From contig CP011215.1 of NCBI GenBank assembly GCA_001029775.1, positions 426,303 through 490,302 on the forward strand: a stretch of DNA of 64,000 nucleotides, written 5' to 3'. The notes beneath the pieces were generated by a model, which did not search any database, had not been told where the DNA came from, and saw only the letters and a program-made list of their open reading frames with translations. This DNA is from Candidatus Campbellbacteria bacterium GW2011_OD1_34_28. Lineage in GTDB: Bacteria; Patescibacteriota; Minisyncoccia; Phycocordibacterales; UBA12079. This document shows positions 1 through 64,000 of the stretch, piece after piece. Positions within the stretch are counted from its first letter, which is position 1; the number at the start of each line of letters is the position of its first letter. A program made the position numbers and the translations under genes.

Positions 1-1
1 T

Positions 2-1456
2 CACGATATGTGGAAATCAGGAGCGAGAGGTTCTCTTGGAAACTTGACTCAGATGGTTGGAATGAAAGGTCTTATTCAAAATACTTTGGGAGAGACAATT
101 GAATTTCCAATTATTTCTTCTTCAAAAGAAGGATTAACTCCGATTGAATATTTCATTACGACTCACGGATCTAGAAAAGGTTTGGCCGACACCGCTTTGA
201 ATACCGCGAAAGCAGGATATCTTACGAGAAGATTGTTTGATGTGGCACAGGATATTGTTATCAACATGGAAGACTGTGGCACAAAAGATGCTATTTTAAT
301 CAAAAAAGCCAACTCGGTTGGATTTGATGTTCCTCTTGAAAAGAGTGTTAAGGGTAGATATTTGGCAAAGGAAGCAAAAGACAAAGACGGAAATGTTTTG
401 TTTAAGAAAGATCATTTTGTTACTAGAGACGATGCAAGAGCAATGGAAAATGCAGGAGTACAAGAAGTGATAGTACGCTCTCCGATGTCTTGTCAGTCTG
501 CAAGAGGTATTTGTCAAAAATGTTACGGATTGGATTTGGGAAGCAACGAATTGGTAAATCTTGGAGAAGCAGTGGGAACAATCGCTGCCCAAGCTATTGG
601 TGAACCAGGAACTCAGTTGACGATGAGAACCTTCCACGCCGGAGGTACAGCGTCTGTTGGTGGAGATATTACTCAGGGTCTTCCCCGTATTGAGGAAATT
701 TTTGAAAGAAGAATTCCAAAGATACCTGCTGTTATCAGCAAAGTAGAAGGTACTGTTATCGAGATTATTGACACTGGTACTGAAAGAGAAATTGTTATTT
801 TGCCAGATGAAGAAGACAAGACAAAAGTAAAGAAAGATAAAAACAATTTGCACCAAGTTCCTTTCAAGAGAATGATTATCGTCAAGGTTGGCGATCATGT
901 TAAGAAAGGAGATTTGCTAACAGACGGTTCTGCTGATATTGCCGAGATGTTTAAATATGCAGGCAAGACAAAAACTCAAGATTATATTATTGATGAGGCT
1001 ACAAAAATCTACGAATTGCAAGGAGCTTCTATTTCAAGAAAACATATTGAAGTTATTATTAAACAAATGTTTTCAAGAAGAAGAGTAAAGAGTTCGGGCG
1101 ATACAAGTTTGACCGAAGGTACTGTTGTCGAAGATTATATGTTGGAAAATGAAAACAAGAGAGTGTCAGCAAAAGGAAAAGAAGAAGCAAAAGCAATACC
1201 TTTGATCTTTGGAATTACAGAAGTAGCGTTGACCAGAGAGAGTTTCCTTTCAGCAGTATCTTTCCAAAATACAACAAAAATGCTTATCAATGCATCATTG
1301 AGAGGTGCAGAAGATAATTTGTTGGGATTGAAAGAAAATATTATTGTTGGAAACTTGATTCCAGCAGGAACAGGGTATGAAGGCAGTCCAAAGAAAGCAA
1401 TGATAGATGAACTACAAGCTGGATTGGCAGATAAAACTGAGAGTTGGGAGGAATAA
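2..1456 (+). CDS. rpoC: DNA-directed RNA polymerase subunit beta' (C-terminal part, 5' end outside window)
   Basis: ORF 8..1456 continues in frame to window start; translation shows characteristic beta' C-terminal motifs (GLIQNTLGETIEF, AQAIGEPGTQLTMRTFH, IPAGTGY). Confidence 0.93.
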   Translation, partial: HDMWKSGARGSLGNLTQMVGMKGLIQNTLGETIEFPIISSSKEGLTPIEYFITTHGSRKGLADTALNTAKAGYLTRRLFDVAQDIVINMEDCGTKDAILIKKANSVGFDVPLEKSVKGRYLAKEAKDKDGNVLFKKDHFVTRDDARAMENAGVQEVIVRSPMSCQSARGICQKCYGLDLGSNELVNLGEAVGTIAAQAIGEPGTQLTMRTFHAGGTASVGGDITQGLPRIEEIFERRIPKIPAVISKVEGTVIEIIDTGTEREIVILPDEEDKTKVKKDKNNLHQVPFKRMIIVKVGDHVKKGDLLTDGSADIAEMFKYAGKTKTQDYIIDEATKIYELQGASISRKHIEVIIKQMFSRRRVKSSGDTSLTEGTVVEDYMLENENKRVSAKGKEEAKAIPLIFGITEVALTRESFLSAVSFQNTTKMLINASLRGAEDNLLGLKENIIVGNLIPAGTGYEGSPKKAMIDELQAGLADKTESWEE

Positions 1457-1570
1457 TAAAAAAGAATTTTCAATTTTCAATTTAAAATTTTTTGAATTTA
1501 AAAATTAATTTATTAAAAATTGTTTAAAAATTAAAAATTTATAAATTAAAAATTTGCAATAATTCTTATT

Positions 1571-3262
1571 ATGTCAAACAATGTTGAAAAAATTAAAGAT
1601 CGTTTGAATATTGTTGACGTTGTTGGTAGTTATTTAAAGTTGGAAAGGGCGGGAGCAAATTTGAAAGCTCCTTGTCCGTTCCACAATGAAAAAACACCGT
1701 CGTTCTTTGTTTCTCCAGATAGAGGAACATACAAATGTTTTGGTTGTGGAGAAGGCGGAGACATCTTTAGCTTTGTAGAAAAATTTGAGGGAGTAGATTT
1801 TCCTCAAGCAATGAGAATACTGGCAGATAAAGCTGGAGTTGTTCTAGAAAAAGAAGATCCAAAATTAAAAAGTGACAGAGACCGACTGTACAAGGTAATG
1901 GAAGAAGCAACACTTTTTTTTGGGGAAAATTTAAAATCACACAAAGGACCGAGAGATTATCTAGAAAAGAGAGGATTAACACAAGAAACGGTTGATAAAT
2001 TCAGAATCGGTTTTGTAAAAGACGAGTGGAGAAATTTGTATGATTTTTTGAAAACAAAAAATTACAGTGATGAAGAAATTGAGAAAGTTGGACTGATTAA
2101 AAAAACAGATAGCGGTTTTTATGACAGGTTTAGAAATAGAATAATTTTTCCAATTTTTGATAGTTCGGATAGGGTAGTAGCCTTTTCAGGAAGACTCTAC
2201 GAAGATGATGGAAAATCGGCAAAGTATTTAAATAGTCCTGAAACAGTTCTTTTTAATAAATCAAAAATATTGTATGGATACAATTTTGCCAAAAAAGATA
2301 TTCGCGTACGAGGATTTTCAATTTTGGTTGAAGGTCAAATGGACCTTGTGATGTCGCATCAAGCAGGTTTCAGTAATACTGTTGCTACATCGGGAACAGC
2401 CCTAACAGGCGAGCATTTGTCTCTTTTGAAAAGATTGTCAGACAAATTGGTTCTGGCATTTGACGGTGACGAGGCTGGTTTGTCCGCTGCCAACAAAGGA
2501 GCAAAGCTTGCTTTGGGATTAGGAATGGAAGTCAAGCTTGTGGAAATATCGGATAACTTGGATCCTGCAGATGTTATACTGAAAGACAAAAGTGTTTGGA
2601 GCAAGTCTTTGCAGAATACGGTACATATAATAGATTTCAATTTAAATTCTTTATTAAAAAAAGGTTTTGATAAAAGAAGATTGGGATTGGAAATAAAAAG
2701 CAAAGTGCTTTTGTTGGTAAATGAATTGAAAAGTAATATTGAACAAGATTATTTTATAAATTCAATTTCTGGTTCGTCAGGAATCCCGCAAGACATTCTT
2801 TGGAAAGATTTAAAAAATATTGATAGTGGTGAAACGGCAAGAGAGTCCAAAGAAATTATTTATGATGAGAAAAAAACTACCGCAACAGCTAGAAAAGAAA
2901 CACTTCGTGAAATATCAGGAATCCTACATTGGCAAAAAGGTTTGAGTGAACCTATGATAAATATTCAAAAATGGGAAGAAAAATTGTTGGATGTTGTCGG
3001 GGAAGAGCTGTTCAACAAGATTCAAAATTTATCAGAAAATGTAAAGAATGAAATTGTTTTTGAGGCAGAAAATAAACATATAGATGAAAATAATTTAAAA
3101 AATAGAATGGAAGGAGCGTTTGAAAAATTGGAGAAAGATATTTTGTTGGATAGAAGAAAGCAAATTCAAGAAGAAATTTCAAAAGAAACAGACGAAAACG
3201 AGAAAATAAAATTGTTCAATGAGATGCTTGAATTATCAAAAAAAATAGATTCAAAAAAATAA
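1571..3262 (+). CDS. dnaG: DNA primase DnaG (CHC2 zinc finger [13 protein letters not shown]...CFGCG, TOPRIM core)
   Basis: N-terminal CHC2 zinc-binding motif and TOPRIM signature ([20 protein letters not shown]); lies 5 bp upstream of rpoD as in the classic macromolecular-synthesis operon. Confidence 0.92.
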
Positions 3263-3267
3263 TAAAA

Positions 3268-4554
3268 ATGTTTATGGTAAAAAAAACCAAAACAAAAAAG
3301 AATAAGGTGAGAGCTGTCGTTAAAAAGACTTCAGTAAAAAAGACACCAGCCAAGAAAAAAGCGATAAAAAAAATCGTGAAAAAAACGCCTGTCAAAAAGA
3401 GTGTCGTTAAAAAAAGTGCCAAAAAAGTTGTTGCGAAAAAGCCAGTGAAAAAGGTTGTAAAAGCTGTTGTAAAAACAAGGCCCAAAAAAGTCCCTAAAAG
3501 TGATAAGGATAAAAAGCTAGAAAAACTTGTTGCACTGGGTAGAGAAAGAGGTTTTATTACTCACGATGGTATCTTGAAAGAATTTCCTAACATTGAGACC
3601 GATGTAGATTTTTTGGAAGACCTTTACACAAAATTTGAAGAAGCCAATATTGATGTCGTGGATAGCGGTGGTATTTTGGGGCTGGATGATCACGACGATT
3701 TGATTAAAAAATCAACAGGAAAATATGACTCAATTCAGATTTATTTGAAAGAAATCGGAAAATACAAATTGTTGTCCGCTGCCGAAGAAAGAGATCTTGC
3801 TCAGAGAATTGAAGCAGGAGAAGAAGAAGCAAAATCTTTGTTGGCGAGAGCAAATTTGAGATTGGTTGTTTCTATTGCTAAAAAATATATTGGTAGAAGT
3901 CCAAACCTCACCCTTCTAGATCTTATTCAAGAGGGAAATCTGGGATTGTTCAAAGCGGTAGACAAATTTGATTGGAATAAGGGATTCAAGTTTTCTACTT
4001 ATGCTACTTGGTGGATTAGACAAGCAATCACCAGAGCGCTAGCTGATCAATCTAGAACAATCAGAATCCCTGTCCACATGGTGGAAACAATTGCAAAATA
4101 TAAACAAATTATGAGAAAACTTTCTCAAGATTTGGGCAGAATGCCTTCTCCAGAAGAAATGGCAGAAGAGATGGATTTGGAGTTGGAAAAAATTTATAAC
4201 ATTCAACAAATAGACCAAGCGACAATTTCTTTGGAAAATCCAGTAGGAGATGATTCTGACAGTAGCAAATCTACACTGGGCGATTTTATTCCAGATGACA
4301 AAATTTTGATGCCTGATCAAAATTCTTCTCGTAGAATTTTGTCAGATCAAGTAAAAGAGATTTTGGAAGAGCTTTCTCCAAAAGAAAGAAAAATTCTTGA
4401 AATGCGACATGGGCTTCTTGACGGTATTACACATACATTAGAAGAAGTGGGAAAAGAATTTGGAGTAACCAGAGAGAGAATTAGACAGATTGAGGCGAAA
4501 GCACATGAAAAGATTAGACAGAGTGACAAGGTAGACAGACTACGAAACTATTAA
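3268..4554 (+). CDS. rpoD: RNA polymerase sigma-70 factor RpoD with lysine-rich histone-H1-like N-terminal tail replacing region 1.1
   Basis: Regions 1.2-4 recognisable ([55 protein letters not shown]); N-terminal 75 aa are AKKxVKK repeats. Confidence 0.93.
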
Positions 4555-4559
4555 AAAAA

Positions 4560-4586
4560 TAGAGCCTAACGGCTCTATTTTTTTAA
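4560..4586 (+). terminator. Rho-independent terminator after rpoD
   Basis: ATAGAGCC TAAC GGCTCTAT followed by TTTTTTT. Confidence 0.75.
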
Positions 4587-4721
4587 TAGTTTATGGTGAT
4601 AAGTAGTAAGTAATAAGGACGAAGCTATCAGCTATAAGCTTCAATTTCTTTATCAACACTTACGCACCCTTTTTTGTTTAAATTAGCCTTAATTATTGGT
4701 ATAATTTGAACAAAGATAAAT

Positions 4722-7700
4722 ATGCAAAGTGAGATATTTTTAAATGGCAAAAGGTATCTTTCAACAAAAAAAGCGACAAAAATCACAGAATTGGATGAAG
4801 AACATATTAAAGACCTATGCCGTGAAGAAAAGATAGATTTTACAAAGGTAGAAGGGGAATATTTTGTTGAATTAGAAAAACTTTTTGAATATAAAAACAA
4901 AACAAACAAGCCGATGATTTTGCCTATAAGAGCATTATCAACGGCTGTTTTGGCAATTCTCTTGATCGGAGCAGGTTACTTTTCAGGAGACATATTAAAC
5001 CAACTCAACAAAACAGGGGAGGCTGTTTTTTCTGCGGTAAAAAACACAAAAGAAATAACATACAAAGTTGGTGCAGAAAAAAGAGATTTGTTCAAAACAC
5101 AAATTCTTGATAGCAATGACAATTCTCCCATCAAAGAAATAAAAGACAGTAAAAATGTAAAAACAGTAGATACATACACACAAGACTTTTTAGATTATTT
5201 AGATGGATTAAAAAACAGAATTGTTTCCGTAACAGCTGATAGCTTACAGCTGATAGCTGATAGCACAAACGAAGATGAAGTTGAAAAAACAGTCGATAGT
5301 CGTCAGTCTATAGTCGATAGCACGGACGGCGTAAACATACTTGCAGGACAAGTAGATCACCTCACTTCGTTCGCGAAGACGGGTGTAAACAATTTAGCAT
5401 TGGTAGTCTACGAAACAGCAAGTCCTGTGGAACAGTTTGCAGTAGGTTGGTATAAGTTTGTTAATAATTTGTTTAGTAACGAAGCTGATAGCTTACAGCC
5501 AACAGCTGATAGCGTTGACGAAGCTGACAGCGGACAGCTAACAACCAACAGCGCGAACGAAGACGACTCGTCCGTCTTTGCGAGCGATAGCGAAGCGGAC
5601 AGAGATGAGATCTCGGAAAATGTTCCTTCAGTTCCCGCAACCCCAAAGACCACCACCATCGTTACAAACCCAATCAGAGAAATAATAAAAGAAACCGTTG
5701 TAGAAAGAGTAATCCAAACATCAGGCGTCACACTGGAAGATTTTCAAAAACTAAACAATGAATTAAGAAGTGAAATCTACAAATTATCTTCTGCTACTAA
5801 TTCTCAAATCACCAATACATATCAAGTAATCTCTGCCACCAACAACATCGACAATCTGGGTAGTGTCACAATCACCGACTCAAACATCAGTTCCTCAAAT
5901 GTCTCAGGAACAGAACTAAGCTTTACCAACGGAACAATTCAAAACCTAACTGTCACAGGCACAGCTACCTCTACATACGGTGGCCCTATTTCTGCAACCA
6001 GTGGAACATACTCTGGCAATCTAACTGTCACAGGCAACACCACCCTAAACACTCTTACCGTATCAGGAGACACAATCTTTGACACAGACACTCTTTACAT
6101 CGATTCAATCAACAACCGTGTAGGCATCGGATCAACAACACCTTCAGATACTCTTTCAGTAAACGGAGCAACATACCTTGCACCAATATCAGCTCCATCA
6201 ATTACCACAGACAGACTTTACAATATCTCCAATGATTTATACTGGGGTGGTAATCTTTTAGCAGGTTCAGCCGTTGGTAATTGGACATCCAACGGAACAG
6301 ATGTTTGGAGAGCAAGTGGAAATGTTGGGATTGGGACGACTTCACCTAGTTACAAATTATCCGTTGATGGTTTTGTTGATGCAAGCGGAACAACCGGAGG
6401 TTACAAAATAGATGGTAACACTATTTTGCAGGCAAGCTCAACAAATTATACTACTTTAGTTGGCCAAGGTGCTGGAAGTTCTTTAACAAGTGCTATTAGA
6501 ACTACAGCTATTGGATATGGGGCTTTGGCTAGCACAACTTCTGGTAATAATAATACCGCGGTTGGATATAACGCATTAAATCTTAATTCGACAGGAATAC
6601 TTAACACTGCCATCGGCTCTTTAGCTTTGTCCGTTAATACTACAGGTGACAGAAATACAGCCACAGGTGCCTTGGCTTTGTATTCAAACACAACAGGTTC
6701 ATATAACACAGGAACCGGCGCTTATTCTCTTAATCTAAATACCACAGGAGCAAATAATTCCGCTCACGGACGATCAGCTATGTATTCAAATACAACAGGA
6801 ACATATAACACAGCAGATGGTATGCAGGCACTTTTTAGCAATACTACGGGAAATAATAATACTGCTAGCGGTTACAGCTCTGCTTACTCAAATTCTACAG
6901 GTGGAAGCAATGTGACTATTGGATACGGTGCCTCTTATCGCAACTCAACAGGAAGTTACAACACGGCGATTGGTCAGGACGCAGGTTTTGGTGTTGCGGG
7001 AAATTCTTATTCAAACAATTCATTTTTTGGATACCGATCTGGTTATGGAATAACAGTAGGAAGTAATAATTTATTATTGGGATATCAGGCTGGTGACAAC
7101 GTTACAACAGGATCAAATAATCTTGTAATTGGTTATGATATCGACGCCCCTTCAGCCACCGCTTCAAATCAACTAAATATAGGAAACTTAATTTACGGAA
7201 CAAATATAAACGGAACAGGGACAACTTTGTCGTCAGGAAACATCGGCATCGGCACCACTTCACCTTTTGCAAAACTTTCCGTCAAAGGAGCAGGAACAAC
7301 AACAGGCATAAACTTCCAAACAACCAATTCAGCTGACACTCCGTTGGTGACTGTTTTGGATAGTGGAAATGTGGGCATTGGGACAAGTAATCCATCGACA
7401 GATTTACATGTCGGCAATAGTAACATTAACAATAGTGTAGATTCTGTAATCCTTGTTTCTAGGTTGGTAGATAATAGTGGTGTTGGTTCTGGAGTTAATG
7501 GGCACGCTTTTTCTGATAGCTCGACGATAACCAGAAGTGGCTCTATAGGATATAATTCTTTTGATGGCAGGACAATCTTTTCAGGATCAAATGATTATAA
7601 TCATTACGCTGTTTTTCAAAACGGAACAACCTATAGTTCGTCTGGAACAATGGGAATTATGTACGGATTTGTTAATGTGCCAACGGTTACAGCAGGAACA

Positions 7701-10700
7701 GTAACCAGTATGTATGGTGTTTATACCGCTGATCCAGTAGGAGCAGGCACAGTAACTAATAATTATGGTTTGTTTGTCCCTCAATTAAGCAAAGGAGCAA
7801 CAAAAAATTATGCTATATATACAGCAGGGACCACACGATCTTATTTTGGTGGAATAATAAATAATAGTGCAGGAATCTTGATAGCACCAAACGATGCTAC
7901 AACAAATCCAGCAAAATTATTTGAAATTCAAACAACATCTGGGACAGAAGCGTCTTTAAGAATAAGACAGCTTTCACAAAATTATTGGGATCTTAAATCT
8001 CCAGCAGGGTCAACTCGTTTTGACATATCAGATGTTTCTGGCACATATTTTTCTATATTGAATGGGGGAAACACCGGTTTGGGAATAACAACACCAACAG
8101 GAAAGTTAGAGATTGCTCAAGCTGGGTCAGATACTATAGCAAGTAGAAACCATTTAATATTCGGAGGATCGGAGGGTACGGATTATTTTGGCATGGGTTT
8201 AGATGCTACTGGTGATTTGATGATTGATAATTTAAATGGAACCGATACTAATGTAATGTCGTTATTGAGTTCTGGCAACGTCGGGATTGGGACGGTTAGT
8301 CCGGGGGCGAAGTTGGATGTTGCAACTGCAATAAATACTGGCAGTTTAACATTAGGAGTTGTCCCCTATACCGGTACTGACAGATATGTTGTTTTGAATA
8401 GTAATGGAATTGCTCTAAAGAACAGTATTACATATGGATGGGGGTCTGGATCAACAGATGCTGGAGGAACAAAGGATACTCAATTTTCACGTCTTTCAGC
8501 TGGAAAGATAAGTGTTGATACTGGCACAGTTGGCAATTCTTTAGGTACTCTTATCGCTGGCAACGTCGGCATCGGAACGACGAGTCCGGCTGCGGCTTTG
8601 GAAGTTCAGGGTAATGTTATCTTTAACGACCGCCTGACAATGAATGGTGATTCGGTTGGTTTATCTGCTAATAACTCAAACTACAATACTATTAAAAGTT
8701 TGTTCAGACCTACTTCAAATGGATTAAATTTAACAGGGGCTTTGGTAGATGCAAATTTTGATAACAACTCAGCAAACCTTACAAATGCCTATGGGTTAAG
8801 GATAACAAACGCCATTTCAGGAACTTATACAACAACAAACGCATATGGGCTTTATGTTGAGCAGCCGACAGGGGCAACGAATAATTATGGGGCATATATA
8901 AACGGCAATGTCGGCATTGGTACCACAACACCTTTCAGAAAGTTGAGTGTAGAAGGTAGTGTGTGGATCAGTGGTGATTTAACCGCTAACTCAATTACTG
9001 CCACAAGTTCAATTTCTGCTCCTTACTTTACAGCGACAGACACCACAGCAACTTCTACTTTTGCTGGTGGTTTAACCGTGGGAACAAATAAATTGGTGGT
9101 GGATAGGAGTACGGGAAATGTCGGCATCGGGACGACAGCATCGGACAGGGCGTTACATATTTCTACTAACTCTACAAACTATCAATTAAGACTTGAACGA
9201 ACTGGGACAACAGCTGGTGCTTCTACCTTATATGCAAACTCATCTTTTGCGCTTGGAATTACGGCAGGTAGCGGAACTGGTACAGGAGTATTTACTCTTG
9301 GACAAACGGGCGGTCTTTCTTTGGGAACATATTATGGAACAAACCCCGGAGCGGGAAGCCTAATACTTCCCGGCAACGTCGGGATTGGAACAACCACACC
9401 ATTTAGAAAGTTGAGTGTAGAAGGTGGTGCGTGGATATCTGGTGATTTAACCGTATCAAATATAACAGCCACATCATCTGTCTATTTATCAAACACCACA
9501 TATGCCGACCAGTCAGGTATTATCTACAAAGGAGCCAATTCTTTTATCCACAATTTCAATTATGGGAACAATGGAACAGTGACGACATTGGGACAAAATA
9601 CTTTTGTCGGAGAATTGGCCGGAAACTTTACAATGGGAAGCACGGCAACAGAGACTTACCATGCAAGTAGAAATACAGCAATAGGTTATCAATCCTTACT
9701 CGCCAACACAACAGGATATTATAACACTGCTAATGGTTATCAAACTTTGCGATTAAACACCACAGGAGGCTACAATACCGCTAATGGTTTGCAATCTTTA
9801 TATTCCAACACCACGGGCAATTACAATACTACTAATGGTGCAAATTCTCTCTATCTTAACACCACAGGCTCTTCTAATGTTGCCGACGGCCATTCTGCTG
9901 GTACTTACATCACCGACGGCGTAACAGCCAACACCACGGGAGACTACAATATCTTTATCGGACGAGACACTAAAGCCCTTGCCGACAACGACCAAAATGA
10001 AATCGTTATCGGCTACAACGCCACAGGGGTAGGAAGCAACTCGGTTGTTTTGGGGAATGATAGTATCACAAAAACGATTTTGAAGGGGAATGTCGGCATC
10101 GGCACCACCTCACCTTTTGCAAAACTTTCAGTAACAGGAGCTGGAACAGGCACTGGCTTGGCTTTTCAAGTTGCAAACTCTGCCAATTCTCCAAAATTTA
10201 CTGTTTTGGATAGTGGAAATGTGGGCATTGGGACGATGGGTCCGGAAGGATTATTGCATATCCATTCTACTAGCGCAGGGGATGTTGTTGCACACGCTTC
10301 TTATAATGATTTTGTGATTGAGGGAGGATCAACTGTAGGTATGAATATTCTTTCCGCGGACGTGGGCCTTTCAGGTCTTGGATTTGGCACGCCGTCAGAT
10401 AATTTAGGTAGCTATCTTCAGTGGGATTTTACGAATAATTTAATGTCCGTTGGAACCGCAAGAACAGGCGGAAATCTTAGATTAGTTACTGGAAATAATG
10501 TGGAGCAGATACGAATACAATCAAACGGCAACGTCGGCATCGGAACAACCACACCTTCCGCAAATTTGGATATTTACTCTAACGTAGACTCTAATTCTCG
10601 ACTGAACATTGATTTGGGGGCTGCTTCTTCGAACATTGGTATTAATCTTATATCGTCATCTATCTCCAGCGGTTCATATTGGATAAAAACAACAGGAAAC

Positions 10701-13700
10701 GATAATGAAGATAGTTTTGTTGTTAGAGGAGATGGGGCTGTCGGAATCGGAACAACAACTCCTTCTGCAAAACTCGATATCTATCAAGGTAATTTGAATT
10801 TGGACAACACCACTTTCGCCAACCAATTTGGAGTGATTTCCAAGGGCGGAACAAGGTTTATCCATAATTTCAACTACGGAAACAACGGAACGGTGACGAC
10901 AGTAGGATACAATACTTTCATTGGAGAAAACGCGGGAAACTTGACGATGGGAAGTACGGCGACTTCGGCTAGTCATGCAAGCTACAATACAGGAGTGGGC
11001 TATCAGTCCTTGCAGGCAAACACCACAGGCTATTTCAACACCGCTATTGGTAATCAATCTTTATTATTAAATACCACAGGTTATCACAACACCGCTATTG
11101 GTAATCAATCTTTGCGTGGTAATACCACAGGTAGTTCTAATACCGCTAATGGTTATCAGTCTTTATATTCCAATACAACAGGAGGATTTAATGCTGCCAT
11201 TGGTTATCAATCTTTACGTTCCAACACAACAGGTGGCTATAATATCGCTTTTGGTTATAACGCTGGTCGCTATATTACAGACGGCGTAACAGAAAACACC
11301 ACAGGAGACTACAATATCTTTATCGGACAAGATACCAAAGCCCTTGCCGACGACGACCAAAACGAAATCGTCATCGGCTACAATGCCACAGGGGTAGGAA
11401 GCAACTCGGTTGTTTTGGGTGCCGATACAATCACAAAAACAATTTTGAAGGGGAATGTTGGCATCGGCACCACCTCACCTTTTGCAAAATTATCAGTAAC
11501 AGGAACCGGAACAGGAACTGGCTTGGCTTTTCAAGTTGCCGATTCTGCCAACTCACCAAAATTCACTGTTTTGGATAATGGAAATGTCGGCATTGGGACG
11601 ACGGCGCCAAGCCAGATTTTACATACTTTCAGAAATGATTCAAATACTACAAATAGTATTGAAATTGAGCAAGATGGCTCGGGAGATTCTTCATTAAGAT
11701 TTTTATTAACAGGAGTTACTGGATGGACAATGGGTGTAGATAATTCTGATTCAGATAAATTTAAGATAGGAAATGCACAGTCATTTTCTACAAGTTTTTT
11801 AAACATAGATGGCGCTGGCAACGTCGGTATAGGAACGGCAAATCCAGGGGCGGAACTTGAGATACAAGCAGACGCAAATACAGGCGGAGCTCCTCAATAT
11901 TCACAATTTTGGATTTCTGGAAAGACAGTTAATACAAAACGATTTTATATTGGTATGGATACGAGCACAAATAAAGGTATTCTTTCCGCAGAAACTGGTG
12001 CTGGGGTTTATGCACCTATTGTTATAAATCCATATGGTGGCAATGTTGGCATCGGCACCACAACACCAGGGGCGAAGTTAGATATTAATGGAAATATGAG
12101 AACCTCCATTGGTTCAGGTGGATTTTTGACATTACATGAGACTGATGCTACAAGACAAAATCAGTTGAGTCTGGGAGCTGACGCAAGCGGTGCGTATTTA
12201 GCTTCAACTTATGCGACTGGAGGAGTTGCAGATATTCGTTTTAGTTTAGCAGGTACAGAAAGGGTGCGCATTCAACAGGGTGGTAACGTCGGCATCGGCA
12301 CCACCTCACCTTTTGCAAAATTATCCGTCAAAGGAGCAGGAACAACCACAGGTGTAAACTTCCAAACAACCAATTCGGCTGACACTCCGTTGGTGACTGT
12401 TTTGGATAGTGGGAAGGTGGGTATTGGGACGACGAATCCTGGTACATTATTACAATTAAATATTGATGGTATAGCTAATACACCAAAGGAAGTATTAAGA
12501 GTGTTTAATGGGCTTGCTTATGGTGTTGGTAATGGTTATGGTGAGGCCCAAATAGGCATCGGACACGCTGTATCGGGTGGATATGTCGGTGGTGGAGCTA
12601 CTTCTGAAACTTCAAGTACTAATGGATATCTATCTTTAGGAAATAGGGTATCTAATGTAATGACAGAAGTAGTTAGAATTACTGATGGCAACGTCGGCAT
12701 CGGGACGACGAGTCCGGGAGCAAAGTTAGTTGTAGTGGGAAATGGTACCGCAAGCGTGGCTATAGGGGGTGGAGCATATACAGACTATTCATCTATATCC
12801 TTGAATGGGAGCCTTGCTTCTGGTCAATACAATCTTTTAAGTGGTTATGCTGACAAGACGCTCTATATTAATCGTCCAGCCGGTGCAGATATTTTATTTA
12901 GGGAAAATAATGGTACTGCACAGATGGTCATAAAACAGACAACCGGCAATATCGGCATCGGCACCACATCACCTTTTGCAAAACTATCCATCAAAGGAGC
13001 AGGAACAACCACAGGTGTAAACTTCCAAACAACCAATTCGGCTGATACTCCGCTGGTGACTGTTTTGGATAGTGGGAATGTCGGTATTGGGACGGTGAGT
13101 CCAGGGGCAATGTTGACTATTGTAGGCACTCCTGCTGGAGGTTCCACGAATGTTGGGTTAAATATATATGACAACACGGGGAATGGTGTCGGAATATGGA
13201 CATCAAACGCAGTTGGAAAAATTGGAACACCGAATGCTGTTGATGTTGCATTTATGGCAAACAATAGTGAGAAAATGAGGATATTACAATCGAACGGCAA
13301 CGTCGGCATCGGGACGACGAGTCCAGGAAGTTTGTTGCATTTATATCAAAATACAGTAGGAGTTGGGACTGGTAATGGATTAATGATTGAACAGGATGGA
13401 GCAGGCGACGCTTTAATGCAGTTTTTATTAACGGGGACAGCTAGATGGCAAATGGGCGTTGATAATAGCGATTCTAGAACATTCAAAATTGGAGTTGGTA
13501 GCGATTGGGCAACAAATATTGGCTTGGCAATTACAACTACAGGCAACGTCGGCATCGGCTCAACCGCTCCAAACTACAAACTAACCGTAAACGGAACAGT
13601 AGCTTTCCAAAGTCTTGCTAACAACGGCACTGGCTATTATGTCTGTGCCAACGCTGGAACAGGAGAACTAGCCACATCAACAACAGCCTGCGGAGCATCA

Positions 13701-14624
13701 TCAGAAAGATTTAAAACAAATATAAACGATCTAACATACGGTCTAGACACAGTCCTTCAACTACGCCCTGTATCTTTCAATTGGAAATCAGACTTTATCA
13801 ATTCTTCTTCAACTCAAATCGGATTCATCGCAGAAGAAGTAAACTCTCTTATACCAGAAGTAATCGGACACGATGACAAAGGTACTATCATGAACCTTGA
13901 TTATCCAAAGTTGACTTCGGTTTTGGTAAATGCAGTTAAGGAACTTAATCTAAAAATAGAAAGTATTGCAAGTACAACAAGCCAGTTGATAGCCGACAGC
14001 TCACAACCAACATCTGTTATTGATTCTGTTCTTTCTCATTTAGAAAGTTTGGGTGCTAAGTTTGTTGATGGAATCGCTTATTTAAAAACAGTTTTCGTTG
14101 AAAATCTAACTATTGGTAGTGCGGACAAGCCGACTGGTATGACTTTGTACGACAAAGCAACAGGGGAGCCTTATTGTTTGGAAATTGTTAATGGAGCGAT
14201 GGTAAATACTTCTGGAATTTGTGATACAGCTAATAGCCAGCAGCCAACAGCTGACAGCACGAACTACACCGCACCAGTTATAACAATCACAGGCAACAAC
14301 CCAGCCGTAGTAGAAATAAACAGCAACTATATTGATCTAGGCGCTACAGCAGTAGATAACCAAGGAAACTCTCTAATCGTAGATATAATAGACGCAGATA
14401 CAGTAGACACAACAACAGCCGGAGAATACACAGTTACTTACACAGCATTTGATGGAACACTAACTTCAACAAGTACGAGAACAGTACTTGTTGAAGATCC
14501 GACCCCGTTAGAGACCACGACTGTCTCTGACAGTCTGCCTCTAACGGGGCAAGTAGCTGACAGTCAACAGACAGCGACAACAACAGAGCCGACAACAACG
14601 GAGACGATAGTCGATAGTTTATAG
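4722..14624 (+). CDS. Giant (3300 aa) membrane-anchored repetitive fibre protein: N-terminal cytoplasmic segment + single TM, ~24 GNVGIGTTSPxxKLSV modules, Hep_Hag-like NTAxGxxSL repeats, S74-type intramolecular chaperone domain (SERFKTNI...), C-terminal Ig-like domain
   Basis: Single uninterrupted ORF; TM helix ALSTAVLAILLIGAGYF near residue 75; periodic motif counted in translation; SERFK autoproteolysis motif at nt ~13690-13960; extended -10 TGGTATAAT at ~4699-4707 upstream. Confidence 0.85.
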   Translation: MQSEIFLNGKRYLSTKKATKITELDEEHIKDLCREEKIDFTKVEGEYFVELEKLFEYKNKTNKPMILPIRALSTAVLAILLIGAGYFSGDILNQLNKTGEAVFSAVKNTKEITYKVGAEKRDLFKTQILDSNDNSPIKEIKDSKNVKTVDTYTQDFLDYLDGLKNRIVSVTADSLQLIADSTNEDEVEKTVDSRQSIVDSTDGVNILAGQVDHLTSFAKTGVNNLALVVYETASPVEQFAVGWYKFVNNLFSNEADSLQPTADSVDEADSGQLTTNSANEDDSSVFASDSEADRDEISENVPSVPATPKTTTIVTNPIREIIKETVVERVIQTSGVTLEDFQKLNNELRSEIYKLSSATNSQITNTYQVISATNNIDNLGSVTITDSNISSSNVSGTELSFTNGTIQNLTVTGTATSTYGGPISATSGTYSGNLTVTGNTTLNTLTVSGDTIFDTDTLYIDSINNRVGIGSTTPSDTLSVNGATYLAPISAPSITTDRLYNISNDLYWGGNLLAGSAVGNWTSNGTDVWRASGNVGIGTTSPSYKLSVDGFVDASGTTGGYKIDGNTILQASSTNYTTLVGQGAGSSLTSAIRTTAIGYGALASTTSGNNNTAVGYNALNLNSTGILNTAIGSLALSVNTTGDRNTATGALALYSNTTGSYNTGTGAYSLNLNTTGANNSAHGRSAMYSNTTGTYNTADGMQALFSNTTGNNNTASGYSSAYSNSTGGSNVTIGYGASYRNSTGSYNTAIGQDAGFGVAGNSYSNNSFFGYRSGYGITVGSNNLLLGYQAGDNVTTGSNNLVIGYDIDAPSATASNQLNIGNLIYGTNINGTGTTLSSGNIGIGTTSPFAKLSVKGAGTTTGINFQTTNSADTPLVTVLDSGNVGIGTSNPSTDLHVGNSNINNSVDSVILVSRLVDNSGVGSGVNGHAFSDSSTITRSGSIGYNSFDGRTIFSGSNDYNHYAVFQNGTTYSSSGTMGIMYGFVNVPTVTAGTVTSMYGVYTADPVGAGTVTNNYGLFVPQLSKGATKNYAIYTAGTTRSYFGGIINNSAGILIAPNDATTNPAKLFEIQTTSGTEASLRIRQLSQNYWDLKSPAGSTRFDISDVSGTYFSILNGGNTGLGITTPTGKLEIAQAGSDTIASRNHLIFGGSEGTDYFGMGLDATGDLMIDNLNGTDTNVMSLLSSGNVGIGTVSPGAKLDVATAINTGSLTLGVVPYTGTDRYVVLNSNGIALKNSITYGWGSGSTDAGGTKDTQFSRLSAGKISVDTGTVGNSLGTLIAGNVGIGTTSPAAALEVQGNVIFNDRLTMNGDSVGLSANNSNYNTIKSLFRPTSNGLNLTGALVDANFDNNSANLTNAYGLRITNAISGTYTTTNAYGLYVEQPTGATNNYGAYINGNVGIGTTTPFRKLSVEGSVWISGDLTANSITATSSISAPYFTATDTTATSTFAGGLTVGTNKLVVDRSTGNVGIGTTASDRALHISTNSTNYQLRLERTGTTAGASTLYANSSFALGITAGSGTGTGVFTLGQTGGLSLGTYYGTNPGAGSLILPGNVGIGTTTPFRKLSVEGGAWISGDLTVSNITATSSVYLSNTTYADQSGIIYKGANSFIHNFNYGNNGTVTTLGQNTFVGELAGNFTMGSTATETYHASRNTAIGYQSLLANTTGYYNTANGYQTLRLNTTGGYNTANGLQSLYSNTTGNYNTTNGANSLYLNTTGSSNVADGHSAGTYITDGVTANTTGDYNIFIGRDTKALADNDQNEIVIGYNATGVGSNSVVLGNDSITKTILKGNVGIGTTSPFAKLSVTGAGTGTGLAFQVANSANSPKFTVLDSGNVGIGTMGPEGLLHIHSTSAGDVVAHASYNDFVIEGGSTVGMNILSADVGLSGLGFGTPSDNLGSYLQWDFTNNLMSVGTARTGGNLRLVTGNNVEQIRIQSNGNVGIGTTTPSANLDIYSNVDSNSRLNIDLGAASSNIGINLISSSISSGSYWIKTTGNDNEDSFVVRGDGAVGIGTTTPSAKLDIYQGNLNLDNTTFANQFGVISKGGTRFIHNFNYGNNGTVTTVGYNTFIGENAGNLTMGSTATSASHASYNTGVGYQSLQANTTGYFNTAIGNQSLLLNTTGYHNTAIGNQSLRGNTTGSSNTANGYQSLYSNTTGGFNAAIGYQSLRSNTTGGYNIAFGYNAGRYITDGVTENTTGDYNIFIGQDTKALADDDQNEIVIGYNATGVGSNSVVLGADTITKTILKGNVGIGTTSPFAKLSVTGTGTGTGLAFQVADSANSPKFTVLDNGNVGIGTTAPSQILHTFRNDSNTTNSIEIEQDGSGDSSLRFLLTGVTGWTMGVDNSDSDKFKIGNAQSFSTSFLNIDGAGNVGIGTANPGAELEIQADANTGGAPQYSQFWISGKTVNTKRFYIGMDTSTNKGILSAETGAGVYAPIVINPYGGNVGIGTTTPGAKLDINGNMRTSIGSGGFLTLHETDATRQNQLSLGADASGAYLASTYATGGVADIRFSLAGTERVRIQQGGNVGIGTTSPFAKLSVKGAGTTTGVNFQTTNSADTPLVTVLDSGKVGIGTTNPGTLLQLNIDGIANTPKEVLRVFNGLAYGVGNGYGEAQIGIGHAVSGGYVGGGATSETSSTNGYLSLGNRVSNVMTEVVRITDGNVGIGTTSPGAKLVVVGNGTASVAIGGGAYTDYSSISLNGSLASGQYNLLSGYADKTLYINRPAGADILFRENNGTAQMVIKQTTGNIGIGTTSPFAKLSIKGAGTTTGVNFQTTNSADTPLVTVLDSGNVGIGTVSPGAMLTIVGTPAGGSTNVGLNIYDNTGNGVGIWTSNAVGKIGTPNAVDVAFMANNSEKMRILQSNGNVGIGTTSPGSLLHLYQNTVGVGTGNGLMIEQDGAGDALMQFLLTGTARWQMGVDNSDSRTFKIGVGSDWATNIGLAITTTGNVGIGSTAPNYKLTVNGTVAFQSLANNGTGYYVCANAGTGELATSTTACGASSERFKTNINDLTYGLDTVLQLRPVSFNWKSDFINSSSTQIGFIAEEVNSLIPEVIGHDDKGTIMNLDYPKLTSVLVNAVKELNLKIESIASTTSQLIADSSQPTSVIDSVLSHLESLGAKFVDGIAYLKTVFVENLTIGSADKPTGMTLYDKATGEPYCLEIVNGAMVNTSGICDTANSQQPTADSTNYTAPVITITGNNPAVVEINSNYIDLGATAVDNQGNSLIVDIIDADTVDTTTAGEYTVTYTAFDGTLTSTSTRTVLVEDPTPLETTTVSDSLPLTGQVADSQQTATTTEPTTTETIVDSL
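7241..7384 (+). repeat. ~145 bp intragenic DNA repeat (copy 1 of 3; copies at 12291..12434 and 12951..13094) encoding GIGTTSPFAKLSVKGAGTTTG(I/V)NFQTTNSADTPLVTVLDSG
   Basis: Near-identical nucleotide stretches read directly in sequence. Confidence 0.8.
9500..10215 (+). repeat. ~700 bp intragenic duplication (second copy ~10820..11595) encoding FIHNFNYGNNGTVTT...Hep_Hag repeats...GNVGIGTTSPFAKLSVTG
   Basis: Long collinear nucleotide similarity between the two segments inside the giant gene. Confidence 0.75.
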
Positions 14625-14765
14625 TCAATAGTAACGAAGACAAATGAACGACGTGGATTCCTGCCTGCCGTGTCGTTGCTTTTCTTTCAGAAAAGAGGCA
14701 GGTTTGGATATAATTTGTATTACCTGTCTGTCGGCAGGCAGGTTCGGATTATCTTTATAAAGAAA

Positions 14766-14800
14766 ATAAAAAAAGCGGAGACGAGAGTCTCCACTTTTTG
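14766..14800. terminator. Bidirectional intrinsic terminator (GGAGAC GAGA GTCTCC flanked by A-run and T-run)
   Basis: Perfect 6-bp stem with A9 upstream and T5 downstream; sits 3' of the minus-strand small gene 14820..15030 and 140 nt 3' of the giant gene. Confidence 0.7.
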
Positions 14801-14819
14801 CTGCCCGATGTGGCAGATG

Positions 14820-15030
14820 TTATTTTTTGGCCTTTTCGTTCATCATGGCAATGAATCTGGTCAGATCGAAACGGCTACAGTCGAGCTTTTCGCCGTTCTC
14901 GGAATTCATGATGGTCAATCCGCCATCAGGATTTTCTGCGATGCCAAGACAACAGTCTTTGCTACCGCAGGCGAACTCAAACTTCTTTCCGCCGATTACT
15001 TCTTTTCGTGTTTTCATGTTTTCGGGCATA
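14820..15030 (-). CDS. Small (70 aa) cysteine-containing hypothetical protein in a GC-elevated cassette with strong SD (GGAGGTGTGTT-ATG) and TTGACA-N17-TATACT promoter
   Basis: ATG at 15030..15028 preceded by GGAGGTG at optimal spacing; promoter gggaTTGACAat...TTATACT at ~15063-15095 on minus strand; terminator downstream; the ORF track's TTG-extended version 14820..15071 is probably too long. Confidence 0.6.
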
Positions 15031-15127
15031 ACACACCTCCACTGGTTGAATTGGGCTGAAATGATGTACAAAACTTCCGCCAGTATAATACAACAAACAT
15101 AGAATTGTCAATCCCACTCACAAAAAA

Positions 15128-15170
15128 ACAAAAACCCCAGTAGCCTTGCTACTGGGGTTTTTGTTTTTTT
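15128..15170. terminator. Bidirectional intrinsic terminator (CCCCAGTAGC CTTG CTACTGGGG + T-run) 3' of sortase gene
   Basis: 10-bp stem, A-run before and T-run after. Confidence 0.75.
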
Positions 15171-15173
15171 GGA

Positions 15174-16571
15174 TTATCCGTTTTTAATGATAGTTATAAA
15201 TTTCTTTATAATATTATTATCTCTTGTTTTTTCGTTGATGCTTCCTGCGGGATTAACATTTACGATTATTGCCATATCTGTTCCTGCTTTTGCTCTATCA
15301 AAGCCGAGCATATATTCTATTCTTTCTCCGGGTCTGATCATTCCTTGAGTGTTTGAGTGATAAATATATATAGGATCGGTAGGGAGAACGATATTAAATG
15401 TCCATCCGTCAGCTGTCTTTGTTCCAATGTTTGAAATAATAAATCTAAACGCAACTTTGCTAGATGTATTTGGAGTAGATGAAGCCACAAATTTGTTTGT
15501 GTTCGGATCAATTATTCCTACTTCAATTATTTCTGCTGTTAAGTCTGCCTGACCATATGGGTTTGAAACACCAATTGTTGAACCACCGCTAATAGGAATT
15601 ATTTGAGTTGTTGTTTGTCCTGGATTAAGAATTGTTGTTGTGTTTCCTGTGTTTGTATTACTGTTTGTATTATTTGTGTTTGTTGTGTTGCCTGAGATAG
15701 TATCACTGTCAGAATTGTCTACTATTCCTGATATTGGATAGCTTGTTACAAAGTCAGCCTCTACTATATGTCTGTCTTCTTTTGCTCCCAATGTATTACA
15801 TGTTGAGATTGTAAGAGTTCTTTTTCCTGTATTAAATTTAACCACAGCGTCGCTATCTCTTTCTGTTCTTACAGAAGTTACCTTGTAAAGGTGTTCCTTG
15901 TTTTCAGAACGAACTTTAATAGTATCTCCGACTTCAAGTTTTTCAAGATTGTTCAATGCTTTATAGGCTTGATTTCTCACTACTTGATAGCTGGTGCTAT
16001 GTCCAAAAAGATAAATGTTGTCTTCTTGCCCCAAAAGTCCTGATTTTGGATATCTAACAACTCCGTATTTCAAAGCCTCATCTAGTGCTGACAAATCGGA
16101 TGAAGTAGGATTAAGCACAGCTGAATCAACATTTATTTTATCGATAACAATTCTAATAGGATTAGCTACTTCTTCTGTAACATCTACAATTCCTCCTTCA
16201 GGAATTCTTTTGCTATAGAAAAGTTCTGCTACAGCCGATAGGTTTTCTGAAATAAAGTTTGCACTGCTACTAATTACTGAACCAAAAAATGTTCCAACCT
16301 TTGATAGAGAAGGGAAGTAAGTAGGAAATTTTTCTGCTCCTTCTCCTGCAACTTCAGTTGTGTTTTTTACATTGTTTACAATCCTTGGTGCAGCAACAAC
16401 TAAAATAATTAACACGATCAATACTTTCAATGCAGTCTTAAAACCTTTTTTAGGCACTTTGAAAGAGACATCGTAGTTGTCATCTCGTCTTCTCAACTCA
16501 CCTTCGTAAGGCAAATTGTCAGGTGCTCCTGAATCGTTATCGTTTATTCTTTTGTTTAGTGGATTCATCAT
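15174..16571 (-). CDS. Sortase-family transpeptidase (class uncertain) with N-terminal TM anchor and C-terminal CARDB-like beta domain
   Basis: Catalytic triad context LFGHSTS (His), LTISTCNTLG (TLxTC Cys), downstream Arg; N-terminal hydrophobic helix ALKVLIVLIILVVAAP. Confidence 0.8.
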   Translation of the reverse strand: MMNPLNKRINDNDSGAPDNLPYEGELRRRDDNYDVSFKVPKKGFKTALKVLIVLIILVVAAPRIVNNVKNTTEVAGEGAEKFPTYFPSLSKVGTFFGSVISSSANFISENLSAVAELFYSKRIPEGGIVDVTEEVANPIRIVIDKINVDSAVLNPTSSDLSALDEALKYGVVRYPKSGLLGQEDNIYLFGHSTSYQVVRNQAYKALNNLEKLEVGDTIKVRSENKEHLYKVTSVRTERDSDAVVKFNTGKRTLTISTCNTLGAKEDRHIVEADFVTSYPISGIVDNSDSDTISGNTTNTNNTNSNTNTGNTTTILNPGQTTTQIIPISGGSTIGVSNPYGQADLTAEIIEVGIIDPNTNKFVASSTPNTSSKVAFRFIISNIGTKTADGWTFNIVLPTDPIYIYHSNTQGMIRPGERIEYMLGFDRAKAGTDMAIIVNVNPAGSINEKTRDNNIIKKFITIIKNG

Positions 16572-16732
16572 AATAATTTTGACAATTTAATAATTTTTGA
16601 CAACTTTGATAAATAATTGTTTATTAATGTATCCTACCATCGGTAAAAATTCTTGTCAAGACTTTTAAAACAGACATAAAATATTTTCATAAACCCCTTG
16701 ACACATCTTTTTCTTTGTACTAGTATGGGTTT

Positions 16733-19024
16733 ATGACAAAGAATATAACAAAAAGCTTAATAATATTTCTGGCAATTTTTTCCGCGTTTTCTTTTGGTTT
16801 GATTCCAGTAGATATTCAAGCTGCTACTACTCAAATAAATTTTAATGATGAGATTATGTTTGCTCCGAACTGTTTTTGCGGAGCTGATGTAACAGCATAC
16901 AATCTTTACCCCTGTGAAGATCGTAATTGGTGTAACGGTGATACCTCAATAAAGACAGCCAATGTTTCTAATGGAAAATACAAAGTAAAAGTAAATATAG
17001 CTAAATTAACTGATGGACAAAGATTTGAATCGGTGATTTTTACATTTAATGGAGTAAATTATACTATTCCCGATCTTGGAGGAAATGCAGACTCGACTGG
17101 TACGGGGGTATATGAAGTTGGAACATTTAATTTGTCAGGACCAGTTAGTTTTAAAGGAACTCACAAATATGCCAATACTTTTACAGGTCTTTGGTACTCA
17201 GATCCTTATTCAAAAGTAGGTTCTGGTCACGCAATGGAAAGTGTTTCTATTGCCTCTGTTGTTCTTGAAGAAATTGTTACCCCACCTACTTGTACAATGA
17301 GTGCGGTTCCTTCAACAATAACTGCTGGAAATACATCAAATTTGAGATGGACTTCTACAAACGCAACTAGCGCTGTTATCAATCAAGGAATTGGAAATGT
17401 AGCCGTTAATGGAAATAGAAATGTTTCTCCATTCCAAACAACGACTTACACAGGAACATTTACGGGCCCTGGTGGAACAGTAAATTGTCAAACAACCGTG
17501 ACTGTTACAATACCCCAAATGCCTACTTGTACAATGACAGTTAATCCTGCAAATATTACAACTGGACAAAGTGCAACTTTGAGTTGGACTTCTGTAAACG
17601 CAACTAGCGCTGTTATCAATCAAGGAATTGGAAATGTAGCCGTTAATGGAAGCAGATCTGTTTCACCAACTCAAACAACAACTTATACGGGAACATTTAC
17701 TGGTGCTGGTGGAGTAGTAACTTGTCAAAAAACTTTGACTGTTAACAATGTTCCACCACCTCAATTGCCGACTTGTGCAATGAGTGCTGTTCCTCAAACA
17801 ATCTCTGTTGGAGACACATCAAATTTGAGATGGACATCTACAGGCGCAACCAGTGCTGTTATAAACCAAGGAATTGGCACAGTAGCAGTTGATGGAAATA
17901 GAAATGTTTCACCTACTCAAACCACAACATATACAGGAACCTTTACAGGTTCTGGAGGAAGCGTAGTTTGCCAGACAACAATTATTGTTACATCTACACA
18001 CCCTGCGCCAACTTGTACAATGACAGTTACACCAGACAGTATTGTTAACGGAGGAAATGCTACTCTAGCTTGGAATTCTACAAATGCTACATCTGCTTCT
18101 ATAAATCAAGGTATCGGAACTGTGGCTGTTGATGGAAGTCGTGTTGTTTCTCCAAATCAGACCACAACATATACAGGAACATTTACAGGTTCTGGAGGTG
18201 TTGTTACTTGTAGTGCTATGTTGACTGTTTCTGGAACAGGAGGTCCTTCTATAAATATAACAAAAAATGACAATGACAATGGTGATGATACTCAGGCCGT
18301 TGTGTCTGGGGGGACAGCAACCTTTACAGTCGTTGTGACAAATAATGGAACAAGAGATCTTATTGACGTTGTTGTAACAGATGCTTTGGCACCAAATTGT
18401 AACAGAACAGAAAGTCAAACAGCAGGTCTTTATCCGGGGTTAGTATTTGATCCAGGAGAAAGTTTTACTTATACATGTACTGACACAGATATTACATCAG
18501 CTTATACAAATACAATTAGAGTTGATGCTGATGAAATTGGAACATTTTCTATTGTTAATGACACAGATACCAGCAATGTTACCATAACTGGTTCAGGAAA
18601 TACTCCTACATGTTCTATGAGTTTTACACCAAGTAGCATAAATGTTGGAGACAGATCAACTCTTGCTTGGAATTCAACAAATGTTACTACGGCTGTTATT
18701 GATAACGGTGTAGGTAACGTCAATCCAAATGGTTCAACAGATATATTTAGAACATCGTCTGCAACATATACAGGAACATTTACAGGCCCAGGTGGAGTAG
18801 TGACTTGTCAGGCAAACATAACTGTTGGTGGTGGGGGAGGTGGAGGAACAAATACTCCGCGTATCACGCTATCTTCTGGTTCTGGAGTAACTGAACCCGG
18901 ATTCATTTATTTGAGCCAGATTCCTTATACAGGTATTCCTCAGTTCTTGATGACAATGATGGGATTTGTATTTAGATTCGCGTTCTTTGGAGGATTACTG
19001 TTTGCCTTATACAAAATTAAATAA
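16733..19024 (+). CDS. Secreted surface protein with six tandem Ig-like repeats (PTCTM...TYTGTFTG.GG.V.CQ) and C-terminal cell-wall sorting signal (IPYTG + hydrophobic segment + KIK)
   Basis: Signal peptide MTKNITKSLIIFLAIFSAFSF; repeats evident in translation; C-terminus LSQIPYTGIPQFLMTMMGFVFRFAFFGGLLFALYKIK has LPXTG-like architecture; TTGACA-N17-TAGTAT promoter at ~16699-16727. Confidence 0.8.
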   Translation: MTKNITKSLIIFLAIFSAFSFGLIPVDIQAATTQINFNDEIMFAPNCFCGADVTAYNLYPCEDRNWCNGDTSIKTANVSNGKYKVKVNIAKLTDGQRFESVIFTFNGVNYTIPDLGGNADSTGTGVYEVGTFNLSGPVSFKGTHKYANTFTGLWYSDPYSKVGSGHAMESVSIASVVLEEIVTPPTCTMSAVPSTITAGNTSNLRWTSTNATSAVINQGIGNVAVNGNRNVSPFQTTTYTGTFTGPGGTVNCQTTVTVTIPQMPTCTMTVNPANITTGQSATLSWTSVNATSAVINQGIGNVAVNGSRSVSPTQTTTYTGTFTGAGGVVTCQKTLTVNNVPPPQLPTCAMSAVPQTISVGDTSNLRWTSTGATSAVINQGIGTVAVDGNRNVSPTQTTTYTGTFTGSGGSVVCQTTIIVTSTHPAPTCTMTVTPDSIVNGGNATLAWNSTNATSASINQGIGTVAVDGSRVVSPNQTTTYTGTFTGSGGVVTCSAMLTVSGTGGPSINITKNDNDNGDDTQAVVSGGTATFTVVVTNNGTRDLIDVVVTDALAPNCNRTESQTAGLYPGLVFDPGESFTYTCTDTDITSAYTNTIRVDADEIGTFSIVNDTDTSNVTITGSGNTPTCSMSFTPSSINVGDRSTLAWNSTNVTTAVIDNGVGNVNPNGSTDIFRTSSATYTGTFTGPGGVVTCQANITVGGGGGGGTNTPRITLSSGSGVTEPGFIYLSQIPYTGIPQFLMTMMGFVFRFAFFGGLLFALYKIK
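17285..18240 (+). repeat. Four-five tandem ~240 bp coding repeats (Ig-like domains) inside surface protein gene; a further copy at ~18598..18840
   Basis: Repeated PTCTM(S/T)xxP...RWTSTNATSAVINQGIG...TTTYTGTFTG units. Confidence 0.75.
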
Positions 19025-19026
19025 AA

Positions 19027-19185
19027 TTTAAACAACCTTAAATTTGACGAATTTCTTCGTCAGCCTCAAGAAAAAGTCCTTCGTCGTATGTGACATACGC
19101 CTCAGGGCTTTTTCTTTTGCTTCCTCGAACCTGCCTGCCGGCAGGCAGGCTTCATTCAAATTTTAGGTTGTTTTGAAATTTTCGA
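19027..19185. mobile_element. MITE-like palindromic intergenic element, copy A (contains central CCTGCCTGCCGGCAGGCAGG palindrome)
   Basis: Terminal inverted repeats AAACAACCTTAAATTTGA / TCAAATTTTAGGTTGTTT; shares internal ATTTCTTCGTC...CTCGAAC blocks with copies at 25996, 33299, 35907, 56820. Confidence 0.65.
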
Positions 19186-19225
19186 GCTTTAATTTTGAAG
19201 ATTAAAAAAAGATATTTTTGAAATA

Positions 19226-19258
19226 AGAAAAGCCCCAACCGAAGTTGGGGCTTTTTCG
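19226..19258. terminator. Bidirectional intrinsic terminator GCCCCAAC CGAA GTTGGGGC + T5
   Basis: 8-bp GC-rich stem, T-run; 3' of minus-strand gene 19281..19625. Confidence 0.75.
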
Positions 19259-19280
19259 GATTGACCGCGGAGTCGTGCGG

Positions 19281-19625
19281 TTATCCGAGGACCGTGTAGG
19301 CGTCGATGTCGACGTTATTGGTCGAGAGAAAGTCCATGTAGTTCTGCGACAGAACGCCGGCTGCGAGGACGATGCTATCGGCCGAGCTCAGGCCGGCCGC
19401 ACACTTGTCCGGGTTGGCCGAGTTGAACGGGACCTGCTTGATCTTTCCATTGACGTTGATCAGGGCGATACCGGGCGATTTGACGTCGAGCTTGTCGCTG
19501 TGGAACACGATGGCTTTGGCCTTCGGGTTGTCCATGATACTGACCGTCTCCAGGGTTGCCGTGATTCCGAGCGCCACGATTGCCGTCATCACATTCAGGG
19601 GTTTGATCGTTTTCTTGCTGTCCAT
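19281..19625 (-). CDS. Small secreted hypothetical protein (114 aa, signal peptide) in ~58% GC cassette with SD GGAGG and gggaTTGACAat promoter
   Basis: ATG at 19625 preceded by ACGGAGGAAACGCC; hydrophobic N-terminus KPLNVMTAIVALGITATL; promoter TTGACA-N16-TAATAT at ~19690-19725 (minus); strong GC shift relative to flanks. Confidence 0.65.
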   Translation of the reverse strand: MDSKKTIKPLNVMTAIVALGITATLETVSIMDNPKAKAIVFHSDKLDVKSPGIALINVNGKIKQVPFNSANPDKCAAGLSSADSIVLAAGVLSQNYMDFLSTNNVDIDAYTVLG

Positions 19626-19735
19626 TGGCGTTTCCTCCGTAAAAAAAAGGGCTGTTTGCACTGAGAATCAAGATGACTCAAAGCACGTTGACTGACAAAC
19701 ATATTAACAGACTAAAAAATATTGTCAATCCCAAC

Positions 19736-19772
19736 ACTAAAAAAATACAGGGACTCGGTCCCTGTATTTTTG
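19736..19772. terminator. Bidirectional intrinsic terminator ACAGGGAC TCG GTCCCTGT 3' of thrS
   Basis: A-run/T-run flanked 8-bp stem. Confidence 0.7.
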
Positions 19773-19775
19773 GTT

Positions 19776-21521
19776 CTATTTATTTTCTTCAGATAATTTT
19801 TTGATCAAGTCTTCCAAACTTAATGCTCCAATATTTCCAACATCTCTGCTTTCAACAGTCACTGTTTTTTCTTGTATTTCTTTTTCTCCAATAACCAACA
19901 GATAGGGGATTTTTTCCATTTTGGCTTTTCTTATTTTCTTGCCCAAACTTTCGTTGTCGTCGTCCAATTCTGCTCTAAAATTTGAGTTCTTTAATTCTTT
20001 ATAGATTTCGGTTGCATATTCTTTGTGAGCGTCAGTAATTGGTAAAACTTTTATTTGAACAGGTGACAACCAAAAGGGAAATGCTCCTGCGAAGTGTTCA
20101 ATCATAACCGCCATAAATCTCTCTAGAGAACCGGCTATTGCTCTGTGAATCATAACAGGTGTTTTCTTTAGGCCATCTTTGTCTGTGTATTCAAGTTTAA
20201 ATCTCTCGGGCATTATAAAATCTAGTTGCGCTGTTGCCAGCTGTCTTTCTCTTCCAAGGGCATCTTTGAACATAAAGTCCAATTTAGGTCCGTAAAAAGC
20301 GGCTTCGCCTTCTACTCTTTTGTAAGGAAGATTTTCTTTCTTGGCGATGTCTTCGAGTATTTTTTCCGCTTTGTCCCAAAGTTTTTCATCTCCCAAATAT
20401 TTACTCAAATCTTTTGAGTCTCTTACAGATAATGATACCCAATAGTCTCCAACATTAAACATATTTAGGGATTGATAAAATTCTTTTATTATTGAGACAA
20501 TATTTGCCACTTCTTGTTCTATTTGATCTGGCGCGCAAAAGATGTGTCCGTCGTCTTGGGTGATACTTCTAACACGAGAAAGTCCGATAAGTTCTCCTGC
20601 TTGTTCATCACGATAGACCTTTGTTGATTCTGTGTATCTGATAGGCAAGTCTTTGTAGCTTGTTTGTTTGCTAGCAAAAATCTGCGTGTGGTGAGGACAG
20701 TTCATTGGCTTCATTACAAATTCTGCGTCACCTTGTCCTTTTACTTTAAACAATTCATCACCAAATTTTTCCCAGTGACCCGATGTTTTGTACAAATCAC
20801 TTTTTGTAATATGAGGAATATCTACTTTTTGATAGCCAAAATTTTTCTGAATATTATGAATTTTTTCAATAATCAAATCTCTGACCAAAGTTCCTTTTGG
20901 TGTAAAGAGAGGTAAACCTGCACCAATTAAATCTGAAAATGCAAAAAGATCTAATTCTTTTCCCAATTTTCTGTGATCTCTTTTTTCTGCTTCCGCCAAC
21001 ATTTTTTCATATGCAGCCAATTCCTCTTTCGTCTCAAAGGCGACACCATAAATACGAGTAAGCATTTTGTTTTTTTCATCACCTCTCCAATATGCTCCAG
21101 CAATTTTTGTTAGTTTGAAAGCGTCTATATTTATCTCTTTTGTGTTTTGGATATGAGGACCTGCACACAAATCTACGAAACCGTCTGATATATAAATAGA
21201 TACTGTTTTGATACCTTCATTTTTTTCTAAATCTTCAATCAGCTCAATTTTATAAGGTTGATCTTTGAACATTTTTTTTGCGTCTATGGTCGAGATTTCT
21301 TCTCTTTCAAAATCAATATTTTTTTGAATTAATTTATTCATCTCCTTTTGGATTTTCTGCAAGTCTGCATCCTTTATTTCCACATCATCAAAATCATAAT
21401 AGAAACCATTTTCTATTGTTGGTCCGACTCCAAATTTCATATTTGGAAATTTTGCTCTCACCGCTCCCGCCATAATATGGGAAAGAGAGTGTCTAATTTT
21501 TTCTATATTTGTATGTTCCAT
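19776..21521 (-). CDS. thrS: Threonyl-tRNA synthetase (lacks N-terminal TGS domain)
   Basis: Class II aaRS motifs and ThrRS editing-domain HSLSHIMAGAV signature; full-length ORF. Confidence 0.92.
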   Translation of the reverse strand: MEHTNIEKIRHSLSHIMAGAVRAKFPNMKFGVGPTIENGFYYDFDDVEIKDADLQKIQKEMNKLIQKNIDFEREEISTIDAKKMFKDQPYKIELIEDLEKNEGIKTVSIYISDGFVDLCAGPHIQNTKEINIDAFKLTKIAGAYWRGDEKNKMLTRIYGVAFETKEELAAYEKMLAEAEKRDHRKLGKELDLFAFSDLIGAGLPLFTPKGTLVRDLIIEKIHNIQKNFGYQKVDIPHITKSDLYKTSGHWEKFGDELFKVKGQGDAEFVMKPMNCPHHTQIFASKQTSYKDLPIRYTESTKVYRDEQAGELIGLSRVRSITQDDGHIFCAPDQIEQEVANIVSIIKEFYQSLNMFNVGDYWVSLSVRDSKDLSKYLGDEKLWDKAEKILEDIAKKENLPYKRVEGEAAFYGPKLDFMFKDALGRERQLATAQLDFIMPERFKLEYTDKDGLKKTPVMIHRAIAGSLERFMAVMIEHFAGAFPFWLSPVQIKVLPITDAHKEYATEIYKELKNSNFRAELDDDNESLGKKIRKAKMEKIPYLLVIGEKEIQEKTVTVESRDVGNIGALSLEDLIKKLSEENK

Positions 21522-21660
21522 AAGTTTGTTTTTTAAATTATTAAAATAAAAAAATCCGTCCCAATATTAAAAACACAACTGCTTTTAATATTGGGACGGA
21601 TTTCTCCGCGGTTCCACCCAATTTGTCCAAAGTATTCCTCGGACCACTTGATTACATATT
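21522..21660 (-). promoter_or_regulatory. T-box riboswitch leader of thrS (short stem I with ACU in the loop, T-box sequence AAAUUGGGUGGAACCGCGG, overlapping terminator) plus its promoter
   Basis: Minus-strand reading gives AATTGGGTGGAACCGCGGAG, matching the T-box consensus AANNNGGGTGGNACCGCGG; 21-bp terminator hairpin at 21553..21601 followed by T7; candidate specifier hairpin GUCC-GAGGAAUACUUU-GGAC at 21626..21650; promoter TTGACA-N17-TACTAT at ~21661-21693. Confidence 0.65.
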
Positions 21661-21810
21661 ATAGTATCCTATTTTGTATTCAATTGTCAAAACATATGTA
21701 AGGTGTCCGATACCTTACATTTGGTTTGATTGACTTTGGATTAAATAAAAGTATTATTTTTTTAGAACAGTCTTCGTTGTTATCTTATAAAAATATGAAA
21801 AGGAGTGTGT

Positions 21811-22212
21811 ATGTCGGGAATACAGTTAGTACTTGGCATTTCAAAAGAAAATATACTTTTTGCACATTCATCATTTACTGCTCTTCAAATTACGGTTTAT
21901 GCAAGTTCCTTTATTGATTTTTCAGGCGGTGGTGGAAAAAACAAACTTCGCCTGTTGGCGAGAAGACACGCAGATGCTTTAGCAGAGCAGTCTGAAAATC
22001 CTCGTCCGGCGATTTGTGTTTTTTTGTATGAAAAAACATCCATTGTCGTTTGGAATGGTTTCAGCGTGATTGCTTCTTTGCCAGCTGAAAGTTTTGGGCA
22101 TTTGTGGGTACCACCAGCAAAGCATGTCATTACCAGTATTGGCGATAATATGCCTTTAAACGGAGACGATCTTGATTCTTTTCTACATTTTTTTCGCAAA
22201 TATCTTGTATAA
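21811..22212 (+). CDS. Hypothetical protein (133 aa) with own promoter (TTGACT-N16-TATTAT), strong SD (AAGGAGTGTGT-ATG) and hairpin terminator; weak HIT-like GHLWVPP motif
   Basis: SD at 21801..21806; terminator CTGTCACACAG...CTGTGTGGCAG T5 at ~22223..22255; moderately GC-elevated. Confidence 0.55.
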   Translation: MSGIQLVLGISKENILFAHSSFTALQITVYASSFIDFSGGGGKNKLRLLARRHADALAEQSENPRPAICVFLYEKTSIVVWNGFSVIASLPAESFGHLWVPPAKHVITSIGDNMPLNGDDLDSFLHFFRKYLV

Positions 22213-22272
22213 AGCAACTGTCACACAGGCTCAATCTGTGTGGCAGTTTTTAATTGTGGTATTATCATAAAT

Positions 22273-23184
22273 ATGAAAAAGGGAAAGATAATTGTTGTTT
22301 TGGGACCTACCTCTTCGGGTAAAAGTGATCTGGCTGTGGAATTAGCAAAAAAATTCAATGGGGAAATTATCTCGGCAGACTCAAGACAAGTATATAAAGG
22401 ATTAGATATTGGAAGTGGAAAAATAACCAAAAAAGAAATGCAGAAAATTCCGCACTATCTTTTGGATGTTGTTAGTCCAAAATCTGTTTTTACAATTGCA
22501 CAATTTAAAAAAAATACAGACAAAATAATCAGAGATATTCTGAAGAAAGGGAAGACGCCGATTATTGCTGGCGGAACTGGTTTTTATATTCAATCAATTG
22601 TAGACAATATTGTATTGCCCGAAGTAAAACCAAATTTGAAATTGAGAAAAGAATTGGCAAAAAAATCAGTTGATGAATTGGCAAATATTTTAAAAAAAAT
22701 GGACAAGAATAGGGCGGGGGAAATAGACCTGAAAAACCCTCGTCGTTTGATACGGGCGATAGAAATCGCTACTGAACTCGGCAAAGTTCCCAAGCTCTCC
22801 ACCAACAGCAACCCGGTTGCTGTTGGTGGAGAGTATGATGTATTGCAGATCGGGATTAAGACGGATGATGATATTTTGAAAGAAAGGATAGCAAAAAGAT
22901 TTGAAAAGCGTGTTAAAGCAGGAATTGTAAAAGAGGCAGAAGATTTACATAAAAATGGTTTGAGTTGGAAGAGGATGAAAGAAATCGGTTTGGCTCATAA
23001 ATATATATCTTTGCATTTGCAGGGAAAAATGACCAAAGATGAAATGATAGAAAATTCTATCAGAGAAGAATGGCAATATGCCAAAAGACAAAAAACATGG
23101 TTTAAGAGAGATAAGAGAATTGAGTGGTTTGGTTTGGAAGAAAAAAATAAAATTTTTGCAAAGACGAAAAAATTTTTAAAATAA
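22273..23184 (+). CDS. miaA: tRNA dimethylallyltransferase MiaA
   Basis: P-loop GPTSSGKS, SADSRQVYKGLDIGSGK; start chosen at MKKGKIIVVLGP (ORF-track start 22240 probably too far upstream); preceded by extended -10 TGGTATTAT, likely leaderless. Confidence 0.9.
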   Translation: MKKGKIIVVLGPTSSGKSDLAVELAKKFNGEIISADSRQVYKGLDIGSGKITKKEMQKIPHYLLDVVSPKSVFTIAQFKKNTDKIIRDILKKGKTPIIAGGTGFYIQSIVDNIVLPEVKPNLKLRKELAKKSVDELANILKKMDKNRAGEIDLKNPRRLIRAIEIATELGKVPKLSTNSNPVAVGGEYDVLQIGIKTDDDILKERIAKRFEKRVKAGIVKEAEDLHKNGLSWKRMKEIGLAHKYISLHLQGKMTKDEMIENSIREEWQYAKRQKTWFKRDKRIEWFGLEEKNKIFAKTKKFLK

Positions 23185-23189
23185 TAAAA

Positions 23190-23222
23190 CCCGAACCGTG
23201 TATAACCAGTTCGGGTTTTTGT
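23190..23222. terminator. Bidirectional intrinsic terminator AACCCGAAC...GTTCGGGTT + T5 between miaA and converging gene
   Basis: Inverted repeat with T-run. Confidence 0.7.
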
Positions 23223-23564
23223 TTAAGGATGTGAGACTTCCATTCGAAAACCGTGCCCTTCTTTAATATTTACAATTTTCATATGGTGACAAAGGCAAAG
23301 CATCTTGCGCAAGCTATTTCCCTCATCTTTGCAAATTTTAAAAGTGAATTCTTTTGATGAAATTTGAAAAGCAATTTCTTCATCTCTGATTCTTATTTCC
23401 GCATCTTTTTTGTAATAAAGGACAGGAAATGAATCACAAAAATTTTCGACATCGGGTCCTTTTCCGATTACAACCAGTCCATATATTTCGTGACTGTCTG
23501 ATCGGAGAATTTCAAACAAAATTTGCTCTTGGGACATATTTTCTACAACTGTTGTTTTGTTCAT
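23223..23564 (-). CDS. Hypothetical protein (113 aa) with SD GGAGGAG
   Basis: ATG at 23564 preceded by GTGGGAGGAGAA; ORF track gives longer 23223..23624. Confidence 0.5.
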   Translation of the reverse strand: MNKTTVVENMSQEQILFEILRSDSHEIYGLVVIGKGPDVENFCDSFPVLYYKKDAEIRIRDEEIAFQISSKEFTFKICKDEGNSLRKMLCLCHHMKIVNIKEGHGFRMEVSHP

Positions 23565-23694
23565 TTCTCCTCCCACAAAGAAAGAATGAAAGATAAAGAC
23601 AATTTCTGATGTTATTCTATACATTTTTTTGTTTATAGCAAGTCCTTTTTAAAAGTGTTAGAATTTAATAAATTAAAAGATAAGATTTTATAAA

Positions 23695-25239
23695 ATGTAT
23701 AATAAATTTCTAACTAAAAAATATATAATTTCAGCCGTTGTTATATTGATTGTTGCCGTCTCGGTAGGAGGTTTTTTCTTATTTCGTGATAATTCTGGAG
23801 AATATGAGTATTCTATAGTAGAAAAAGGCGATTTGGCTCAAGAGGTTAATGTGACTGGAAAGGTAAAACCTTCTAGCAAAGTTGATTTGGCCTTTGAGTC
23901 GTCAGGAAGAGTCGTTGGGGTCTATACTGATGTCGGTAACAGGGTTTATGTTGGTCAGACATTGGCTGTTTTGAATAGCTCTCAATATCAAGCTCAGCAT
24001 CTTCAAGCACAAGCAAGCTTGGACGCAGAAAAAGCCAAATTGGATGAATTACAAAAAGGTACTCGTATTGAAGAGGTTGAAATTCAAAAAACAAAAATTG
24101 TAAATGCCGAAGAAGCCATTGCTGATGCAAAAAGTAATTTAAAGAATTATATAAGAGATTCTTATTCTAGAGCGGATGATTCAATTAGAAGTAAAGTTGA
24201 TCAATTTTTTACGAACCCAAGAAGTTTTACTCCTCAATTAAATTTTGAGAGCAATTACAAACTTGAAATGGAGACTCAAAGATTTTTTACAGAAAGTATT
24301 TTGGTTAAATGGTTTGAAGGCATGTCTGTTTCAGATATATCAGACTCTGAAATGGATAATCAATTTAATTTGGCAAAAGATAATCTGGGCAAGGTCAGTT
24401 CTTTTTTGGATCTGACTGCTTTAACTGTAAATAGCTTAAATACAACATCTTCGCTGACGCAAGCTCAAATAGACGGTTATAGATCGGACATAAATACTGC
24501 TAGAACCAATATAAATACTGCAATAAATAATTTATTAACCGCAAGAGAAAAACTTAGGACAGCAGAATCAGCCTTGATACTTGCTAAACAAGAGCTTGAT
24601 TTAAAACTTGCTGGAGCAACAAATGAACAAATTTTAGCTCAAGAGGCAAGAGTAAAATCAGCGGAAGCTAATGTAAAAAATTATTCTGCTTTGATTGCAA
24701 AAAATGTTATTTCTTCTCCAATAAATGGAGTGGTAACAAAAAAGAATATTGAAGTTGGTGAAATAGTTCAATCAAATGTTTCCGTTTTTTCTGTTATAAG
24801 TACTTCAAAATATGAAATTGAAACCAATGTTCCAGAAGCAGATATTTCAAAAATAAAGATTGGAAACAAAGCAAAAATAACATTGGACGCGTACGAGGAC
24901 GACGAAATTTTTTATGCACATATCATTTCTATCGAGCCTGCCGAGACTATCATCGAGGGTGTGTCAGCATACAAGACGGTTCTTCAGTTTGATAAAGAAG
25001 ACGAAAAAATAAAATCAGGCATGACAGCTAATATGGATATTCTAACCGATAGTCGCGAAGGCGTTTTGTCGATTCCTTTCCGCGCTTTGATTACCGAAGA
25101 TGGAAAATTTGTTGAAGTCTTGAATGAAGATGGAACATTAGAAAAGAAAACTGTTGAAACAGGAATGAGAAGTTCTGACGGAAGAATAGAAATTGTTTCG
25201 GGGTTAAAAGAAGGCGAGAAAGTTGTTACTAGTAAGTAG
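23695..25239 (+). CDS. HlyD-family periplasmic adaptor / membrane fusion protein (biotin-lipoyl-like, coiled-coil, beta-barrel)
   Basis: N-terminal TM, long coiled-coil, YSIVEKGDLAQEVNVTGKV and C-terminal beta-barrel pattern typical of MacA/HlyD adaptors; adjacent to ABC ATPase+permease. Confidence 0.8.
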   Translation: MYNKFLTKKYIISAVVILIVAVSVGGFFLFRDNSGEYEYSIVEKGDLAQEVNVTGKVKPSSKVDLAFESSGRVVGVYTDVGNRVYVGQTLAVLNSSQYQAQHLQAQASLDAEKAKLDELQKGTRIEEVEIQKTKIVNAEEAIADAKSNLKNYIRDSYSRADDSIRSKVDQFFTNPRSFTPQLNFESNYKLEMETQRFFTESILVKWFEGMSVSDISDSEMDNQFNLAKDNLGKVSSFLDLTALTVNSLNTTSSLTQAQIDGYRSDINTARTNINTAINNLLTAREKLRTAESALILAKQELDLKLAGATNEQILAQEARVKSAEANVKNYSALIAKNVISSPINGVVTKKNIEVGEIVQSNVSVFSVISTSKYEIETNVPEADISKIKIGNKAKITLDAYEDDEIFYAHIISIEPAETIIEGVSAYKTVLQFDKEDEKIKSGMTANMDILTDSREGVLSIPFRALITEDGKFVEVLNEDGTLEKKTVETGMRSSDGRIEIVSGLKEGEKVVTSK

Positions 25240-25263
25240 TGAATAGTTTGTAGTGAGTAGAAA

Positions 25264-25995
25264 ATGATTAACAAAGAAAAAAAATCAATAATATCTGTTA
25301 AGAATCTTGAAAAGACTTATAATGATGAGGGTGGAGAGACCCACGCTCTGAGAGGAGTAACTTTTGATATTGCTTCTGGTGAATTCGTTGCAATCATGGG
25401 GCCATCGGGATCGGGGAAATCAACTCTTTTGCATATGTTGGGTCTCTTGGATAAATTCACAGGAGGGGAATATTATTTTGATCAAGACAAGGTAGAAACT
25501 TTTTCGGAAGAAGAAATCGCTCATTTGAGGAATAAAAAAATGGGTTTTATTTTTCAAGCGTTTAATCTTTTGCCTAAGGCAACTGTTTTGGACAATGTAA
25601 AATTGCCGTTAGCTTATTCTGATGTTCCTGAAAGTGAATGGAATAATATGGCAGTAAAAGCAATAGAAGCCGTTGGTATGTCACACAGAATTCATCATTT
25701 TGCGAGCCAGCTTTCTGTGGGAGAAAAGCAGAGAACATCAATTGCTAGGGCTCTTGTTAATGAACCCGATATTATTTTTGCCGATGAACCAACAGGAAAT
25801 TTGGATTCTCGTTCAGGAGGTGTTGTTATGGATATAATAAAAAGATTGAATTACAAAGGCAAAACTGTCGTTTTGATTACTCACGAAACATACACTGCCG
25901 AATATGCGGAAAGAATAATAATGATTAAAGATGGGAAAATGGAATTTGATAAACCAGTTGAGCACATGAGACAGGCAGGAGAGTTTAAAAAATAA
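25264..25995 (+). CDS. ABC transporter ATP-binding protein (MacB/LolD/FtsE-like)
   Basis: Walker A GPSGSGKST, signature LSVGEKQR, Walker B IIFADEPT. Confidence 0.92.
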   Translation: MINKEKKSIISVKNLEKTYNDEGGETHALRGVTFDIASGEFVAIMGPSGSGKSTLLHMLGLLDKFTGGEYYFDQDKVETFSEEEIAHLRNKKMGFIFQAFNLLPKATVLDNVKLPLAYSDVPESEWNNMAVKAIEAVGMSHRIHHFASQLSVGEKQRTSIARALVNEPDIIFADEPTGNLDSRSGGVVMDIIKRLNYKGKTVVLITHETYTAEYAERIIMIKDGKMEFDKPVEHMRQAGEFKK

Positions 25996-26130
25996 TTCCA
26001 AAATTAGCACATAACTTCGTCGGTTTTGGAAAAATTTTTTTCACCGTATGTTAAATACGGCCCTGCCTGCCGGCCGGCAGGTCAAAAATTTTTTCCTCAC
26101 CTCCTCGTTCTGTATCTAATTTTGAAATCA
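25996..26130. mobile_element. MITE-like palindromic intergenic element, copy B (central CCTGCCTGCCGGCCGGCAGG palindrome)
   Basis: TIR TTCCAAAATTAG / CTAATTTTGAAA; internal ATAACTTCGTCG...CTCGTTCTGTAT blocks shared with other copies; starts 1 nt after ABC ATPase stop. Confidence 0.7.
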
Positions 26131-26152
26131 TTTAGACAAAATTTAAAAATTT

Positions 26153-27400
26153 ATGCAATTAAAACACTTATACAAAACATCATTCACAGGACTTCGGACT
26201 AACAAAGTTAGGTCTCTTTTGACTATTCTAGGAATTGTTATTGGAATATCGTCTATTATTTTGATTTTTTCTTTGGGCAAAGGTGTAGAAGGTTTGATTA
26301 CGGGTGAGTTAAGCGGTATGGGAGCAGACACTATTGTCATCAGGCCAGGACAACAACCAACAGGATTGAACGATTTTAGTGAAACTCTTTTTTCTGATTC
26401 TTTGAAAAGCAGAGATGTAGAGGCTTTGAAAAAAAAATCTAATGTACCTCATTTGGCAAAGATTGCTCCCGCAATAATCGTTCCAGGGAGAGTCTCTTAT
26501 AGAGGAGAAACATTTAAGCCGATGATTTTTGGTTGGACAGCAGAATTGATGACAGAAATGTTTGGTGTTGAAATTGATTCAGGCGATCTTTTTTATGAAA
26601 GCGATATTAGATCAAAAGCGAGTGTGGCAATTATTGGTTCAAAAGTAAAAGAAGAATTGTTTGGTAATGAAGAAAATGTTGTTGGAAAAAATATAAAAAT
26701 AAAAGATAGAAATTTTAGAGTAGTGGGTGTTCTAAAACCACAAGGACAGGTATCCAGTTTCAATGTTGATGAATTGGTTGTTTTGCCATATTCAACAGCA
26801 CAAATTTATTTGATGGGGATTGACCATTATCACGAAATTATTTTAAAAGCCGATTCTCCAGAAAATGTTTCTCAGACAGTAGAAGATGTGAAAGACACAT
26901 TGAGAGAGATGCACGATATTACAGATCCATCCAAAGACGATTTTTTTGTGGTTACTCCCGAGGGGATGCTTGAACAAATAGGAAATATTTTGGATGCACT
27001 GACACTTTTCTTGTCAGCTGTTGTGGGAATTGCTTTGGTTGTAGGAGGAGTGGGTGTCATGAACATTATGCTTGTGTCAGTAACAGAGAGAACAAAAGAA
27101 ATTGGTTTGAGAAAAGCAATCGGAGCAACGAACAAAGATATTATGATTCAATTTCTTTTTGAATCCATGATGCTCACAATCACGGGTGGTGTAATCGGTA
27201 TTATAATAGGAATGTCGCTTTCTTTGATCACAACCATCGCCATTTTAAGTTTTACAACTTACGCATGGAGTTTTTCTTTCCCTGTTGGAGCATCTATTCT
27301 AGGAATTGTTGTCTCTGGCTTAATCGGAGTTATTTTTGGAATTTATCCAGCAAAAAAAGCTTCTCAAAAGAGCCCTATCGAAGCTTTGCGATACGAATAA
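26153..27400 (+). CDS. ABC transporter permease, FtsX/MacB-type (4 TM, large periplasmic loop)
   Basis: N-terminal TM, ~220 aa extracytoplasmic domain, C-terminal three-TM bundle with conserved RTKEIGLRKAIGA motif. Confidence 0.9.
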   Translation: MQLKHLYKTSFTGLRTNKVRSLLTILGIVIGISSIILIFSLGKGVEGLITGELSGMGADTIVIRPGQQPTGLNDFSETLFSDSLKSRDVEALKKKSNVPHLAKIAPAIIVPGRVSYRGETFKPMIFGWTAELMTEMFGVEIDSGDLFYESDIRSKASVAIIGSKVKEELFGNEENVVGKNIKIKDRNFRVVGVLKPQGQVSSFNVDELVVLPYSTAQIYLMGIDHYHEIILKADSPENVSQTVEDVKDTLREMHDITDPSKDDFFVVTPEGMLEQIGNILDALTLFLSAVVGIALVVGGVGVMNIMLVSVTERTKEIGLRKAIGATNKDIMIQFLFESMMLTITGGVIGIIIGMSLSLITTIAILSFTTYAWSFSFPVGASILGIVVSGLIGVIFGIYPAKKASQKSPIEALRYE

Positions 27401-27459
27401 ATTTAGAAAATTTCTCAAAGGTAGGTAGCAGGAATTTTTCCCTGTGTTATACTAAAATA

Positions 27460-27580
27460 GTTCTGTTGTCGGGGATTGGCGTCCCTCGGAATAAAAGGGT
27501 TACCTTGTTTGGAAAGCATCCTGCCAATTTTTGGTTCAAGGATGCAACGCCCAACCCGCGGTTTTCCGCGGGTTTTTTAT
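27460..27580 (+). ncRNA. Candidate structured small RNA, copy 1 (own extended -10 TGTTATACT, conserved 5' GGGGAUUGGCGUCCCUCG, variable hairpin, conserved 3' domain, intrinsic terminator CCCGCGG-UUUU-CCGCGGG-U6)
   Basis: Promoter at 27445..27453; 5' and 3' ends pair (UUGGCGU / ACGCCCAA); terminator 27555..27578; no plausible CDS. Confidence 0.6.
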
Positions 27581-27628
27581 TTATTGACATTTTCAGATTT
27601 TAATTTATATTATTGTTATACCTCCTAT

Positions 27629-27760
27629 GTGACTTGCTTGCATGGAGAAAAGGGGATTGGCGTCCCTCGAAATGTTTGGGTCCGCACATTTAGAAAGTAT
27701 CCTGCCTTAATTGGTTCAAGGATGCAACGCCCAACCCGCGGTTTTCCGCGGGTTTTTTTA
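27629..27760 (+). ncRNA. Candidate structured small RNA, copy 2 (tandem paralogue; variable hairpin AAAUGU...ACAUUU replaces AAGG-GUUA-CCUU of copy 1)
   Basis: Promoter TGTTATACC at 27614..27622; identical 5' 18 nt and 3' ~50 nt plus identical terminator at 27735..27759; compensatory base changes in the variable hairpin. Confidence 0.6.
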
Positions 27761-27813
27761 TTGTCTTTGTTCTCTACTTGATACTTACTACTTACTACTT
27801 TATACTTATTTTT

Positions 27814-29571
27814 ATGCAATCAAACGAAATACGACAAAGGTTTTTAAAATTTTTTGAAAAGAGAGGACATTCTATTATTCCTTCTGCTTCTTTAGTTCCC
27901 GAAAATGATCCTTCTGTACTTTTTAATACTGCTGGTATGCAACCGCTAGTACCGTATTTGTTAGGCGAAGAGCACCCTGCGGGAAAAATGATTGTTGATG
28001 CACAAAAATGTGTTAGAACAACAGACATTGAAGAAGTGGGTGACAATACTCACCTTACATTTTTTGAAATGCTAGGCAACTGGTCTTTAGGAGATTATTT
28101 CAAAAAAGATGCAATCAGTTGGTCTTATGAATTTTTGACTGATAAAAACGATGGGCTAGGACTTGATCCAAAAAAACTTTATGTAACTGTTTTTGAGGGG
28201 AACGATGATGCTCCGAGAGACGAAGAAGCATATTCAATTTGGAAAAATATTTTTGTTAATGCGGGACTAAATCCGGACGGACATATTTTCTTTATGTCTG
28301 CAGAATCAAATTGGTGGAGTCCAGGGGACAATGGACCATGTGGCCCTGATACCGAAATGTTTTATAGCACAGCGGGTGATTTGGGTGACTTAACAAAAGA
28401 AGAATTTATCAAAGCAGATGATGAACAAAAAATCGTTGAAATTTGGAACGATGTGTTTATGGAATATGAAAAAAAAGATGGGAAAGTAATTGGAAAATTG
28501 AAACAACACAATGTTGATACGGGAGCGGGATTGGAGAGGCTGGCAACCATGTTGCAGGGTAAGACAAATGTTTACGAGACAGATGGATTCAAAAGTATAA
28601 TGAACCAGACTAAACAGGTCTCCTCAGACAAAAAATCTCAAAGAATTATTGCCGATCATTTGAGAACTTCTGTTTTTATTATTGCTGACGGTGTATTACC
28701 AGATAATCATGATCAAGGTTATGTCTTGAGAAGAATTTTGAGAAGAGCTATCTTAAAGACTGATAATAAAGAAATAAATGCAGGAAATGTTTCAACCCTT
28801 GTAGATTCAGTCGTTGATTATTATGGAGGTTTTTATAAAAATTTATCTGATAAGAGAGCGGAAATAAAACAAATAATCGAAAAAGAAAATGAAAAATTTT
28901 CAAAAACTTTGTCTCAAGGTTTAAAACAGTTGGAAAAAATTTCAGGGGATATCTCAGGAAAAGATGCTTTTGTTTTATCTGCTACTTATGGTTTTCCTAT
29001 TGAAATAACAGAAGAAATTGCAAAAGAAAAAGGTGTGTTTATTGATATAAAAGGATACGAAGAAGAAATGAAAAAACATCAAGAACTTTCAAAGACAGCT
29101 TCGGCGGGTAAATTTAAAGGAGGTCTTGCAGGTGACGATGAAAATTCTACAAAATTACATACTGCTACTCATATGTTGCATCAAGCATTGCGACAAGTTC
29201 TGGGCGATCATGTCGTTCAAAAAGGAAGTAACATTACACCAGACAGACTAAGGTTTGATTTTTCTCATTCTGATAAAATGACTGACGAAGAAAAACAGAA
29301 AGTAGAAAATATTGTAAACGAACAAATTCAAAAACATTTGGATGTAAAAATGCAAGAAATGTCTGTGAGTGAAGCAAAAGAAAAAGGAGCGCTAGGTGTA
29401 TTTGATGAAAAATACGGAGAGAAAGTAAAAGTTTACTCTGTTGGTTCATTTAGCAAAGAAATTTGTGGAGGACCTCACATAAAAAATACAAGCGAGTTGG
29501 GAGTTTTCAAAATCAAAAAAGAAGAAGCTAGCTCGGCTGGCGTGCGTCGTATAAAAGCGATATTAGAGTAG
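27814..29571 (+). CDS. alaS: Alanyl-tRNA synthetase, compact form (catalytic + tRNA-recognition + editing domains, no C-Ala extension)
   Basis: MQSNEIRQRFLKFFEKRGH start; WNDVFMEY, editing HTATHMLHQALRQVLGDH and C-terminal CGGPH motifs; own TTGATA-N17-TATACT promoter at ~27771-27806, near-leaderless; ORF-track start 27778 is too far upstream. Confidence 0.9.
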   Translation: MQSNEIRQRFLKFFEKRGHSIIPSASLVPENDPSVLFNTAGMQPLVPYLLGEEHPAGKMIVDAQKCVRTTDIEEVGDNTHLTFFEMLGNWSLGDYFKKDAISWSYEFLTDKNDGLGLDPKKLYVTVFEGNDDAPRDEEAYSIWKNIFVNAGLNPDGHIFFMSAESNWWSPGDNGPCGPDTEMFYSTAGDLGDLTKEEFIKADDEQKIVEIWNDVFMEYEKKDGKVIGKLKQHNVDTGAGLERLATMLQGKTNVYETDGFKSIMNQTKQVSSDKKSQRIIADHLRTSVFIIADGVLPDNHDQGYVLRRILRRAILKTDNKEINAGNVSTLVDSVVDYYGGFYKNLSDKRAEIKQIIEKENEKFSKTLSQGLKQLEKISGDISGKDAFVLSATYGFPIEITEEIAKEKGVFIDIKGYEEEMKKHQELSKTASAGKFKGGLAGDDENSTKLHTATHMLHQALRQVLGDHVVQKGSNITPDRLRFDFSHSDKMTDEEKQKVENIVNEQIQKHLDVKMQEMSVSEAKEKGALGVFDEKYGEKVKVYSVGSFSKEICGGPHIKNTSELGVFKIKKEEASSAGVRRIKAILE

Positions 29572-29660
29572 AAAGGGGTAAGGTATAAGGTGTAAGTATA
29601 AAAAATTTCCACAAAATTCTACTTTCTACTTTCTACTTTCTCCTTTATACTATTATATGT

Positions 29661-30875
29661 ATGTCGCTATTTTCGTTTTCAAAAAATAAAACAGAAGAAG
29701 AAGGGGTTGTTTTGGTTTTTGATATTGGGAGTGCCAGTGTTGGTGGCGCTCTTGTTTCTCTTCGTAAAAATAAAAAACCAAAAATTCTCTACAATGTACG
29801 AAAATCAATGGCCTTTAAAGAGGATTTAGATATAAACAAATTTACCGCTTCTATGATCAGAACTCTTAGTTCTGTTGTCGCTGATGTTGAAAGAAAAGGA
29901 ATATCGCATCTCAATTTTAGGAGTTTAAAAAACAAAGAAATAAGAGACGCTTTTTGTTTCTTTTCTTCTCCTTGGTATATTTCACAAACTCAAGTTGTTA
30001 AGTTGGAAGAAAAAGAAAAATTTTTTATTACCAATGAGATGATAAAAGATATTTTAGAGAAAGAAAAATCTGATTTTATAAAAAATAATGAGAAATTCTT
30101 TGGTGACGGTAGTGATGTTGAATTTATGGACAGTAAAGTCATTCAGGTCAGATTGAATGGTTACAGAGTAGAAGATCCTTTCAAGAAAAAAACGAATCAT
30201 GCAGAGGTAGTAGTATATCTAAGTTTAATTTCGTCTGATGTAGAAGAAAAAGTAAAACAAGTTATCGCAAAACCTTTTCACCTGGATAATATTTATTCTC
30301 ACTCGTTTACCTTAGCAGGATTTTTGTCACTGAGGGATATTTTTGAATTTGAAGACGATTTTGTTTTTTTGGATATAAGTGGAGAGGTAACCGATGTTTC
30401 TTTTGTTAAAAACGATTCTTTACGAGAAACCGAAACTTTTCCAGTCGGGCGAAATGCATTTATTCGCGAAATATTGAAAGATTTTAAAACAAATTATAGC
30501 AGTGCTGTTTCCATGATCAATGTTTATAAAGCGGGAAATATTGACTCGGACAATTCAAAAAAGATAGAAGCATCTTTGAACAAGGTCAGAAAGAGTTGGG
30601 TTAAGTATCTGGAAAATTCTATGTTTGAACTTTCTCATGGAGCAATTTTACCAAGAACTATTTTTGTAATTGCAGATGAGGATCTTGGAGAGATTTTGAT
30701 AAATATAATTCAAGAAGAAAAATTTACTAAATTGGTTTTTCCTGATTACAACAAATCAACAAATCCAATTTTGATAAAACCAGATATAATGGGGAAAATT
30801 TGTGATATTGAAAATGATGTAGAAAAAGACATATTTATCATTATGGAAGCTGTTTTCATCAATAGATTGATTTAA
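29661..30875 (+). CDS. Actin-like ATPase of the FtsA/PilM family (hypothetical)
   Basis: N-terminal VLVFDIGSASVGGALV phosphate-1-like motif and later FLDISGEVTDVSF (GGxTD-like) motif; no database check possible. Confidence 0.45.
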   Translation: MSLFSFSKNKTEEEGVVLVFDIGSASVGGALVSLRKNKKPKILYNVRKSMAFKEDLDINKFTASMIRTLSSVVADVERKGISHLNFRSLKNKEIRDAFCFFSSPWYISQTQVVKLEEKEKFFITNEMIKDILEKEKSDFIKNNEKFFGDGSDVEFMDSKVIQVRLNGYRVEDPFKKKTNHAEVVVYLSLISSDVEEKVKQVIAKPFHLDNIYSHSFTLAGFLSLRDIFEFEDDFVFLDISGEVTDVSFVKNDSLRETETFPVGRNAFIREILKDFKTNYSSAVSMINVYKAGNIDSDNSKKIEASLNKVRKSWVKYLENSMFELSHGAILPRTIFVIADEDLGEILINIIQEEKFTKLVFPDYNKSTNPILIKPDIMGKICDIENDVEKDIFIIMEAVFINRLI

Positions 30876-30951
30876 TCAGAAAAAGTTAGAGTTATGTTGT
30901 TGTTTGTGATATATTATTAACATTAAAGAGTAATTAATTTCTATTTTTATT

Positions 30952-32355
30952 ATGAAAAAAAATGTCTTGCAAGATGTGATGCCCCCAAGAAAAAGATCAA
31001 TCAGGGATATTCCAATAGGCCACAAAAGAAGAGGGTCTTTGGAATATAAATCTGACGATATGATCGAAAGTAAACCTGTTGAGCAGGTTTACAAATTGAA
31101 TAATTCTCTTGACATCCGTCCTAGAAAAATAGAAATTCCAGAAGAAGAAGATCACAATAATGATGTTTTTGACAATGATAAAAAGAATAATGTTTCGAGA
31201 GGTTTAAAAGCAAAGTGGTGGCTAATTGTTCTGGCTTTTGTTGCCATTTTAGCGTTTTTATTTTCGGCAATTTTCTCTGGAGCAGAAATAGTTATTTATC
31301 CAAAACAGGAAAAAGTTAATTTCCAACTAGATTTAACTGCGATAAAAGAAGGGGTTCAAACAGAAATTCCAGGTGTTTTGTTTAAAACGGTTACTATCAC
31401 ATCGGAAGGATCAAAGACAACTAAAAATTTCACAGAAAAAGAGGTTGCGAAAAAAGCATCAGGAGAGATCGTTATTTTCAATGAATATGATTCGGCTCCA
31501 CAAAGATTGGTCATCAATACAAGATTTGAGTCTTCTGACGGACTAATTTATAGAATACCAAAATCAATTACCGTTCCAGGAAAAAAAATCGGATCTGATG
31601 GAAAAGTTACCCCTGGAAGTATCCAAGTTACCGTTTATGCCGATGCTGTTGGAGAAGAATACAATATTGGATTGTCAGATTTTACAGTTCCTGGTTTCAA
31701 AGGGACTGACAGATTTAGCAAGTTTTATGCAAGATCAAAGACCTCAATGTCAGGAGGATTTTCAGGTATGATGAAAGTTGTGGCTGATACAGAGCTAGAA
31801 GGTATGACTACAGAAATAAAAACAAATTTGGAAAAAGATTTGAAGACTCAGATTTATTCTCAAATTCCAGAAGGCTTTGTTTTGTATGATGAGGGAATAT
31901 TCTTTGATTTTGAACCTCAAAATAATGTTGAAGAAGGAGATTCTGTAAAGGTTGTTCAAAAAGGAACATTGACCGCTGTTATTTTCGATAAAAACGTTTT
32001 AAGTAATTTTATTGCTCAAAATGTTATCGATAATTTGGGTGGGGGAACAGTAGAAATTGTTAATATAGAAGATTTAAAATTTACTCTTCCTGAAAAAGAT
32101 TATATAAATATTTCTGGCGGAGATACATTTGATTTTGATTTGGAAGGAGATGCTCATTTTGCATGGGTGTTTGATGAAAATAAATTAAAAACAGATCTCG
32201 CTGGAAAACCGAAAAAGCAAATAGAATCTATTTTGTCTCAGTACGATGGTATAGATAATATTGCCGTTATTCTAAGACCTTTCTGGAAAAGAAGTTTGCC
32301 AAGCAGTGTTGAAAGAATAAAAATTACTAGAAATTTGGAAGAGAAAGTTAATTAA
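30952..32355 (+). CDS. Hypothetical bitopic membrane protein (cytoplasmic N-terminus, one TM, ~350 aa extracytoplasmic domain)
   Basis: TM WWLIVLAFVAILAFLFSAIFSG; no recognisable catalytic motifs. Confidence 0.5.
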   Translation: MKKNVLQDVMPPRKRSIRDIPIGHKRRGSLEYKSDDMIESKPVEQVYKLNNSLDIRPRKIEIPEEEDHNNDVFDNDKKNNVSRGLKAKWWLIVLAFVAILAFLFSAIFSGAEIVIYPKQEKVNFQLDLTAIKEGVQTEIPGVLFKTVTITSEGSKTTKNFTEKEVAKKASGEIVIFNEYDSAPQRLVINTRFESSDGLIYRIPKSITVPGKKIGSDGKVTPGSIQVTVYADAVGEEYNIGLSDFTVPGFKGTDRFSKFYARSKTSMSGGFSGMMKVVADTELEGMTTEIKTNLEKDLKTQIYSQIPEGFVLYDEGIFFDFEPQNNVEEGDSVKVVQKGTLTAVIFDKNVLSNFIAQNVIDNLGGGTVEIVNIEDLKFTLPEKDYINISGGDTFDFDLEGDAHFAWVFDENKLKTDLAGKPKKQIESILSQYDGIDNIAVILRPFWKRSLPSSVERIKITRNLEEKVN

Positions 32356-32445
32356 AAGCTTATAAAATTGAATAAAAACGGATTTACCGATTTTTCTTGC
32401 TAAATACAAGATATTTTGGTAGTATTGTTCCGTATTGATTTGCAG

Positions 32446-32667
32446 ATGAATAATAATAACGAAAAAGAATTAATTGTAACCGGTGTTGTCGTAGAGGCTC
32501 TGCCAAACGCGATGTTTCGCGTTGATTTAGATAACGACGGTGGAGAAATGTTGTCATTTTTGTCTGGAAAGATGAGAATGCACAGAATCAGAGTCTTGGT
32601 GGGTGATAAAGTGTCCATCAAAACAGATCCTTACGGCGGTAAAGGTAGAATCATAAAAAGAATGTAA
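32446..32667 (+). CDS. infA: Translation initiation factor IF-1
   Basis: S1-like OB fold sequence [64 protein letters not shown]; start at MNNNNEKE (ORF-track start 32416 probably too early). Confidence 0.9.
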
Positions 32668-32760
32668 TTGTGGTTTATATATGGTTTCAGTAAAAACCAA
32701 TATCATCATTGGTGTTGGGGTTTACATTTTTAATATAAATTGATATATTAGTTGAGCAAA

Positions 32761-32874
32761 ATGAAAATCAAGTCTTCAGTAAAAAAAATATGTATAAAAT
32801 GTAAAAGCGTCCGCAGAAAGGGACGTTTGCATATTATCTGTGAGAATCCAAAGCATAAGCAAAGACAAGGCTAA
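32761..32874 (+). CDS. rpmJ: 50S ribosomal protein L36
   Basis: 38-codon [40 protein letters not shown] with zinc-ribbon CxxC...CxxxxH pattern, in canonical infA-rpmJ-rpsM position; absent from ORF track because short. Confidence 0.85.
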
Positions 32875-32917
32875 TTAAAAATTTAAATATTTAAACATTT
32901 AAATATAAACAAATACT

Positions 32918-33298
32918 ATGAGAATTTTAGGAATAACAATACCAGACGAAAAGAGATTAGAGATAGGGTTAACAGCCCTTTTTGGTGTTGGTAGATCTCG
33001 TGCTCAAAAAGTTTTGGATAAAGCAAAGATTGATCACGGAAAAAAAGCAAAAGATCTTTCAGTAGATGAAGAAAACAAAATCAGAGAGATCCTAGAATCA
33101 TACAAAATAGAAGGTGATTTAAAAAGAGAAGTTTCAGGAAATGTTAAAAGACTGAAAGATATCATGTCATACAGAGGTTCAAGACACGCAAAGAAATTAC
33201 CTGTTCACGGACAATCTACAAAAACAAATTCAAGAACAGTTAGAGGAAATGTTAGAAAGACTATGGGATCGGGTAGAACAAAAGTAGACAAAAAATAA
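32918..33298 (+). CDS. rpsM: 30S ribosomal protein S13
   Basis: MRILGITIPDEKRLEIGLTALFGVGRSRA signature. Confidence 0.95.
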   Translation: MRILGITIPDEKRLEIGLTALFGVGRSRAQKVLDKAKIDHGKKAKDLSVDEENKIREILESYKIEGDLKREVSGNVKRLKDIMSYRGSRHAKKLPVHGQSTKTNSRTVRGNVRKTMGSGRTKVDKK

Positions 33299-33375
33299 TA
33301 ATTCCAAAATTGACGACCTTTGCTTTCATTTTTAAAAAAAAATGAAAGCGAATCTCATTCAATTTTGAAATTATT
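33299..33375. mobile_element. MITE-like element, short copy C (ATTCCAAAATTGACG...TTCAATTTTGAAAT)
   Basis: ~75 bp near-perfect hairpin with the same termini as the longer copies, immediately after rpsM stop. Confidence 0.6.
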
Positions 33376-33402
33376 TGAATTTTAATAAAATTAAAATCAA
33401 TT

Positions 33403-33837
33403 ATGGGAAAAAAGAGAGTAGTTAAAAAAACAGGTGGTGAGAAAGCGTCTGGAACAAAGACGGCTTCTAAAGTTTCAAAGAAGAGATTTGCTTCGGGTAC
33501 TTTGCATATCCAATCAACATACAACAACACAAGAGTTTCTTTGACTGACAAAGACGGAAACTTGCTAGCATCTTCTTCTTGTGGAGCATTGGGATTTAAA
33601 GGAGCAAAGAAAGGAACACCATTTGCTGCAGCAAAGGCTGGAGAATTGATTGGTGATAAGGCATTAAATGTTGGAATCAAAGAGGTAAATGTTATCGTAA
33701 AGGGAGTAGGTGCTGGAAGAGAATCAGCTATCAGAGGTTTTTTGTCTACAAGCGGAAATGCAGAATTATCAGCTATTAAAGATGTTACTCCGGTTCCTCA
33801 CAATGGTCCAAAGCCAAAGAAACCAAGAAGAGTCTAA
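33403..33837 (+). CDS. rpsK: 30S ribosomal protein S11
   Basis: GTLHIQSTYNNTRVSLTDKDGN...GFKGAKKGTPFAA signature. Confidence 0.95.
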   Translation: MGKKRVVKKTGGEKASGTKTASKVSKKRFASGTLHIQSTYNNTRVSLTDKDGNLLASSSCGALGFKGAKKGTPFAAAKAGELIGDKALNVGIKEVNVIVKGVGAGRESAIRGFLSTSGNAELSAIKDVTPVPHNGPKPKKPRRV

Positions 33838-33859
33838 AAACTAATAACTACTAACTAAT

Positions 33860-34468
33860 ATGAGCAGAATCAAAAAATATAAAATAGGAAGAAGATTAGG
33901 CGCTGGGGTTTATGAACAATGTCAAACCCAGAAGTTTGCTTTGTCTGAACAAAAAAGAGGCGGAGGAAAAAGAATGACAAAAAGAAAACAAGTTTCAGAT
34001 TATGGAGCTCAGTTGATTGAAAAACAAAAAGTTAGATTTTCATACGGAATAAGAGAAAAGCAGTTGCAAAAATATGTTAAAGATGCGATGTCCAGAAAAG
34101 GAAGTCACGCGGATCACTTGTTTGAAGTTGTTGAAATGAGACTTGATAATACTGTGTACAGATTGGGCTTGGCAGAAACAAGAGCAAAGGCAAGACAAAT
34201 GGTTTCTCATGGTCATATTACAGTAAACGGAAAAAGATTAAATATCCCTTCATACAAAGTTTCTGCAGGAGAAATTGTTGGTATCAGAGCACAAAGTCAA
34301 AACAAAGGTTTGTTTGAGAATTTGGAAGAAAAGATAAAAGATACAAAAACTCCAAATTGGTTATCATTTGACATTAAAAAGAAGGAAGGAAAAGTTGTTG
34401 GAGTTCCAAAAATTGGAACAGCCGAATTCTTTGATTTAGCAGCCGTTTTTGAATACTATAGCCGATAG
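33860..34468 (+). CDS. rpsD: 30S ribosomal protein S4
   Basis: S4 domain RLDNTVYRLGLAETRAKARQMVSHGHITVNGKRLNIPSY. Confidence 0.95.
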   Translation: MSRIKKYKIGRRLGAGVYEQCQTQKFALSEQKRGGGKRMTKRKQVSDYGAQLIEKQKVRFSYGIREKQLQKYVKDAMSRKGSHADHLFEVVEMRLDNTVYRLGLAETRAKARQMVSHGHITVNGKRLNIPSYKVSAGEIVGIRAQSQNKGLFENLEEKIKDTKTPNWLSFDIKKKEGKVVGVPKIGTAEFFDLAAVFEYYSR

Positions 34469-34546
34469 TAGTGGATAGACTATTGCAAACTTGCAAAAAA
34501 TGTAGTATATTTTTATCAATTTTATTAAGTTTTTATTTTTTTCTCT

Positions 34547-35512
34547 ATGTCTGACTACAATATTTTAGTGCCTTCAAAGCCAAGGGTAGTTGAAGATGGC
34601 CAATTTAAAGGCGTATACGAAATAGACGGTCTTTATCCTGGATATGGATATACGCTAGGTAATTCTTTGAGAAGAATTATTTTGTCGTCTCTGCCTGGTG
34701 CTGCAATAACATCGGTTAAAATTGCTGGTGTTGATCACGAGTTTTCTACTATTAGTGGTGTAAAAGAAGATGTTATTAACATCATTTTAAATTTAAAGAA
34801 AGTAAGAATCAAATTGCTTACAGACGAACCTCAAGAAATTAGATTGAAGGTTAAGGGTGTTAAAGATGTAACAGCAAAAGATATAGAAATTCCAGGACAA
34901 GCAGAAATTCTTAATCCTGATCAGCATATTGCTTCTGTCACAGACAAAAATACAACACTTGAAATCAGTATGATCGTTGTAAAAGGTTTGGGATATATTC
35001 CAAAAGAAGAATTGCAAAAAGATAAAGTTGAAATTGGTTCAATCGCTTTGGACGCATACTTTACTCCTATCAGAAGAGTAAGTTATGAAGTTGAAAATAT
35101 GCGTGTTGGAGACAGAACAGACTTTAACAGATTGAGAATCTTTATTGAAACAGACGGAATGATAACAGCAAAAGAAGCTTTGGAAAATTCTATTGATATA
35201 ATGATAAGACAACTAAAAGCAATCGTTGGATTCAAAGAAGAAGAGGTTGTTGAAGAAAAACAAGAAGATAGCTCAGAAGATAAAGAAGATTCAAAAGACT
35301 CAGAAGATACAGAATTTTTGAAGACAAGAGTTGAAACTTTGGATCTATCAGCAAGAACAATGAATGCACTTGATTCAGCAAACATCAGAACAGTCGGAGG
35401 GTTGGCAAGAAAGAAAGAAGAAGATTTGTTAGCAATTGACGGATTGGGAGGAAAAGGTTTGCAAGAAATCAAAAGAGCATTAAGCAATTTTGGAATCACA
35501 CTAAAGAGTTAA
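34547..35512 (+). CDS. rpoA: DNA-directed RNA polymerase subunit alpha
   Basis: N-terminal dimerisation domain and C-terminal domain LDLSARTMNALDSANIRTVGGL. Confidence 0.95.
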   Translation: MSDYNILVPSKPRVVEDGQFKGVYEIDGLYPGYGYTLGNSLRRIILSSLPGAAITSVKIAGVDHEFSTISGVKEDVINIILNLKKVRIKLLTDEPQEIRLKVKGVKDVTAKDIEIPGQAEILNPDQHIASVTDKNTTLEISMIVVKGLGYIPKEELQKDKVEIGSIALDAYFTPIRRVSYEVENMRVGDRTDFNRLRIFIETDGMITAKEALENSIDIMIRQLKAIVGFKEEEVVEEKQEDSSEDKEDSKDSEDTEFLKTRVETLDLSARTMNALDSANIRTVGGLARKKEEDLLAIDGLGGKGLQEIKRALSNFGITLKS

Positions 35513-35549
35513 AAAGTTTGTAAAGTTAAAAGTTTGTAAAGACAGAAAC

Positions 35550-35906
35550 ATGAAACATCATAATTCAACAAGAAAATTAGGAAGAGTAAGTAAGCAAAGA
35601 ACAGCTTTGTTAAGGTCTTTGGCTATCTCATTTATTATTCACGGAAAGATAAAAACAACTACCGCAAAGGCTAAAGAATTGAGACCTTTCGTTGAAAAAA
35701 TAATTACAAAAGGAAAAACAGATTCTGTTGCTTCAAAAAGATTGGTTCTATCAAAATTGGGTAGTGGGGGGGATGAAGCAATGAAAGAGGTTTTTGAAAA
35801 AATTTCACCAAAATATAAAGAAAGAGAAGGCGGTTATACAAGAATCGTAAAAGTAGCAAGCAGAGTGGGGGATGGGAGTCAGATGTCAATTATTGAGTTT
35901 GTATAA
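35550..35906 (+). CDS. rplQ: 50S ribosomal protein L17
   Basis: MKHHNSTRKLGRVSKQRTALLRSLAISFIIHGKIKTT signature. Confidence 0.93.
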   Translation: MKHHNSTRKLGRVSKQRTALLRSLAISFIIHGKIKTTTAKAKELRPFVEKIITKGKTDSVASKRLVLSKLGSGGDEAMKEVFEKISPKYKEREGGYTRIVKVASRVGDGSQMSIIEFV

Positions 35907-36035
35907 AAAATTCCAAAATTGACGCATAACATCGTCGTCTTCACAAAAATTTTCTTCGCCTTATGTTGAATAAGGCTCAAAAAATTTTTGTTTGACTCCT
36001 TGTTCTGCATTCAATTTTGAAATTTTTTGTTGTTG
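35907..36035. mobile_element. MITE-like element, copy D
   Basis: TIR TTCCAAAATTGACGCA / TGCATTCAATTTTGAAA; internal ATAACATCGTCG...CTCCTTGTTCTG; starts at first base after rplQ stop. Confidence 0.7.
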
Positions 36036-36122
36036 CAATTAGTTAAAAAAGAGTTATAATTCAGGAGTCAAAAAAAGTTTAAAAATACTAAAAACTAATG
36101 ACTAAAAACTAAAAACTTATTT

Positions 36123-36467
36123 ATGGAGTACACAATCGATGCAAAAGGAAAAAAATTGGGAAGAATCGCAACTGAAGCGGCAACTTTGCTTATGGGAAAA
36201 AATTCACCCGATTTCAGTAGAAACACAGTAGCCGATGTAAAAGTAAATATCACCAACGCATCAAAATTGGATGCTGATGCAAAAAAAATGGATACAAAAC
36301 TTTACAATAGATACACAGGTTTTCCAGGAGGTTTGAGAACAGACAAAATGTCAAAAATCGTTGAGAAAAAAGGAATGGGAGAAATAATTAAAAAGGCTGT
36401 TCATGGAATGTTGCCTTCAAACAAGTTAAGAGCAATTATGATGAAAAATCTGATAATCAACGAATAA
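36123..36467 (+). CDS. rplM: 50S ribosomal protein L13
   Basis: Position before rpsI and characteristic KLGRIATEAATLLMGK N-terminus. Confidence 0.88.
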   Translation: MEYTIDAKGKKLGRIATEAATLLMGKNSPDFSRNTVADVKVNITNASKLDADAKKMDTKLYNRYTGFPGGLRTDKMSKIVEKKGMGEIIKKAVHGMLPSNKLRAIMMKNLIINE

Positions 36468-36473
36468 TAAATT

Positions 36474-36887
36474 ATGGTAAAAGACACAAACAAAAATAAA
36501 TATTACGAAGCTGTAGGAAGAAGAAAAACTGCTACTGCAAGAGTAAGACTAACAGAAGCCAAAGCAAATTCTTTTGTTATTAACAAAGACAAAGATTGCG
36601 ATTCTTATTTTGATACAAAAGAGTTGAGAGATATCGCACATGACGCTTTGATAAAATCAGAAGTTGCTACAAAATTTTCAGTTTCAGCCTTGATAAATGG
36701 AGGCGGAATCAATGGACAGGCAGAAGCCCTAAGACACGGAATTTCAAGAGCGCTTGTAAAATTTGATGAAAGTTCAAGAGGTAAATTGAAAAAAGAAGGT
36801 TTTCTAAAAAGAGATTCAAGAATGAAAGAAAGAAAGAAGCCGGGATTGAAGAAGGCTAGAAAAGCTCCTCAATGGTCAAAAAGATAA
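36474..36887 (+). CDS. rpsI: 30S ribosomal protein S9
   Basis: YYEAVGRRKTATARVRL...GGGINGQAEALRHGISRAL...KKARKAPQWSKR. Confidence 0.95.
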   Translation: MVKDTNKNKYYEAVGRRKTATARVRLTEAKANSFVINKDKDCDSYFDTKELRDIAHDALIKSEVATKFSVSALINGGGINGQAEALRHGISRALVKFDESSRGKLKKEGFLKRDSRMKERKKPGLKKARKAPQWSKR

Positions 36888-36894
36888 AAACAAA

Positions 36895-36925
36895 AAAACA
36901 CCCATCGGGTGTTTTTTTGTTTTTA
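36895..36925 (+). terminator. Intrinsic terminator after rpsI (AACACCC ATCG GGTGTT + T7)
   Basis: Stem-loop followed by T-run. Confidence 0.75.
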
Positions 36926-37026
36926 TCTTTTTGACCACAAGTAGTAAGGTATAAGGTATAAGGTGTAAGTAGACGAGAAATTTGAAACAAAAAAACCGCG
37001 CCTTGGGGGGCGCGGTTTGAAATGAG

Positions 37027-37237
37027 TTAATCAGGGATTTTGATAAACTCAGGGGTATTTTTTACCCCAAGCTCTGCCAGTTTGGCGAGAGCCTGCGGTA
37101 TTGAGATATTTTCCTTTTGAGCCAGCCTCAGCATTACTTGACTGGTGTGTTTGGGGAAGTGAATTATTTCTCCACAAATGGGAATGCTCACCTTTCGCAC
37201 ATCGTCTAATGGCAAATCTATCTTGTCTTCCGCCATC
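37027..37237 (-). CDS. Small hypothetical protein (70 aa) with SD GGAGG, TTGACA-N17-TAAAGT promoter and bidirectional terminator CCGCGCC...GGCGCGG
   Basis: ATG at 37237 preceded by TTGGAGGAAAATACG; terminator at ~36993..37018; GC-elevated relative to flanks. Confidence 0.55.
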
Positions 37238-37391
37238 GTATTTTCCTCCAAAATTTTTATAAGAGATAGAACATTTTGTCTTTGTAAACTTTATAAGTTT
37301 TTATACTATCTGTCAAGTTTTTTTAAACCCGAAATTTTGGTATGATTGGTGTGTTCGTTTACAAATTTTGTAAAAAAATCTATTTAAAAAT

Positions 37392-37982
37392 ATGACAGAA
37401 AACAATAAAGAAAATCAAAACAATAATGAAGAGAAAGATGAAATTATTGAAGACGATATCTCTATTGAAATGGACGAAGAAAATAATAAAATAAATTCTT
37501 TGTCTGACGAAGGCTTGAAAAAAATCAGGGAAAAACTGAAAAAATGCACGGAAGAAAAACAGGAATATTTGGAGGGGTGGCAAAGAGCAAAAGCTGATTT
37601 GATAAATGCAAAAAGAGATTTTGAGGACCAAAGAAAAGATTTTGTTAAATTTGCCAAAGGCGATTTGATTCTTCAAATAATTCCGGTTCTTGATTCCTTT
37701 GATATGGCTTTTTCAAACACAAACGGAGTTCCCGAATCGTGGCTTAAGGGTATTGAATATATTTACAATCAATTTGTCGCGGTTTTGAGAGACAATGGGG
37801 TAGAACAGATTGTTCCAAAAAAGGGAGATGATTTTGATATAAATTTACATACATCAGTTGAGGGGATTTTGGTTGAAAATGAAAACGAGAGTGGTAAAAT
37901 AATTTCGGTTATGCAAAAAGGTTATCTCTTAAATGGCAAAGTTATAAGAGAAGCGAAAGTCCGTGTTGGTGAATATAAATAA
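37392..37982 (+). CDS. grpE: Nucleotide exchange factor GrpE
   Basis: Acidic N-terminus, coiled-coil and C-terminal GrpE core (ADLINAKRDFEDQRKDF...FDMAFSN). Confidence 0.88.
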   Translation: MTENNKENQNNNEEKDEIIEDDISIEMDEENNKINSLSDEGLKKIREKLKKCTEEKQEYLEGWQRAKADLINAKRDFEDQRKDFVKFAKGDLILQIIPVLDSFDMAFSNTNGVPESWLKGIEYIYNQFVAVLRDNGVEQIVPKKGDDFDINLHTSVEGILVENENESGKIISVMQKGYLLNGKVIREAKVRVGEYK

Positions 37983-38106
37983 ATTTATATTCACCAAATT
38001 ATAAAATATAAAATTTATAATTTAATTTTTGACAATTAGTTTATAGATTTTAGATTTTGAGGTAACTCGAAAATTAAAACTTATAAGTTAATTTAGATAA
38101 AAAATT

Positions 38107-40014
38107 ATGTCAAAGATATTAGGTATAGATTTAGGTACAACCAATTCAGCAATGGCTGTTATTGAAGGAGGCGAATCAAAGATAATTGAAAATGCCGAAG
38201 GAAACAGAACTACGCCTTCTATCGTTGCCATTTCAAAGACAGGAGAGAGGTTGGCAGGGTTGTTGGCAAAGAGACAGGCGGTAACCAATCCTACAAATAC
38301 TATTTTTGGTATAAAAAGATTTATTGGGCACAATTTTGATGATCCTGCTGTTCAAAAAGACAGAGAGACAGTGCCTTATGAAATAAGAAAGGCAGACAAC
38401 GGCGGAGTAGAAGTAAAGATGGGAGACAAATGGTATAAACCAGAAGAGATCTCTGCAATGTTTTTGCAAAAAATGAAAGCAGATGCCGAGGCAAAATTGG
38501 GAGAAAAAATTACAGAAGCGATTATTACCGTACCTGCTTATTTCAACGACGCACAAAGAAAGGCAACCAAAGACGCTGGAAAGATTGCAGGATTGGATGT
38601 AAAAAGAATTATCAACGAACCAACAGCTGCTGCTTTGGCTTATGGGTTTAATAAAAAGAAAGACCAGCAAATTGTTGTTTTTGACTTTGGTGGTGGTACT
38701 TTTGATGTTTCTGTTTTGGAAGTAGGAGATGATGTCGTAGAAGTAAAATCAACAGACGGAGATTCTCATATGGGAGGAAAGGATATTGACCAAAAGATTA
38801 TCAAATGGATTTTGGAGGAATTTAAAAAAGAAACAGGCATCAATATTTCTACTGATCCTTTGGCTTTACAAAGATTGGATGAATCTGCAGAAAAAGCAAA
38901 GATAGAACTTTCTTCTGCTCAAGAAACAGAAATAAATATTCCTTTTATTACATCTGACGCTAATGGTCCAAAACATTTGTTGTTAAAATTTACTCGTGCA
39001 AAATTGAACGAATTGTCGGATGAATACATCAAGAGATCTATTGAAATAACAAAAAGAGCGATGGAAGCTTCACCTTTTAAAATAGAAGATATTGACGAAA
39101 TTGTTATGGTGGGAGGACAAACAAGAATGCCCGCTATCAAAGATGCAGTAAAAGCATATTTTGGAAAAGAACCAAATCAATCCATTAACCCAGACGAAGT
39201 AGTTGCCGATGGTGCAGCTATTCAGGCTGGTATCTTGCAGGGAGATGTAAAGGATGTACTTTTGTTGGATGTTATTCCTCTTTCTCTGGGGATTGAAACA
39301 ATGGGAGGTGTTGCAACAAAGTTGATCCAAAGAAATACAACTATCCCGACATCAAAATCTCAAGTATTTTCTACCGCAGTAGACAATCAGACATCAACAG
39401 AAATTCACATCGTTCAAGGAGAAAGACCGATGGCAGGTGATAACAAAAGTTTGGGTAGATTTATTTTAGACGGTATTCCACCCGCACCAAGAGGTATTCC
39501 TCAGGTAGAGGTGACTTTTGATATCGATGCCAACGGTATTTTAAATGTAAAAGCAAAAGATAAATCATCTGGAAAAGAGCAGTCTATCAGAATAGAAGCA
39601 ACATCTAGTTTATCAGATGCAGATATTGAAAAAATGCAAAAAGATGCCGAGATGAACGCTGATGAAGATAAAAAGAAAAAAGATTTGGTTGATGCAAAAA
39701 ATTTGGCAGAGCAAATGATTTACACAGCGGAAAAAGCATTGAAAGATGCGGAAGGAAAAATAGGAGAGGACATCAAGACAGGTGTAAATGCAAAAATTGA
39801 AGAATTGAAAAAACAAAAAGACACTAGCGATTTTGATTTAATCAAAAAAGCGACTGACGAACTTTCAACAGAAATGCAAAAAATAGGGACAGCAATGGCT
39901 TCGTCTGCCGGATCAGCAAACACTGGAAATCAGACCGATAATCAAGGAGAAGGAAATGTCCGTGATGCAGAATTTGAAGAAGGAAAGAAAGATGACGAAA
40001 ATAAGACTCAGTAA
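38107..40014 (+). CDS. dnaK: Molecular chaperone DnaK (Hsp70)
   Basis: [40 protein letters not shown] motifs. Confidence 0.97.
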
Positions 40015-40082
40015 TATGTTTTTAAAATACACAAATTTTAACCTTTGTTTTTTGATGTTTTAATAGTAATATTATATCCAAT

Positions 40083-41153
40083 ATGCAAGAAGATTATTAC
40101 AAAATACTGGGAGTAGAAAAAAATTCATCAAAAACTGAAATCAAAAAAGCTTTTCACAAATTGGCTCACAAATATCACCCTGATAAAAAAGGGGGTGACG
40201 AGGCAATGTTTAAGAGAATAAGCGAAGCCTACAGTGTTTTGTCGGATGATAATAAACGATCAGAATACGATGCTTATGGTAGGGTTTTTAGTGGTGGCGG
40301 AAATGGTTCAGGAGCGCAAGGATTTAATGGATTTGAAGGTTTTGATTTTTCTCAATTTCAGCAAGGCGGTATGGAATTTGATCTGGGCGATATTTTTGGT
40401 GATTTTTTTGGTGGGGCAAGAAAGAGATCCAGAAGAGGAAATGATATTTCTATTGATTTAGAATTGGATTTTAAAGATGCTATTTTTGGAACGCAAAGAA
40501 AAGTTTATGTAACAAAAAATTCTATTTGTGATGTCTGTGATGGGTCGGGTGCAAGAGAAAAAAGTGAAAACATGACATGCCCTGTATGTAATGGAAATGG
40601 ACAAATTCATGAAACAAAGAGATCAATGCTCGGAACATTCTCTAGTGTAAAAAGTTGTGAGAATTGTAGTGGAACAGGAAAAGTTCCAAAAGAAAAATGT
40701 CACAGCTGTCATGGAGCAAAAGTAAAAAGAGGACAATCCGAGATAAAGATAAATATTCCGTCTGGAATTGATAATGGTGAAATGATCAGACTGAGTGGCG
40801 CAGGAGAGGCAATTGCAGGAGGACAGCCAGGGGATCTATACATAAAAATTCATGTCGCAAAACACAAGTTTTTGAGAAAAGAGGGAAGTAATTTGGCAAT
40901 GAATTTGAATATAAAACTTTCTGACGCTTTGATGGGAGGAGAATATAATATCGAGGTATTGGATGATAAAATAAAATTGAAAATTCCAGCGGGAATCAAT
41001 TTTGGTGAGGTGCTTCGAATTAAAGAAAAAGGTGTGCCAATGGGCGGAACACGAAGAGGGGATTTGCTTGTGAAAATAAATATTCAAATTCCTACAAAAT
41101 TGAATAAAAGGATGAAAAAATTAATAGAAGAATTAAAGGCGGAAGGCATTTAA
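40083..41153 (+). CDS. dnaJ: Molecular chaperone DnaJ (J domain HPD, G/F region, four CxxCxGxG zinc motifs)
   Basis: YYKILGVEKNSSKTEIKKAFHKLAHKYHPDKK; CDVCDGSG, CPVCNGNG, CENCSGTG, CHSCHGAK. Confidence 0.95.
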   Translation: MQEDYYKILGVEKNSSKTEIKKAFHKLAHKYHPDKKGGDEAMFKRISEAYSVLSDDNKRSEYDAYGRVFSGGGNGSGAQGFNGFEGFDFSQFQQGGMEFDLGDIFGDFFGGARKRSRRGNDISIDLELDFKDAIFGTQRKVYVTKNSICDVCDGSGAREKSENMTCPVCNGNGQIHETKRSMLGTFSSVKSCENCSGTGKVPKEKCHSCHGAKVKRGQSEIKINIPSGIDNGEMIRLSGAGEAIAGGQPGDLYIKIHVAKHKFLRKEGSNLAMNLNIKLSDALMGGEYNIEVLDDKIKLKIPAGINFGEVLRIKEKGVPMGGTRRGDLLVKINIQIPTKLNKRMKKLIEELKAEGI

Positions 41154-41160
41154 TACTGAT

Positions 41161-41865
41161 ATGAATTATTCCAGCAAAATGAAAATATTTCATTATGTTT
41201 CTCCTTGGGTGTTACAAACTCTTATTTGGGTTCCAACACGAATTTTGCTGAGAGTATTTTTTGTTTACAAAGTGAAAGGTTTAAAAAACTTGGCTGTTTT
41301 AAAAAACGACGGAACTGGTGTCATTTTTGCTGTTAATCATTCAAGCGAACTTGATCCTATTTTGATTCCCGCGTCTCTTCCTTTTTTGTCTCGTTTTATG
41401 CCAATGTTTTATGTAGCAAGAGAAAAATCTTTTTATAAAAATAGTGGTTGGAGACAAAATTTTTATGGCGGATTATTTTTTCGTATGTGGGGTGCGCACA
41501 CTGCTTATGCAGGTATGAATGATTATGATATTGCCTTGAGGTACCATATCAAAATTTTGAACGCTGGCAGAAGTTTGTGCATTTTCCCAGAAGGGAAGAA
41601 GACCACAGACGGAAATGTAGGAGACGGAAAACCAGGGATAGGGTTTTTGATTCACAGAACAAATGCATCTATTGTTCCTGTTAGGGTTGTTGGGTTATAC
41701 AAAGATCATAAACGAAAAGATTTTCTCGGTCGCACAAGATTAAAAGTTGTCTTCGGAAAACCAATGTTGGCAAAAGATTTTTATAATGGTAAAAAGGATA
41801 TAGGAATAGAAGATTATAGGGAAGCTACGAAGATTATAATGGATGAAATAAGAAGCCTTGATTAA
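41161..41865 (+). CDS. Lysophospholipid (1-acyl-sn-glycerol-3-phosphate) acyltransferase family protein
   Basis: HxxxxD motif NHSSELD and PEGKKT block. Confidence 0.65.
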   Translation: MNYSSKMKIFHYVSPWVLQTLIWVPTRILLRVFFVYKVKGLKNLAVLKNDGTGVIFAVNHSSELDPILIPASLPFLSRFMPMFYVAREKSFYKNSGWRQNFYGGLFFRMWGAHTAYAGMNDYDIALRYHIKILNAGRSLCIFPEGKKTTDGNVGDGKPGIGFLIHRTNASIVPVRVVGLYKDHKRKDFLGRTRLKVVFGKPMLAKDFYNGKKDIGIEDYREATKIIMDEIRSLD

Positions 41866-41949
41866 ATCAAATAGAGGGCTTTAAAAGTCAATTTTGGGCT
41901 TAATTTAATGGTTTTAAAAGGTATATTAATAGGTTTATTGTAAGAAAAT

Positions 41950-42927
41950 ATGAGTAAAATAATGTTATCAGGCGTAAAGCCGACCGGTCGCCCACATATC
42001 GGAAATTATTTTGGAGCGATGAAACAATTCGTTGATTTGCAGAGTGATTTTGACGAGGTGTTTGTTTTTATTGCCGATTATCATGCAATGACATCGGATA
42101 CCAAAAAACTTTTGATTGGACAAAACAGTATTGAATTGGCTTTGGATTATCTCGCTATTGGTTTAGATCCTGAAAAAGTAATTTTGTTTAGACAATCAAG
42201 CGTCCCACAAGTGACAGAATTGAGCTGGATTTTTTCTTGCCTCGTAACCATGCCTTATTTGATGAGAGCACATGCTTTTAAAGATGCCGAGGCAAAAAAG
42301 AAAGAAGTGAATGTTGGAACATTTAATTATCCTGTTTTGATGTCGGCGGATATTTTAATTCAAGACGCAGATATTGTGCCTGTTGGAAATGATCAAAAGC
42401 AACATTTGGAAATTGCGAGAGAGATTGCCAGAAAATTTAATACTCAGTACGGAATGATTTTTAAAGAACCACAAGAAAAAATTTTAGAGGAAACAGAAAC
42501 GGTGATCGGAATAGATGGACAGAAAATGTCAAAATCTTATGGAAACACGATCCCTCTTTTTGCGACCGATGAAGAAACAGAAAAAATAATTATGTCTGTA
42601 CCAATGGATTCAAAAGGAATTGATGAAAAGAAAAATCCAGATGATTATAATTTGTATAAAATAGCAAAACTTTTCACAAATGAAAATCAAGACAAAGAAA
42701 TCAGAAGTATGTTTGAGAATGGGGGAGTCGGATATGCAGAAATCAAAAAATATGTTGCGAATGTAATAAATAATTATTTGAAAGAGATGAGGGAAAGACG
42801 AAAAGAATTGGAAAATAACAGAGACTATGTTTTGGAGATTTTGGAAAAGGGGGGAAAGATTGCTCGCGAAAGAGCAGAAAAAAAGATGGAGGAGGTGAGA
42901 GTTAAATGCGGACTAAACGCAGAATAA
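41950..42927 (+). CDS. trpS: Tryptophanyl-tRNA synthetase
   Basis: Class I HIGH-like PTGRPHIGNYFG and KMSKS (QKMSKSYGN) motifs, TrpRS length. Confidence 0.92.
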   Translation: MSKIMLSGVKPTGRPHIGNYFGAMKQFVDLQSDFDEVFVFIADYHAMTSDTKKLLIGQNSIELALDYLAIGLDPEKVILFRQSSVPQVTELSWIFSCLVTMPYLMRAHAFKDAEAKKKEVNVGTFNYPVLMSADILIQDADIVPVGNDQKQHLEIAREIARKFNTQYGMIFKEPQEKILEETETVIGIDGQKMSKSYGNTIPLFATDEETEKIIMSVPMDSKGIDEKKNPDDYNLYKIAKLFTNENQDKEIRSMFENGGVGYAEIKKYVANVINNYLKEMRERRKELENNRDYVLEILEKGGKIARERAEKKMEEVRVKCGLNAE

Positions 42928-42948
42928 ACGCGGAAATTAACAAAATCA

Positions 42949-43614
42949 ATGATTTTTGAATTAAAACAAAAGAAGGATAAATTTCTTGATAAAGCATACA
43001 AAGATTCAATGAAAGAATTGAATGATTTTTATGGTATTAATTGGACTCGTAATACTCCCAAGATTTTTGTCGTTAATAGTAGAGAAGATAAAGCTTTTCT
43101 TAAAGGAGATATGGGAAATGGAAGTGCTGGCTGGATTGTTGGTTGGACACCAACTACTGATACTGTTTTTGTGATGAATCGTTTGAAAATCAAAACTGAA
43201 ACTTCTCACAAGAAAGGATACACAAAAGAACAATATAAGTATTTAATAAAACACGAGTTAAGCCATTTGTTTTTTAAAATTCTAATAAAGGGAGGTTTTC
43301 GTCCTGTATGGTTGTGGGAAGGGGTTGCTATTTATACTTCTGAACAAGATAAGTTTAAAAAAAGACTAGAAGAATTTAAACAATTTTTGAGTTTTTATGA
43401 TTCACATATGAGTGAAGATGGAAAAACTAGTGTTTACTATGAATCAGGATTTTTTGTAGAAATGTTGGTAGAAAAGTTCGGGAAAGAAAAATTTTTGAAT
43501 TTTTTAAAATCTCTGCAAAAAGTAAAAAACAGAAAAGAATTTGATAAATTATTTTTCAAAACCTATAAATTTAAATTAAATTATAAAGAAATAAACAAAT
43601 TCTATAAAAATTAA
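42949..43614 (+). CDS. Hypothetical protein with HExxH (IKHELSHLFF...E) zincin-like motif, possible metallopeptidase
   Basis: Motif read from translation only. Confidence 0.4.
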   Translation: MIFELKQKKDKFLDKAYKDSMKELNDFYGINWTRNTPKIFVVNSREDKAFLKGDMGNGSAGWIVGWTPTTDTVFVMNRLKIKTETSHKKGYTKEQYKYLIKHELSHLFFKILIKGGFRPVWLWEGVAIYTSEQDKFKKRLEEFKQFLSFYDSHMSEDGKTSVYYESGFFVEMLVEKFGKEKFLNFLKSLQKVKNRKEFDKLFFKTYKFKLNYKEINKFYKN

Positions 43615-43657
43615 TTAAAAGGTTTGAATAAGGCTCTTGCTCGTGTTGATTTTTAAA

Positions 43658-43715
43658 TAAAAACTATTCTAGTATTCTCAAGAATACCAGAATAGTTTTT
43701 ATTTTGTTTACATTT
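43658..43715 (+). terminator. Long hairpin terminator (CTATTCTAGTATTC..GAATACCAGAATAG + T5ATTTT)
   Basis: 14-bp stem after gene 42949..43614. Confidence 0.65.
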
Positions 43716-43790
43716 GCTTGCACCCTCGTTGTTTTTTTTGCTAAATTCTATTTGGAAATAACAATTAAAATTCATTTCGGAGGAGTTTTA

Positions 43791-44096
43791 ATGAAGAAAG
43801 ATCTTAAAAGGATTGCGGGAGCGTTTTTTCAAGGTGTTTTCTGGTGGTTTTTGTTTTTGAAAAAATTTCGATCAATAGATTATAGAGATGAACATTACAG
43901 AGATTATGTTCGCGCGTCTTTATTAAAAGGAATCTTGTTTCCTTTAATTATGGCGATTGTAATGAATTTTGCATACCAATTAAATATTTGGAATTGCGTT
44001 TTAACTCTTCTGTATTTTCATTTGGTTATTGGTCTTGCTGAAATAATTCATCTTCGACTCGAATGGAACGGTTTCCGTGAATTGCCTATTGGATAA
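43791..44096 (+). CDS. Small membrane protein (101 aa, 3 TM) with SD GGAGGAG
   Basis: ATG at 43791 preceded by TTCGGAGGAGTTTTA; hydrophobic helices; terminator AAAAAACGACC TTTG GGTCGTTTTTTT at ~44100..44128. Confidence 0.55.
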   Translation: MKKDLKRIAGAFFQGVFWWFLFLKKFRSIDYRDEHYRDYVRASLLKGILFPLIMAIVMNFAYQLNIWNCVLTLLYFHLVIGLAEIIHLRLEWNGFRELPIG

Positions 44097-44251
44097 TACA
44101 AAAAACGACCTTTGGGTCGTTTTTTTAAAAAGTTGTTTGTTTGGGTAACCAACTTTTATTAGATTAGACTTTTTGATTGTTTTTTGCTTTAATGGTTTTT
44201 AGAAATAGCTTTAATTTAGTTTTTTTAGACTATTGAAAACAAGGAGGTTCG

Positions 44252-44412
44252 GTGAAAACAATCAAAGGTGGTATCGCTGATTTGAAAGGAATTAAATATA
44301 TTTTAAATCCAGAAACATCTTTTGTTTCATTTTCGGCAGACAACAAAGACCTTGTATCAATTTCTAATAAAAAAATTTTACGAAGGAGAAAATTGGGAAG
44401 GAGAGTACGATG
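44252..44412 (+). CDS. Small basic peptide (52 aa, GTG start, C-terminal RRRKLGRRVR) with SD AAGGAGG, stop overlapping next gene start (ATGA)
   Basis: SD at 44241..44247; translational coupling geometry with 44410..44727. Confidence 0.4.
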
Positions 44413-44727
44413 AAAGAAAAAATTACTTTAAAAAGAATTGTGGCATCTTTTGTTGCAGGATTGTTGTGGGGAGTCTTTCTTTTTCAGGATATCTCCAAAG
44501 GAGATTCTGGTTATGAGTATGAAGGGACAGGAATTCTTTTTGTTTCAATTGGTTTTTGCTGTTTGTTTTTTGTACCGATAATTATTTCATCTTCTTTTCA
44601 GATTGAAATTTACAAATTGATTTTGGCAGGCGTTGCTGCGTATCTCATTATTGGACTTGTCGCTATTTCAGAAATGCGACACCGATGGGGAGGTAGTGAC
44701 AGAATAACTTTTATGCCTAATGTGTAA
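44410..44727 (+). CDS. Small membrane protein (105 aa, 3 TM) with SD GGAAGGAG
   Basis: ATG at 44410; hydrophobic helices; terminator follows. Confidence 0.6.
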   Translation: MKEKITLKRIVASFVAGLLWGVFLFQDISKGDSGYEYEGTGILFVSIGFCCLFFVPIIISSSFQIEIYKLILAGVAAYLIIGLVAISEMRHRWGGSDRITFMPNV

Positions 44728-44737
44728 ATCAAAAGCC

Positions 44738-44775
44738 CAGTTTGGATGTCCGACATCCAAACTGGGCTTTTTGCT
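44738..44775. terminator. Bidirectional terminator GCCCAGTTTGGATGTC CGA CATCCAAACTGGGC flanked by A4/T5
   Basis: 16-bp perfect stem between converging genes. Confidence 0.8.
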
Positions 44776-44777
44776 TT

Positions 44778-45941
44778 TTATTTTGTGTCTTCCAGTGTCA
44801 TTTCACGGGCGATTCCTCCTATTGTTACAAATACTCCCAAAATCACGAATAAATAATTGATTTCAATAAACATCAAAAGAATACTAGCAGTTAATGGTCC
44901 AAGAATATATGCAGAAGGTCCGGTCATTCTAAATACATTTAAAATATTTGTGTCATTCCCATCTATTTTTTTAAAGAAATAACTCTCTGATGCAATCTCA
45001 ATCATACTTGCTCCTACTCGGGTCATAAACAATAAAAGTCCCCAAAGAATTATACTGTTTGATGTTATGAAAGTAAGCATTGCGGTAGTTATTCCAGTAA
45101 TTAAAAAACCAAAATTTAATATTTCTTTTTCTCCAATTTTTTCATCCGCCAATTTTCCGAGTGGAATTTCTAGTATAACAAATGGTAGTAGCATCATAGT
45201 AAATACTATTCCTATGGTGCTCCAATCAAAACCAATATATTCGTGAAGATATATCGGCATATAAATGATCATCCAAGAATAGAAAAATCTCAACAAAAAA
45301 TGTGCCCAAAATATTTTGGAAACATTTGGCTTGTTAAAAATTATTTTTAAAGTATCCCAGATATTTGTTTTTACATATTTAGGGTCTTCAAAATTTTTTA
45401 AATTTCTGATAATGAGATAAAGAATGGGGATAGTCAGTATTCCTGAAAATAAATATATTTTCCAATATTCATTGTTGATCAAGATAAACCCAGAAATCAT
45501 CGGCGAGATAAGCCAAGCCAAATTGTTGAATGACAGGTATGTCCCACGGGTTTTTCCAGTACTTGAGTCCTCTGAGAAAGCTTCAAGAAAGACATCAATA
45601 TTGAAGGCAATCAAAGCAACAATAACAAGATGCACTGTTAATGCAGTGATTACAACAAAAAAATTATCCCAAACTACAAGAGATATAAGAGAAATTATAT
45701 TAATGAGAAGAGCGTAGATCATGGTTTTATAATTTCCAATCTTTTGTAGAATTTTTCCTGCCGACATCATCAGCAATAAAGTAAATATTGATGAAAGTAT
45801 ATAGAAAACACCAACAAAACCCTCTGAAACATAATTGTTTAAGAAGGTTGAGTTTACATAAGTGGGAATTGCCAAGCTAAAAGAAAAAATAAATCCAAGT
45901 AAAAATATAGAAGTTATTTTTTGTTTTTTAGGTATCATCAT
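44778..45941 (-). CDS. MFS-family transporter (12 TM)
   Basis: Hydrophobicity pattern and MFS-like loop motifs (GKLADEKIGEKE). Confidence 0.75.
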   Translation of the reverse strand: MMIPKKQKITSIFLLGFIFSFSLAIPTYVNSTFLNNYVSEGFVGVFYILSSIFTLLLMMSAGKILQKIGNYKTMIYALLINIISLISLVVWDNFFVVITALTVHLVIVALIAFNIDVFLEAFSEDSSTGKTRGTYLSFNNLAWLISPMISGFILINNEYWKIYLFSGILTIPILYLIIRNLKNFEDPKYVKTNIWDTLKIIFNKPNVSKIFWAHFLLRFFYSWMIIYMPIYLHEYIGFDWSTIGIVFTMMLLPFVILEIPLGKLADEKIGEKEILNFGFLITGITTAMLTFITSNSIILWGLLLFMTRVGASMIEIASESYFFKKIDGNDTNILNVFRMTGPSAYILGPLTASILLMFIEINYLFVILGVFVTIGGIAREMTLEDTK

Positions 45942-45964
45942 AAAAAATATTATATATTATTTAT

Positions 45965-47821
45965 TTACACTCCCAAAACTACAGGAATAATAATTGGTCT
46001 TTTGTTTGTTTTCTTTAACAAGAATCTTCCGATTCCATCGCTTAATTCTTTTTTAATCAATTCAAAATTGATTGGTTTCATTCCGACAGCATTGTCTTCT
46101 GCTGTTTTCTTTACGATTTTTCTGGCTTGTGAAAGAAGATCTTGTGATTCTCTTAAATACACAAATCCTCTAGAAATTATATCTGGTGACTTTCGAAGTT
46201 TCCCTGTGCCTAAATCAATCGTAGCAATTACCACAAAGATTCCGTCTTGCGCCAAAGTTTGTCTGTCTCTGATAACCACTTCCTGAATATCTCCAACGGA
46301 AAAACCATCTACCATAACAATGTTTGAAGGGGCTTTTTGTTTTAGAACTTCTATTTTTGTTCCTTTGTCTCGTATCTCAATAACAGAACCATTATCAGGC
46401 ACAACAATATTTTCGTCCTTCATTCCGATTGATCTTGCCAATTCAGCATGAACTTTTAACATCGAGTGATGTCCATATCCAGGTACAAAAAATCTTGCGT
46501 TAACCATTGTATTTATCCAAGCCAATTCTCCTGCATTTCCGTGACCTGTCGCGTGAACGTCGGATACTTGATAACTGATGATTTTTACATCGTGTCTATA
46601 AAGATTATCTTTCAATTTTCGTACACTTAATTCATTTCCCGGAACAACAGATGAAGAAAGAATAATTGTATCTCTTTTATTTAGTTGGATAAATTTATTT
46701 TTCTTTTGTGCCATTCTCATAAGAGCGGCAAATTCTTCGCCTTGTGCTCCTGTCGCCAAAACCAATATTCTGTCAGGAGGGTAATTGCCAATATCTTTTG
46801 GTTGAACAAGAGTATCTTGTTTTGGATTAAGTAGACCTGCTAATTTTGCAATCTCAATGTTTGTTTTGATGCTTCTTCCCTCCGTAATAACTTTTTTATT
46901 GTATTTTTCTGCAATTTGAATAATTTGAATCATTCTTTCAAACTGAGAGGCAAAAGTACCAATAATAATTCTTCCGTTAACATTTTTTATAATGTTTTCC
47001 AAATTGTCCATTATTTGTTTTTCTGGAATAGAGAATCCTGGTTTTTCAACATTGGTTGAATCAGCGATAAGAAGAATATTGTTGTCCTTTCCAATCTCTC
47101 CCCAATTTCTTTCTTCTTTTTCAGAAGGAATTCCGTTCTCGTGCTCAAGTTTTAAGTCTCCTGTGATCACCACATTTCCAAAAGGTGTCTCAACAGACAC
47201 TCCCATCGAGTCGGGAATAGAGTGAGTCACTTCAATAAATTTAACATGAAGATTGCCGAATTTTAATTTTTCTTTTGGATTAACAATTCTTAAATCTGGT
47301 TTTGGTAAATTGGGAAATTCTTCCGCTCTTTTTTGTACCATTATTGCTGTAAGATTTCTGGCGTAGATTGGAGGGTTTCCAATTTTGTCTATGATATAAG
47401 GGATGGCAGCAATGTGATCCAAGTGTCCGTGTGTCAAAATCAAAGCTCGGATCTTGTGTTTGTTTGCCTCCAAATATTTTGTGTTTGGAATGATATAATC
47501 AATTCCGGGATTTTCTTCGGACACAAATTGAAAACCACAATCAAAAATCAAAATATCATCCTCGTATTCAACGATGATCATATTTTGTCCTACTTCTTCG
47601 GCTCCTCCCAAAGGTATTACTCTAATAGTCTCTTTTCCAATAGGAGGAACTTTTACCTCTGATGTTTTAGGAGAATGGTTTTCAGAATTTCTTTGAGAAT
47701 TTCTTCCAAAGTTTTTTCTGTTGCCTGTACCGGTATTGGCGGTTTTTTTTCTTTCAGTATTTCCATCTGTTGGATTTTTTTTGACAGGACTTGTTCTTAC
47801 TGTTTTGTTTTCTTTAATCAT
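45965..47821 (-). CDS. rnj: Ribonuclease J (metallo-beta-lactamase/beta-CASP) with ~60 aa basic low-complexity N-terminal extension
   Basis: LTHGHLDHIAAIPY motif, beta-CASP and C-terminal domain. Confidence 0.88.
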   Translation of the reverse strand: MIKENKTVRTSPVKKNPTDGNTERKKTANTGTGNRKNFGRNSQRNSENHSPKTSEVKVPPIGKETIRVIPLGGAEEVGQNMIIVEYEDDILIFDCGFQFVSEENPGIDYIIPNTKYLEANKHKIRALILTHGHLDHIAAIPYIIDKIGNPPIYARNLTAIMVQKRAEEFPNLPKPDLRIVNPKEKLKFGNLHVKFIEVTHSIPDSMGVSVETPFGNVVITGDLKLEHENGIPSEKEERNWGEIGKDNNILLIADSTNVEKPGFSIPEKQIMDNLENIIKNVNGRIIIGTFASQFERMIQIIQIAEKYNKKVITEGRSIKTNIEIAKLAGLLNPKQDTLVQPKDIGNYPPDRILVLATGAQGEEFAALMRMAQKKNKFIQLNKRDTIILSSSVVPGNELSVRKLKDNLYRHDVKIISYQVSDVHATGHGNAGELAWINTMVNARFFVPGYGHHSMLKVHAELARSIGMKDENIVVPDNGSVIEIRDKGTKIEVLKQKAPSNIVMVDGFSVGDIQEVVIRDRQTLAQDGIFVVIATIDLGTGKLRKSPDIISRGFVYLRESQDLLSQARKIVKKTAEDNAVGMKPINFELIKKELSDGIGRFLLKKTNKRPIIIPVVLGV

Positions 47822-47900
47822 AAATTAATAACAATCAATTGACCCTTGATTACGGGTTTTAAAATTTTTAATAATAATTTTTTATAAAATGTTTAGATTT

Positions 47901-49643
47901 TTATCTAGAAAAGATTTTCCAAATATTTTCTGTCTCTATAAACCAACTGTGAACTCCAAAAAATCTTTCTGACGGCAAGGTGATTTGTCCCAAGTTTATA
48001 CCTTTTATTTTATTACTTGTTATGTAAATAAAATCTGGGGAATAAATAAAGATGGCAGGCATATCAGATTCAATATTTTCTTGGAATTTGAAGAATTTTT
48101 CAATTCTATCTTCTTCGTCTCTTGATGATCTTACTTGTTCAAGCAGTTTGTCACTATTGGCATTTGCGTATGATGCAATGTTTAATCCTGGGTCGTTTCT
48201 TTGTGAAGAATGCCAGAAAGCAAACAGATCCATATCTCTACCAATTATTTCTCCAAACAACAAAGCGTCGTATTCTCTGGGTCTTATAATATTTTGATTA
48301 AGATCTCCTATTTCAAATATTTTTACTGTTACCTTTGCACCCACACTTTCCCAATTTTCTTTTACTATATTGGCAGCCGCTTTTAATTCGGGAGCATCAG
48401 ATGTTGCAAGTTCAAATTCTAAGACTGTGTTTACTTTTTTGATTGTCTTTTCCCGTATTTTTGTTTCCTCATTTATTTCCCAGCCGTTACTTTCCAAAAG
48501 CTCAATTGCTTTTTGAGGGTTGAATTCTCCCTCTATGTCTTTATTAAAATATTGAGATGTTGTTGGCACTGGCCCATATATTGGCGTTCCAAAACCACTC
48601 AAAACTTCTCTCACAATTCTTTCTCTGTCTACCGCTTTGTTCAAAGCTTTTCTTACTTCGGAATTGGTAAAGACGGCATTTTGATTTTGATTAAAGAAGA
48701 TACCGAAAATTCTAGGCAATGGAACATTTTCAATTCTGCTACCGTTTTTTTCAAGTTCGAGGGCTTGTTCGGGTGATATTGTATTTATGTCCTCCACATA
48801 ACCTTTTTTGTATGCATTAATCAATGTTTCTTCGTTTGGATAAAATCTAATTATTATTTTTGATATGTACGGTTCTCCCAAGGCATATTTTGTAAAAGGT
48901 TTTAATTCGTATTTCTCCATTATTCCGGAAGAATTCATTTTTGTTGAAATTATTCTATATGGTCCTGAACCAATCGGCTCTATATTTAATTGACTGAAAG
49001 CAAATTGCTCCGGCTCAACTTTTTCCCAAATGTGTTTCGGAAGGATACCGAGAGTTAGGTTTTCTGTAAAAGGTGAGTAAGGTGTTTTTAAAATAAATTG
49101 AATTTGTTTTTGGTCAATTATTTTTACTCCTACACCTTCCCAGTTTGGTCTTTTGGGACTTTTGACTATGTTGTCCAAAGACATTCTAACTGTGTACGCG
49201 ATGTCTTCTGTTGTAACAGCAACTCCATCGTGAAAAGAAGCATCTTCTTTTAAGGTAACTGTATATATTAATCCATCTTCTGATATCTCATAATTTTCAG
49301 CCAAGTCAGGAACAACCTTTCCGTCTGGGGTTGCTTTTAAAAGTCCTGAATAGACGAGTGCTGTTAGGTCTCTGTCGGTATTTGATATCGCGAGTAGGGG
49401 ATTGATAAATCTTGGAGAACCGATAAGTCCTTCTATTATTTCACCACCACTTTTTGGAACTTCAGCAAAAAAGTTTTTGTTAATTTCTTTTAACATTAAA
49501 AATGTACTGCCGAATAAAACAAAAGCAAAAAACCAGAAGATAACTTTTTCTGTTAAACTGAATGTTCCAAGTAGATTACCTATTTTTTCCAATTTCGGTA
49601 AATAGAACTTACGAAATATAAACTTAGCGTTTTTTGAGTCCAC
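47901..49643 (-). CDS. ABC transporter substrate-binding protein, family 5 (peptide/nickel, OppA/DppA-like), membrane anchored
   Basis: N-terminal TM/signal anchor, size and SBP family-5 sequence pattern. Confidence 0.7.
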   Translation of the reverse strand: MDSKNAKFIFRKFYLPKLEKIGNLLGTFSLTEKVIFWFFAFVLFGSTFLMLKEINKNFFAEVPKSGGEIIEGLIGSPRFINPLLAISNTDRDLTALVYSGLLKATPDGKVVPDLAENYEISEDGLIYTVTLKEDASFHDGVAVTTEDIAYTVRMSLDNIVKSPKRPNWEGVGVKIIDQKQIQFILKTPYSPFTENLTLGILPKHIWEKVEPEQFAFSQLNIEPIGSGPYRIISTKMNSSGIMEKYELKPFTKYALGEPYISKIIIRFYPNEETLINAYKKGYVEDINTISPEQALELEKNGSRIENVPLPRIFGIFFNQNQNAVFTNSEVRKALNKAVDRERIVREVLSGFGTPIYGPVPTTSQYFNKDIEGEFNPQKAIELLESNGWEINEETKIREKTIKKVNTVLEFELATSDAPELKAAANIVKENWESVGAKVTVKIFEIGDLNQNIIRPREYDALLFGEIIGRDMDLFAFWHSSQRNDPGLNIASYANANSDKLLEQVRSSRDEEDRIEKFFKFQENIESDMPAIFIYSPDFIYITSNKIKGINLGQITLPSERFFGVHSWFIETENIWKIFSR

Positions 49644-49706
49644 AATATAAATATTTTAACCTGTCTTAATGGTTAAGACAATGTGAGAAAAAAACTAAAA
49701 TGTTTC

Positions 49707-49937
49707 TTATATGATCAAAGCTATAAAAGCTGAAGCTACAAAAAGAATAGCAAGAGTAACTGTGATATAAAAGAAAATCTTTTCTGCGCCTCTTCTTGTG
49801 TGTCTTGCAGAAAAATTGTCTCCACCACCAAAAGCACCTCCCAAGTCATTACCAGTTTGTTGAATCAAAATGGCTGCTACAAGGAGAACAGCTAGTGTTA
49901 TCTGTATAAAAGGAAGTATATTAGTTAAATTTTCCAT
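49707..49937 (-). CDS. secG: Preprotein translocase subunit SecG
   Basis: Two TM helices separated by glycine-rich GNDLGGAFGGGDNF loop; leaderless-type TATAAT 8 nt before ATG. Confidence 0.8.
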   Translation of the reverse strand: MENLTNILPFIQITLAVLLVAAILIQQTGNDLGGAFGGGDNFSARHTRRGAEKIFFYITVTLAILFVASAFIALII

Positions 49938-50183
49938 CCCCAGAATTATAGCAAGAAGACTTAAAAAAGCAATAGAAGTCCTAAAAGTTTATAAAGTTTG
50001 TAAAGTTCATAAAGTCCGTAAAGTTATGTATGTAATCAGAGTCGAGCCTCGAGAAATAGGGAATTAAACTTTTAAAATAAAGGATTTTTTAGCATTGACA
50101 AAGATGTTGTATTATACTATAATAATAAAAGAATAAGGGTTGGCTATGGGAGGCTGGCTCAAAAAAGAAAGAGGGTAAAAAAA

Positions 50184-50300
50184 ATGATGTACACAACGAA
50201 GATGTTGGAGATTATCTCCACCTTGACTGAAGTAGATGAGGCTGCTGCCGTAGCGATGTTGCTCGGAGACCTCGAAGAGTCTGAGATCAGTTTCGACTGA
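50184..50300 (+). CDS. Micro-ORF (38 codons, acidic peptide MMYTTKMLEIISTLTEVDEAAAVAMLLGDLEESEISFD) with promoter TTGACA-N17-TATAAT and GAGGG SD, followed by terminator
   Basis: Promoter at ~50096..50125; GC-elevated codons; terminator ATCCCCCGAG CTTCGG CTCTGGGGGAT T4ATTT at 50313..50346; speculative. Confidence 0.3.
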   Translation: MMYTTKMLEIISTLTEVDEAAAVAMLLGDLEESEISFD

Positions 50301-50378
50301 TCTCGCAATTTAATCCCCCGAGCTTCGGCTCTGGGGGATTTTTATTTACCCGAGGTCGGACCTCGGGTAAATAAAAAG

Positions 50379-50420
50379 AGGGATTTTGCTAAAGCAAAAT
50401 CCCTCTTTATTTATTTCGTA
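50379..50420 (-). terminator. Intrinsic terminator of topA (GAGGGATTTTGC...GCAAAATCCCTC + T-run on minus strand); part of a cluster of four hairpins 50283..50420
   Basis: 12-bp stem with A-run upstream on plus strand (T-run on minus). Confidence 0.7.
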
Positions 50421-50469
50421 TTACTTATTCCTCACCCCTTACTCCTTAACCCTTAACCCTTAACCCTTA

Positions 50470-52689
50470 CTACTTGCTACTCAACTTATCCGGCCTATGG
50501 TTCGGGCAATTTTTATCACTACATCTGTCAGGGATTGTTTTGGTACCTTTCATCATCAGCTTGCCACACATTGGGCAAAGATTTCCTGTTGGCTCTGCTT
50601 TGATAGCCAACTTACAATCGGGATAATTTGAACAAGAATAAAATTCTCCAAATCTCCCTCTTCTTTTTACCATATATCCGTTCTTACATTCGGTACACTT
50701 AACACCAGTAGAATTTTTTCTTTCCAATTCTTCATCTTTTTTTACAAACTTACATTTTGGATAATTTGAACAAGCAATAAATCTTCCAAATTTTCCGTCT
50801 CTCTCTACCAAAGGATTTCCACAATCAGGACATGGCTCGCCAGTTTCTTTCGGACCTTCCAATTCTTTTCCTTCTATTGTTCGAGCACCATTACAATCTG
50901 GAAATTTTGCACAGCTCATAAATTTGCCATTTTTTGCAAGTTTAATAACCATTGCGCCCCCACACTCTGGACATTTAAATTCTTTTGGTGCATCACCCAG
51001 ATTGGTTATTTTTTCTATTCCTTCTTTTGCTTTAATATCTTTTGTAAAAGGTGTGTAAAATTCTGTTAGAGTTTTTACATAATCTCTTTCTCCATTTGCT
51101 ATTTCGTCCAATTTATCTTCCATCTCGGCAGTAAACAAATCGCTGATGTAGTTTTCAAAATGATTTTCCAAAAAAGTACTCACTACTTCGCCTGTGTCTG
51201 TTGGTCGCAAAGCAGTTCCTTCTTTGTCGGCATAAGCGCGGTCTTTTAATGTTTTTATAATTGTCGCATAGGTGCTGGGACGACCAATTCCTCTTTTCTC
51301 CAATTCTTTAATCAGACCAGCTTCGGAGTATCTTTGAGGTGGTTGAGTCTGCTTGTCTTCTACATTCATTTTTAATAAATCTAAATCCTCGCCAATTTTT
51401 ATTGCAGGCAATTCTGTGTCTTCTCCTCGAGCAGAAGGATCGGCCAAAAGCCATCCATCAAAAAGAACTCGAGATCCGTTTATATTAAATTCTGGTATTC
51501 TTGCCTCGCCGGCAGGCAGGTTTTCTTTTCCCTCAACATCAACGACGATTTTTGATCTTAATATTTTTGCATCGGACATTTGAGAGGCAATTGTTCTTTG
51601 CCAAATCAATCTATACAATTTTTTCTGTTCATCGGTTGATCCAACATTTTCTTTTGTTATGCTTGTTGGACGAATTGCTTCGTGAGCTTCTTGTGCATTT
51701 TTTGACTTTGTTTTGTATACTCTCGCCTCAACATATTTCTTGCCGTATTTTTTTTCTATCTCGCTTAAAATTTGTTTTTGAGCAGTTTGGCTAATTGTCG
51801 TGCTGTCAGTTCTCATATAAGTAATGTATCCTGCTTCGTACAATTTTTGGGCGACACCCATTGTCTTGCTTGGAGCAAATCCCATTCTAGAGCTGGCTGT
51901 TTGTTGTAGTGTAGATGTAGTAAAAGGAGCACGAGGAGATCTCTTTGCCTCGGTTTCTTTTAGATCGGCTACTTTCCAAGTGCCGTTATTTCCGACTTCA
52001 AGAATTTTTTCTACTTGATTTTTGTCGCGGGGTTCTTCTGAACAATTCAAGGTAAAAGTAGTTGCAGATTTTGTTTTTACATCTGCGGTGATTACGAAGT
52101 AGTCTTCTGGAATGAAAGCTTTTATTTCTCTTTCTTTTTCAACCAAAATACGCAAAGCAGGGGACTGAACCCTTCCTGCAGAAAGACCATAACGAACTTT
52201 TTTCCAAATCAAACCGCTAAGATCGTATCCAAAAAGTCTATCTAAAACACGACGAGCTTCTTGAGCTCGTCTTAAATTATCATCTATATCACGCGGGTGT
52301 TTCAGCGCTTCTTTGATTGCACTTTCGGTAATTTCGTTAAAGGTCACTCTCTTGATACTTGATACTTGTAACTTATTACTCTTCAAATCCTCTTTTAGGA
52401 TTTGAAGCAGGTGCCACGCAATAGCTTCTCCTTCACGGTCAGGATCGGGGGCGAGAATAATCTCGTCTGCATCCTTTGCAAGAGTCTTTAATTCTTTTAT
52501 CACCTTTTCTTTTCCCTTGATTGTTTCATAGTTGGGAATGAACCCTCCTTCTATATCTATGGCTGTTTTATTGCTTTTAGGCAAATCACGAATATGTCCC
52601 ACAGATGATGTGACAACGTAATCTTTGCCAAGATATTTATTAATAGTCTTTGCTTTCGCAGGAGACTCTACTATCAAAAGTTTTGACAT
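50470..52689 (-). CDS. topA: DNA topoisomerase I with C-terminal zinc-ribbon repeats
   Basis: TOPRIM MSKLLIVESPAKAKTI, catalytic region, multiple CPxCG zinc fingers. Confidence 0.95.
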   Translation of the reverse strand: MSKLLIVESPAKAKTINKYLGKDYVVTSSVGHIRDLPKSNKTAIDIEGGFIPNYETIKGKEKVIKELKTLAKDADEIILAPDPDREGEAIAWHLLQILKEDLKSNKLQVSSIKRVTFNEITESAIKEALKHPRDIDDNLRRAQEARRVLDRLFGYDLSGLIWKKVRYGLSAGRVQSPALRILVEKEREIKAFIPEDYFVITADVKTKSATTFTLNCSEEPRDKNQVEKILEVGNNGTWKVADLKETEAKRSPRAPFTTSTLQQTASSRMGFAPSKTMGVAQKLYEAGYITYMRTDSTTISQTAQKQILSEIEKKYGKKYVEARVYKTKSKNAQEAHEAIRPTSITKENVGSTDEQKKLYRLIWQRTIASQMSDAKILRSKIVVDVEGKENLPAGEARIPEFNINGSRVLFDGWLLADPSARGEDTELPAIKIGEDLDLLKMNVEDKQTQPPQRYSEAGLIKELEKRGIGRPSTYATIIKTLKDRAYADKEGTALRPTDTGEVVSTFLENHFENYISDLFTAEMEDKLDEIANGERDYVKTLTEFYTPFTKDIKAKEGIEKITNLGDAPKEFKCPECGGAMVIKLAKNGKFMSCAKFPDCNGARTIEGKELEGPKETGEPCPDCGNPLVERDGKFGRFIACSNYPKCKFVKKDEELERKNSTGVKCTECKNGYMVKRRGRFGEFYSCSNYPDCKLAIKAEPTGNLCPMCGKLMMKGTKTIPDRCSDKNCPNHRPDKLSSK

Positions 52690-52831
52690 AGTTAGACAAA
52701 GTATAACAGATGTAGAAAAAAAGCAAGCGCAGGTATTGACAAATATTTATTTTATTATAGTATATTGGCAGGATTCAACGGCGTTTGTGCTGTTGAGAAA
52801 TTAAAATTTTTAGGTTTTAGGAGGTGTTCGT

Positions 52832-53992
52832 ATGGCAAAGTCACTGGTAGGAATTCAGACATTGGAGTCTCTCGCTGGCTGGAAAATGATCGCCGAGAGG
52901 ACTAACGAGACCGAGGAGACTGTCCAGACCGGTCAGACCAAACCCGCAGAGTTCCGGATTTATCGGAACGATGACTTGGGGGTCGAGATTCATGTCCGGC
53001 GTTCGCTGGTCAAGGAAGGACTCGATTTCCTGCCTGGGATGGTAAAGGATGTCGAGACAGGAAAAGACCTGTGGAGTTTTTTTCAGGAGCAGTCCAAAGG
53101 ACTCGGACACCTGCTCGCCATTAACGGCGAGGTGGTCATCGGCCTGGAGGAGTGGGGCGATCTGAAGAAGGTCATCCCCGTCGCCGATCTGCGCAAGCAG
53201 AAGACCGTCGTCGTTGATGGCGTGTCCAAAATTGTCGGTGGTCGTGGCGTTCTCGCTACGGTCGATCTCAAACACTCGGTTGCCGAGGCGCTTTCTACCG
53301 ATCAGGGCAGGAGCATCAAGGCCAACATCACCGACGCCGAGCGCGCGGTGATGAGAAAACTTTCTGATGCCCGCAAGGCCAGTGAGGAGCGTGAGCGATT
53401 GGCACGGGAAACCGCGCGTCGCGAGCGGATCGCCAAGATCAAGAGCCGGCAACAGATTTCCGGCATGGTCGTGGAGAACGGCAGGGGTTCGCGTTGGGCG
53501 ATTCCTGTCACAGAAGACGAATGGATGTCTTTTGGGACCGACGACGGCATGGTTGCCATCGTTGCCGGTTTCGGTGAAGACGGCAAGCCCATCGTTCCCG
53601 AAGACGGAGTGGTGGAGGCATTTTTCATTCAGTATCGCAAGGGCGGTGGTGGACGGCCGGAGAAGAAGGCACAGGTGAAAATCCGTCTTCGTGGCTACGA
53701 ACAGGCCGAGCCCGTGAAGGAAGCATCCGTCTCCGCACCGACGCTCGTCAAACTGGAAACCGTCTTTATCGAGGTTTCCAAGGATCAGGCGAAATCCCTC
53801 GGCATCGATTCCGGATTTCAGGAAGTCAGTCTTACGGATGCAGAGGGGATTTCCACTCTGCGGAAGGCAGGTCTCAACAGCGGTGCGCTCGTCGCGATCT
53901 CCGCCACCGACGGATCCGATCGGATTCAGGTGGAGAAGTTCGTTGACGGCCAGACGCAGACCTTGGGCCTCTTTAATCCGATCACGATGTGA
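52832..53992 (+). CDS. Hypothetical protein (386 aa) in ~58% GC cassette with TTGACA promoter, AGGAGGTG SD and hairpin terminator; two globular halves joined by basic coiled-coil (ERERLARETARRERIAKIKSRQQ)
   Basis: SD 52817..52824; promoter gtaTTGACAaat...TAGTAT at ~52762..52795; terminator CCCGTCGTTGC...GCAACGACGGG T6 at 54013..54062. Confidence 0.7.
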   Translation: MAKSLVGIQTLESLAGWKMIAERTNETEETVQTGQTKPAEFRIYRNDDLGVEIHVRRSLVKEGLDFLPGMVKDVETGKDLWSFFQEQSKGLGHLLAINGEVVIGLEEWGDLKKVIPVADLRKQKTVVVDGVSKIVGGRGVLATVDLKHSVAEALSTDQGRSIKANITDAERAVMRKLSDARKASEERERLARETARRERIAKIKSRQQISGMVVENGRGSRWAIPVTEDEWMSFGTDDGMVAIVAGFGEDGKPIVPEDGVVEAFFIQYRKGGGGRPEKKAQVKIRLRGYEQAEPVKEASVSAPTLVKLETVFIEVSKDQAKSLGIDSGFQEVSLTDAEGISTLRKAGLNSGALVAISATDGSDRIQVEKFVDGQTQTLGLFNPITM

Positions 53993-54146
53993 TCTGGACT
54001 AACGGCCCAAACCCGTCGTTGCATGTTGGATCCCTCCAATATTCGCAACGACGGGTTTTTTAATTGTATTGACATCTTTGTTATTTTAAATAGTATTTAG
54101 GTAGGATTTTATAGATTCTTTACTTTAATTTAAGAGGAGGTGTTAT

Positions 54147-54362
54147 ATGCCAGCAACAGAAAAAGATTGGAGAAATTGGCAAGATATCAATGGTAATTCG
54201 GAAGGACTAAGTCCAACCGAATTAATGAACATTCGTTATCGTCACGGCAGAGCCGAGGCTGTAAGGGCAATCACCTGTCCACCGGGGAGAGACCCTCAGA
54301 CATGGGAAGATCAGATTCAAAATTTTTTGGTGTCCAAGGAATTCGGACATCGCGTTCATTAA
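54147..54362 (+). CDS. Small hypothetical protein (71 aa) with GAGGAGGTG SD, own TTGACA-N16-TAGTAT promoter and terminator GGCGGAGTGTC ACAA GACACTCCGCC T7
   Basis: SD at 54133..54141; promoter at ~54071..54099; terminator 54376..54408. Confidence 0.6.
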   Translation: MPATEKDWRNWQDINGNSEGLSPTELMNIRYRHGRAEAVRAITCPPGRDPQTWEDQIQNFLVSKEFGHRVH

Positions 54363-54494
54363 GGGGGGATAGGCGGAGTGTCACAAGACACTCCGCCTAT
54401 TTTTTTGTGTATATTTCAATAATTCAGTATGTTATTATTTAAACTATATTTTAGTTTGTAGTGGGTAGTTTTTAGTGAGTAGTAATTATTTTTT

Positions 54495-56738
54495 ATGTAT
54501 CTAAAATCGTTAGAAATTTCTGGATTTAAATCGTTTGCAAAAAAAGATTCTTTGGATTTTACATCGCCAATTTCTGCGATTGTTGGTCCAAATGGGTCAG
54601 GCAAATCAAATGTCGCCGAAGCTTTTCGGTTTGTTTTGGGTGAACAATCTTTAAAATCTTTGCGAGGGAAAAGAGGAGAAGATTTAATATTTTCTGGATC
54701 AAAAAATGAAAGATCTCTGAACAGAGCCGGTGTAAAAGTGATCTTTGATAATATCACAAGATTTTTGAATATTGATTTTGATGAAGTCTCAATTGAGAGA
54801 GTGGTATTCAAAGACGGTGTAAACCAATATTTTATAAATGGAACACAAGTTCGTTTGAAAGATATTATTGAACTGTTGGCAGGGGCAAATATTGGTTCTT
54901 CCGGACATCATATTATTTCACAAGGAGAAGCAGACAGAATTTTGAGTGTAAATATAAAAGAAAGAAGAGAGATGATAGAAGATGCTCTGGGACTTAAAAT
55001 CTACCAATACAAAATAAGTGAGAGTGAAAAGAAATTGGATAAGGTAGAAGAAAATCTTCAGTCGGTAGAGTCTTTGCGAAGAGAAATAAAACCACATTTG
55101 AGATTTTTAGAAAAACAGGTAAAGAAAATAGAACAATCGGTAGAATTGCGAGACAAGTTAAGAGATTTATATAAAGAATATTTTAAAAGAGAGGATGTAT
55201 ATTTGAAATATCAAAAAAACTATATCAGAGAACACAAAAATCCCCTTGAAGAAAAGATGCGCGTTTTAAACGAGGATCTGGCAGATGCAAAAGAAATTTT
55301 GAGAAAAGAATCAAACAGTTCTCCAAAAGATAATCAGGAATTGATAGAGATTGAAGAGAGATTGAGTGAAAAAAGAAAAGAAAGAAGTAACTTAACGAGA
55401 GAAATCGGACAGTTAGAGGGTATGATTGTTTTTGAAGAAAGAAGAATTGTAAGGGAAGAATCTAGACAAAAAGAAGAAGACGACAGAGTGATAAAGTTTA
55501 AAGATGTAAAAAATTTCCTGTTTGATTTGCAAGACAGTTTTGAAGAATACAAAAATATTTCTATAACAGATGCACTGGATAAAATAAAACACTCAATCTC
55601 TTTTTTCTTGAGTCAAAATTCAAAAACAGCAGAAAATGTTCAGATTGATAAAAGCGAAATAGATAAATTAAAAAGAGAAAAGAACGAAATGGAGAGAAAA
55701 TTGGAAGTAGTTGTTCGCGAAGAGAAAGAATTGGCAGAGACCTTCGAGAATATAAAAAAACAATTTGAAAAAGATAAAGATTCTAGTCGTATTGCGGAAT
55801 TAAAAATATTTGAGATCAATGCTAAAAAGGCGGAAGCAGAAGCAAGACTTAATTCTATAAAAGAGCTTGAATATAAGGTGGGTATGGAGGATGAAAATTT
55901 CAAGAGGGAATTGAACGAGGCATTTGTTTTAGCAGGTAGAGAATCTACTCAATTTTTTGGTTTTCAGATCACCGAAGAAGAAGTGATGAGAGAAGAAAGA
56001 AAATTACAAATGGAGAGAGGCAGGGAAATTGAAAAGATTAAAATTAAATTGGAAGATATGGGAGCAGGATCCAGTGAAGAAGTTTTGAAAGAATATGAGG
56101 ATGTAAAAAATAGGGAAGAATTTTTGACAAGAGAAATAGAGGATTTGGAAAAATCTGCGATTTCTTTGAAAGATTTGATTATGGAATTGAAAGAAAAATT
56201 GAATGTGGAATTTAGAGATGGAACGGAAAAAATAAACAAACAATTTAGTGAATTTTTCAGTTTGATGTTTGGTGGAGGAAGGGCCGAGCTGCTTATTGTT
56301 AAAAATAAAAAGAGAAGGAGAAATGATTTTGGTTTAGACTTGGAAGGAGAAACTGCTGATATGGAAGACGAAGAAGAAACAGAAGAGGGAATTGATATCA
56401 ATGTTTCTTTGCCGAATAAAAAGACCAAAGGTTTGCAGATGCTCTCAGGTGGAGAAAGATCTCTTACATCTATTGCACTTTTATTTGCGATGTCACAAAT
56501 TAAACCACCTCCTTTTATCATTTTGGACGAAACAGATGCAGCATTGGATGAAGCAAATTCTCGTCGTTACGGAGATATGATAGAAAGTCTCTCAAAATAT
56601 TCTCAGTTGATTCTGATTACTCACAATAGAGAAACAATGTCTCGCGCAGGAATATTGTATGGGATTACAATGGGTATGGATGGGGTGTCACGATTACTGT
56701 CAGTTAAATTAGAAGAGGCGGTGAAAGTAGCAAAATAA
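54495..56738 (+). CDS. smc: SMC-family chromosome-associated ATPase (short, 747 aa; Walker A GPNGSGKSN, signature LSGGERSLTSIALLFAM, D-loop ILDETDAALDE)
   Basis: N- and C-terminal ABC-ATPase halves separated by long coiled-coil; shorter than canonical SMC so could be an SbcC/RecN-like paralogue. Confidence 0.75.
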   Translation: MYLKSLEISGFKSFAKKDSLDFTSPISAIVGPNGSGKSNVAEAFRFVLGEQSLKSLRGKRGEDLIFSGSKNERSLNRAGVKVIFDNITRFLNIDFDEVSIERVVFKDGVNQYFINGTQVRLKDIIELLAGANIGSSGHHIISQGEADRILSVNIKERREMIEDALGLKIYQYKISESEKKLDKVEENLQSVESLRREIKPHLRFLEKQVKKIEQSVELRDKLRDLYKEYFKREDVYLKYQKNYIREHKNPLEEKMRVLNEDLADAKEILRKESNSSPKDNQELIEIEERLSEKRKERSNLTREIGQLEGMIVFEERRIVREESRQKEEDDRVIKFKDVKNFLFDLQDSFEEYKNISITDALDKIKHSISFFLSQNSKTAENVQIDKSEIDKLKREKNEMERKLEVVVREEKELAETFENIKKQFEKDKDSSRIAELKIFEINAKKAEAEARLNSIKELEYKVGMEDENFKRELNEAFVLAGRESTQFFGFQITEEEVMREERKLQMERGREIEKIKIKLEDMGAGSSEEVLKEYEDVKNREEFLTREIEDLEKSAISLKDLIMELKEKLNVEFRDGTEKINKQFSEFFSLMFGGGRAELLIVKNKKRRRNDFGLDLEGETADMEDEEETEEGIDINVSLPNKKTKGLQMLSGGERSLTSIALLFAMSQIKPPPFIILDETDAALDEANSRRYGDMIESLSKYSQLILITHNRETMSRAGILYGITMGMDGVSRLLSVKLEEAVKVAK

Positions 56739-56819
56739 GAGCACTTTGTCTCGTATAAACTCCTCAGCTCAGCAGACCTAAAAGATTTATCTTTTAGGTC
56801 TGCTTTCACTTTACGTCGT

Positions 56820-56948
56820 TTATAATTCCAAAATTAAAGAATTTCTTCGTCGACTAAGAAAAAAACTTCCTCATCGTAATCGTATTTAAAATACGACTCG
56901 GAAGTTTTTTTCTTGTCTTCTCGAACTTCATTTAATTTTGGAATTATT
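56820..56948. mobile_element. MITE-like element, copy E (near-perfect 130 bp hairpin, centre CGTATTTAAAATACG)
   Basis: TIR ATTCCAAAATTAAAGAATTTCTTCGTCG / CTCGAACTTCATTTAATTTTGGAAT; arms complementary over ~45 bp. Confidence 0.7.
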
Positions 56949-56962
56949 TTTTTGTTCGTGAG

Positions 56963-58975
56963 TTAGTTTACGATTTCAAAATCAATCGTCCTTTTTTCCA
57001 AATCAACACCTATCAATTTTATTTTTACTTTGTCGCCCAATGTGTATTTTTTTCCACTGCGTTCTCCAACAATACGATAATTTTTTGGATCAATATTATA
57101 GTGATCATCTTTCAATGTTCTAACACTTACCAATCCTTCGGCTTTTGTTTTTTGATCTTGAACATATACACCCCAATCAACAACGCTGGTTATCATACCT
57201 TCAAACTCTTCTCCAACCAGCTTTGACATATATTCAGCATATTTGTATTTTACAGAATCTCTTTCTGCTTCCATTGCAGAAATTTCTTGTGTGGTAGAAA
57301 TGGCCGACAATTCTTCAAATCGTCCAATTTCTTTTTCGGAAACTTCTTCACCCGCCAAATATCTTTTTAACAAACGATGTACCATTACATCTGGGTATCT
57401 TCGGATAGGGGAAGTAAAGTGTGTATAAAATTTGAAAGCCAAACCATAGTGTCCAATATTTTTTGTGCTGTAAATTGCTTTTGCCATTGATCGAACAACT
57501 ACTTTGGCGATCAGATCTTCTTCATCGGTTCCTCTTATTTCATCCAACAAATCGTTTAAATCTTGTGAATCAACATTTCCGTTTCCGTCTGTCTTCAAAG
57601 AGTATCCAATTTTTTTTAAATACTCTGTAAGCTCTTTTATTGCATCCGGTTTTGGTTTGTCGTGAATTCTATAAACAAAAGGCTTGTTTTTTCCTAGTCT
57701 GTTCACATATTCGGTAACCTCTCTGTTTGCAAGAAGCATAAAATCTTCAATCAATTCGTTTGTTTCCAATGTCTCTTTTTCGTAAATCTCTATAGGAAAA
57801 CCTTTTTCGTCCAATTTAAATTTTACTTCGCTTCCTCCAAAAGATATTGCTCCGTTTTTTGTTCTTCTCTTTCTTTTTATCAAAGCCATTTTGTTCAGGG
57901 TATTCAATTCATTATAAAAAAGACCTTCTCCTTTGTTTAAAATTTCTTGTGCTTCAATATAATTAAATCTTTTATCCGAATTTATGATTGTTTCTCCAAA
58001 CCACCTGTTTAGTACTTCACATTTATCATTCAATATAAAGATAGCCGAAAAAGCCAGCTTGTCTTCGTTTGGATTAAGAGAACACAAATCATTTGAGAGA
58101 ACCTCGGGAAGCATTGGAATTGTTCTGTCCACCAAATAAATAGAAGTGGCTCTTTTTACAGCTTCTTGATCAATTGGACTACCTTCTCTCACATAGTGAG
58201 AAACATCGGCGATGTGTATTCCGACTTCGTATGTTCCGTCTCCCAGATCTTTGAAAGACAATGCATCATCAAAATCTTTGGCGTCAAAAGGGTCAATTGT
58301 AAAAGTTGTTGTGTTCCTAAAATCCCAACTAGAAATTGGTCCATCAGGGCGAGAGATTCTTCTTTTCATTTCTTCTTCAAAATCTGCTTTTGCATTTTTT
58401 TTGATTATTTCTGCTTCTTTCTCAACTTCAGGAGGGAAAGAAGGGACAAATCCTTTTTCATAAATAATAGATTCCATTTCTGTGTTGTGATCTCCTTTTT
58501 CTCCAAGAACTTTTGTTACTTCTCCTTGCAGGTTGATCCAATCTTTTATTTTGACAAGAACTTTTTGATTTGATTTTATATTTTTTGTTTCTTCGTTTGG
58601 AAGAATAAAAATAGCTTTGTATATTTTTCTATCGTCTGGTTGGAAAGAGATTATTCCATTGTCATTTAAAATAGTACCAACAAATTGCTCGCGGTTTCTT
58701 CTGATGATTGATTTTACTGATCCCTTTATACGGCCTTCGCTTTTTTTGTTACTAATAGAAAATTGGACGATATCTCTGTTTAATGCAGTGTTTAAATCGC
58801 TTGTTGGTATTTTGATATCCTCGGCGAACTTTTCTGTTCTAATATATCCGTCCCCCTTGGCACTAATCAAAATTTGACCCTCAAATATTTCTGACGAGAA
58901 TTTTTCTTTTATGTTAGATTTTTTTCTAGGGCGAAAATTTGAATCTTTGTTTCTTTTGTGTTTTTTATTTTTCAT
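56963..58975 (-). CDS. rnr: Ribonuclease R (RNB family 3'-5' exoribonuclease) with basic N-terminus and C-terminal S1 domain
   Basis: RNB domain motifs (DPFDAKDFDDALS, HFTSPIRRYPD) and S1 domain; start placed at MKNKKHK (ORF-track start 58993). Confidence 0.88.
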   Translation of the reverse strand: MKNKKHKRNKDSNFRPRKKSNIKEKFSSEIFEGQILISAKGDGYIRTEKFAEDIKIPTSDLNTALNRDIVQFSISNKKSEGRIKGSVKSIIRRNREQFVGTILNDNGIISFQPDDRKIYKAIFILPNEETKNIKSNQKVLVKIKDWINLQGEVTKVLGEKGDHNTEMESIIYEKGFVPSFPPEVEKEAEIIKKNAKADFEEEMKRRISRPDGPISSWDFRNTTTFTIDPFDAKDFDDALSFKDLGDGTYEVGIHIADVSHYVREGSPIDQEAVKRATSIYLVDRTIPMLPEVLSNDLCSLNPNEDKLAFSAIFILNDKCEVLNRWFGETIINSDKRFNYIEAQEILNKGEGLFYNELNTLNKMALIKRKRRTKNGAISFGGSEVKFKLDEKGFPIEIYEKETLETNELIEDFMLLANREVTEYVNRLGKNKPFVYRIHDKPKPDAIKELTEYLKKIGYSLKTDGNGNVDSQDLNDLLDEIRGTDEEDLIAKVVVRSMAKAIYSTKNIGHYGLAFKFYTHFTSPIRRYPDVMVHRLLKRYLAGEEVSEKEIGRFEELSAISTTQEISAMEAERDSVKYKYAEYMSKLVGEEFEGMITSVVDWGVYVQDQKTKAEGLVSVRTLKDDHYNIDPKNYRIVGERSGKKYTLGDKVKIKLIGVDLEKRTIDFEIVN

Positions 58976-59132
58976 TTTTATAAATAGTAACATTTTTTAT
59001 TATTTTAGGATATTTTAGAAACTTGATAATTTCAATAGGGCAGTATTCTAAGGGCTTGACAAGTAGGTCTATTTTTTGATATGGTTTTTATAGGAAATTC
59101 TTTTCATTTTCAATAACAAAGGAGGTAACGAG

Positions 59133-60197
59133 ATGAAAAAGAGAATTATTCTCTTAGTTTTGTTGGGTCTTTTTTCGGTTTCTACAGCAATGGCGAGTAC
59201 ATTGGTGGTGGAGCAGATTACTCAGCCGTTGAGTGGTCTCGCACCGGAAGGAGCGACGAGGATCCCTTTCTCAAAAGTGCGTTTTCGTGCACAGGACGGC
59301 AAGGTCGCCCTTTATGGCGTCTATGTTGAGAAAACGGGAATGGCCGGACAGGTCTTCTCTGGAGTTGCATTACTTCGTAATGGGGTTCAAATGGGAACGA
59401 CCGTCACCAGTTTTGGTGCGGACAATCGGGCAATGTTAATGGCAGATTCACCGTTTGAAATCGCCGACGGTTCCTCTTACGACTTAACTGTCGTGGGGAA
59501 TATGCGCGACGATTTGTCGGGAGATGATGGTAAAACCATCGGTATTGCCATCGTCGGTGTCTGGACGACAGCGACTGTGCAGGGTTTTGTTCTAATCGAA
59601 GGAACTCACCGGACGGCGAGTTCCGACTATGTCATTGGCGCTGTCAACGCAACAGCTGGTGAGGACAATCCGTCAGCTGGATCAACTGCTTACCCCGGAG
59701 AGACAAAAATTTTCTCTTCGGTAAGTTTGATCGCTTCGTCCGTTGAGGACGAGGTTCTCAAATCAGTGATGGTGAAGGCGTCGGGGAACGCAACCAAAAG
59801 TGATTACAACAGTGTGGTGCTTTTGGTCGGTGGGACAAACTATCCGATGACTGTTTTGCCGGACGGCAGGTACTACGCAGGCGGGATCAATAAAACCATC
59901 ACGAACACCGCTAAAACGAAAGTATCGATTTCTGCAAATGTGGTCGGAGGCGTTGGTAAAACAATCGCCTTTGATATCGTAGAATCAACTGATGTTGAAT
60001 TGGCCGGTGCAATTACCGGATTCGGTACAACGCCGATCGGATCAGGACCTTCGTTCGGTTCGTTCCCTTGGTTCAAGGGAACGACGACGAGCATCGTTCA
60101 GGCACCAACACCGCCTCCTCCTTTACCACCACCGACTGCGAAACAACGCAAGGCGGCAGCAATGACGGCCATTCGGTCGCTGTTGCAGGACAAGTAG
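59133..60197 (+). CDS. Secreted hypothetical protein (354 aa; signal peptide, two related beta-rich domains, PTPPPPLPPPT C-terminal linker) in ~55% GC cassette with AAGGAGGT SD and 20-bp hairpin terminator
   Basis: SD 59119..59126; signal peptide MKKRIILLVLLGLFSVSTAMAS; terminator AAGAGCAGATTTTGTGCG..CGCACAAAATCTGCTCTT at 60201..60246. Confidence 0.65.
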   Translation: MKKRIILLVLLGLFSVSTAMASTLVVEQITQPLSGLAPEGATRIPFSKVRFRAQDGKVALYGVYVEKTGMAGQVFSGVALLRNGVQMGTTVTSFGADNRAMLMADSPFEIADGSSYDLTVVGNMRDDLSGDDGKTIGIAIVGVWTTATVQGFVLIEGTHRTASSDYVIGAVNATAGEDNPSAGSTAYPGETKIFSSVSLIASSVEDEVLKSVMVKASGNATKSDYNSVVLLVGGTNYPMTVLPDGRYYAGGINKTITNTAKTKVSISANVVGGVGKTIAFDIVESTDVELAGAITGFGTTPIGSGPSFGSFPWFKGTTTSIVQAPTPPPPLPPPTAKQRKAAAMTAIRSLLQDK

Positions 60198-60310
60198 CAA
60201 AGAGCAGATTTTGTGCGTACGCGCACAAAATCTGCTCTTTTTTGTTTGTTAAAAATACTTTAAACAAAAAAAAGTAATGTGGATAACTTGTTTTGTAATG
60301 TGTCTTCTAG

Positions 60311-60346
60311 TGGTATATAATGTATGACAAGTGGGAAGTAGTGGGA
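60311..60346 (+). promoter_or_regulatory. mraZ promoter (extended -10 TGGTATATAAT) with downstream MraZ-box direct repeats GTGGGAAGTAGTGGGAC
   Basis: Two GTGGG repeats at 10-bp periodicity at 60331..60346 plus GTGG half-sites upstream, consistent with known MraZ operator architecture. Confidence 0.5.
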
Positions 60347-60373
60347 CAATTATAAAAATAACTTTATAAAACA

Positions 60374-60808
60374 ATGTTGATTGGCGAATACACACACTCA
60401 ATAGATCCAAAAAAAAGGGTGTCTTTGCCTGCAAAATTTCGTAAAGAAGTTGGAAAGAAAGTAATAATGACTCACGGCTTGGATAATTGTTTGTCCATTT
60501 ACACACTTAAAGAGTGGGAAAAAATTTCTGAAAAATTGTCTGGTTTATCTATGGGGCAAGCTGATCAAAGAAGTTTTAACCGTTTTATGTTGGCGGGTGC
60601 GGTAGAAACGGAGGTTGATTCTGTTGGTAGAATTTTGATCCCTGATTTTTTGAAAGATTACGCAAAGTTAAAAACAAAAGTTGTTTTGACTGGGGTTTAC
60701 AATCATATAGAAATTTGGGATGAGAAGATGTGGAGAATTTACAAACAGAAAATTGAAAATCAGGCTGACGCATTGGCTGAAAAATTGGGAGAGATAGGGG
60801 TCATTTAA
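60374..60808 (+). CDS. mraZ: Transcriptional regulator MraZ
   Basis: Duplicated DxxxR-type halves (SIDPKKRVSLPAKFR; VDSVGRILIPDFL). Confidence 0.92.
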   Translation: MLIGEYTHSIDPKKRVSLPAKFRKEVGKKVIMTHGLDNCLSIYTLKEWEKISEKLSGLSMGQADQRSFNRFMLAGAVETEVDSVGRILIPDFLKDYAKLKTKVVLTGVYNHIEIWDEKMWRIYKQKIENQADALAEKLGEIGVI

Positions 60809-60954
60809 AAACTAAAAGTTTTTAAATGACAATGTCAAATTCCCAATTTCTAATTTCCAATAAAAGTGAAAATAATCAAATTAAACAAAATGATATTTTA
60901 GAAATTAGAAATTAGAAATTAGGAATTAAAACTTTGTTAAACAAATAAACAGGA

Positions 60955-61896
60955 ATGACGAACAAAAATTCAGAAATAAAGAAAAAAGTTGAAACAAAGC
61001 ACATACCTGTTCTTTTAAATGAAGTTATAGAGGGTTTAAATCTTCACAAAGGAGATGCTGTTTTTGACGGGACTTTGGGCGGAGGAGGATATTTTGGAAA
61101 ACTTTGCGAAGTTGTTGGTCCAGAGGGAACAGCAATCGCTGTTGATCAAGATTTAGGGGCAATCAAAAGAGTGGAAGAAAAAAGCGATTTTAGATGTCAA
61201 ACACACTTGATAAATGAAAATTTTAGAAATTTGGACAAAGTTTTGATATCTCTAAACCAAAAGCAGGTACAAGGCGTCGTCTTTGATTTGGGATTAAGTT
61301 CGGATCAATTTGAAATATCGGGTAGAGGATTTTCTTTCAAAAAAAATGAACCATTACTGATGACTTTCAGTGAAAAACCAAACGAAGCGAGATTTACAGC
61401 AAGAGATATTGTAAATACTTGGGATGAAGAAAATATCGCCGATATCTTATACGGATATGGAGAAGAAATGTTTTCAAGAAGGGTAGCAAAAAAAATTGTT
61501 GAAGCGAGAGAAATTAAACCCATAAATACTACGGACGATTTGGTTTCGGTTATAGAATCTGCATTTCCGGTTTGGTATAGAAAGACCAGAAAGACACATT
61601 TCGCGACAAAAACTTTTCAAGCCTTGAGAATAACGGTAAATGATGAAATAGAATCTTTGAAAGATGGTTTACAAAAAGGTTTTCATTCTCTTTCAGAAGG
61701 CGGAAGAATGGCGGTCATTTCTTTTCATAGTTTGGAAGACAGAATCGTAAAAAATTTTATGAAAGAAAAACAACTTGCGAATGAAGGAGAGATCAAAACC
61801 AAAAAACCAATTACACCGACTGATGAAGAAATAAAAAATAACCCAAGATCAAGAAGTGCAAAATTGAGAATAATAGAAAAAATTAATAATCAATAA
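60955..61896 (+). CDS. rsmH: 16S rRNA (cytosine1402-N4)-methyltransferase RsmH
   Basis: HIPVLLNEVIEGL, DGTLGGGGY, QALRITVNDE motifs. Confidence 0.93.
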   Translation: MTNKNSEIKKKVETKHIPVLLNEVIEGLNLHKGDAVFDGTLGGGGYFGKLCEVVGPEGTAIAVDQDLGAIKRVEEKSDFRCQTHLINENFRNLDKVLISLNQKQVQGVVFDLGLSSDQFEISGRGFSFKKNEPLLMTFSEKPNEARFTARDIVNTWDEENIADILYGYGEEMFSRRVAKKIVEAREIKPINTTDDLVSVIESAFPVWYRKTRKTHFATKTFQALRITVNDEIESLKDGLQKGFHSLSEGGRMAVISFHSLEDRIVKNFMKEKQLANEGEIKTKKPITPTDEEIKNNPRSRSAKLRIIEKINNQ

Positions 61897-61932
61897 ATGT
61901 AAGACATCGGATGTCTTACATAAGAAATAAAA

Positions 61933-62256
61933 ATGAATAAAATAATAGGAAAAATTAATAGAGGATATTTTGAAAAGACCATTTTTTGGAGTTTGGTTGT
62001 TCCTACTGTTATTCTTTCTATTTTTTATGCTTACTTTGTAAAACAAACAATCATTAATATTGTTGAAAGAGAAAATTTTGAAGATGAAATTGTTGTTTTG
62101 AATTCGGAAATTGGTAAACTGGAATTTGATTATATTGCATTAAAGAATGAAGTAAATATTGACTATGCTCACTCAATTGGTTTTGTTAATGTTCGTGAAA
62201 TGAAATTTGCTTCAAGAGCCATCCCGACAAAAAACTTGTCTTTGGTAAGGGAATAA
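61933..62256 (+). CDS. ftsL: Cell division protein FtsL-like (single TM, coiled-coil)
   Basis: Position between rsmH and ftsI, TM FWSLVVPTVILSIFYAYFV. Confidence 0.6.
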   Translation: MNKIIGKINRGYFEKTIFWSLVVPTVILSIFYAYFVKQTIINIVERENFEDEIVVLNSEIGKLEFDYIALKNEVNIDYAHSIGFVNVREMKFASRAIPTKNLSLVRE

Positions 62257-62345
62257 GTCATCGAAGTCTGTAAGGTTTACAAAGCGTGCCCACACACCCA
62301 AGTTTTTATAAAAACTTGGGTGTGTGGGTCTATAAAATTTGATTT

Positions 62346-64000
62346 ATGAAATTTCCTAAAATATCAATATCAAGAATAAATTTATTGTCTGGGTTGGTTT
62401 CGTTGACAGCTTTTATTTTAGTTTGTCAGCTTTTTAATTTACAAATAGTAAAGGGAGAGTCTTATAGCGAGCAGGCAGATAGACAATACACCGCTCCTAA
62501 TCACTCTGTTTTTAGTAGGGGTACTATTTATTTCAAAGATAAAACAGGACAGCTTGTCTCAGCGGCTACTTTGCAAACAGGTTTCATCTTGGCTATAAAT
62601 CCTAAAAATATTGAAGATTCAAAAATGGTTTATGAAAAAATATCCGAGATTGTCGATATTGATGCTGTTACATTTTTTAACAAAGCCAACAAAAAAGATG
62701 ATCCGTATGAAGAAATAATTTTAAAATTGGATAAAGAGACCGCTGATAAAATATCAGCACTTGATTTAGAAGGTGTTGGTTTGTACAAACAGAGATGGAG
62801 ATTTTATCCAGGAAAAAATTTGTCAGCACATTCACTCGGGTTTATTGGGTTTAGCGGTGACGAAAATAGTGTAGAAGGGCTTTACGGTTTGGAAAAATAT
62901 TACAACGATTCTTTAAAAAGAAAAAACGAAGATTTGTATGTAAATTTTTTTGCCGAAGTTTTTTCTAGTGTAGGGGATTCTTTTTCAAAGATAAGAAAAG
63001 AAGGAGATATTATTTTAGGAATTGATCCATCCGCTCAGTTATTTCTTGAGTCTGAATTACAAAAAATATCCGATGAGTGGGGAATTGAATCAGGAGCTGG
63101 AATAATAATGGATCCAAAGACTGGAAAAATTTATTCTTTGGCTGTTTATCCGAATTTTGATTTAAATAATTTTAAAAATGAAGATATTACTACATTTAGT
63201 AATCCTTTTGTGGAAAATGTTTTTGAAATGGGTTCAATTATAAAACCATTAACTATGGCAATTGGTTTGGACACAGGGGCGGTTACTGCCGATACTACTT
63301 ATGATGACAAAGGTTTTTTGATTATGGATAAAGCAAGAATTTCAAATTATGACGGAAAAGCGAGGGGAGTTGTTCCTATGCAAGAAGTTTTGAATCAATC
63401 TTTAAATACTGGAGTGGCTTTTGTTGTAGACAAGGTAGGTCATAAAAAGTTTGCAGATTATATGTTCAAGTTGGGGTTGGGAGAAGAGACTGGAATTGAT
63501 TTGCCAAATGAAACATATGGTTTGGTAGACAATTTGAATAGTACTCGTGATATAGAATATGCCACGGCTTCTTTTGGTCAGGGGATTGCTTTAACTCCGA
63601 TCGAAACTGTTCGTGCGTTGGCCACTTTGGCAAACGGTGGGGTGTTGGTTACTCCTCATTTTGCGACAGACATAAAATATAGAACTGGTATCACCAGAGA
63701 ATTGATTTATGAACCGGGAGAGAGGATTTTTAAAGAAAATACATCGGATGAAATAACAAGAATGTTGGTAAAAGTAGTTGATGACGCGCTAGTTGGCGGA
63801 ACTTTAAAATTGGAAAATTATAGTATCGCTGCCAAGACAGGAACCGCTCAAATCGCAAAAGAAGATGGTAGAGGATACTATGATGATAGATATTTACACA
63901 GTTTTTTTGGGTACTTTCCAGCTTATGATCCAGAATTTATAGTTTTCTTCTATATTGTAAATCCTCGAGAAGTAAAGTATGCTTCTCAGACACTGACGGA
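62346..64000 (+). CDS. ftsI: Penicillin-binding protein (FtsI/PBP2-type transpeptidase), 3' end outside window
   Basis: N-terminal TM, dimerisation domain, SxxK-region context; ORF open to window end; not in ORF track because no stop. Confidence 0.85.
   Translation, partial: MKFPKISISRINLLSGLVSLTAFILVCQLFNLQIVKGESYSEQADRQYTAPNHSVFSRGTIYFKDKTGQLVSAATLQTGFILAINPKNIEDSKMVYEKISEIVDIDAVTFFNKANKKDDPYEEIILKLDKETADKISALDLEGVGLYKQRWRFYPGKNLSAHSLGFIGFSGDENSVEGLYGLEKYYNDSLKRKNEDLYVNFFAEVFSSVGDSFSKIRKEGDIILGIDPSAQLFLESELQKISDEWGIESGAGIIMDPKTGKIYSLAVYPNFDLNNFKNEDITTFSNPFVENVFEMGSIIKPLTMAIGLDTGAVTADTTYDDKGFLIMDKARISNYDGKARGVVPMQEVLNQSLNTGVAFVVDKVGHKKFADYMFKLGLGEETGIDLPNETYGLVDNLNSTRDIEYATASFGQGIALTPIETVRALATLANGGVLVTPHFATDIKYRTGITRELIYEPGERIFKENTSDEITRMLVKVVDDALVGGTLKLENYSIAAKTGTAQIAKEDGRGYYDDRYLHSFFGYFPAYDPEFIVFFYIVNPREVKYASQTLT

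Follow-up and report, generated by a model that had tools for sequence, protein, structure and literature searches.

A probable self-cleaving, membrane-anchored surface fibre composed of phage tail-fibre modules in Candidatus Campbellbacteria

A 3300-aa protein encoded by Candidatus Campbellbacteria bacterium GW2011_OD1_34_28 (Patescibacteria/CPR), in a stretch of 64 000 nucleotides of contig CP011215.1 (referred to here as the window), is probably a trimeric, self-cleaving and membrane-anchored fibre with an adhesive role at the surface of the cell. The first-pass annotation of this DNA had likewise proposed a huge trimeric surface fibre that matures by self-cleavage, and this proposal remains the best-supported reading on the basis of the S74 domain, the Ig-like domain, the conserved Ser/Lys pair and the cellular context, although two of its elements, i.e. 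Hep_Hag repeats and a link to a neighbouring sortase, were not retained. Candidatus Campbellbacteria is a tiny-celled groundwater bacterium, and a life in attachment to other microbes is assumed for CPR/Patescibacteria cells; little is known of how they recognize their hosts and keep hold of them. The gene belongs to a highly abundant family of fibres that are anchored to the cell and assembled from phage receptor-binding modules. If such fibres represent CPR attachment organelles, host range would be predictable from the variable modules, the self-cleavage site would provide a simple biochemical handle (S2993A), and the conserved cytoplasmic helix-turn-helix (HTH) domain would hint at a link between the external fibre and the cell interior. 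The features of the gene and its neighbours are listed in Table 1; scans of the window for Rfam families and tRNAs gave no match.

Table 1. Features of the fibre gene and of two adjacent genes (nucleotide positions within the window)
Feature	Position	Strand	Evidence
Whole gene, 3300 aa plus stop	4722..14624	+	ORF list, translation; identical start and length in assembly L001
Putative cytoplasmic HTH_17/MerR-type domain, aa 6-62	4737..4907	+	Profile comparison
Single TM helix/signal anchor, aa 65-87	4914..4982	+	Hydropathy; kept in strain variants L002-L004
Juxtamembrane stalk, aa 88-460, acidic S-L-Q-x-x-A-D-S short repeats	4983..6101	+	DNA repeat family D6
Fibre body, aa 461-2992; beta-rich modules bounded by 25 cap motifs	6102..13697	+	Motif count, repeats, phage/MAT matches
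Array 1, 8 units of 17-aa repeat NTAxGxxALxxNTTGxx, aa 611-746	6552..6959	+	Autocorrelation at lag 17, unit list; DNA family D3, 51-nt spacing
Array 2, 4 clean 17-aa units, aa 1651-1718	9672..9875	+	Unit list; AF2 model
Array 3, 5 clean 17-aa units, aa 2089-2173	10986..11240	+	Unit list, self-comparison
Final cap motif, aa 2940-2958 (TGNVGIGSTAPNYKLTVNG), shortly upstream of the predicted cleavage site	13539..13595	+	Motif search
Peptidase_S74 core, aa 2993-3047	13698..13862	+	Pfam E 4e-13 / 1.6e-14; profile matches to solved S74 proteins
Chaperone helices, aa 3061-3093 and 3098-3109	13902..14048	+	AF2 secondary structure; aligns with helical tail of S74 chains
Small beta module with Cys pair, aa 3112-3164 (KPTGMTLYD...PYCLEIVNG...GIC)	14055..14213	+	AF2 strands, pLDDT ~77-84
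Ig-like domain PF16403 (Bact_surface_Ig-like, former DUF5011), aa 3187-3257	14280..14492	+	Pfam E 2e-11 / 1.9e-13
Thr/Glu-rich disordered tail including LPLTGQ (nt 14535-14552, aa 3272)	14493..14621	+	pLDDT <50; not a sorting signal
Sortase with C-terminal DUF11-like domain, outside the fibre system	15174..16571	-	Pfam Sortase E 1e-20
763-aa Ig-repeat protein, signal peptide, IPYTG + TM + KIK sorting signal	16733..19024	+	Translation

The presence of a phage-type chaperone/protease domain near the C-terminus, as suggested in the first-pass annotation, was borne out by profile searches: Peptidase_S74 (PF13884) matched the whole protein above its gathering score (49.8 bits versus a cut-off of 22, model positions 1-56 of 58), while the excised segment scored 54.4 bits. 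The predicted catalytic residues are Ser2993 (codon 13698-13700) and Lys2998 (codon 13713-13715). The Ser/Lys dyad had thus been correctly recognized, but its register is not S-[DE]-R-x-K; it reads S-S-E-R-F-K, the first Ser being aligned with that of the family pattern S-D-x-x-x-K. Both residues were invariant in the S74-core alignment of relatives, and the motif S-x4-K-x-[ND]-[IVL] was present in 84 retrieved relatives. When compared with structures in the PDB, the S74 family profile matched 8jov (5e-21), 6f45 (3e-16) and the myelin regulatory factor MyRF (7dc3, 9e-15), with Ser and Lys aligned in each case (SSERFK with ASDERLK of 8jov, SSDRRIK of 6f45 and the mutated site of 7dc3), and also matched the mosaic adhesive trimer (MAT) chains 8ond (4e-9), 8ojn, 8ol4 and 8oml, as well as phi29 3gud. 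The S74 core was modelled by AF2 with pLDDT >90. The exported part of the protein contains two Cys pairs, with Cys2975 and Cys2990 flanking the S74 site.

The sequence of events by which such a fibre would mature is modelled on its homologues, i.e. phage endosialidase and T5 fibres, MyRF and Bdellovibrio MAT fibres. As a type-II membrane protein, it would keep a ~60-aa HTH_17-type domain in the cytoplasm, be anchored by the helix at aa 65-87 and export ~3200 residues, the exported part being a mosaic of phage tail-fibre modules, with stretches delimited by 25 copies of the motif GNVGIGTTxPxAKLxV and three predicted 17-residue beta-solenoid arrays. The C-terminal S74 intramolecular chaperone would align three chains in register, the fibre trimer would fold, and the Ser2993/Lys2998 dyad would then cut at Ser2993, freeing a fragment of ~307 aa that comprises the chaperone, the small disulfide-containing beta module, the Ig-like domain and the disordered tail. 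The mature fibre would remain membrane-anchored, with a length in the order of 0.2 µm, or about one cell diameter (a rough scaling from the Bd3182 model at ~0.7 Å per residue), and its most likely function would be attachment to a host cell or a surface. No pointers to a particular host or ligand were found in the window.

The region downstream of the catalytic Ser had been described as about 300 residues following the chaperone; ~307 residues do follow Ser2993, but because ~115 of these belong to the chaperone itself (core and helices up to aa ~3109), the true addition amounts to ~190 aa. The DUF5011-type Ig-like domain named in the first-pass annotation was recovered by PF16403, and its Foldseek matches included the Ig domain of chitinase-60, BT2262 and Big_3, with chitinase 60 also being found by phmmer. 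With the C-terminal model as query, Foldseek matches were dominated by the Ig domain and S74 structures were not listed; AF2 was confident for the S74 core, the helices and the Ig domain. The small beta module was also observed in relatives P0014 and P0029, whereas in others its place is taken by a different module, KLCVDDxC. Short QLIADS/PTADS repeats, previously reported after the chaperone, are indeed present there (aa 3088 and 3175), and also near the membrane (aa 176 and 260).

Such a long post-chaperone extension had been regarded as unusual, and this holds in comparison with phages only: it is typical of Patescibacteria, where the arrangement of S74 followed by 203-647 aa after the Ser recurs, and rare in the phage contigs sampled, in which the median is 93 aa. 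Related loci were collected by a genome scan with a trimmed S74-core alignment. The near-constant presence of the extension in Patescibacteria, in contrast to phages, suggests a selected function, and the chaperone, beta module and Ig-like domain might stay on the fibre tip, cleaved or not, with the Ig-like domain as a distal adhesin; we consider this possible, though doubtful. It would account for the observation that Patescibacteria versions almost always carry 200-650 extra post-Ser residues, often with PF16403, which phage versions do not, and for the position of the Ig-like domain as the most distal folded domain; transient chaperone 'caps' on phage tail fibres have, moreover, been reported (PMC10579305). 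However, the Ser and Lys are strictly conserved in the extended versions, and the dyad leads to cleavage in every S74 protein studied (PMC10769870), and both points speak against this reading. Release nevertheless fits only awkwardly with a tip-binding picture, as the Ig-like domain, the sole generic binding-type domain of the protein, resides on the fragment that is predicted to be cut off.

At the other end of the protein, a cytoplasmic N-terminus and a single TM helix had been claimed, and the analysis agrees: outside aa 65-87, the Kyte-Doolittle mean over 19 residues exceeds 1.6 nowhere in the 3300 aa, and the N-terminus is predicted to lie inside the cell because a K-rich segment (KNKTNKP) precedes the helix. 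New here is the tentative assignment of this cytoplasmic N-terminus to an HTH_17/MerR-type domain that recurs in many related giants. On its own, the segment aa 6-62 matched the HTH_17 profile at E 0.004 (17.8 bits, below the cut-off of 27), while it clearly belongs (41 bits, E 4e-9) to a family of N-termini of related giants, 15 of 20 of which matched HTH_17 (best 8.6e-14) and three MerR. An HTH-TM N-terminus was seen in 19 of those 83 top relatives for which a TM or signal segment could be detected at the N-terminus, and a homologue search with the N-terminal query, limited to targets up to ~1.75 times the query length, returned one partial match only. The stalk that follows the helix (aa 88-460) had no Pfam match and differs between strains through insertions and deletions.

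A purely adhesive model leaves the HTH domain without a role. By analogy with ToxR/CadC, the HTH-TM-fibre-S74 arrangement could act as a one-component transmembrane contact sensor, in which extracellular trimerization, tension or ligand binding is relayed to the putative DNA-binding domain, or could signal after a second cleavage, as in MyRF; this appears improbable, but if true, attachment of CPR episymbionts to their hosts would be tied to gene expression or to the positioning of the nucleoid. MyRF resembles the Campbellbacteria protein in that a domain of DNA-binding type occurs together with a TM helix and an S74-type (ICA) domain. In both, the S74-type domain is embedded in a membrane protein instead of forming the extreme C-terminus, and a VGI(G/N)T..P...L motif is situated upstream of it. 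In MyRF, however, the DNA-binding and ICA domains are both cytoplasmic and N-terminal to the TM helix, and cleavage frees a transcription factor, whereas in the Campbellbacteria fibre the HTH would be cytoplasmic and the S74 domain extracellular. Since the two would thus be situated on opposite sides of the membrane, ~2900 residues apart, S74 cleavage could not release the HTH domain.

Returning to the membrane-anchored adhesive fibre, its body is punctuated by a cap motif with the consensus xGNVGIGTTxPxAKLxVxG. The previously estimated number of ~24 modules agrees with the count, the pattern [NKRA][VI]GIG[TS] being matched exactly 24 times and, in degenerate form, once more (aa 1119, GLGITTP), compared with a chance expectation of ~0.02 matches estimated from the amino-acid composition of the protein, but their supposed interval of 100-150 aa was not reproduced, the measured cap-to-cap spacing having a median of 80 aa (range 43-306). 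The last cap, located ~50 aa upstream of the S74 domain, was aligned by the family profile with GRVGINTDRPDEALVVHG of MyRF and with the motif GNVGIGATAPTAKLEV of Bd2133. Capping loops are a motif common to MAT fibres and MyRF (PMC10769870), and, judged by sequence, the GNVGIG motif corresponds to the triple-beta-helix capping-loop motif of these proteins. The fibre body was furthermore shown to match Bdellovibrio MAT fibre structures (phmmer aligned aa 2907-2968 with Bd2133, 8ond) and PHROG tail fibre/tail spike families (E 1e-32 to 1e-45). It contains an internal duplication, with aa 1541-1850 resembling aa 1993-2301 in a self-comparison, as well as the DNA repeat families D1, D2, D4, D5 and D7.

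The MAT fibres of Bdellovibrio bacteriovorus (S74 subgroup, e.g. Bd3182; Caulton et al. 2024, PMC10769870) are the only experimentally studied cellular analogue found, and are used in prey recognition. They are likewise cellular, non-phage surface fibres, and share with the Campbellbacteria protein capping-loop motifs within triple beta-helix segments of phage type, the S-x4-K dyad of an S74 chaperone/protease, and variable modules that are shuffled among paralogues and relatives. They differ in being ~1000 aa long, in possessing a conserved, beta-rich N-terminal domain of ~130 aa behind a cleavable signal peptide, and in being displayed on a Gram-negative predator. The Campbellbacteria fibre, at 3300 aa and in a CPR cell, instead combines an N-terminal TM anchor, a putative cytoplasmic HTH and an acidic linker (N-termini were compared by architecture) with 17-aa solenoid arrays and ~190 extra post-chaperone residues encompassing the beta module and the Ig-like domain. 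Literature searches on the VGIGT motif, on S74/endosialidase domains and CPR bacteria, and on giant CPR surface proteins returned nothing relevant, and no paper linking S74 domains to CPR bacteria was found in the library searched.

The three repeat arrays within the fibre body had been interpreted as Hep_Hag-like heptad repeats, an interpretation that did not hold: their period is 17 aa, rather than 7 or 14, and the Hep_Hag/YadA_head profile (PF05658) matched neither the whole protein at E≤1 nor the excised arrays at E≤5, even though the same profile library detected genuine YadA_head+S74 proteins, a fusion that exists among distant relatives, at E 1e-22 to 1e-30. The arrays are predicted to form a beta-solenoid. 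Of the five AF2 models computed for the array 2 region (aa 1590-1805), only one was confident (pLDDT 90), with one short strand every 17 aa; the others had pLDDT values of 61-79. A weak likeness to YadA heads remains at the level of the predicted fold, the best PDB matches being the YadA-like heads 3s6l, 9u93 and 1p9h (TM 0.33-0.48, E 0.1-0.4), and the NTAxG...NTTG wording is similar to that of trimeric autotransporter adhesins (YadA, BoaA and CbpF heads). The latter differ in their 14-residue period, and anchoring of the Campbellbacteria fibre is N-terminal via the TM helix: its C-terminus consists of S74, Ig-like domain and disordered tail rather than an outer-membrane beta-barrel anchor, and at E≤1 the whole protein had no match to any other Pfam family, hence none to a YadA-type anchor. 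A phmmer search of the PDB with an array segment produced spurious antibody matches only. PF26696 is listed for some array relatives.

The neighbouring genes named in the first-pass annotation, i.e. a sortase and a 763-aa Ig-repeat protein ending in IPYTG, a hydrophobic stretch and KIK, were confirmed; the sortase matched NCBIfam sortase classes below their cut-offs only. Proteins encoded in the neighbourhood are identical to entries in Campbellbacteria records. LPLTGQ is present near the C-terminus of the fibre protein as claimed, and the sortase gene, 550 nt downstream on the opposite strand, could be imagined to wall-link the exported protein or its released C-terminal fragment via this motif, which is kept in the close relatives P0001 and L006. 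This is very unlikely. LPLTGQ is not a sorting signal, because no hydrophobic segment or basic tail lies behind it, the motif being followed by 23 polar residues alone (VADSQQTATTTEPTTTETIVDSL); SSLPLTG occurs twice in L006 as part of a repeated Thr-rich linker; and no sortase lies closer than 10 kb to any of the 78 other S74 loci that were examined. The adjacent 763-aa protein (AKM84137), with its complete IPYTG + TM + KIK signal, is the obvious candidate and likely the substrate of this sortase.

The composition of the fibre raises the question of whether the gene represents a phage or prophage tail-fibre gene within the chromosome. Every fibre module has phage relatives: besides the PHROG families, 289 phage records were matched by tblastn, identity to annotated tail fibres of phages was 25-44%, a related S74 core was present on at least 376 viral contigs, and relatives are labelled 'tail fiber domain-containing protein' by NCBI. 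Phage fibres and spikes (K1F endosialidase, T5 pb1 L-shaped fibre, phi29 gp12; PF13884) also share the S74 core, the catalytic residues and the preceding cap motif. A phage origin of the present locus is nonetheless highly improbable. The flanking genes are housekeeping genes (rpoC-dnaG-rpoD on one side, and thrS and miaA beyond the sortase and the Ig-repeat protein on the other), so the locus is not a prophage; no phage structural, packaging or integration genes were seen among the window ORFs scanned. Synteny of the fibre gene is kept across strains. Phage fibres are attached to a virion and lack a membrane anchor, whereas this protein has a TM anchor and a cytoplasmic domain, and the viral versions sampled are far smaller (median 743 aa; no complete ORF longer than 2173 aa; no more than 10 caps).

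In an exhaustive HMMER profile search, relatives 2000-7600 aa in length were found by the thousand, and many of them exceed the Campbellbacteria protein in number of cap motifs; the related clusters number 135,959. The 3300-aa fibre does not stand alone but is an ordinary representative of a very large class, in which many proteins surpass it in length and in number of repeats.

The gene itself, first described as a 3300-aa ORF, is real and cellular: it is a single unbroken ORF, and it was found in independent assemblies, one of which (L001) is 99.8% identical to the window over 14.5 kb and gives the same start and the same 3300-aa call. An exact look-up of the protein sequence returned nothing, and the near-identical assemblies were reached through the neighbouring rpoD. 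Despite the high repetitiveness of the protein, production of the long ORF by expansion or collapse of repeats, which had been named as a possible flaw of the gene model, is unlikely to the point of being negligible, because the intragenic DNA repeats are diverged (60-89% identical, the longest of 300 nt at 71%) and L001 agrees; many of the 2000-7600-aa relatives, moreover, are known from other assemblies.

The C-terminal region of the fibre protein was shown to carry a Peptidase_S74 domain (aa 2993-3047) and a Bact_surface_Ig-like domain (PF16403, ex-DUF5011; aa 3187-3257), the only Pfam families matched at E≤1, upholding both domain assignments of the first-pass annotation. The Ser/Lys dyad placed near residue 2990 is likewise present, although its register lies one residue upstream (S2993-S-E-R-F-K2998, matching the family S-D-x-x-x-K). 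In the AF2 model of aa 2940-3300 (mean pLDDT 75), the S74 core was confident, and since predicted helices complete the chaperone, the true add-on beyond it would span ~190 aa. The post-chaperone extension, regarded initially as unusual, is indeed long but is typical of Patescibacteria and not confined to this gene: of the 22 Patescibacteria loci whose ORF is closed, 21 have 203-647 residues beyond the catalytic Ser, against 88-166 in most Bacteroidota and Acidobacteriota loci and a median of 93 in 76 viral contigs, only one of which has at least 180. PF13884 and PF16403 are combined in at least 25 protein clusters, and the helix-to-Ig module is swapped among relatives (KPTG.TLYD...PYCLEI.NG in some, KLCVDD.C in others).

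Features of the fibre gene, its product and other window ORFs (nucleotide positions in the window; aa, residues of the fibre protein)
Feature	Position	Strand	Description
Fibre gene	4722-14624	+	3300 codons, single uninterrupted ORF (ORF list and translation)
129-aa GTG-initiated ORF	14670-15059	+	In 550-nt gap between convergent fibre and sortase genes
Sortase	15174-16571	-	N-terminal TM, ~135-aa catalytic domain, Asn/Thr-rich linker, C-terminal DUF11-like domain
386-aa ORF	52832-53992	+	Stretch of GC 0.49; genome otherwise ~0.33
Chaperone-completing helices	aa 3061-3093, 3098-3109		Predicted (AF2)
Small beta module with Cys pair	aa 3112-3164		Predicted (AF2)
Ig-like domain	aa 3186-3258		Predicted (AF2); Ig fold confirmed by Foldseek
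Disordered Thr/Glu-rich tail	C-terminal end		Predicted (AF2)

A profile built from the C-terminal region together with 64 relatives matched a tail fibre (8jov, 5e-21), a long tail fibre (6f45, 3e-16), the ICA domain of myelin regulatory factor (MyRF; 7dc3, 9e-15), Bdellovibrio mosaic adhesive trimer (MAT) fibres (8ond, 8ojn, 8ol4 and 8oml) and the phi29 appendage (3gud), with the catalytic Ser and Lys aligned in matches to solved S74 structures. By profile search, the GNVGIG...KL.V motif was aligned with equivalent motifs of MyRF and Bd2133; as this motif forms capping loops on triple beta-helix edges, common to MAT fibres and MyRF (Caulton et al., PMC10769870), the '24 periodic modules' described at first pass are 24-25 capping-loop motifs along the fibre (consensus xGNVGIGTTxPxAKLxVxG). 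Their number held, with 24 occurrences of [NKRA][VI]GIG[TS] and one degenerate copy (~0.02 expected by chance, our own estimate from protein composition), but the claimed spacing of 100-150 aa did not (median 80 aa, range 43-306 aa). The fibre body also matched PHROGs tail fibre, tail spike and virion structural families (E 1e-32 to 1e-45), and tblastn retrieved 289 phage records, among them tail fibres of Pelagibacter, Roseobacter, Synechococcus and Flavobacterium phages. Residues 1541-1850 (window 9342-10271) and 1993-2301 (10698-11624) share 57-81% protein identity, showing that the gene has grown partly by tandem module duplication. The duplicated ~310-aa super-module comprises an array and two caps, and its duplication is recent.

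Consistent with the single TM helix proposed earlier, the sole hydrophobic segment was located at aa 65-87, after a Lys-rich stretch. Residues 6-62 matched HTH_17 weakly but across the whole model, and aligned gap-free with the start of an S74 giant of 2600 aa from Saccharibacteria (locus L010). Of the 149 top relatives that were retrieved, 61 have an early signal/TM segment at the start and 22 a late TM, 19 of the latter carrying the same HTH domain and then a TM at residue ~80-215. The HTH-type N-terminus, predicted to be cytoplasmic, is a previously unreported feature. In L010, a 1718-aa ORF (11163 onward, plus strand) comes after the HTH-TM-S74 giant and is weakly similar (E 8e-11) to the 763-aa Ig-repeat protein of the window.

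As a whole, the protein is probably best explained as a membrane-anchored, self-cleaving trimeric fibre of adhesive function. On membrane insertion its HTH domain would remain in the cytoplasm while ~3200 residues are exported, and three chains would associate via their C-terminal S74 domains, templating the trimeric fibre. Ser2993/Lys2998 would then cut at Ser2993, freeing a ~307-aa chaperone-Ig fragment and leaving the fibre membrane-anchored; the mature piece of Bd3182 ends at its catalytic Ser (PMC10769870). The main alternative, which we consider rather unlikely, has the extended C-terminal module retained at the tip as a cap, with the Ig-like domain responsible for binding. For the self-cleaving fibre, a length of the order of 0.2 µm may be roughly scaled from the ~550 Å model of Bd3182 (PMC10769870), and adhesion to a host or surface would be analogous to that of MAT fibres and phage receptor-binding proteins.

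Membership of the trimeric autotransporters was rejected. The supposed Hep_Hag-like heptad arrays proved to be three arrays of 8, 4 and 5 clean 17-residue units (NTAxGxxALxxNTTGxx) without a YadA_head match, in a library that gives genuine YadA_head+S74 proteins 1e-22 to 1e-30. The best AF2 model (pLDDT 90, pTM 0.82; the other four scored lower) predicted a solenoid, to which every 17 residues contribute one short strand and whose nearest solved folds, the YadA-like heads of BoaA, CbpF and YadA, matched weakly (E 0.1-0.4, TM 0.33-0.48), suggesting a likeness that is at most structural. The array module alone has >2000 homologues.

The fibre protein was also rejected as a sortase substrate: LPLTGQ is followed by only 23 residues, all polar, SSLPLTG occurs twice within a Thr-rich linker of the relative at locus L006, and no sortase lies within 10 kb of any of 78 other S74 loci. 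The adjacency of sortase and IPYTG-bearing Ig-repeat genes noted at first pass stands, but a functional link to the fibre does not, and the adjacency is most likely coincidental. The sortase has an unusual architecture, its catalytic domain falling below every NCBIfam class cut-off. Judging from its signal peptide, Ig repeats and complete IPYTG, hydrophobic and KIK signal, the 763-aa protein appears to be the natural substrate.

An assembly artefact is very unlikely, since an independent metagenome assembly (L001) is 99.8% identical over 14.5 kb with the same 3300-aa gene call, and the intragenic DNA repeats share only 60-89% identity; the ORF therefore withstood the repeat-collapse check. The N-terminus is kept in two further strains. 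Through exact matches to the neighbouring proteins, the organism was assigned as closely related to Candidatus Campbellbacteria bacterium GW2011_OD1_34_28. The gene is preceded by the end of rpoC, dnaG and rpoD and followed by the sortase, Ig-repeat, thrS and miaA genes; the remaining large ORFs scanned are housekeeping genes (topA, SMC-family ATPase, RNase II-family (RNB) exoribonuclease, RNase J, dnaK and alaS).

When aa 2101-3300 were searched exhaustively with HMMER against 1.84 billion cluster representatives, 135,959 hits passed E≤1e-3, of which 6,608 passed E≤1e-30. Median length among the 150 top-scoring hits is 2276 aa (longest 7634 aa), and 31 of 149 retrieved carry at least 24 cap motifs (maximum 58); the size and repeat number are therefore ordinary within the class. 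Every defining feature of the S74 family that was tested is present; fibre-body homology is shared with MAT fibres, whereas the anchor differs. Literature searches found nothing linking S74 domains with CPR bacteria (Patescibacteria). Taken singly, the locus is not exceptional; the HTH-TM anchor and long post-chaperone extension typical of Patescibacteria merit follow-up at family level.

In strain variants L002 and L003, positions 11288-11762 correspond to window intergenic 4555-4721, with ~300 nt extra between rpoD and the fibre gene, and similarity breaks off at a point between 4557 and 4646 of the window. Related strains retain ~97% conservation in the HTH and TM segments but carry indels in the acidic S-L-Q-x-x-A-D-S linker (window ~5265-5640). 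The fibre gene is clearly richer in GC (0.40-0.43) than its flanks (0.33-0.36), probably an effect of a Gly/Thr/Ala/Ser-rich composition (T 13.5%, G 12.9%) and not a sign of recent transfer. The 129-aa ORF, without a Pfam or NCBIfam match, is probably not a gene. The 386-aa ORF, overlapped by a 203-aa antisense ORF and without a Pfam match or, in that stretch, an Rfam RNA, could have a foreign origin or be specific to the lineage. Among relatives, P0011, P0026 and P0029 have a pair of S74 catalytic motifs, spaced ~135-145 aa apart, before the Ig-like domain; such pairs in some Patescibacteria represent tandem chaperone domains. The N-terminal ~110 aa of the S74+Ig fibre fragment P0014, for which PF14890 is listed, resemble an intein C-terminal part (…VWDIEVEGTHNFIGNNIFAHNT) directly before a cap motif, suggesting that some relatives' fibre genes carry inteins.

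Follow-up and report, generated by a model that had tools for sequence, protein, structure and literature searches.

Conserved division between Shine-Dalgarno-led and Shine-Dalgarno-less genes in a Candidatus Campbellbacteria chromosome

Why do a dozen open reading frames (ORFs) of Candidatus Campbellbacteria (Parcubacteria/CPR), a groundwater bacterium with a tiny genome, carry a Shine-Dalgarno (SD) sequence when the conserved genes around them do not? A first-pass annotation had read them as a population of recently acquired, individually packaged genes, and had offered two distinct initiation modes as the alternative. Here, we compare the 12 flagged ORFs (C1-C12, "cassettes") with the 37 complete core genes in 64 kb (the window), plus flanks, of one chromosome, which is a metagenome-assembled genome. 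Campbellbacteria are the closest named relatives of the sequence, and its ThrRS has an exact match in GCA_000990865.1.

To score SD strength, the 25 nt preceding each start were paired with 5'-ACCUCCUUA-3', an assumed anti-SD that may not be the host's 16S end, and the energy of the duplex was taken. The flagged ORFs reach -9.1 to -13.3 kcal/mol, C9 excepted (-6.3), and the core genes +1.9 to -4.3 kcal/mol, with plsC (-6.8 kcal/mol) as the only outlier (Mann-Whitney p = 3e-7). As the GGAAGG of plsC is mis-spaced, too distant from the start, the claim that core genes lack an SD is confirmed for all 37. GGAGG, which had been ascribed to all twelve cassettes, is present exactly in nine; C3 and C8 have AAGGAG and C9 a weak AGAGGG. 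The coordinates of C1, C5 and C7 were corrected to those in Table 1. Intergenic GGAGG occurs 13 times (2.9 +/- 1.7 in shuffles), and 9 of the 13 are placed 5-9 nt ahead of a cassette start. When the window was scanned without bias for ORFs of 30 aa or more behind an SD-led start, no further intergenic case emerged; a thirteenth SD-led unit lies just beyond the window edge. The SD-led class amounts to ~24% of the genes.

Table 1. Cassette units C1-C12 and two examples of SD-less core genes (window positions)
Unit	Span	Strand	Promoter	SD	ORF	Terminator	Relatives
C1	14770..15111	-	TTGACA-N18-TATACT 15111-15082	GGAGG 15036-15040	15029-14820, 69 aa, GC 0.45	14799-14770	72-aa SD-led homologue, syntenic, in L108
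C2	19228..19728	-	TTGACA-N16-TAATAT 19728-19701	GGAGG 19634-19638	19625-19281, 114 aa, hydrophobic N-terminal segment, GC 0.57, GC3 0.83	19255-19228	L108 orthologue: 77% identity, SD AAGGAGGT, GC3 0.82
C3	21730..22248	+	TTGACT-N16-TATTAT 21730-21757	AAGGAG 21800-21805	21811-22212, 133 aa, GC 0.39 (host-like)	22216-22248	syntenic homologue in L108, 37% identity
C4	23186..23641	-	promoter-like TTGCTA-N16-TAGAAT 23641-23614	GGGAGGAG 23567-23574	23564-23223, 113 aa, GC 0.34	23219-23186	syntenic homologue in L108, 31% identity; not in L109
C5	36989..37316	-	TTGACA-N17-TAAAGT, -35 box 37316-37311	GGAGG 37245-37249	37236-37027, 69 aa, GC 0.44	37018-36989	
C6	43707..44126	+	promoter-like TTTACA...TGCTAAAT 43707-43747	GGAGGAG 43779-43785	43791-44096, 101 aa, hydrophobic, GC 0.32	44100-44126	orthologue in L090 and L091, 77% identity
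C7 (C7-C8 pair)	44243..44771	+		AAGGAGG 44241-44247	44252-44413, 53 aa, GTG start		
C8 (C7-C8 pair)	44243..44771	+		AAGGAG 44398-44403	44410-44727, 105 aa, hydrophobic	44731-44771	
C9	50095..50343	+	perfect TTGACA-N17-TATAAT 50095-50123; 60-nt leader	weak AGAGGG	50184-50300, 38 aa, GC 0.48	50313-50343	slot empty in L091
C10	52736..54061	+	TTGACA-N16-TAGTAT 52736-52763	AGGAGGT 52819-52825	52832-53992, 386 aa, GC 0.57, GC3 0.68	54009-54061	syntenic orthologues in L084, L110, L111 (85-97% identity); 28% homologue in L085 and L091
C11	54069..54406	+	TTGACA-N16-TAGTAT 54069-54096	GAGGAGGT 54133-54140	54147-54362, 71 aa, GC 0.45	54363-54406	orthologue in L084, 88%; two paralogues in L085 (47%, 37%)
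C12	59056..60240	+	TTGACA-N18-TATGGT with TG 59056-59085	AAGGAGGT 59119-59126	59133-60197, 354 aa, GC 0.51	60199-60240	syntenic orthologues in L084, L087, L111, L085 (53-91% identity)
rpsM, rpsK, rpsD, rpoA, rplQ, rplM, rpsI	32918..36887	+	upstream AT-rich, G-poor	none	GC3 0.20-0.31		
secG (leaderless-looking; sequence geometry only)	49707..49937	-	CTTGCTATAAT box ending 7 nt ahead of ATG	none			

The two classes differ in further respects. Nearly all core genes have family matches and none of the 12 cassettes has one in Pfam, PHROGs or NCBIfam; SD presence is associated with the absence of a Pfam match (Fisher p = 1e-9, 12 vs 37); in relatives, the SD-led class also takes in Pfam-domain genes (LysM+DPBB_1, ParB_N). 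Seven cassettes had been called GC-rich, and indeed 7/12 reach a GC of at least 0.44 against 0/37 core genes (p = 9e-6). The remaining C3, C4 and C6-C8 combine host-like GC with a strong SD, and GC-richness is therefore no defining trait of the SD-led class. Around the start (-30..+30), more structure is predicted for cassettes than for core genes (median MFE -7.25 vs -3.1 kcal/mol, p = 4e-4).

It had also been proposed that many core genes are leaderless. The geometry seen at secG recurs at dnaG, topA, MFS, dnaJ, hyp404, rnr, alaS (ATG 27815) and miaA (ATG 22273), the last two taken at corrected starts. With a TGnTATAAT-like -10 box ending 7-10 nt ahead of the ATG, some 8-10 core genes plausibly have leaderless mRNAs; this status, like promoter use, is read off the sequence only. 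The proposal does not extend to dnaK, sortase, Ig763 and thrS, which have -35/-10 promoters and leaders of 50-140 nt, still without an SD; its absence thus does not stem solely from leaderless mRNAs.

The cassettes, in turn, do form individually packaged expression units between core genes, each with promoter, leader, SD, ORF and terminator, as the first-pass annotation had described. A TTGACA-type promoter stands 47-75 nt upstream in 8 or 9 of the 12. The supposedly usual consensus is exact in seven and becomes TTGACT in C3, but C4 and C6 have promoters of the TTGCTA / TGCTAAAT type. Strong hairpin terminators were correctly recognised and end 11 of the 12; C7 relies on that of C8, with which it forms one overlapping pair (ATGA). 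Only the ORF and the terminator stem are enriched in GC. C8 is a paralogue of C6, whose product is probably a membrane protein. The C12 protein has a signal-peptide-like N-terminus, a Pro-rich tail and a low-confidence model of mostly beta-strand; its domain is common to proteins of about 1,150-1,250 aa, with PG_binding_1 in 4 of 6 scanned.

One might suspect that the GC-rich patches are assembly chimeras, or that the ORFs are non-coding, given the metagenomic origin of the assembly and the 38 aa of C9 with their unconserved ORF body. This is hardly credible: independent assemblies (NCBI, ENA, JGI and Logan) and several species show the same gene arrangement, C2 and C10-C12 have dN/dS values well under 1, and the C10 frame, 386 codons at 57% GC with GC3 above GC12, is no chance ORF.

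Comparative data cover C1-C4, C6-C8 and C10-C12, all syntenic in other Campbellbacteria species, hence at least 10 of 12; C9 was compared via the different ORF body of its relatives. The core synonymous divergence of species with syntenic cassette orthologues is 0.2-1.4. Cassettes are 84-97% and core proteins 93-99% identical in L084, L087, L110 and L111, as against 28-77% and 65-94% in L085, L091 and L108, and the distances of C10-C12 split the relatives into the same three groups as the core genes. This shows vertical inheritance. Purifying selection acts on C10-C12 (dN/dS 0.14, 0.09 and 0.13-0.21, respectively); the values are 0.20 for C2 and 0.35-0.41 for C1, C6 and C8. The promoter and SD of C12 are kept in all its syntenic orthologues, and in alignments those of C2 and C12 form conserved islands inside diverged leaders, which places them under selection; this conservation persists even at a divergence that nearly saturates the synonymous sites of the core.

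These data largely refute the view that mobile cassettes were acquired recently and inserted between genes, which we regard as very improbable. Autonomous packaging and atypical composition would fit it, as would some flux between strains: pepMA and C6 are both missing from L111, a 97%-identical strain, and in L111 and L110 the C9 shell of promoter, leader and terminator is the same but encloses a conserved 30-aa peptide unlike the C9 ORF body. Synteny at such divergence, core-like distances of C10-C12 and dN/dS of 0.09-0.41 contradict it, however. Beside the cassettes we saw neither mobility genes (integrase, transposase) nor phage genes, attC-like sites or target-site repeats, there is no PHROG match, and no repeat family is common to the cassettes except the C1/C2 promoter box. 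What remains of the acquired population is a set of packaged, lineage-restricted units without family, seven of them foreign-looking and some in strain-level flux; recency and mobility are not supported. The first-pass annotation had also held that synteny together with host-like composition in relatives would speak against acquisition. We find the synteny; for the GC-rich cassettes, however, the orthologues examined (C1, C2, C10-C12) keep both high GC and SD.

Could the cassettes instead be ancient acquisitions that are still ameliorating, with SD, promoter and GC-rich codons as neutral leftovers of GC-richer, SD-using donors? The seven GC-rich cassettes have foreign-looking codon usage (Arg CGN 36 vs AGR 13; core 116 vs 469) and avoid ATA (3 of 75 Ile codons). 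The phyletic spread is narrow, with five close matches for C10 and four for C12 in a word-indexed search of 5.8 billion proteins, and slots turn over in the deeper relatives L109 and L085. Polarised substitutions in C10-C12 run 231 from GC to AT versus 134 from AT to GC, the reverse of the core (279 versus 375); given this net GC loss, the three genes fall short of exact equilibrium within the shallow clade, in keeping with slow amelioration.

Nevertheless, we consider this explanation unlikely. At the four-fold sites of C2, the strong/weak states in the window and in L108 are 31/13/1, against 31/12.7/1.3 expected if independent. Despite this randomisation GC4 is 0.84 in the window and 0.82 in L108, at a divergence where core GC4 is 0.20-0.35. 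For C12, comparison with L085 finds the four-fold sites nearly randomised, at GC4 values of 0.47 and 0.58. The GC-rich codon usage of C2 and C12 is thus stationary and maintained, rather than that of un-ameliorated foreign DNA. By rough decay arithmetic under the AT-biased core pattern, even an ancestor of 100% GC3 falls short of these values, and in C10-C12 third-position changes from AT to GC number 88, where the per-site rates of the core predict about 48. Neutral leftovers are also at odds with the selected promoter and SD islands, and with the strong SD kept by five cassettes of host-like GC.

A further explanation is a dedicated regulon that depends on the SD. Most of the time, ribosomes would be blind to the SD or independent of it, and a sub-population or state exposing the anti-SD would selectively translate the SD-led genes, thereby placing envelope and small proteins under condition-specific control. 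Precedent exists in Bacteroidia, where the anti-SD is sequestered by bS21, bS18 and bS6 (PMC7797042, PMC9976891, PMC13000453). The genes fall into two sharply separated modes with nothing in between, and those SDs that were aligned or scored in relatives have persisted across species. Related CPR loci are SD-poor (6.4% of their ORFs of at least 100 aa have an SD; the same caller gives 32% in SD-using controls), and in this they resemble Bacteroidota loci. In Flavobacterium johnsoniae, however, rpsU is essentially the only gene of the SD class, compared with about a quarter of the genes here, and it would suffice that a single ribosome pool initiates in leaderless, SD-less and SD-led fashion side by side, as is known from many bacteria. 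We therefore hold such a regulon to be quite improbable.

The window is best explained, with a probability of roughly 0.55, by two stable gene-expression regimes, possibly with foreign origins. The split between SD-led and SD-less genes is conserved across related species and bears no mark of recent gene arrival; two initiation modes were thus the better-supported half of the earlier interpretation, and an ancient foreign origin would be consistent with them. The first regime would comprise the core: ribosomal proteins, aminoacyl-tRNA synthetases, chaperones, RNA polymerase subunits, cell-division genes and large surface proteins. These would be translated without an SD, from G-poor, AT-rich upstream regions and almost unstructured start regions, many probably on leaderless transcripts from extended -10 (TGnTATAAT) promoters abutting the ATG. 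The second regime, about a quarter of the genes, would consist of lineage-specific accessories, namely tiny proteins, small hydrophobic (probably membrane) proteins and at least one relative of cell-envelope proteins. Placed singly in slots between core genes, each would act as an autonomous unit in which a sigma-70 -35/-10 promoter and a leader of 40-65 nt precede the ORF, a canonical SD lies 5-9 nt from its start, and a strong two-way hairpin terminator follows.

Translation in the second regime would start by SD/anti-SD pairing. Only the conservation of the SD suggests this pairing; about half of the 16S genes of Parcubacteria are reported to lack the anti-SD motif (PMC9297842). Before the sampled species diverged, the SD-led genes were probably taken up from SD-using sources of higher GC. 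The SD, together with GC-rich codon usage in seven of them, appears to have been held since by selection at the mRNA level, likely because the more structured start regions of the cassettes cannot use the AT-rich/leaderless default route. Occasional swaps or losses of ORFs would reflect recombination within conserved shells.

Lineage-specific surface genes without an SD also occur in the window, i.e., a giant 3300-aa protein, Ig763, the sortase and hyp404, and "accessory" is thus not always equivalent to SD-led.

Start codons were scored by the pairing of the 25 nt 5' of each start with 5'-ACCUCCUUA-3'. The 12 small units lying between the core genes (cassettes C1 to C12) reach -9.1 to -13.3 kcal/mol, with C9 only at -6.3, whereas the 37 complete core genes range from +1.9 to -4.3 kcal/mol (Mann-Whitney p = 3e-7). 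The one core outlier, plsC (-6.8 kcal/mol), reflects a motif inside dnaJ which is too distant from the plsC start. Rescoring thus bears out the first-pass annotation with respect to the core: in the 64 kb sampled, 0 of 37 core genes has a usable Shine-Dalgarno (SD) site, and the SD-bearing genes make up 12 of about 50 in the window. A canonical GGAGG had been claimed for all cassettes; it is exact in nine, while C3 and C8 carry AAGGAG and C9 carries AGAGGG. Intergenic GGAGG occurs 13 times as compared to 2.9 +/- 1.7 in shuffles, and nine of these occurrences sit 5-9 nt before a cassette start. Scans for an SD-led start followed by an ORF of at least 30 aa yielded no additional intergenic case in the window, and their other matches are located within genes, at Gly-Gly codons.

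None of the 12 cassettes was matched by Pfam, PHROG or NCBIfam (Fisher p = 1e-9 for the lack of a family match versus the core). Seven of them had been called GC-rich, and seven (C1, C2, C5 and C9-C12) are so, with a GC content of 0.44-0.57 that is found in no core gene (p = 9e-6; background 0.34); GC is not raised in C3, C4, C6, C7 and C8. The rise is restricted to the ORF and the terminator stem, and promoter and leader are AT-rich. The predicted structure over positions -30 to +30 has a median of -7.25 kcal/mol in cassettes versus -3.1 kcal/mol in core genes (p = 4e-4). Promoters with -35 and -10 boxes, identified as sequence matches only, precede 9 of the 12 cassettes; the TTGACA box described as usual is exact in seven, and C3 has TTGACT. 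The terminators were recovered as well: a hairpin of approximately 8-20 paired bases plus a T-run, usually preceded by an A-tract, directly follows 11 of 12 cassettes, and C7, which overlaps C8, uses the terminator of the latter. Three sets of cassette coordinates had been off by 1-2 nt. The division into two classes is real and statistically strong.

The pattern extends beyond the window, since the flank just upstream (L105) contains a thirteenth SD-led unit with the SD AAGGAGGT, a GC-rich ORF of about 95 aa and its own TTTACA-N17-TATAAT promoter. The same flank carries, after rpsP, a GC-rich, promoter-driven putative non-coding RNA of about 230 nt. Coordinates of features are collected in the table.

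Coordinates of cassettes, variable segments, repeats and further elements
Feature	Sequence	Position (nt)	Strand
C1	window	14820-15029	
C2	window	19281-19625	
C6	window	43791-44096	
C9	window	50184-50300	
C10	window	52832-53992	
C11	window	54147-54362	
C12	window	59133-60197	
ORF in the C9 slot	L111	7255-7347	
pepMA	window	42949-43614	
Segment with pepMA and C6	window	42896-44253	
Replacement of this segment	L111	951-1281	
ThrRS gene	window	19776-21521	
thrS T-box-like leader	window	21555-21720	-
Giant surface protein gene	window	4722-14624	
alaS, corrected start	window	27815	
miaA, corrected start	window	22273	
macB-alaS gap, first unit	window	27443-27581	
macB-alaS gap, second unit	window	27584-27761	
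Shadow ORF	window	14670-15059	+
Shadow ORF	window	19245-19664	+
MITE-like repeat	window	14625-14770	
MITE-like repeat	window	19025-19185	
MITE-like repeat	window	25985-26140	
MITE-like repeat	window	35900-36035	
MITE-like repeat	window	56815-56955	
Spacer with tandem repeats	window	25235-25263	
Spacer with tandem repeats	window	29615-29650	
Spacer with tandem repeats	window	36930-36960	
Spacer with tandem repeats	window	49985-50030	
Spacer with tandem repeats	window	50440-50475	
Spacer with tandem repeats	window	54465-54494	
Putative non-coding RNA (minus strand) and thirteenth SD-led unit	L105	about 1150-1480 and about 2100-2600 (before rpoB)	

Upstream of the core genes, G stays at or below about 10% in the majority of positions between -20 and -1 (maximum 21%), and A reaches about 60% at -3 and -4. 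Of the 33 core starts scored, 70% have a T at -1 (background about 35%), which together with the A enrichment may constitute a lineage-specific start context. In approximately 8-10 core genes a -10 box, often TGnTATAAT, ends 7-10 nt before the ATG; this spacing fits leaderless mRNAs, although -10-like hexamers are common in AT-rich DNA. Such a geometry is seen for dnaG, secG, topA, the MFS transporter gene, dnaJ, hyp404 and rnr, and after start correction also for alaS and miaA. For dnaK, the sortase gene, Ig763 and thrS, -35/-10 promoters lie 50-140 nt before the start, yet an SD is lacking, and thus SD-less initiation on leadered mRNAs also exists. One small genome would accordingly combine three start modes (leaderless, SD-less with a leader, and canonical SD-led), which are split by gene class, and the split is kept across species. 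What SD sites do in SD-poor lineages can thereby be tested directly in CPR bacteria, a group already known for an unusual translation apparatus. Many spacers, often immediately 5' of SD-less core genes, contain short degenerate tandem repeats (GTAAGGTATAAGG, AAGTTTATAAAGTTTGTAAAG, CCTTAACCCTTAACCC, AGTAGTGAGTAG, CTTTCTACTTTCTAC).

The chromosome is small, with 34-36% GC, and belongs to a Parcubacteria (CPR) bacterium. Its ThrRS is identical to copies in GCA_000990865.1 (LBQN01000002.1) and in ENA and JGI groundwater assemblies, with the same gene order throughout. Several window proteins have their closest named relatives in Candidatus Campbellbacteria; in the species-level genome set, the best ThrRS match, from a Paceibacterota genome, is only 64% identical. 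Pfam assigns nearly every large ORF in the window: rpoC, dnaG, rpoD, a sortase, thrS, miaA, a MacAB-type transporter, alaS, infA, seven ribosomal proteins, rpoA, grpE-dnaK-dnaJ, plsC, trpS, an MFS transporter, RNase J, a solute-binding protein, secG, topA, an SMC-like ATPase, RNase R, mraZ and rsmH. The cassettes have ribosomal, synthetase, chaperone and cell-division genes as neighbours. A further gene encodes a giant, repeat-rich surface protein of 3300 aa with Peptidase_S74 and Ig-like domains and 21 repeats of the GNVGIGTT type; it is absent in the more distant relative L108, where rpoD adjoins the C1 homologue. In the whole window, Rfam gave no match at the gathering threshold and ARAGORN found no tRNA. 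A conserved-motif search detected no 16S or 23S gene in any of the 111 retrieved loci, and the 10 kb upstream through dnaG contain neither rplA (uL1) nor rRNA genes.

The cassettes had been interpreted as acquired, individually packaged genes. The packaging is right and a distant foreign origin is plausible, but a recent or mobile origin is not in agreement with the syntenic homologues that 10 of the 12 cassettes have in other species. Close homologues of C10 and of C12 are few and come without exception from Campbellbacteria-like genomes, and L084, L110/L087 and L111 keep the order topA-C10-C11-SMC-rnr-C12-mraZ. The L085/L091 lineage is more distant; there, the same slots hold two C11 paralogues and homologues of C12 (53% identity) and C10 (28%). 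Synteny of C1-C4 is seen in L108 (ThrRS 88% identical), with identities of 49% (N-terminal part), 77%, 37% and 31%, respectively, and C6-C8 are syntenic in L090 and L091. Pairwise distances of C10-C12 follow the same three-way split between the window, L084 and the PHX25 genome as those of core genes, which argues for vertical descent. Values of dN/dS are 0.09-0.14 for C10-C12, 0.20 for C2 and 0.35-0.41 for C1, C6 and C8, compared to 0-0.17 for the core, and mark these cassettes as protein-coding genes that evolve faster than the core. The homologues scored in relatives retain the SD and the raised GC. In leader alignments of C12 and C2, both promoter boxes (-35 and -10) and the SD form conserved islands, which persist even where the synonymous sites of the core approach saturation (dS 1.0-1.5).

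A mobile element shared among the cassettes was considered and rejected, as only C1 and C2 have a promoter box, TGGGATTGACAAT, in common. CCTGCCTGCC palindromes were likewise dismissed as a cassette element, being part of a separate MITE-like repeat, and no mobility signatures were found with the cassettes. Variation between close strains at the same locus concerns only the ORF body of C9, and pepMA together with C6. Three differences set the window apart from L111, a 97%-identical strain. A segment of 1.36 kb, comprising pepMA (a Peptidase_MA-like gene with a GC content of 0.27), C6 and the region upstream of C7, is replaced by 330 nt, which are repeat-like and resemble the AGCTGATAGC repeats of the giant gene's 5' end. 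The body of C9, 38 aa in the window, is exchanged for a 30-aa peptide, MS(T/L)QEKK.LL.QLRQMGL.EK.IMAIMK.A, which L111 shares with the more distant L110, while the 60-nt leader, the promoter and the terminator are otherwise kept. The swap is ORF-precise and a single case; a derivation of the window's C9 ORF from that of L111 by rearrangement or reverse complementation was discarded on visual inspection. As the third difference, L111 lacks a MITE-like repeat. In L091 no ORF occupies the C9 slot, and in the deeper relative L109 (ThrRS 73% identical) C4 is absent and an unrelated ORF occupies the slot between thrS and miaA. Two conserved expression regimes, split by gene class and combined with a slow turnover of slots, are the better description, and the pattern represents a variation on known phenomena, i.e., SD-poor lineages, leaderless mRNAs and moron-like autonomous units.

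The GC-richness may be either a relic or a maintained property, and the two tests that bear on this point in somewhat different directions. Polarised substitutions in the shallow clade amount to 231 GC->AT versus 134 AT->GC in C10-C12, and to 279 versus 375 in the core; thus, C10-C12 are losing some GC. At their third positions, however, AT->GC changes per AT site occur at about 1.8 times the core rate (88 observed versus about 48 expected), implying a higher equilibrium GC3 of roughly 0.45 versus 0.34 (uncorrected). For C2, the strong/weak states of four-fold sites in the window and L108 are 31/13/1, where independence predicts 31/12.7/1.3, and despite these randomised sites the GC at four-fold sites (GC4) is 0.84 and 0.82; flanking core genes with equally randomised sites have a GC4 of 0.20-0.35. 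C12 behaves similarly between the window and L085 (GC4 0.47 and 0.58). From simple decay arithmetic we infer that neutral amelioration under the AT-biased core pattern cannot leave GC3 so high after such a degree of turnover, even from an ancestor with 100% GC3. Taking the randomised sites and this arithmetic together, we conclude that GC-rich codon usage is maintained and stationary at least in C2 and C12. The codons of the GC-rich cassettes also differ qualitatively from those of the core: CGN exceeds AGR for Arg, ATA is avoided, and C or G endings are preferred in every four-fold box. These codons might be kept by selection that acts on the stability or structure of the mRNA, by codon choice or by GC-biased gene conversion. 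With C2 and C12 stationary across saturated synonymous divergence, atypical GC is a poor warrant for recent horizontal transfer.

The closest mechanistic precedent for the SD split is found in Bacteroidia. There, as in Flavobacterium johnsoniae, initiation is SD-independent, the anti-SD of the 16S rRNA being present but sequestered by bS21, bS18 and bS6, and essentially only rpsU keeps an SD (PMC7797042, PMC9976891, PMC13000453). As in the window, housekeeping genes are nearly all SD-less with A/T-rich, G-poor upstream regions, and a minority has a strong conserved SD. The SD class of the window, however, is large (12 of about 50 genes, where that of Bacteroidia amounts to little more than rpsU and the prfB frameshift site), it is made up of accessory genes specific to the lineage rather than a ribosomal-protein autoregulation loop, many core mRNAs look leaderless, and the host is a CPR bacterium. 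The window contains no rRNA gene and no gene for bS21, bS18 or bS6.

With respect to architecture, phage morons are the closest precedent: self-sufficient units of promoter, ORF and terminator that have atypical GC and lie inserted among conserved genes (PMC3594210). Like these, the cassettes are single ORFs with their own promoter and terminator between conserved syntenic genes, with atypical GC in 7 of 12 and some presence/absence and replacement among relatives. Unlike morons, they reside in a bacterial chromosome of core genes rather than a (pro)phage, have no PHROG match, and are mostly old, vertically inherited and under purifying selection. The cassettes thus show neither the full set of Bacteroidia-type features nor that of morons. 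Horizontally acquired islets and ORFans share with them the restricted distribution, the atypical GC3 and codons, the faster protein evolution and the location between core genes, but not the stationary GC of C2 and C12, the lack of mobility signatures and the full private set of consensus expression signals per gene. Integron cassettes resemble the window units in being single ORFs and, as for C9, in ORF replacement at one site; they are, however, promoterless, carry attC sites and form arrays beside the integrase intI, whereas the window units bring promoters of their own and are scattered across 45 kb. Neither an attC-like 3' repeat family shared among the cassettes nor an integrase domain in any ORF scanned was found.

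In approximately half of the Parcubacteria 16S genes an anti-SD motif is undetected (Tsurumaki et al. 2022, PMC9297842), which is the only literature we found on leaderless mRNAs or SD usage in Parcubacteria. This anti-SD-loss subgroup belongs to the same phylum-level group and provides a known possible reason for an SD-less core; unlike in the window, SD-bearing gene subsets are not described. By one crude and noisy caller applied across lineages, SD-led ORFs of at least 100 aa account for 6.4% of 676 in other CPR loci, 2.4% in Bacteroidota and 32% in SD-using controls. SD poverty is thus common to related CPR lineages. With the same crude caller, the link between SD and high GC3 is not general in the CPR loci outside Campbellbacteria (median GC3 excess +0.02, three outliers only).

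Given that canonical SDs are conserved at the correct spacing, the ribosome presumably still reads those of the cassettes. A more far-reaching reading is a dual translation system in Campbellbacteria and perhaps other Parcubacteria. Default ribosomes would ignore the SD or even lack a usable anti-SD, and the conserved SD-led set with its GC-rich codons, comprising envelope, membrane and small proteins, would be translated only by ribosomes in a particular state or in particular conditions. Selection would preserve the distinct codon usage as one element of the SD-led regime, and the conserved shells of promoter, leader and terminator would act as sockets for ORF exchange, as observed for C9. 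We consider this system unlikely, at about one chance in seven.

Concerning the proteins, C12 has a signal-peptide-like N-terminus, and a profile search with its core of about 300 aa matches 418 proteins, most of them 1,150-1,250 aa long. Four of six scanned matches carry an N-terminal PG_binding_1 domain, and the scanned match with an organism name comes from Candidatus Terrybacteria. Based on these long homologues and the N-terminus, C12 probably belongs to a family of cell-envelope proteins that occurs in Parcubacteria. AlphaFold2 models of C12 (pLDDT 49.5) and C10 (pLDDT 40.9) were too poor for use. C2 has a hydrophobic segment at its N-terminus, the hydrophobic paralogues C6 and C8 probably reside in the membrane, and C1, C5, C7, C9 and C11 comprise 38-71 aa. 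A LysM+DPBB_1 protein and a ParB_N protein are further members of the SD-led, GC-richer class in relatives. The SD-led units mark a fast-evolving repertoire of envelope and small proteins and are a plausible source of genes for symbiont-host interaction.

The cassettes also bear on annotation. Public gene calls place C2 in one ENA assembly (L082) and its L108 homologue on the wrong strand, and several starts are over-extended. Long shadow ORFs lie opposite GC-rich cassettes.

Several elements were observed aside from the cassettes. The gap between macB and alaS holds a tandem pair of paralogous units, about 115-140 nt long and each with its own promoter, which have the identical terminator AACCCGCGGTTTTCCGCGGGTT and the common core GGGGATTGGCGTCCCTCG...GGATGCAACGCCCAACC; they match no Rfam family and are candidates for small RNA genes. 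The thrS gene has a reduced T-box-like leader with GGGTGGAACCGCG, a 20-bp terminator and a TTGACA promoter. It scores 45.4 bits (E = 3e-9) against RF00230, below the gathering score of 93, in a match cut by the scanned range; the T-box family is described mainly from Firmicutes. Finally, MITE-like repeats of approximately 125-150 nt occur in intergenic regions; they are palindromic with an internal hairpin and the ends AATTCCAAAATT...AATTTTGAAATT, and in some copies CCTGCCTGCCGGCAGGCAGG is inserted. L111 lacks the copy at 56.8 kb, and thus the element is, or formerly was, mobile.

Follow-up and report, generated by a model that had tools for sequence, protein, structure and literature searches.

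A small gene whose product contains a cluster of cysteines lies on the minus strand of the 64-kb stretch of DNA analysed here (hereafter the window), which comes from an uncultured Campbellbacteria genome, between a giant surface-protein gene and a sortase gene. Its coding sequence occupies positions 14820..15029, with the ATG at 15029-15027, and encodes 69 aa (MPENMKTRKEV...NEKAKK) with the cysteines arranged as C21-x4-C26-C27 ... C53. The original prediction had recognised this minus-strand reading frame and its cysteine pattern but counted 70 residues. A sigma-70-type promoter, TTGACA-18-TATACT, is found at 15082..15111 on the same strand; described earlier as perfect, it is near-consensus, with 11 of 12 positions matching, and only three places in the 64-kb window score 11/12 or better. 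In relatives, TTGAC(G/A)...TATACT stands at the same place despite differing surrounding sequence. The 5' UTR (15030..15081, minus strand) contains a conserved TGTACATCA motif, which in the form TGTACATCA(A/T)TTCA is common to the window and the loci of two relatives (L001 and L005) and partially present in a third (L004), as well as the ribosome-binding site GGAGGTG at 15040..15034, 4 nt ahead of the ATG. Downstream, a bidirectional intrinsic terminator at 14770..14799, GGAGAC-GAGA-GTCTCC with T-runs on both strands, is hit by the terminator scan on the plus and the minus strand and is identical in L001. Both the ribosome-binding site and the terminator (14799..14770 as the gene is read) had thus been called correctly.

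The gene also has the elevated GC content previously ascribed to it, with 45% where the window as a whole has 36%, and a GC3 of 55% compared with 29±9% in the 34 window ORFs of at least 150 aa. GC at four-fold sites is 0.57, as against 0.07-0.16 in the ribosomal-protein genes of the window. High expression was considered as the cause and rejected: ribosomal-protein genes have the lowest four-fold-site GC, and the composition of the small gene is therefore not the bias of highly expressed genes. Together these features support a real, independently transcribed (monocistronic) and compositionally odd gene.

The constant upstream neighbour of the small gene is the sortase-domain gene (15174..16571, minus strand, 465 aa, PF04203), which ends in its own bidirectional terminator, a 20-pair stem at 15125..15167 that acts on both strands and is 100% identical in L001. 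No Rfam family reaches its gathering score in the window, and the sub-threshold matches all fall on this sortase terminator hairpin. On the other side, convergent with the small gene, is a surface-protein gene of 3300 aa (4722..14624, plus strand) with Peptidase_S74 and Bact_surface_Ig-like matches, the 3' region of which holds the two palindrome units described below. Every member of the small-protein family directly follows an orthologous sortase gene, the orthologues being 60-98% identical, and the gene is absent after a sortase of 47% identity. In the L162 lineage the giant surface-protein gene is absent and the small gene still follows the sortase gene; across loci, it has the sortase gene on one side and, on the other, the giant surface-protein gene or a gene for a sigma factor. 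Because the small gene stands behind the same sortase in every relative found, it is not a transposed cassette.

A segment comprising the promoter, the 5' UTR and most of the coding sequence (14843..15142) is only 52-83% identical to L001 per 60-nt bin, while its flanks are 97-100% identical. Divergence begins at ~15142, just past the sortase terminator, which forms the upstream limit of the segment, and ends at ~14843, inside the 3' end of the coding sequence; the conserved 3' end of the gene and its terminator lie between the variable segment and the palindromes. The 5' UTR of L001 resembles that of L005, and the alleles are therefore mosaic. The promoter and most of the small coding sequence have been swapped between otherwise near-identical strains, and the mosaic alleles point to homologous recombination through the conserved flanking terminators as the likely route of allele exchange. 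The raised GC3 may then be a by-product of frequent recombination (GC-biased conversion) or may reflect a foreign origin of alleles. The cassette of the original prediction thus survives as an exchangeable module, but one that keeps the same position after the sortase in all relatives. A second GC-rich gene, at 19281-19625, has a coding sequence that cannot be aligned between strains and an identical promoter and terminator. Comparisons of this gene and of its allele in L001 with the small protein lend no support to paralogy (hhalign 14%, BLASTP E 3.1).

The small protein is restricted to a narrow Campbellbacteria clade. Searches of 5.8e9 (5.8 billion) clustered and 1.8e9 representative proteins yielded only four family members, the true relatives of the window protein being P0002, P0007 and P0009. 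Large WD40/surface-repeat proteins returned by the exhaustive representative search (P0003-P0006, P0008 and P0010) were rejected as repeat-driven matches to a PDG-containing stretch. A20, C21, C27, L28, G29, A31 and G36 are invariant across the four members; the third and fourth cysteines are not. With a dN/dS of 0.106 and a dS of 1.43 against the L001 allele, the coding sequence evolves under purifying selection. Scans of all four members with Pfam, NCBIfam, PHROGs and PADLOC found nothing apart from a sub-threshold DUF7562 match in P0002, in agreement with the earlier suggestion that the protein is novel, and a PDB sequence profile search returned nothing under E 0.08. The AlphaFold2 (AF2) model, built from a family alignment of four sequences, has a pLDDT of 81 and predicts five strands and a C-terminal helix. 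Foldseek comparison of this model with PDB and BFVD gave nothing under E 0.07, the best TM-scores, 0.55-0.61, being to the KhtT N-domain and an uncharacterised phage protein. The model suggests that the protein is a small folded beta-sheet-plus-helix module, in which the cysteine triad at a hairpin tip (C-x4-CC or CxxCxxC) may bind metal or form a redox-active disulfide.

Alternatively, the reading frame could be the precursor of a secreted or modified cysteine-rich peptide (a bacteriocin or RiPP) tied to the surface-protein and sortase genes, as had also been proposed. The gene is small, cysteine-rich, strongly expressed, strain-variable and located beside cell-surface genes, and the VIGG at residues 11-14 of the window allele resembles the end of a double-glycine leader. 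That GG, however, is absent from two of the four members (P0007 and P0009), there is no hydrophobic signal sequence at the N-terminus, and the predicted five-strand-plus-helix domain spans the whole length of the protein, as does the dN/dS of 0.11. Moreover, no radical-SAM, lanthionine, C39-peptidase or other maturase gene is adjacent, and PHROGs and PADLOC gave no matches. We consider a peptide precursor highly improbable; the product is probably a small cytoplasmic regulatory or adaptor protein.

The palindromes lie beyond the terminator of the small gene. The 11-mer CCTGCCTGCCG occurs exactly at 14660-14670 on the plus strand and as its complement at 14732-14742; with up to one mismatch it has 9 matches in the window where 0.23 are expected. 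Both 11-mers had been read as the two halves of one palindrome 62 bp apart. They are exact, but the gap is 61 nt and they are parts of two neighbouring units, both derived from CCTGCCTGCCGGCAGGCAGG, a perfect 20-nt palindrome that folds into a hairpin with an 8-bp stem and a CCGG loop. Unit 1 (14660..14702) consists of CCTGCCTGCC, a 26-nt insert with a hairpin of its own (CTTTTCTTTCAGAAAAG) and AGGCAGG. Unit 2 (14723..14742), CCTGTCTGTCGGCAGGCAGG, is a whole 20-mer with two C-to-T changes, a 2-mismatch match of which 0 are expected by chance. The interrupted unit is also present in L001, where the two units have changed places about the same 20-nt spacer and the whole unit carries no substitution, and in L162, where it has the opposite orientation relative to the small gene. 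The units are tandem copies of the 20-mer rather than one site split by a gene. They belong to the giant gene's 3' UTR, where they fold into stable hairpins ahead of the terminator that the two convergent genes share. An insertion into a palindrome copy, much as first supposed, does exist in the 26 nt within unit 1, but it is no cassette dividing a single site.

The window contains four copies or derivatives of the 20-mer, all intergenic and each behind the stop codon of a plus-strand gene. A perfect copy at 19130..19149 lies inside repeat element A, and it stands out as a clean insertion of 20 nt when that element is compared with paralogue D or with its positional counterpart in L001; the L001 element is only ~75-80% identical to element A and may be a wholesale replacement rather than an empty site. 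Repeat element B holds a copy with one substitution at 26062..26081; comparison with paralogue C again shows a clean insertion of 20 nt, at another point of the repeat than in element A. The A-D family to which these repeats belong is itself MITE-like, ~130 nt long with 17-nt terminal inverted repeats. Of the three whole copies in the window, two (14723 and 19130) are near GC-rich, strain-variable small genes, the latter lying ~130 nt past the terminator of the gene at 19281-19625; on these numbers, some link with such genes may exist.

The idea put forward at first was that the small gene is a mobile cassette which enters, or is exchanged, through the GC-rich palindrome as a recombination site that the event splits. 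The region of the gene is indeed hypervariable between near-identical strains, its composition is atypical, a second GC-rich variable gene (19281-19625) also has a palindrome copy nearby, and one palindrome copy does hold a 26-nt insertion. Yet the palindromes do not bound the gene, as had been claimed, but stand on one side of it, at least 100 nt from the breakpoints at ~15142 and ~14843 and separated from them by the conserved 3' end and terminator. The 61-nt interval is made up of spacer and parts of two units, not of a gene; the small gene occupies the same locus in all relatives; L001 retains the second variable gene without the palindrome; and in more than 120 other genomes the palindrome stands beside unrelated sequences, none of them a constant companion. 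Both the breakpoints and the wider distribution speak against a role of the palindrome as recombination site, and we regard the cassette explanation as highly improbable. In our preferred explanation, to which as a whole we assign a probability of roughly 60%, the small variable gene and the mobile-looking palindrome are two unrelated things that lie side by side.

Outside the window, CCTGCCTGCCGGCAGGCAGG was found in at least 120 genome stretches of species representatives (one genome per species) from many phyla. Among the matches listed, hosts include CPR groups, Omnitrophota, Bacteroidota isolates, Planctomycetes, Gammaproteobacteria, Bdellovibrionales and Thermodesulfovibrio, among others, and the cultured isolates belong to Winogradskyella, Flagellimonas, Longitalea and Flavivirga. 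In viral sequences, 35 stretches carry it compared with 0, 0 and 0 for three composition-matched control palindromes, and a single 29.5-kb viral contig has up to 6 copies. Another GC-rich palindrome of the window, CCCGAGGTCGGACCTCGGG, has 0 viral matches and is therefore not widespread. At loci of up to 50% GC, 23 of 98 sites (23%) fall in long stop-free stretches, as against 77% of random positions. No target duplication is evident: 71 of 124 sites lack any direct repeat at their edges, a further 38 have one of just 1 nt, and the four sites with a 7-nt abutting repeat include some within tandem repeats (L087 and L106). The flanks share no extended consensus, just a weak T at +1. Nested copies occur in L023 and L047, and decayed copies are found near perfect ones. 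On one viral contig (L150) the variable arm of a tRNA-Met is made up of the 20-mer, and removing the 20 nt leaves a canonical 72-nt tRNA; no tRNA is recovered in this way at those genome loci where the flanks resemble a tRNA. No full-length insertion sequence with the palindrome halves as its ends was present in 1.2 Mb of fetched loci, in which no two half-sites enclosed an interval of transposase size, and our literature search found no description of this 20-mer or of palindromic elements in CPR bacteria.

These comparisons of sequence show that the 20-mer is a discrete extragenic unit, gained or lost as exactly 20 bases without target duplication, with parsimony as the guide to whether a given difference would be a gain or a precise loss. 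An artefact of sequencing or assembly might account for an identical sequence in very different organisms, many of them metagenome-assembled, and for the lack of a flank consensus or target duplication. On the other hand, the same site recurs in three assemblies of this organism (the window, L002 from NCBI and L003 from JGI), mutated, interrupted and nested copies occupy conserved positions in relatives from other samples, cultured isolates carry the 20-mer, and its extragenic bias is strong. To our knowledge it matches no known adapter, and we consider an artefact very improbable.

Selection on RNA structure deserves more weight. The 3' UTR of the giant gene would then contain, in the palindromes, a selected RNA fold (tandem hairpins or a three-way junction) that stabilises the mRNA or aids termination, and the 20-mer would recur as a favoured, very stable stem-loop. 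The 206-nt palindrome region folds far better than its shuffles (z = -5.2 on the plus strand and -5.8 on the minus strand), the position of the window copies behind plus-strand stop codons fits such a role, and in enterobacteria REP elements have an established stabilising effect on the mRNA upstream of them. Both substitutions of unit 2 preserve G-U pairs only in plus-strand RNA, that of the giant gene's 3' region, which is weak evidence in the same direction. Convergent selection, however, cannot yield an identical 20-mer in many phyla when three control palindromes have zero viral matches, and copies are nested in each other and within tRNA sequences. Nor are the hairpins followed by T-runs: the terminator scan reports 14770-14799 and 15125-15167 and not the palindrome units, after which the bases are TTCGGATT and TTTGGATA. 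As a full account of the palindrome this is doubtful, although an RNA-structure role can hold alongside mobility, as an exapted function.

As part of the preferred explanation, CCTGCCTGCCGGCAGGCAGG is probably a selfish, REP-like mobile hairpin, moved in trans by a putative enzyme and tending to land in DNA that is already structured. Going further, tentatively and at well below even odds, we propose that it is a mobile unit of no more than 20 bases, precisely copied without target duplication into structured DNA (repeat, terminator and tRNA-gene loops, and helix junctions) and either spread over at least eight bacterial phyla and their phages or continually regenerated in them by a widespread enzyme. 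If this is true, no mobile element so far described would be smaller or more widely shared, and at the Campbellbacteria locus two fates typical of it would be on view, point-mutational decay and service as a landing pad for further insertion.

The small gene has its own significance. It adds a tiny, clade-restricted and strain-variable cysteine-cluster protein to a cell-surface locus that comprises a sortase, an IPYTG-anchored protein and a giant adhesin-like protein, in an episymbiotic CPR bacterium whose contact with the host would be expected to depend on this genomic region. It also shows that, in genomes of this kind, a promoter and its gene can pass as one module between near-identical strains.

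Among known families, the protein most resembles DUF397 (PF04149), the small BldB-type proteins of actinomycetes, to which it may bear a remote likeness. The two are similar in size and share one conserved cysteine that opens a C-[LV]-x-[IV]-A strand, with a further pair of strands and a C-terminal helix after it. An hhalign comparison of the small family with 32 genuine PF04149 proteins gave a sub-threshold probability of 34.8% with E 4e-4 over 53 columns, pairing C27-L-G-I-A with C-V-E-V-A and the C-terminal helices with each other. AF2 models of the window protein and a DUF397 protein both run strand-strand-strand-helix across the aligned part, and both weakly match the KhtT N-domain in Foldseek. 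None of the four family members, however, matches the PF04149 Pfam model, even at E<=10. The window protein lacks the WRKSSYS and RDSKDP motifs, retaining C-L-G-I-A alone, and has no counterpart for the invariant DUF397 columns W9, K11, S12, R36, S38, K39 and D40; it has an additional N-terminal hairpin and additional cysteines. The DUF397 genes of Streptomyces loci adjoin a gene for an XRE-family (WhiJ-type) regulator, whereas no XRE-type regulator gene adjoins the small gene, and the host phylum differs as well.

In being small, exchangeable and compositionally odd, with a palindromic site on one side, the gene recalls an integron cassette. Integron cassettes, however, are normally promoterless and terminate in an attC of 57-141 nt with conserved R/L boxes, next to an integrase. 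The small gene has its own near-consensus promoter within the exchanged segment, the palindrome lies off the breakpoints, and none of the called neighbour genes encodes an integrase.

As for the 20-mer, it is like a MITE (such as the A-D family of the window) in being non-coding, palindromic, repeated and located behind stop codons. It differs in consisting of two 10-nt arms and nothing else, in making no target duplication and in being itself inserted into MITE-like A-D copies, and the fetched loci showed no parent insertion sequence that ends in such arms. The GC clusters of yeast mitochondria and the hairpin-forming elements of sponge mitochondria are, like the 20-mer, GC-rich and scattered through the AT-rich intergenic DNA of a small genome (PMC4478555, PMC2800124). 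These elements, like the 20-mer, vary in presence between strains and show nested insertions, but they are organellar, longer (~30-60 nt or more), lineage-restricted and in some cases flanked by short target duplications, whereas the 20-mer belongs to bacterial and phage hosts, is exactly 20 nt long and has no duplication that we could see.

The closest likeness is to REP/REPIN elements, extragenic, multi-copy palindromes mobilised by RAYT/TnpA-REP (PMC3116915, PMC8266576, PMC3733652). Like the 20-mer, these are short palindromes (20-40 nt) that form a hairpin, that are multi-copy and extragenic, often in 3' regions or between convergent genes, that make no target duplication and that decay by mutation. 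REPs usually carry a GTAG or CGTC tag and adjoin a RAYT gene, while the 20-mer has neither tag; REPs are also lineage-specific, while the 20-mer, a perfect palindrome, is identical across many phyla and phages. The palindrome, and not the small gene, is the surprise at this locus. REP-like elements are regarded as lineage-bound partners of a domesticated transposase. A 20-mer that is shared by distant phyla and phages, inserts cleanly and can become the variable arm of a tRNA does not fit that picture, and would point to an unrecognised mechanism of great generality that moves or creates short hairpins. In practice this would bear on how genomes are annotated, how strains are typed and how intergenic structure is interpreted in metagenome-assembled genomes.

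The unusual feature of this locus is the module-like exchange of alleles at a small cysteine-cluster gene and at a neighbouring GC-rich gene, and its second unusual part is a 20-base palindrome that recurs across phyla; the small orphan gene itself, with its good expression signals, is the ordinary part. The gene lies on the minus strand (14820-15029) of a low-GC CPR genome. The original prediction was borne out in that the coding sequence, promoter, GGAGGTG, terminator and exact 11-mer palindrome halves all exist, but the product has 69 amino acids rather than 70, and the promoter, TTGACA-18-TATACT (15111-15082, minus strand), has 11 of 12 matches. A promoter score that high occurs at only three places in 64 kb. 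GGAGGTG is located 4 nt upstream of the ATG, and the terminator (14799-14770) is predicted to function on both strands. The gene is GC-elevated as proposed (45% vs 36% for the window; GC3 55% vs 29±9%). Its four-fold-site GC of 0.57 is far from the 0.07-0.16 of the ribosomal-protein genes in the window, and therefore the bias is not that of high expression.

Further GC-elevated genes in the window, at 52832-53989, 54148-54363 (a 71-aa ORF) and 59133-60194, share the design of the small gene: all are monocistronic, each with a separate terminator, a promoter resembling TTGACA/TAtAaT and AGGAGGT(G) as the ribosome-binding site. The two long ones have GC contents of 57% and 51%, and a Pfam scan of both gave no match. 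The stretch 50095-50365 contains the sole perfect 12/12 promoter of the window (TTGACA-17-TATAAT), upstream of a 38-aa acidic ORF (50184-50300) whose terminator is followed by a different GC-rich perfect palindrome, TACCCGAGGTCGGACCTCGGGTA, with no match in viral contigs.

The small gene is real and outside every known family, in agreement with its predicted novelty. Very large protein searches recovered only four family members, and searches of Pfam, NCBIfam, PHROGs, PADLOC and PDB sequences with the family found no match. Large WD40 and surface-repeat proteins returned by the protein search are not relatives, as their matches were repeat-driven. The window protein has an identical match in Candidatus Campbellbacteria bacterium GW2011_GWD1_35, annotated there as hypothetical, and the closest allele, in the near-identical strain L001, has 82% amino acid identity with dN/dS of 0.106 and dS of 1.43. 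Residues A20, C21, C27, L28, G29, A31 and G36 are invariant among the four members; C26 is present in three, the fourth having CxxCxxC, and C53 in two. The AF2 model (pLDDT 81) has five strands and a C-terminal helix, and Foldseek found no significant match for it in PDB or BFVD. A tentative lead is DUF397. A consensus query drew thousands of PF04149 proteins, and a profile of 32 of them aligned with the small-protein family profile at a probability of 35%, placing C-V-E-V-A opposite C27-L-G-I-A with corresponding helices. The DUF397 and small-protein models have a strand-strand-strand-helix order in common, and the KhtT N-domain is a weak match for both. The defining motifs of DUF397 are absent from the small protein, as is an XRE-type gene neighbour, so the sequence and model likeness may serve as a lead and not as membership.

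The small gene region lies between a giant surface protein gene (4722-14624, plus strand; 3300 aa, with Peptidase_S74 and Ig-like matches) and a sortase-domain gene (15174-16571, minus strand; 465 aa), beyond which is the gene of a 763-aa Ig-repeat protein (16733-19024, plus strand). This last protein ends in IPYTG, a hydrophobic stretch and YKIK, which we take to be an LPXTG-type sorting signal, and it is likely a substrate of the adjoining sortase. In the related lineage of L162 (3001-6492, compared with window 3268-16571; sortase 67% identical), a convergent sigma-factor gene directly follows the small gene with no giant gene present, which indicates a lineage-specific insertion or loss of the giant gene. 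An orthologous sortase gene (60-98% identical) directly precedes every family member, each with its own terminator-promoter-RBS arrangement, and at the one locus examined with a 47%-identical sortase the small gene is absent. From its constant place the small gene is a fixed sortase companion in a narrow clade rather than a transposed cassette.

Comparison with L001 in 60-nt bins showed 97-100% identity on the sortase side, 52-83% from 15142 to 14843 (promoter, 5' UTR and most of the coding sequence), and a return to 92% over the 3' end of the gene and the terminator. The L001 5' UTR nearly equals that of the relative L005, and the small-gene alleles are therefore mosaics. A promoter-plus-gene module would have been swapped by homologous recombination in conserved terminators. 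Another example, at a distance of 4 kb, is the gene at 19281-19625 (minus strand; 114 aa from its ATG; four-fold-site GC 0.86). It agrees exactly with L001 5750-6058, in this 98%-identical strain, in promoter, 5' UTR and terminator, and yet the coding sequences cannot be aligned, as though one gene had been substituted for another while its expression signals were kept. It matches no Pfam family.

The palindrome beside the gene was thought to have been split by an insertion into its centre or to serve as a recombination site. Exact matches to the 11-mer CCTGCCTGCCG and to its complement stand at 14660-14670 and 14732-14742, respectively, and sites of this type are ~40 times commoner in the window than in shuffles. 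Rather than two halves of one palindrome, however, 14660-14742 contains two units of one 20-mer: unit 1 (14660-14702, read on the plus strand) is CCTGCCTGCC, 26 nt and AGGCAGG, and after a 20-nt spacer unit 2 (14723-14742, plus strand), CCTGTCTGTCGGCAGGCAGG, carries two substitutions. The interrupted unit upholds the suggestion that the palindrome can be an insertion target. A causal link to the gene found no support, as the divergence breakpoints do not coincide with the units and the gene is fixed after the sortase. L001 has the interrupted unit leading, relative to this spacer, and a perfect 20-mer as its whole unit, an arrangement that would be accounted for by unequal exchange between the tandem units; in L162 the interrupted unit has the opposite orientation. 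The units lie 36 nt past the stop codon of the giant gene, before the shared terminator, in a region that folds much better than shuffles; their hairpins have no subsequent T-run and thus are not terminators themselves. Past the small-gene terminator, L005 (955-990) and L162 (4888-4920) have a GC-rich palindrome of iterated GTCGGACGTCCGAC in place of the 20-mer, so equivalent AT-rich spacers hold different GC-rich palindromes. L001 has ~250 extra nt with several hairpins between the units and the giant gene (10340-10640), bracketed by a ~40-nt direct repeat (CTTTGCGAGGAGCTTGCGACGAAGCAATCCACGTCGTTC), which is another insertion in this spacer.

The 20-mer also behaves as a discrete unit within a family of ~130-nt palindromic, MITE-like elements. 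Aligning the window copies A-D and the L001 element from the position of A reveals it as a gap-free 20-nt insertion in two separate positions, flanked by CTCGAA and CTTCAT in A and by ATACGGC and TCAAAA in B. A decayed copy occupies the site of A in L162. As A and the L001 element share only ~75-80% identity, it is possible that in this pair the element was replaced as a whole. The four copies (19024-19185, 25988-26135, 35903-36030 and 56816-56950) lie just past stop codons or terminators; in D the terminal inverted repeats reach 17 nt (ATAATTCCAAAATTAAA), and C shows a compensatory change in the central hairpin (CTTA..TAAG for CGTA..TACG). Elsewhere in the window, the two copies of a 180-nt tandem duplication (27471-27758) agree at 100% over their 3' parts of 48 nt, which close with a terminator hairpin (CCCGCGGTTTTCCGCGGGTTTTTT), and a near-consensus promoter is situated between them at 27584. 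Duplication of a small RNA gene is a possible reading; Rfam gave nothing at gathering score.

Exact matches to the 20-mer, in a scan of one genome per species, were found in at least 120 stretches, and the chance expectation estimated from base composition is far below ten, chiefly in high-GC genomes. Among the matches listed, hosts include many CPR groups, Omnitrophota, Planctomycetes, Bdellovibrionales, Thermodesulfovibrio, Gammaproteobacteria, delta-proteobacterial MAGs and Bacteroidota, the last with four cultured isolates; the flanks are mutually unrelated and most loci have a GC content of 31-50%. Viral contigs contained 35 stretches with the 20-mer, a single contig of 29.5 kb carrying as many as six copies, and 0, 0 and 0 matches for three palindromes built from the same half-site bases. 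Flank analysis found no target duplication and just a weak T preference at +1. The 20-mer is flanked by inverted and direct repeats of 7 nt or longer 2-3 times as often as control positions are, and it therefore tends to occupy structured or repetitive DNA. At loci of up to 50% GC, long stop-free stretches cover 23% of 20-mer sites vs 77% of random positions. Two loci (L023, L047) have one 20-mer nested inside another, and decayed copies occur near perfect ones. On viral contig IMGVR_UViG_3300033148_008720 (L150, 2239-2330) a 92-nt tRNA-Met has the 20-mer as its long variable arm, and without it is a canonical 72-nt tRNA-Met. At five loci (L020, L042, L090, L104, L157) it sits where the D-loop and D-stem meet in tRNA-like fragments, none of them an intact tRNA, and its removal restored no tRNA. 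No parent element with 20-mer ends was seen among the fetched loci, and none of the papers searched contains the sequence.

The likeness of the small-gene module to an integron cassette is superficial only, since the module brings a promoter of its own and its junction does not fall at the palindrome. The 20-mer resembles REP elements and mitochondrial GC clusters in being a short, extragenic, multi-copy hairpin with precise gain and loss. In defining features it departs from REP elements, lacking both a GTAG/CGTC tag and lineage specificity, and from MITEs, having shown neither target duplication nor a parent element.
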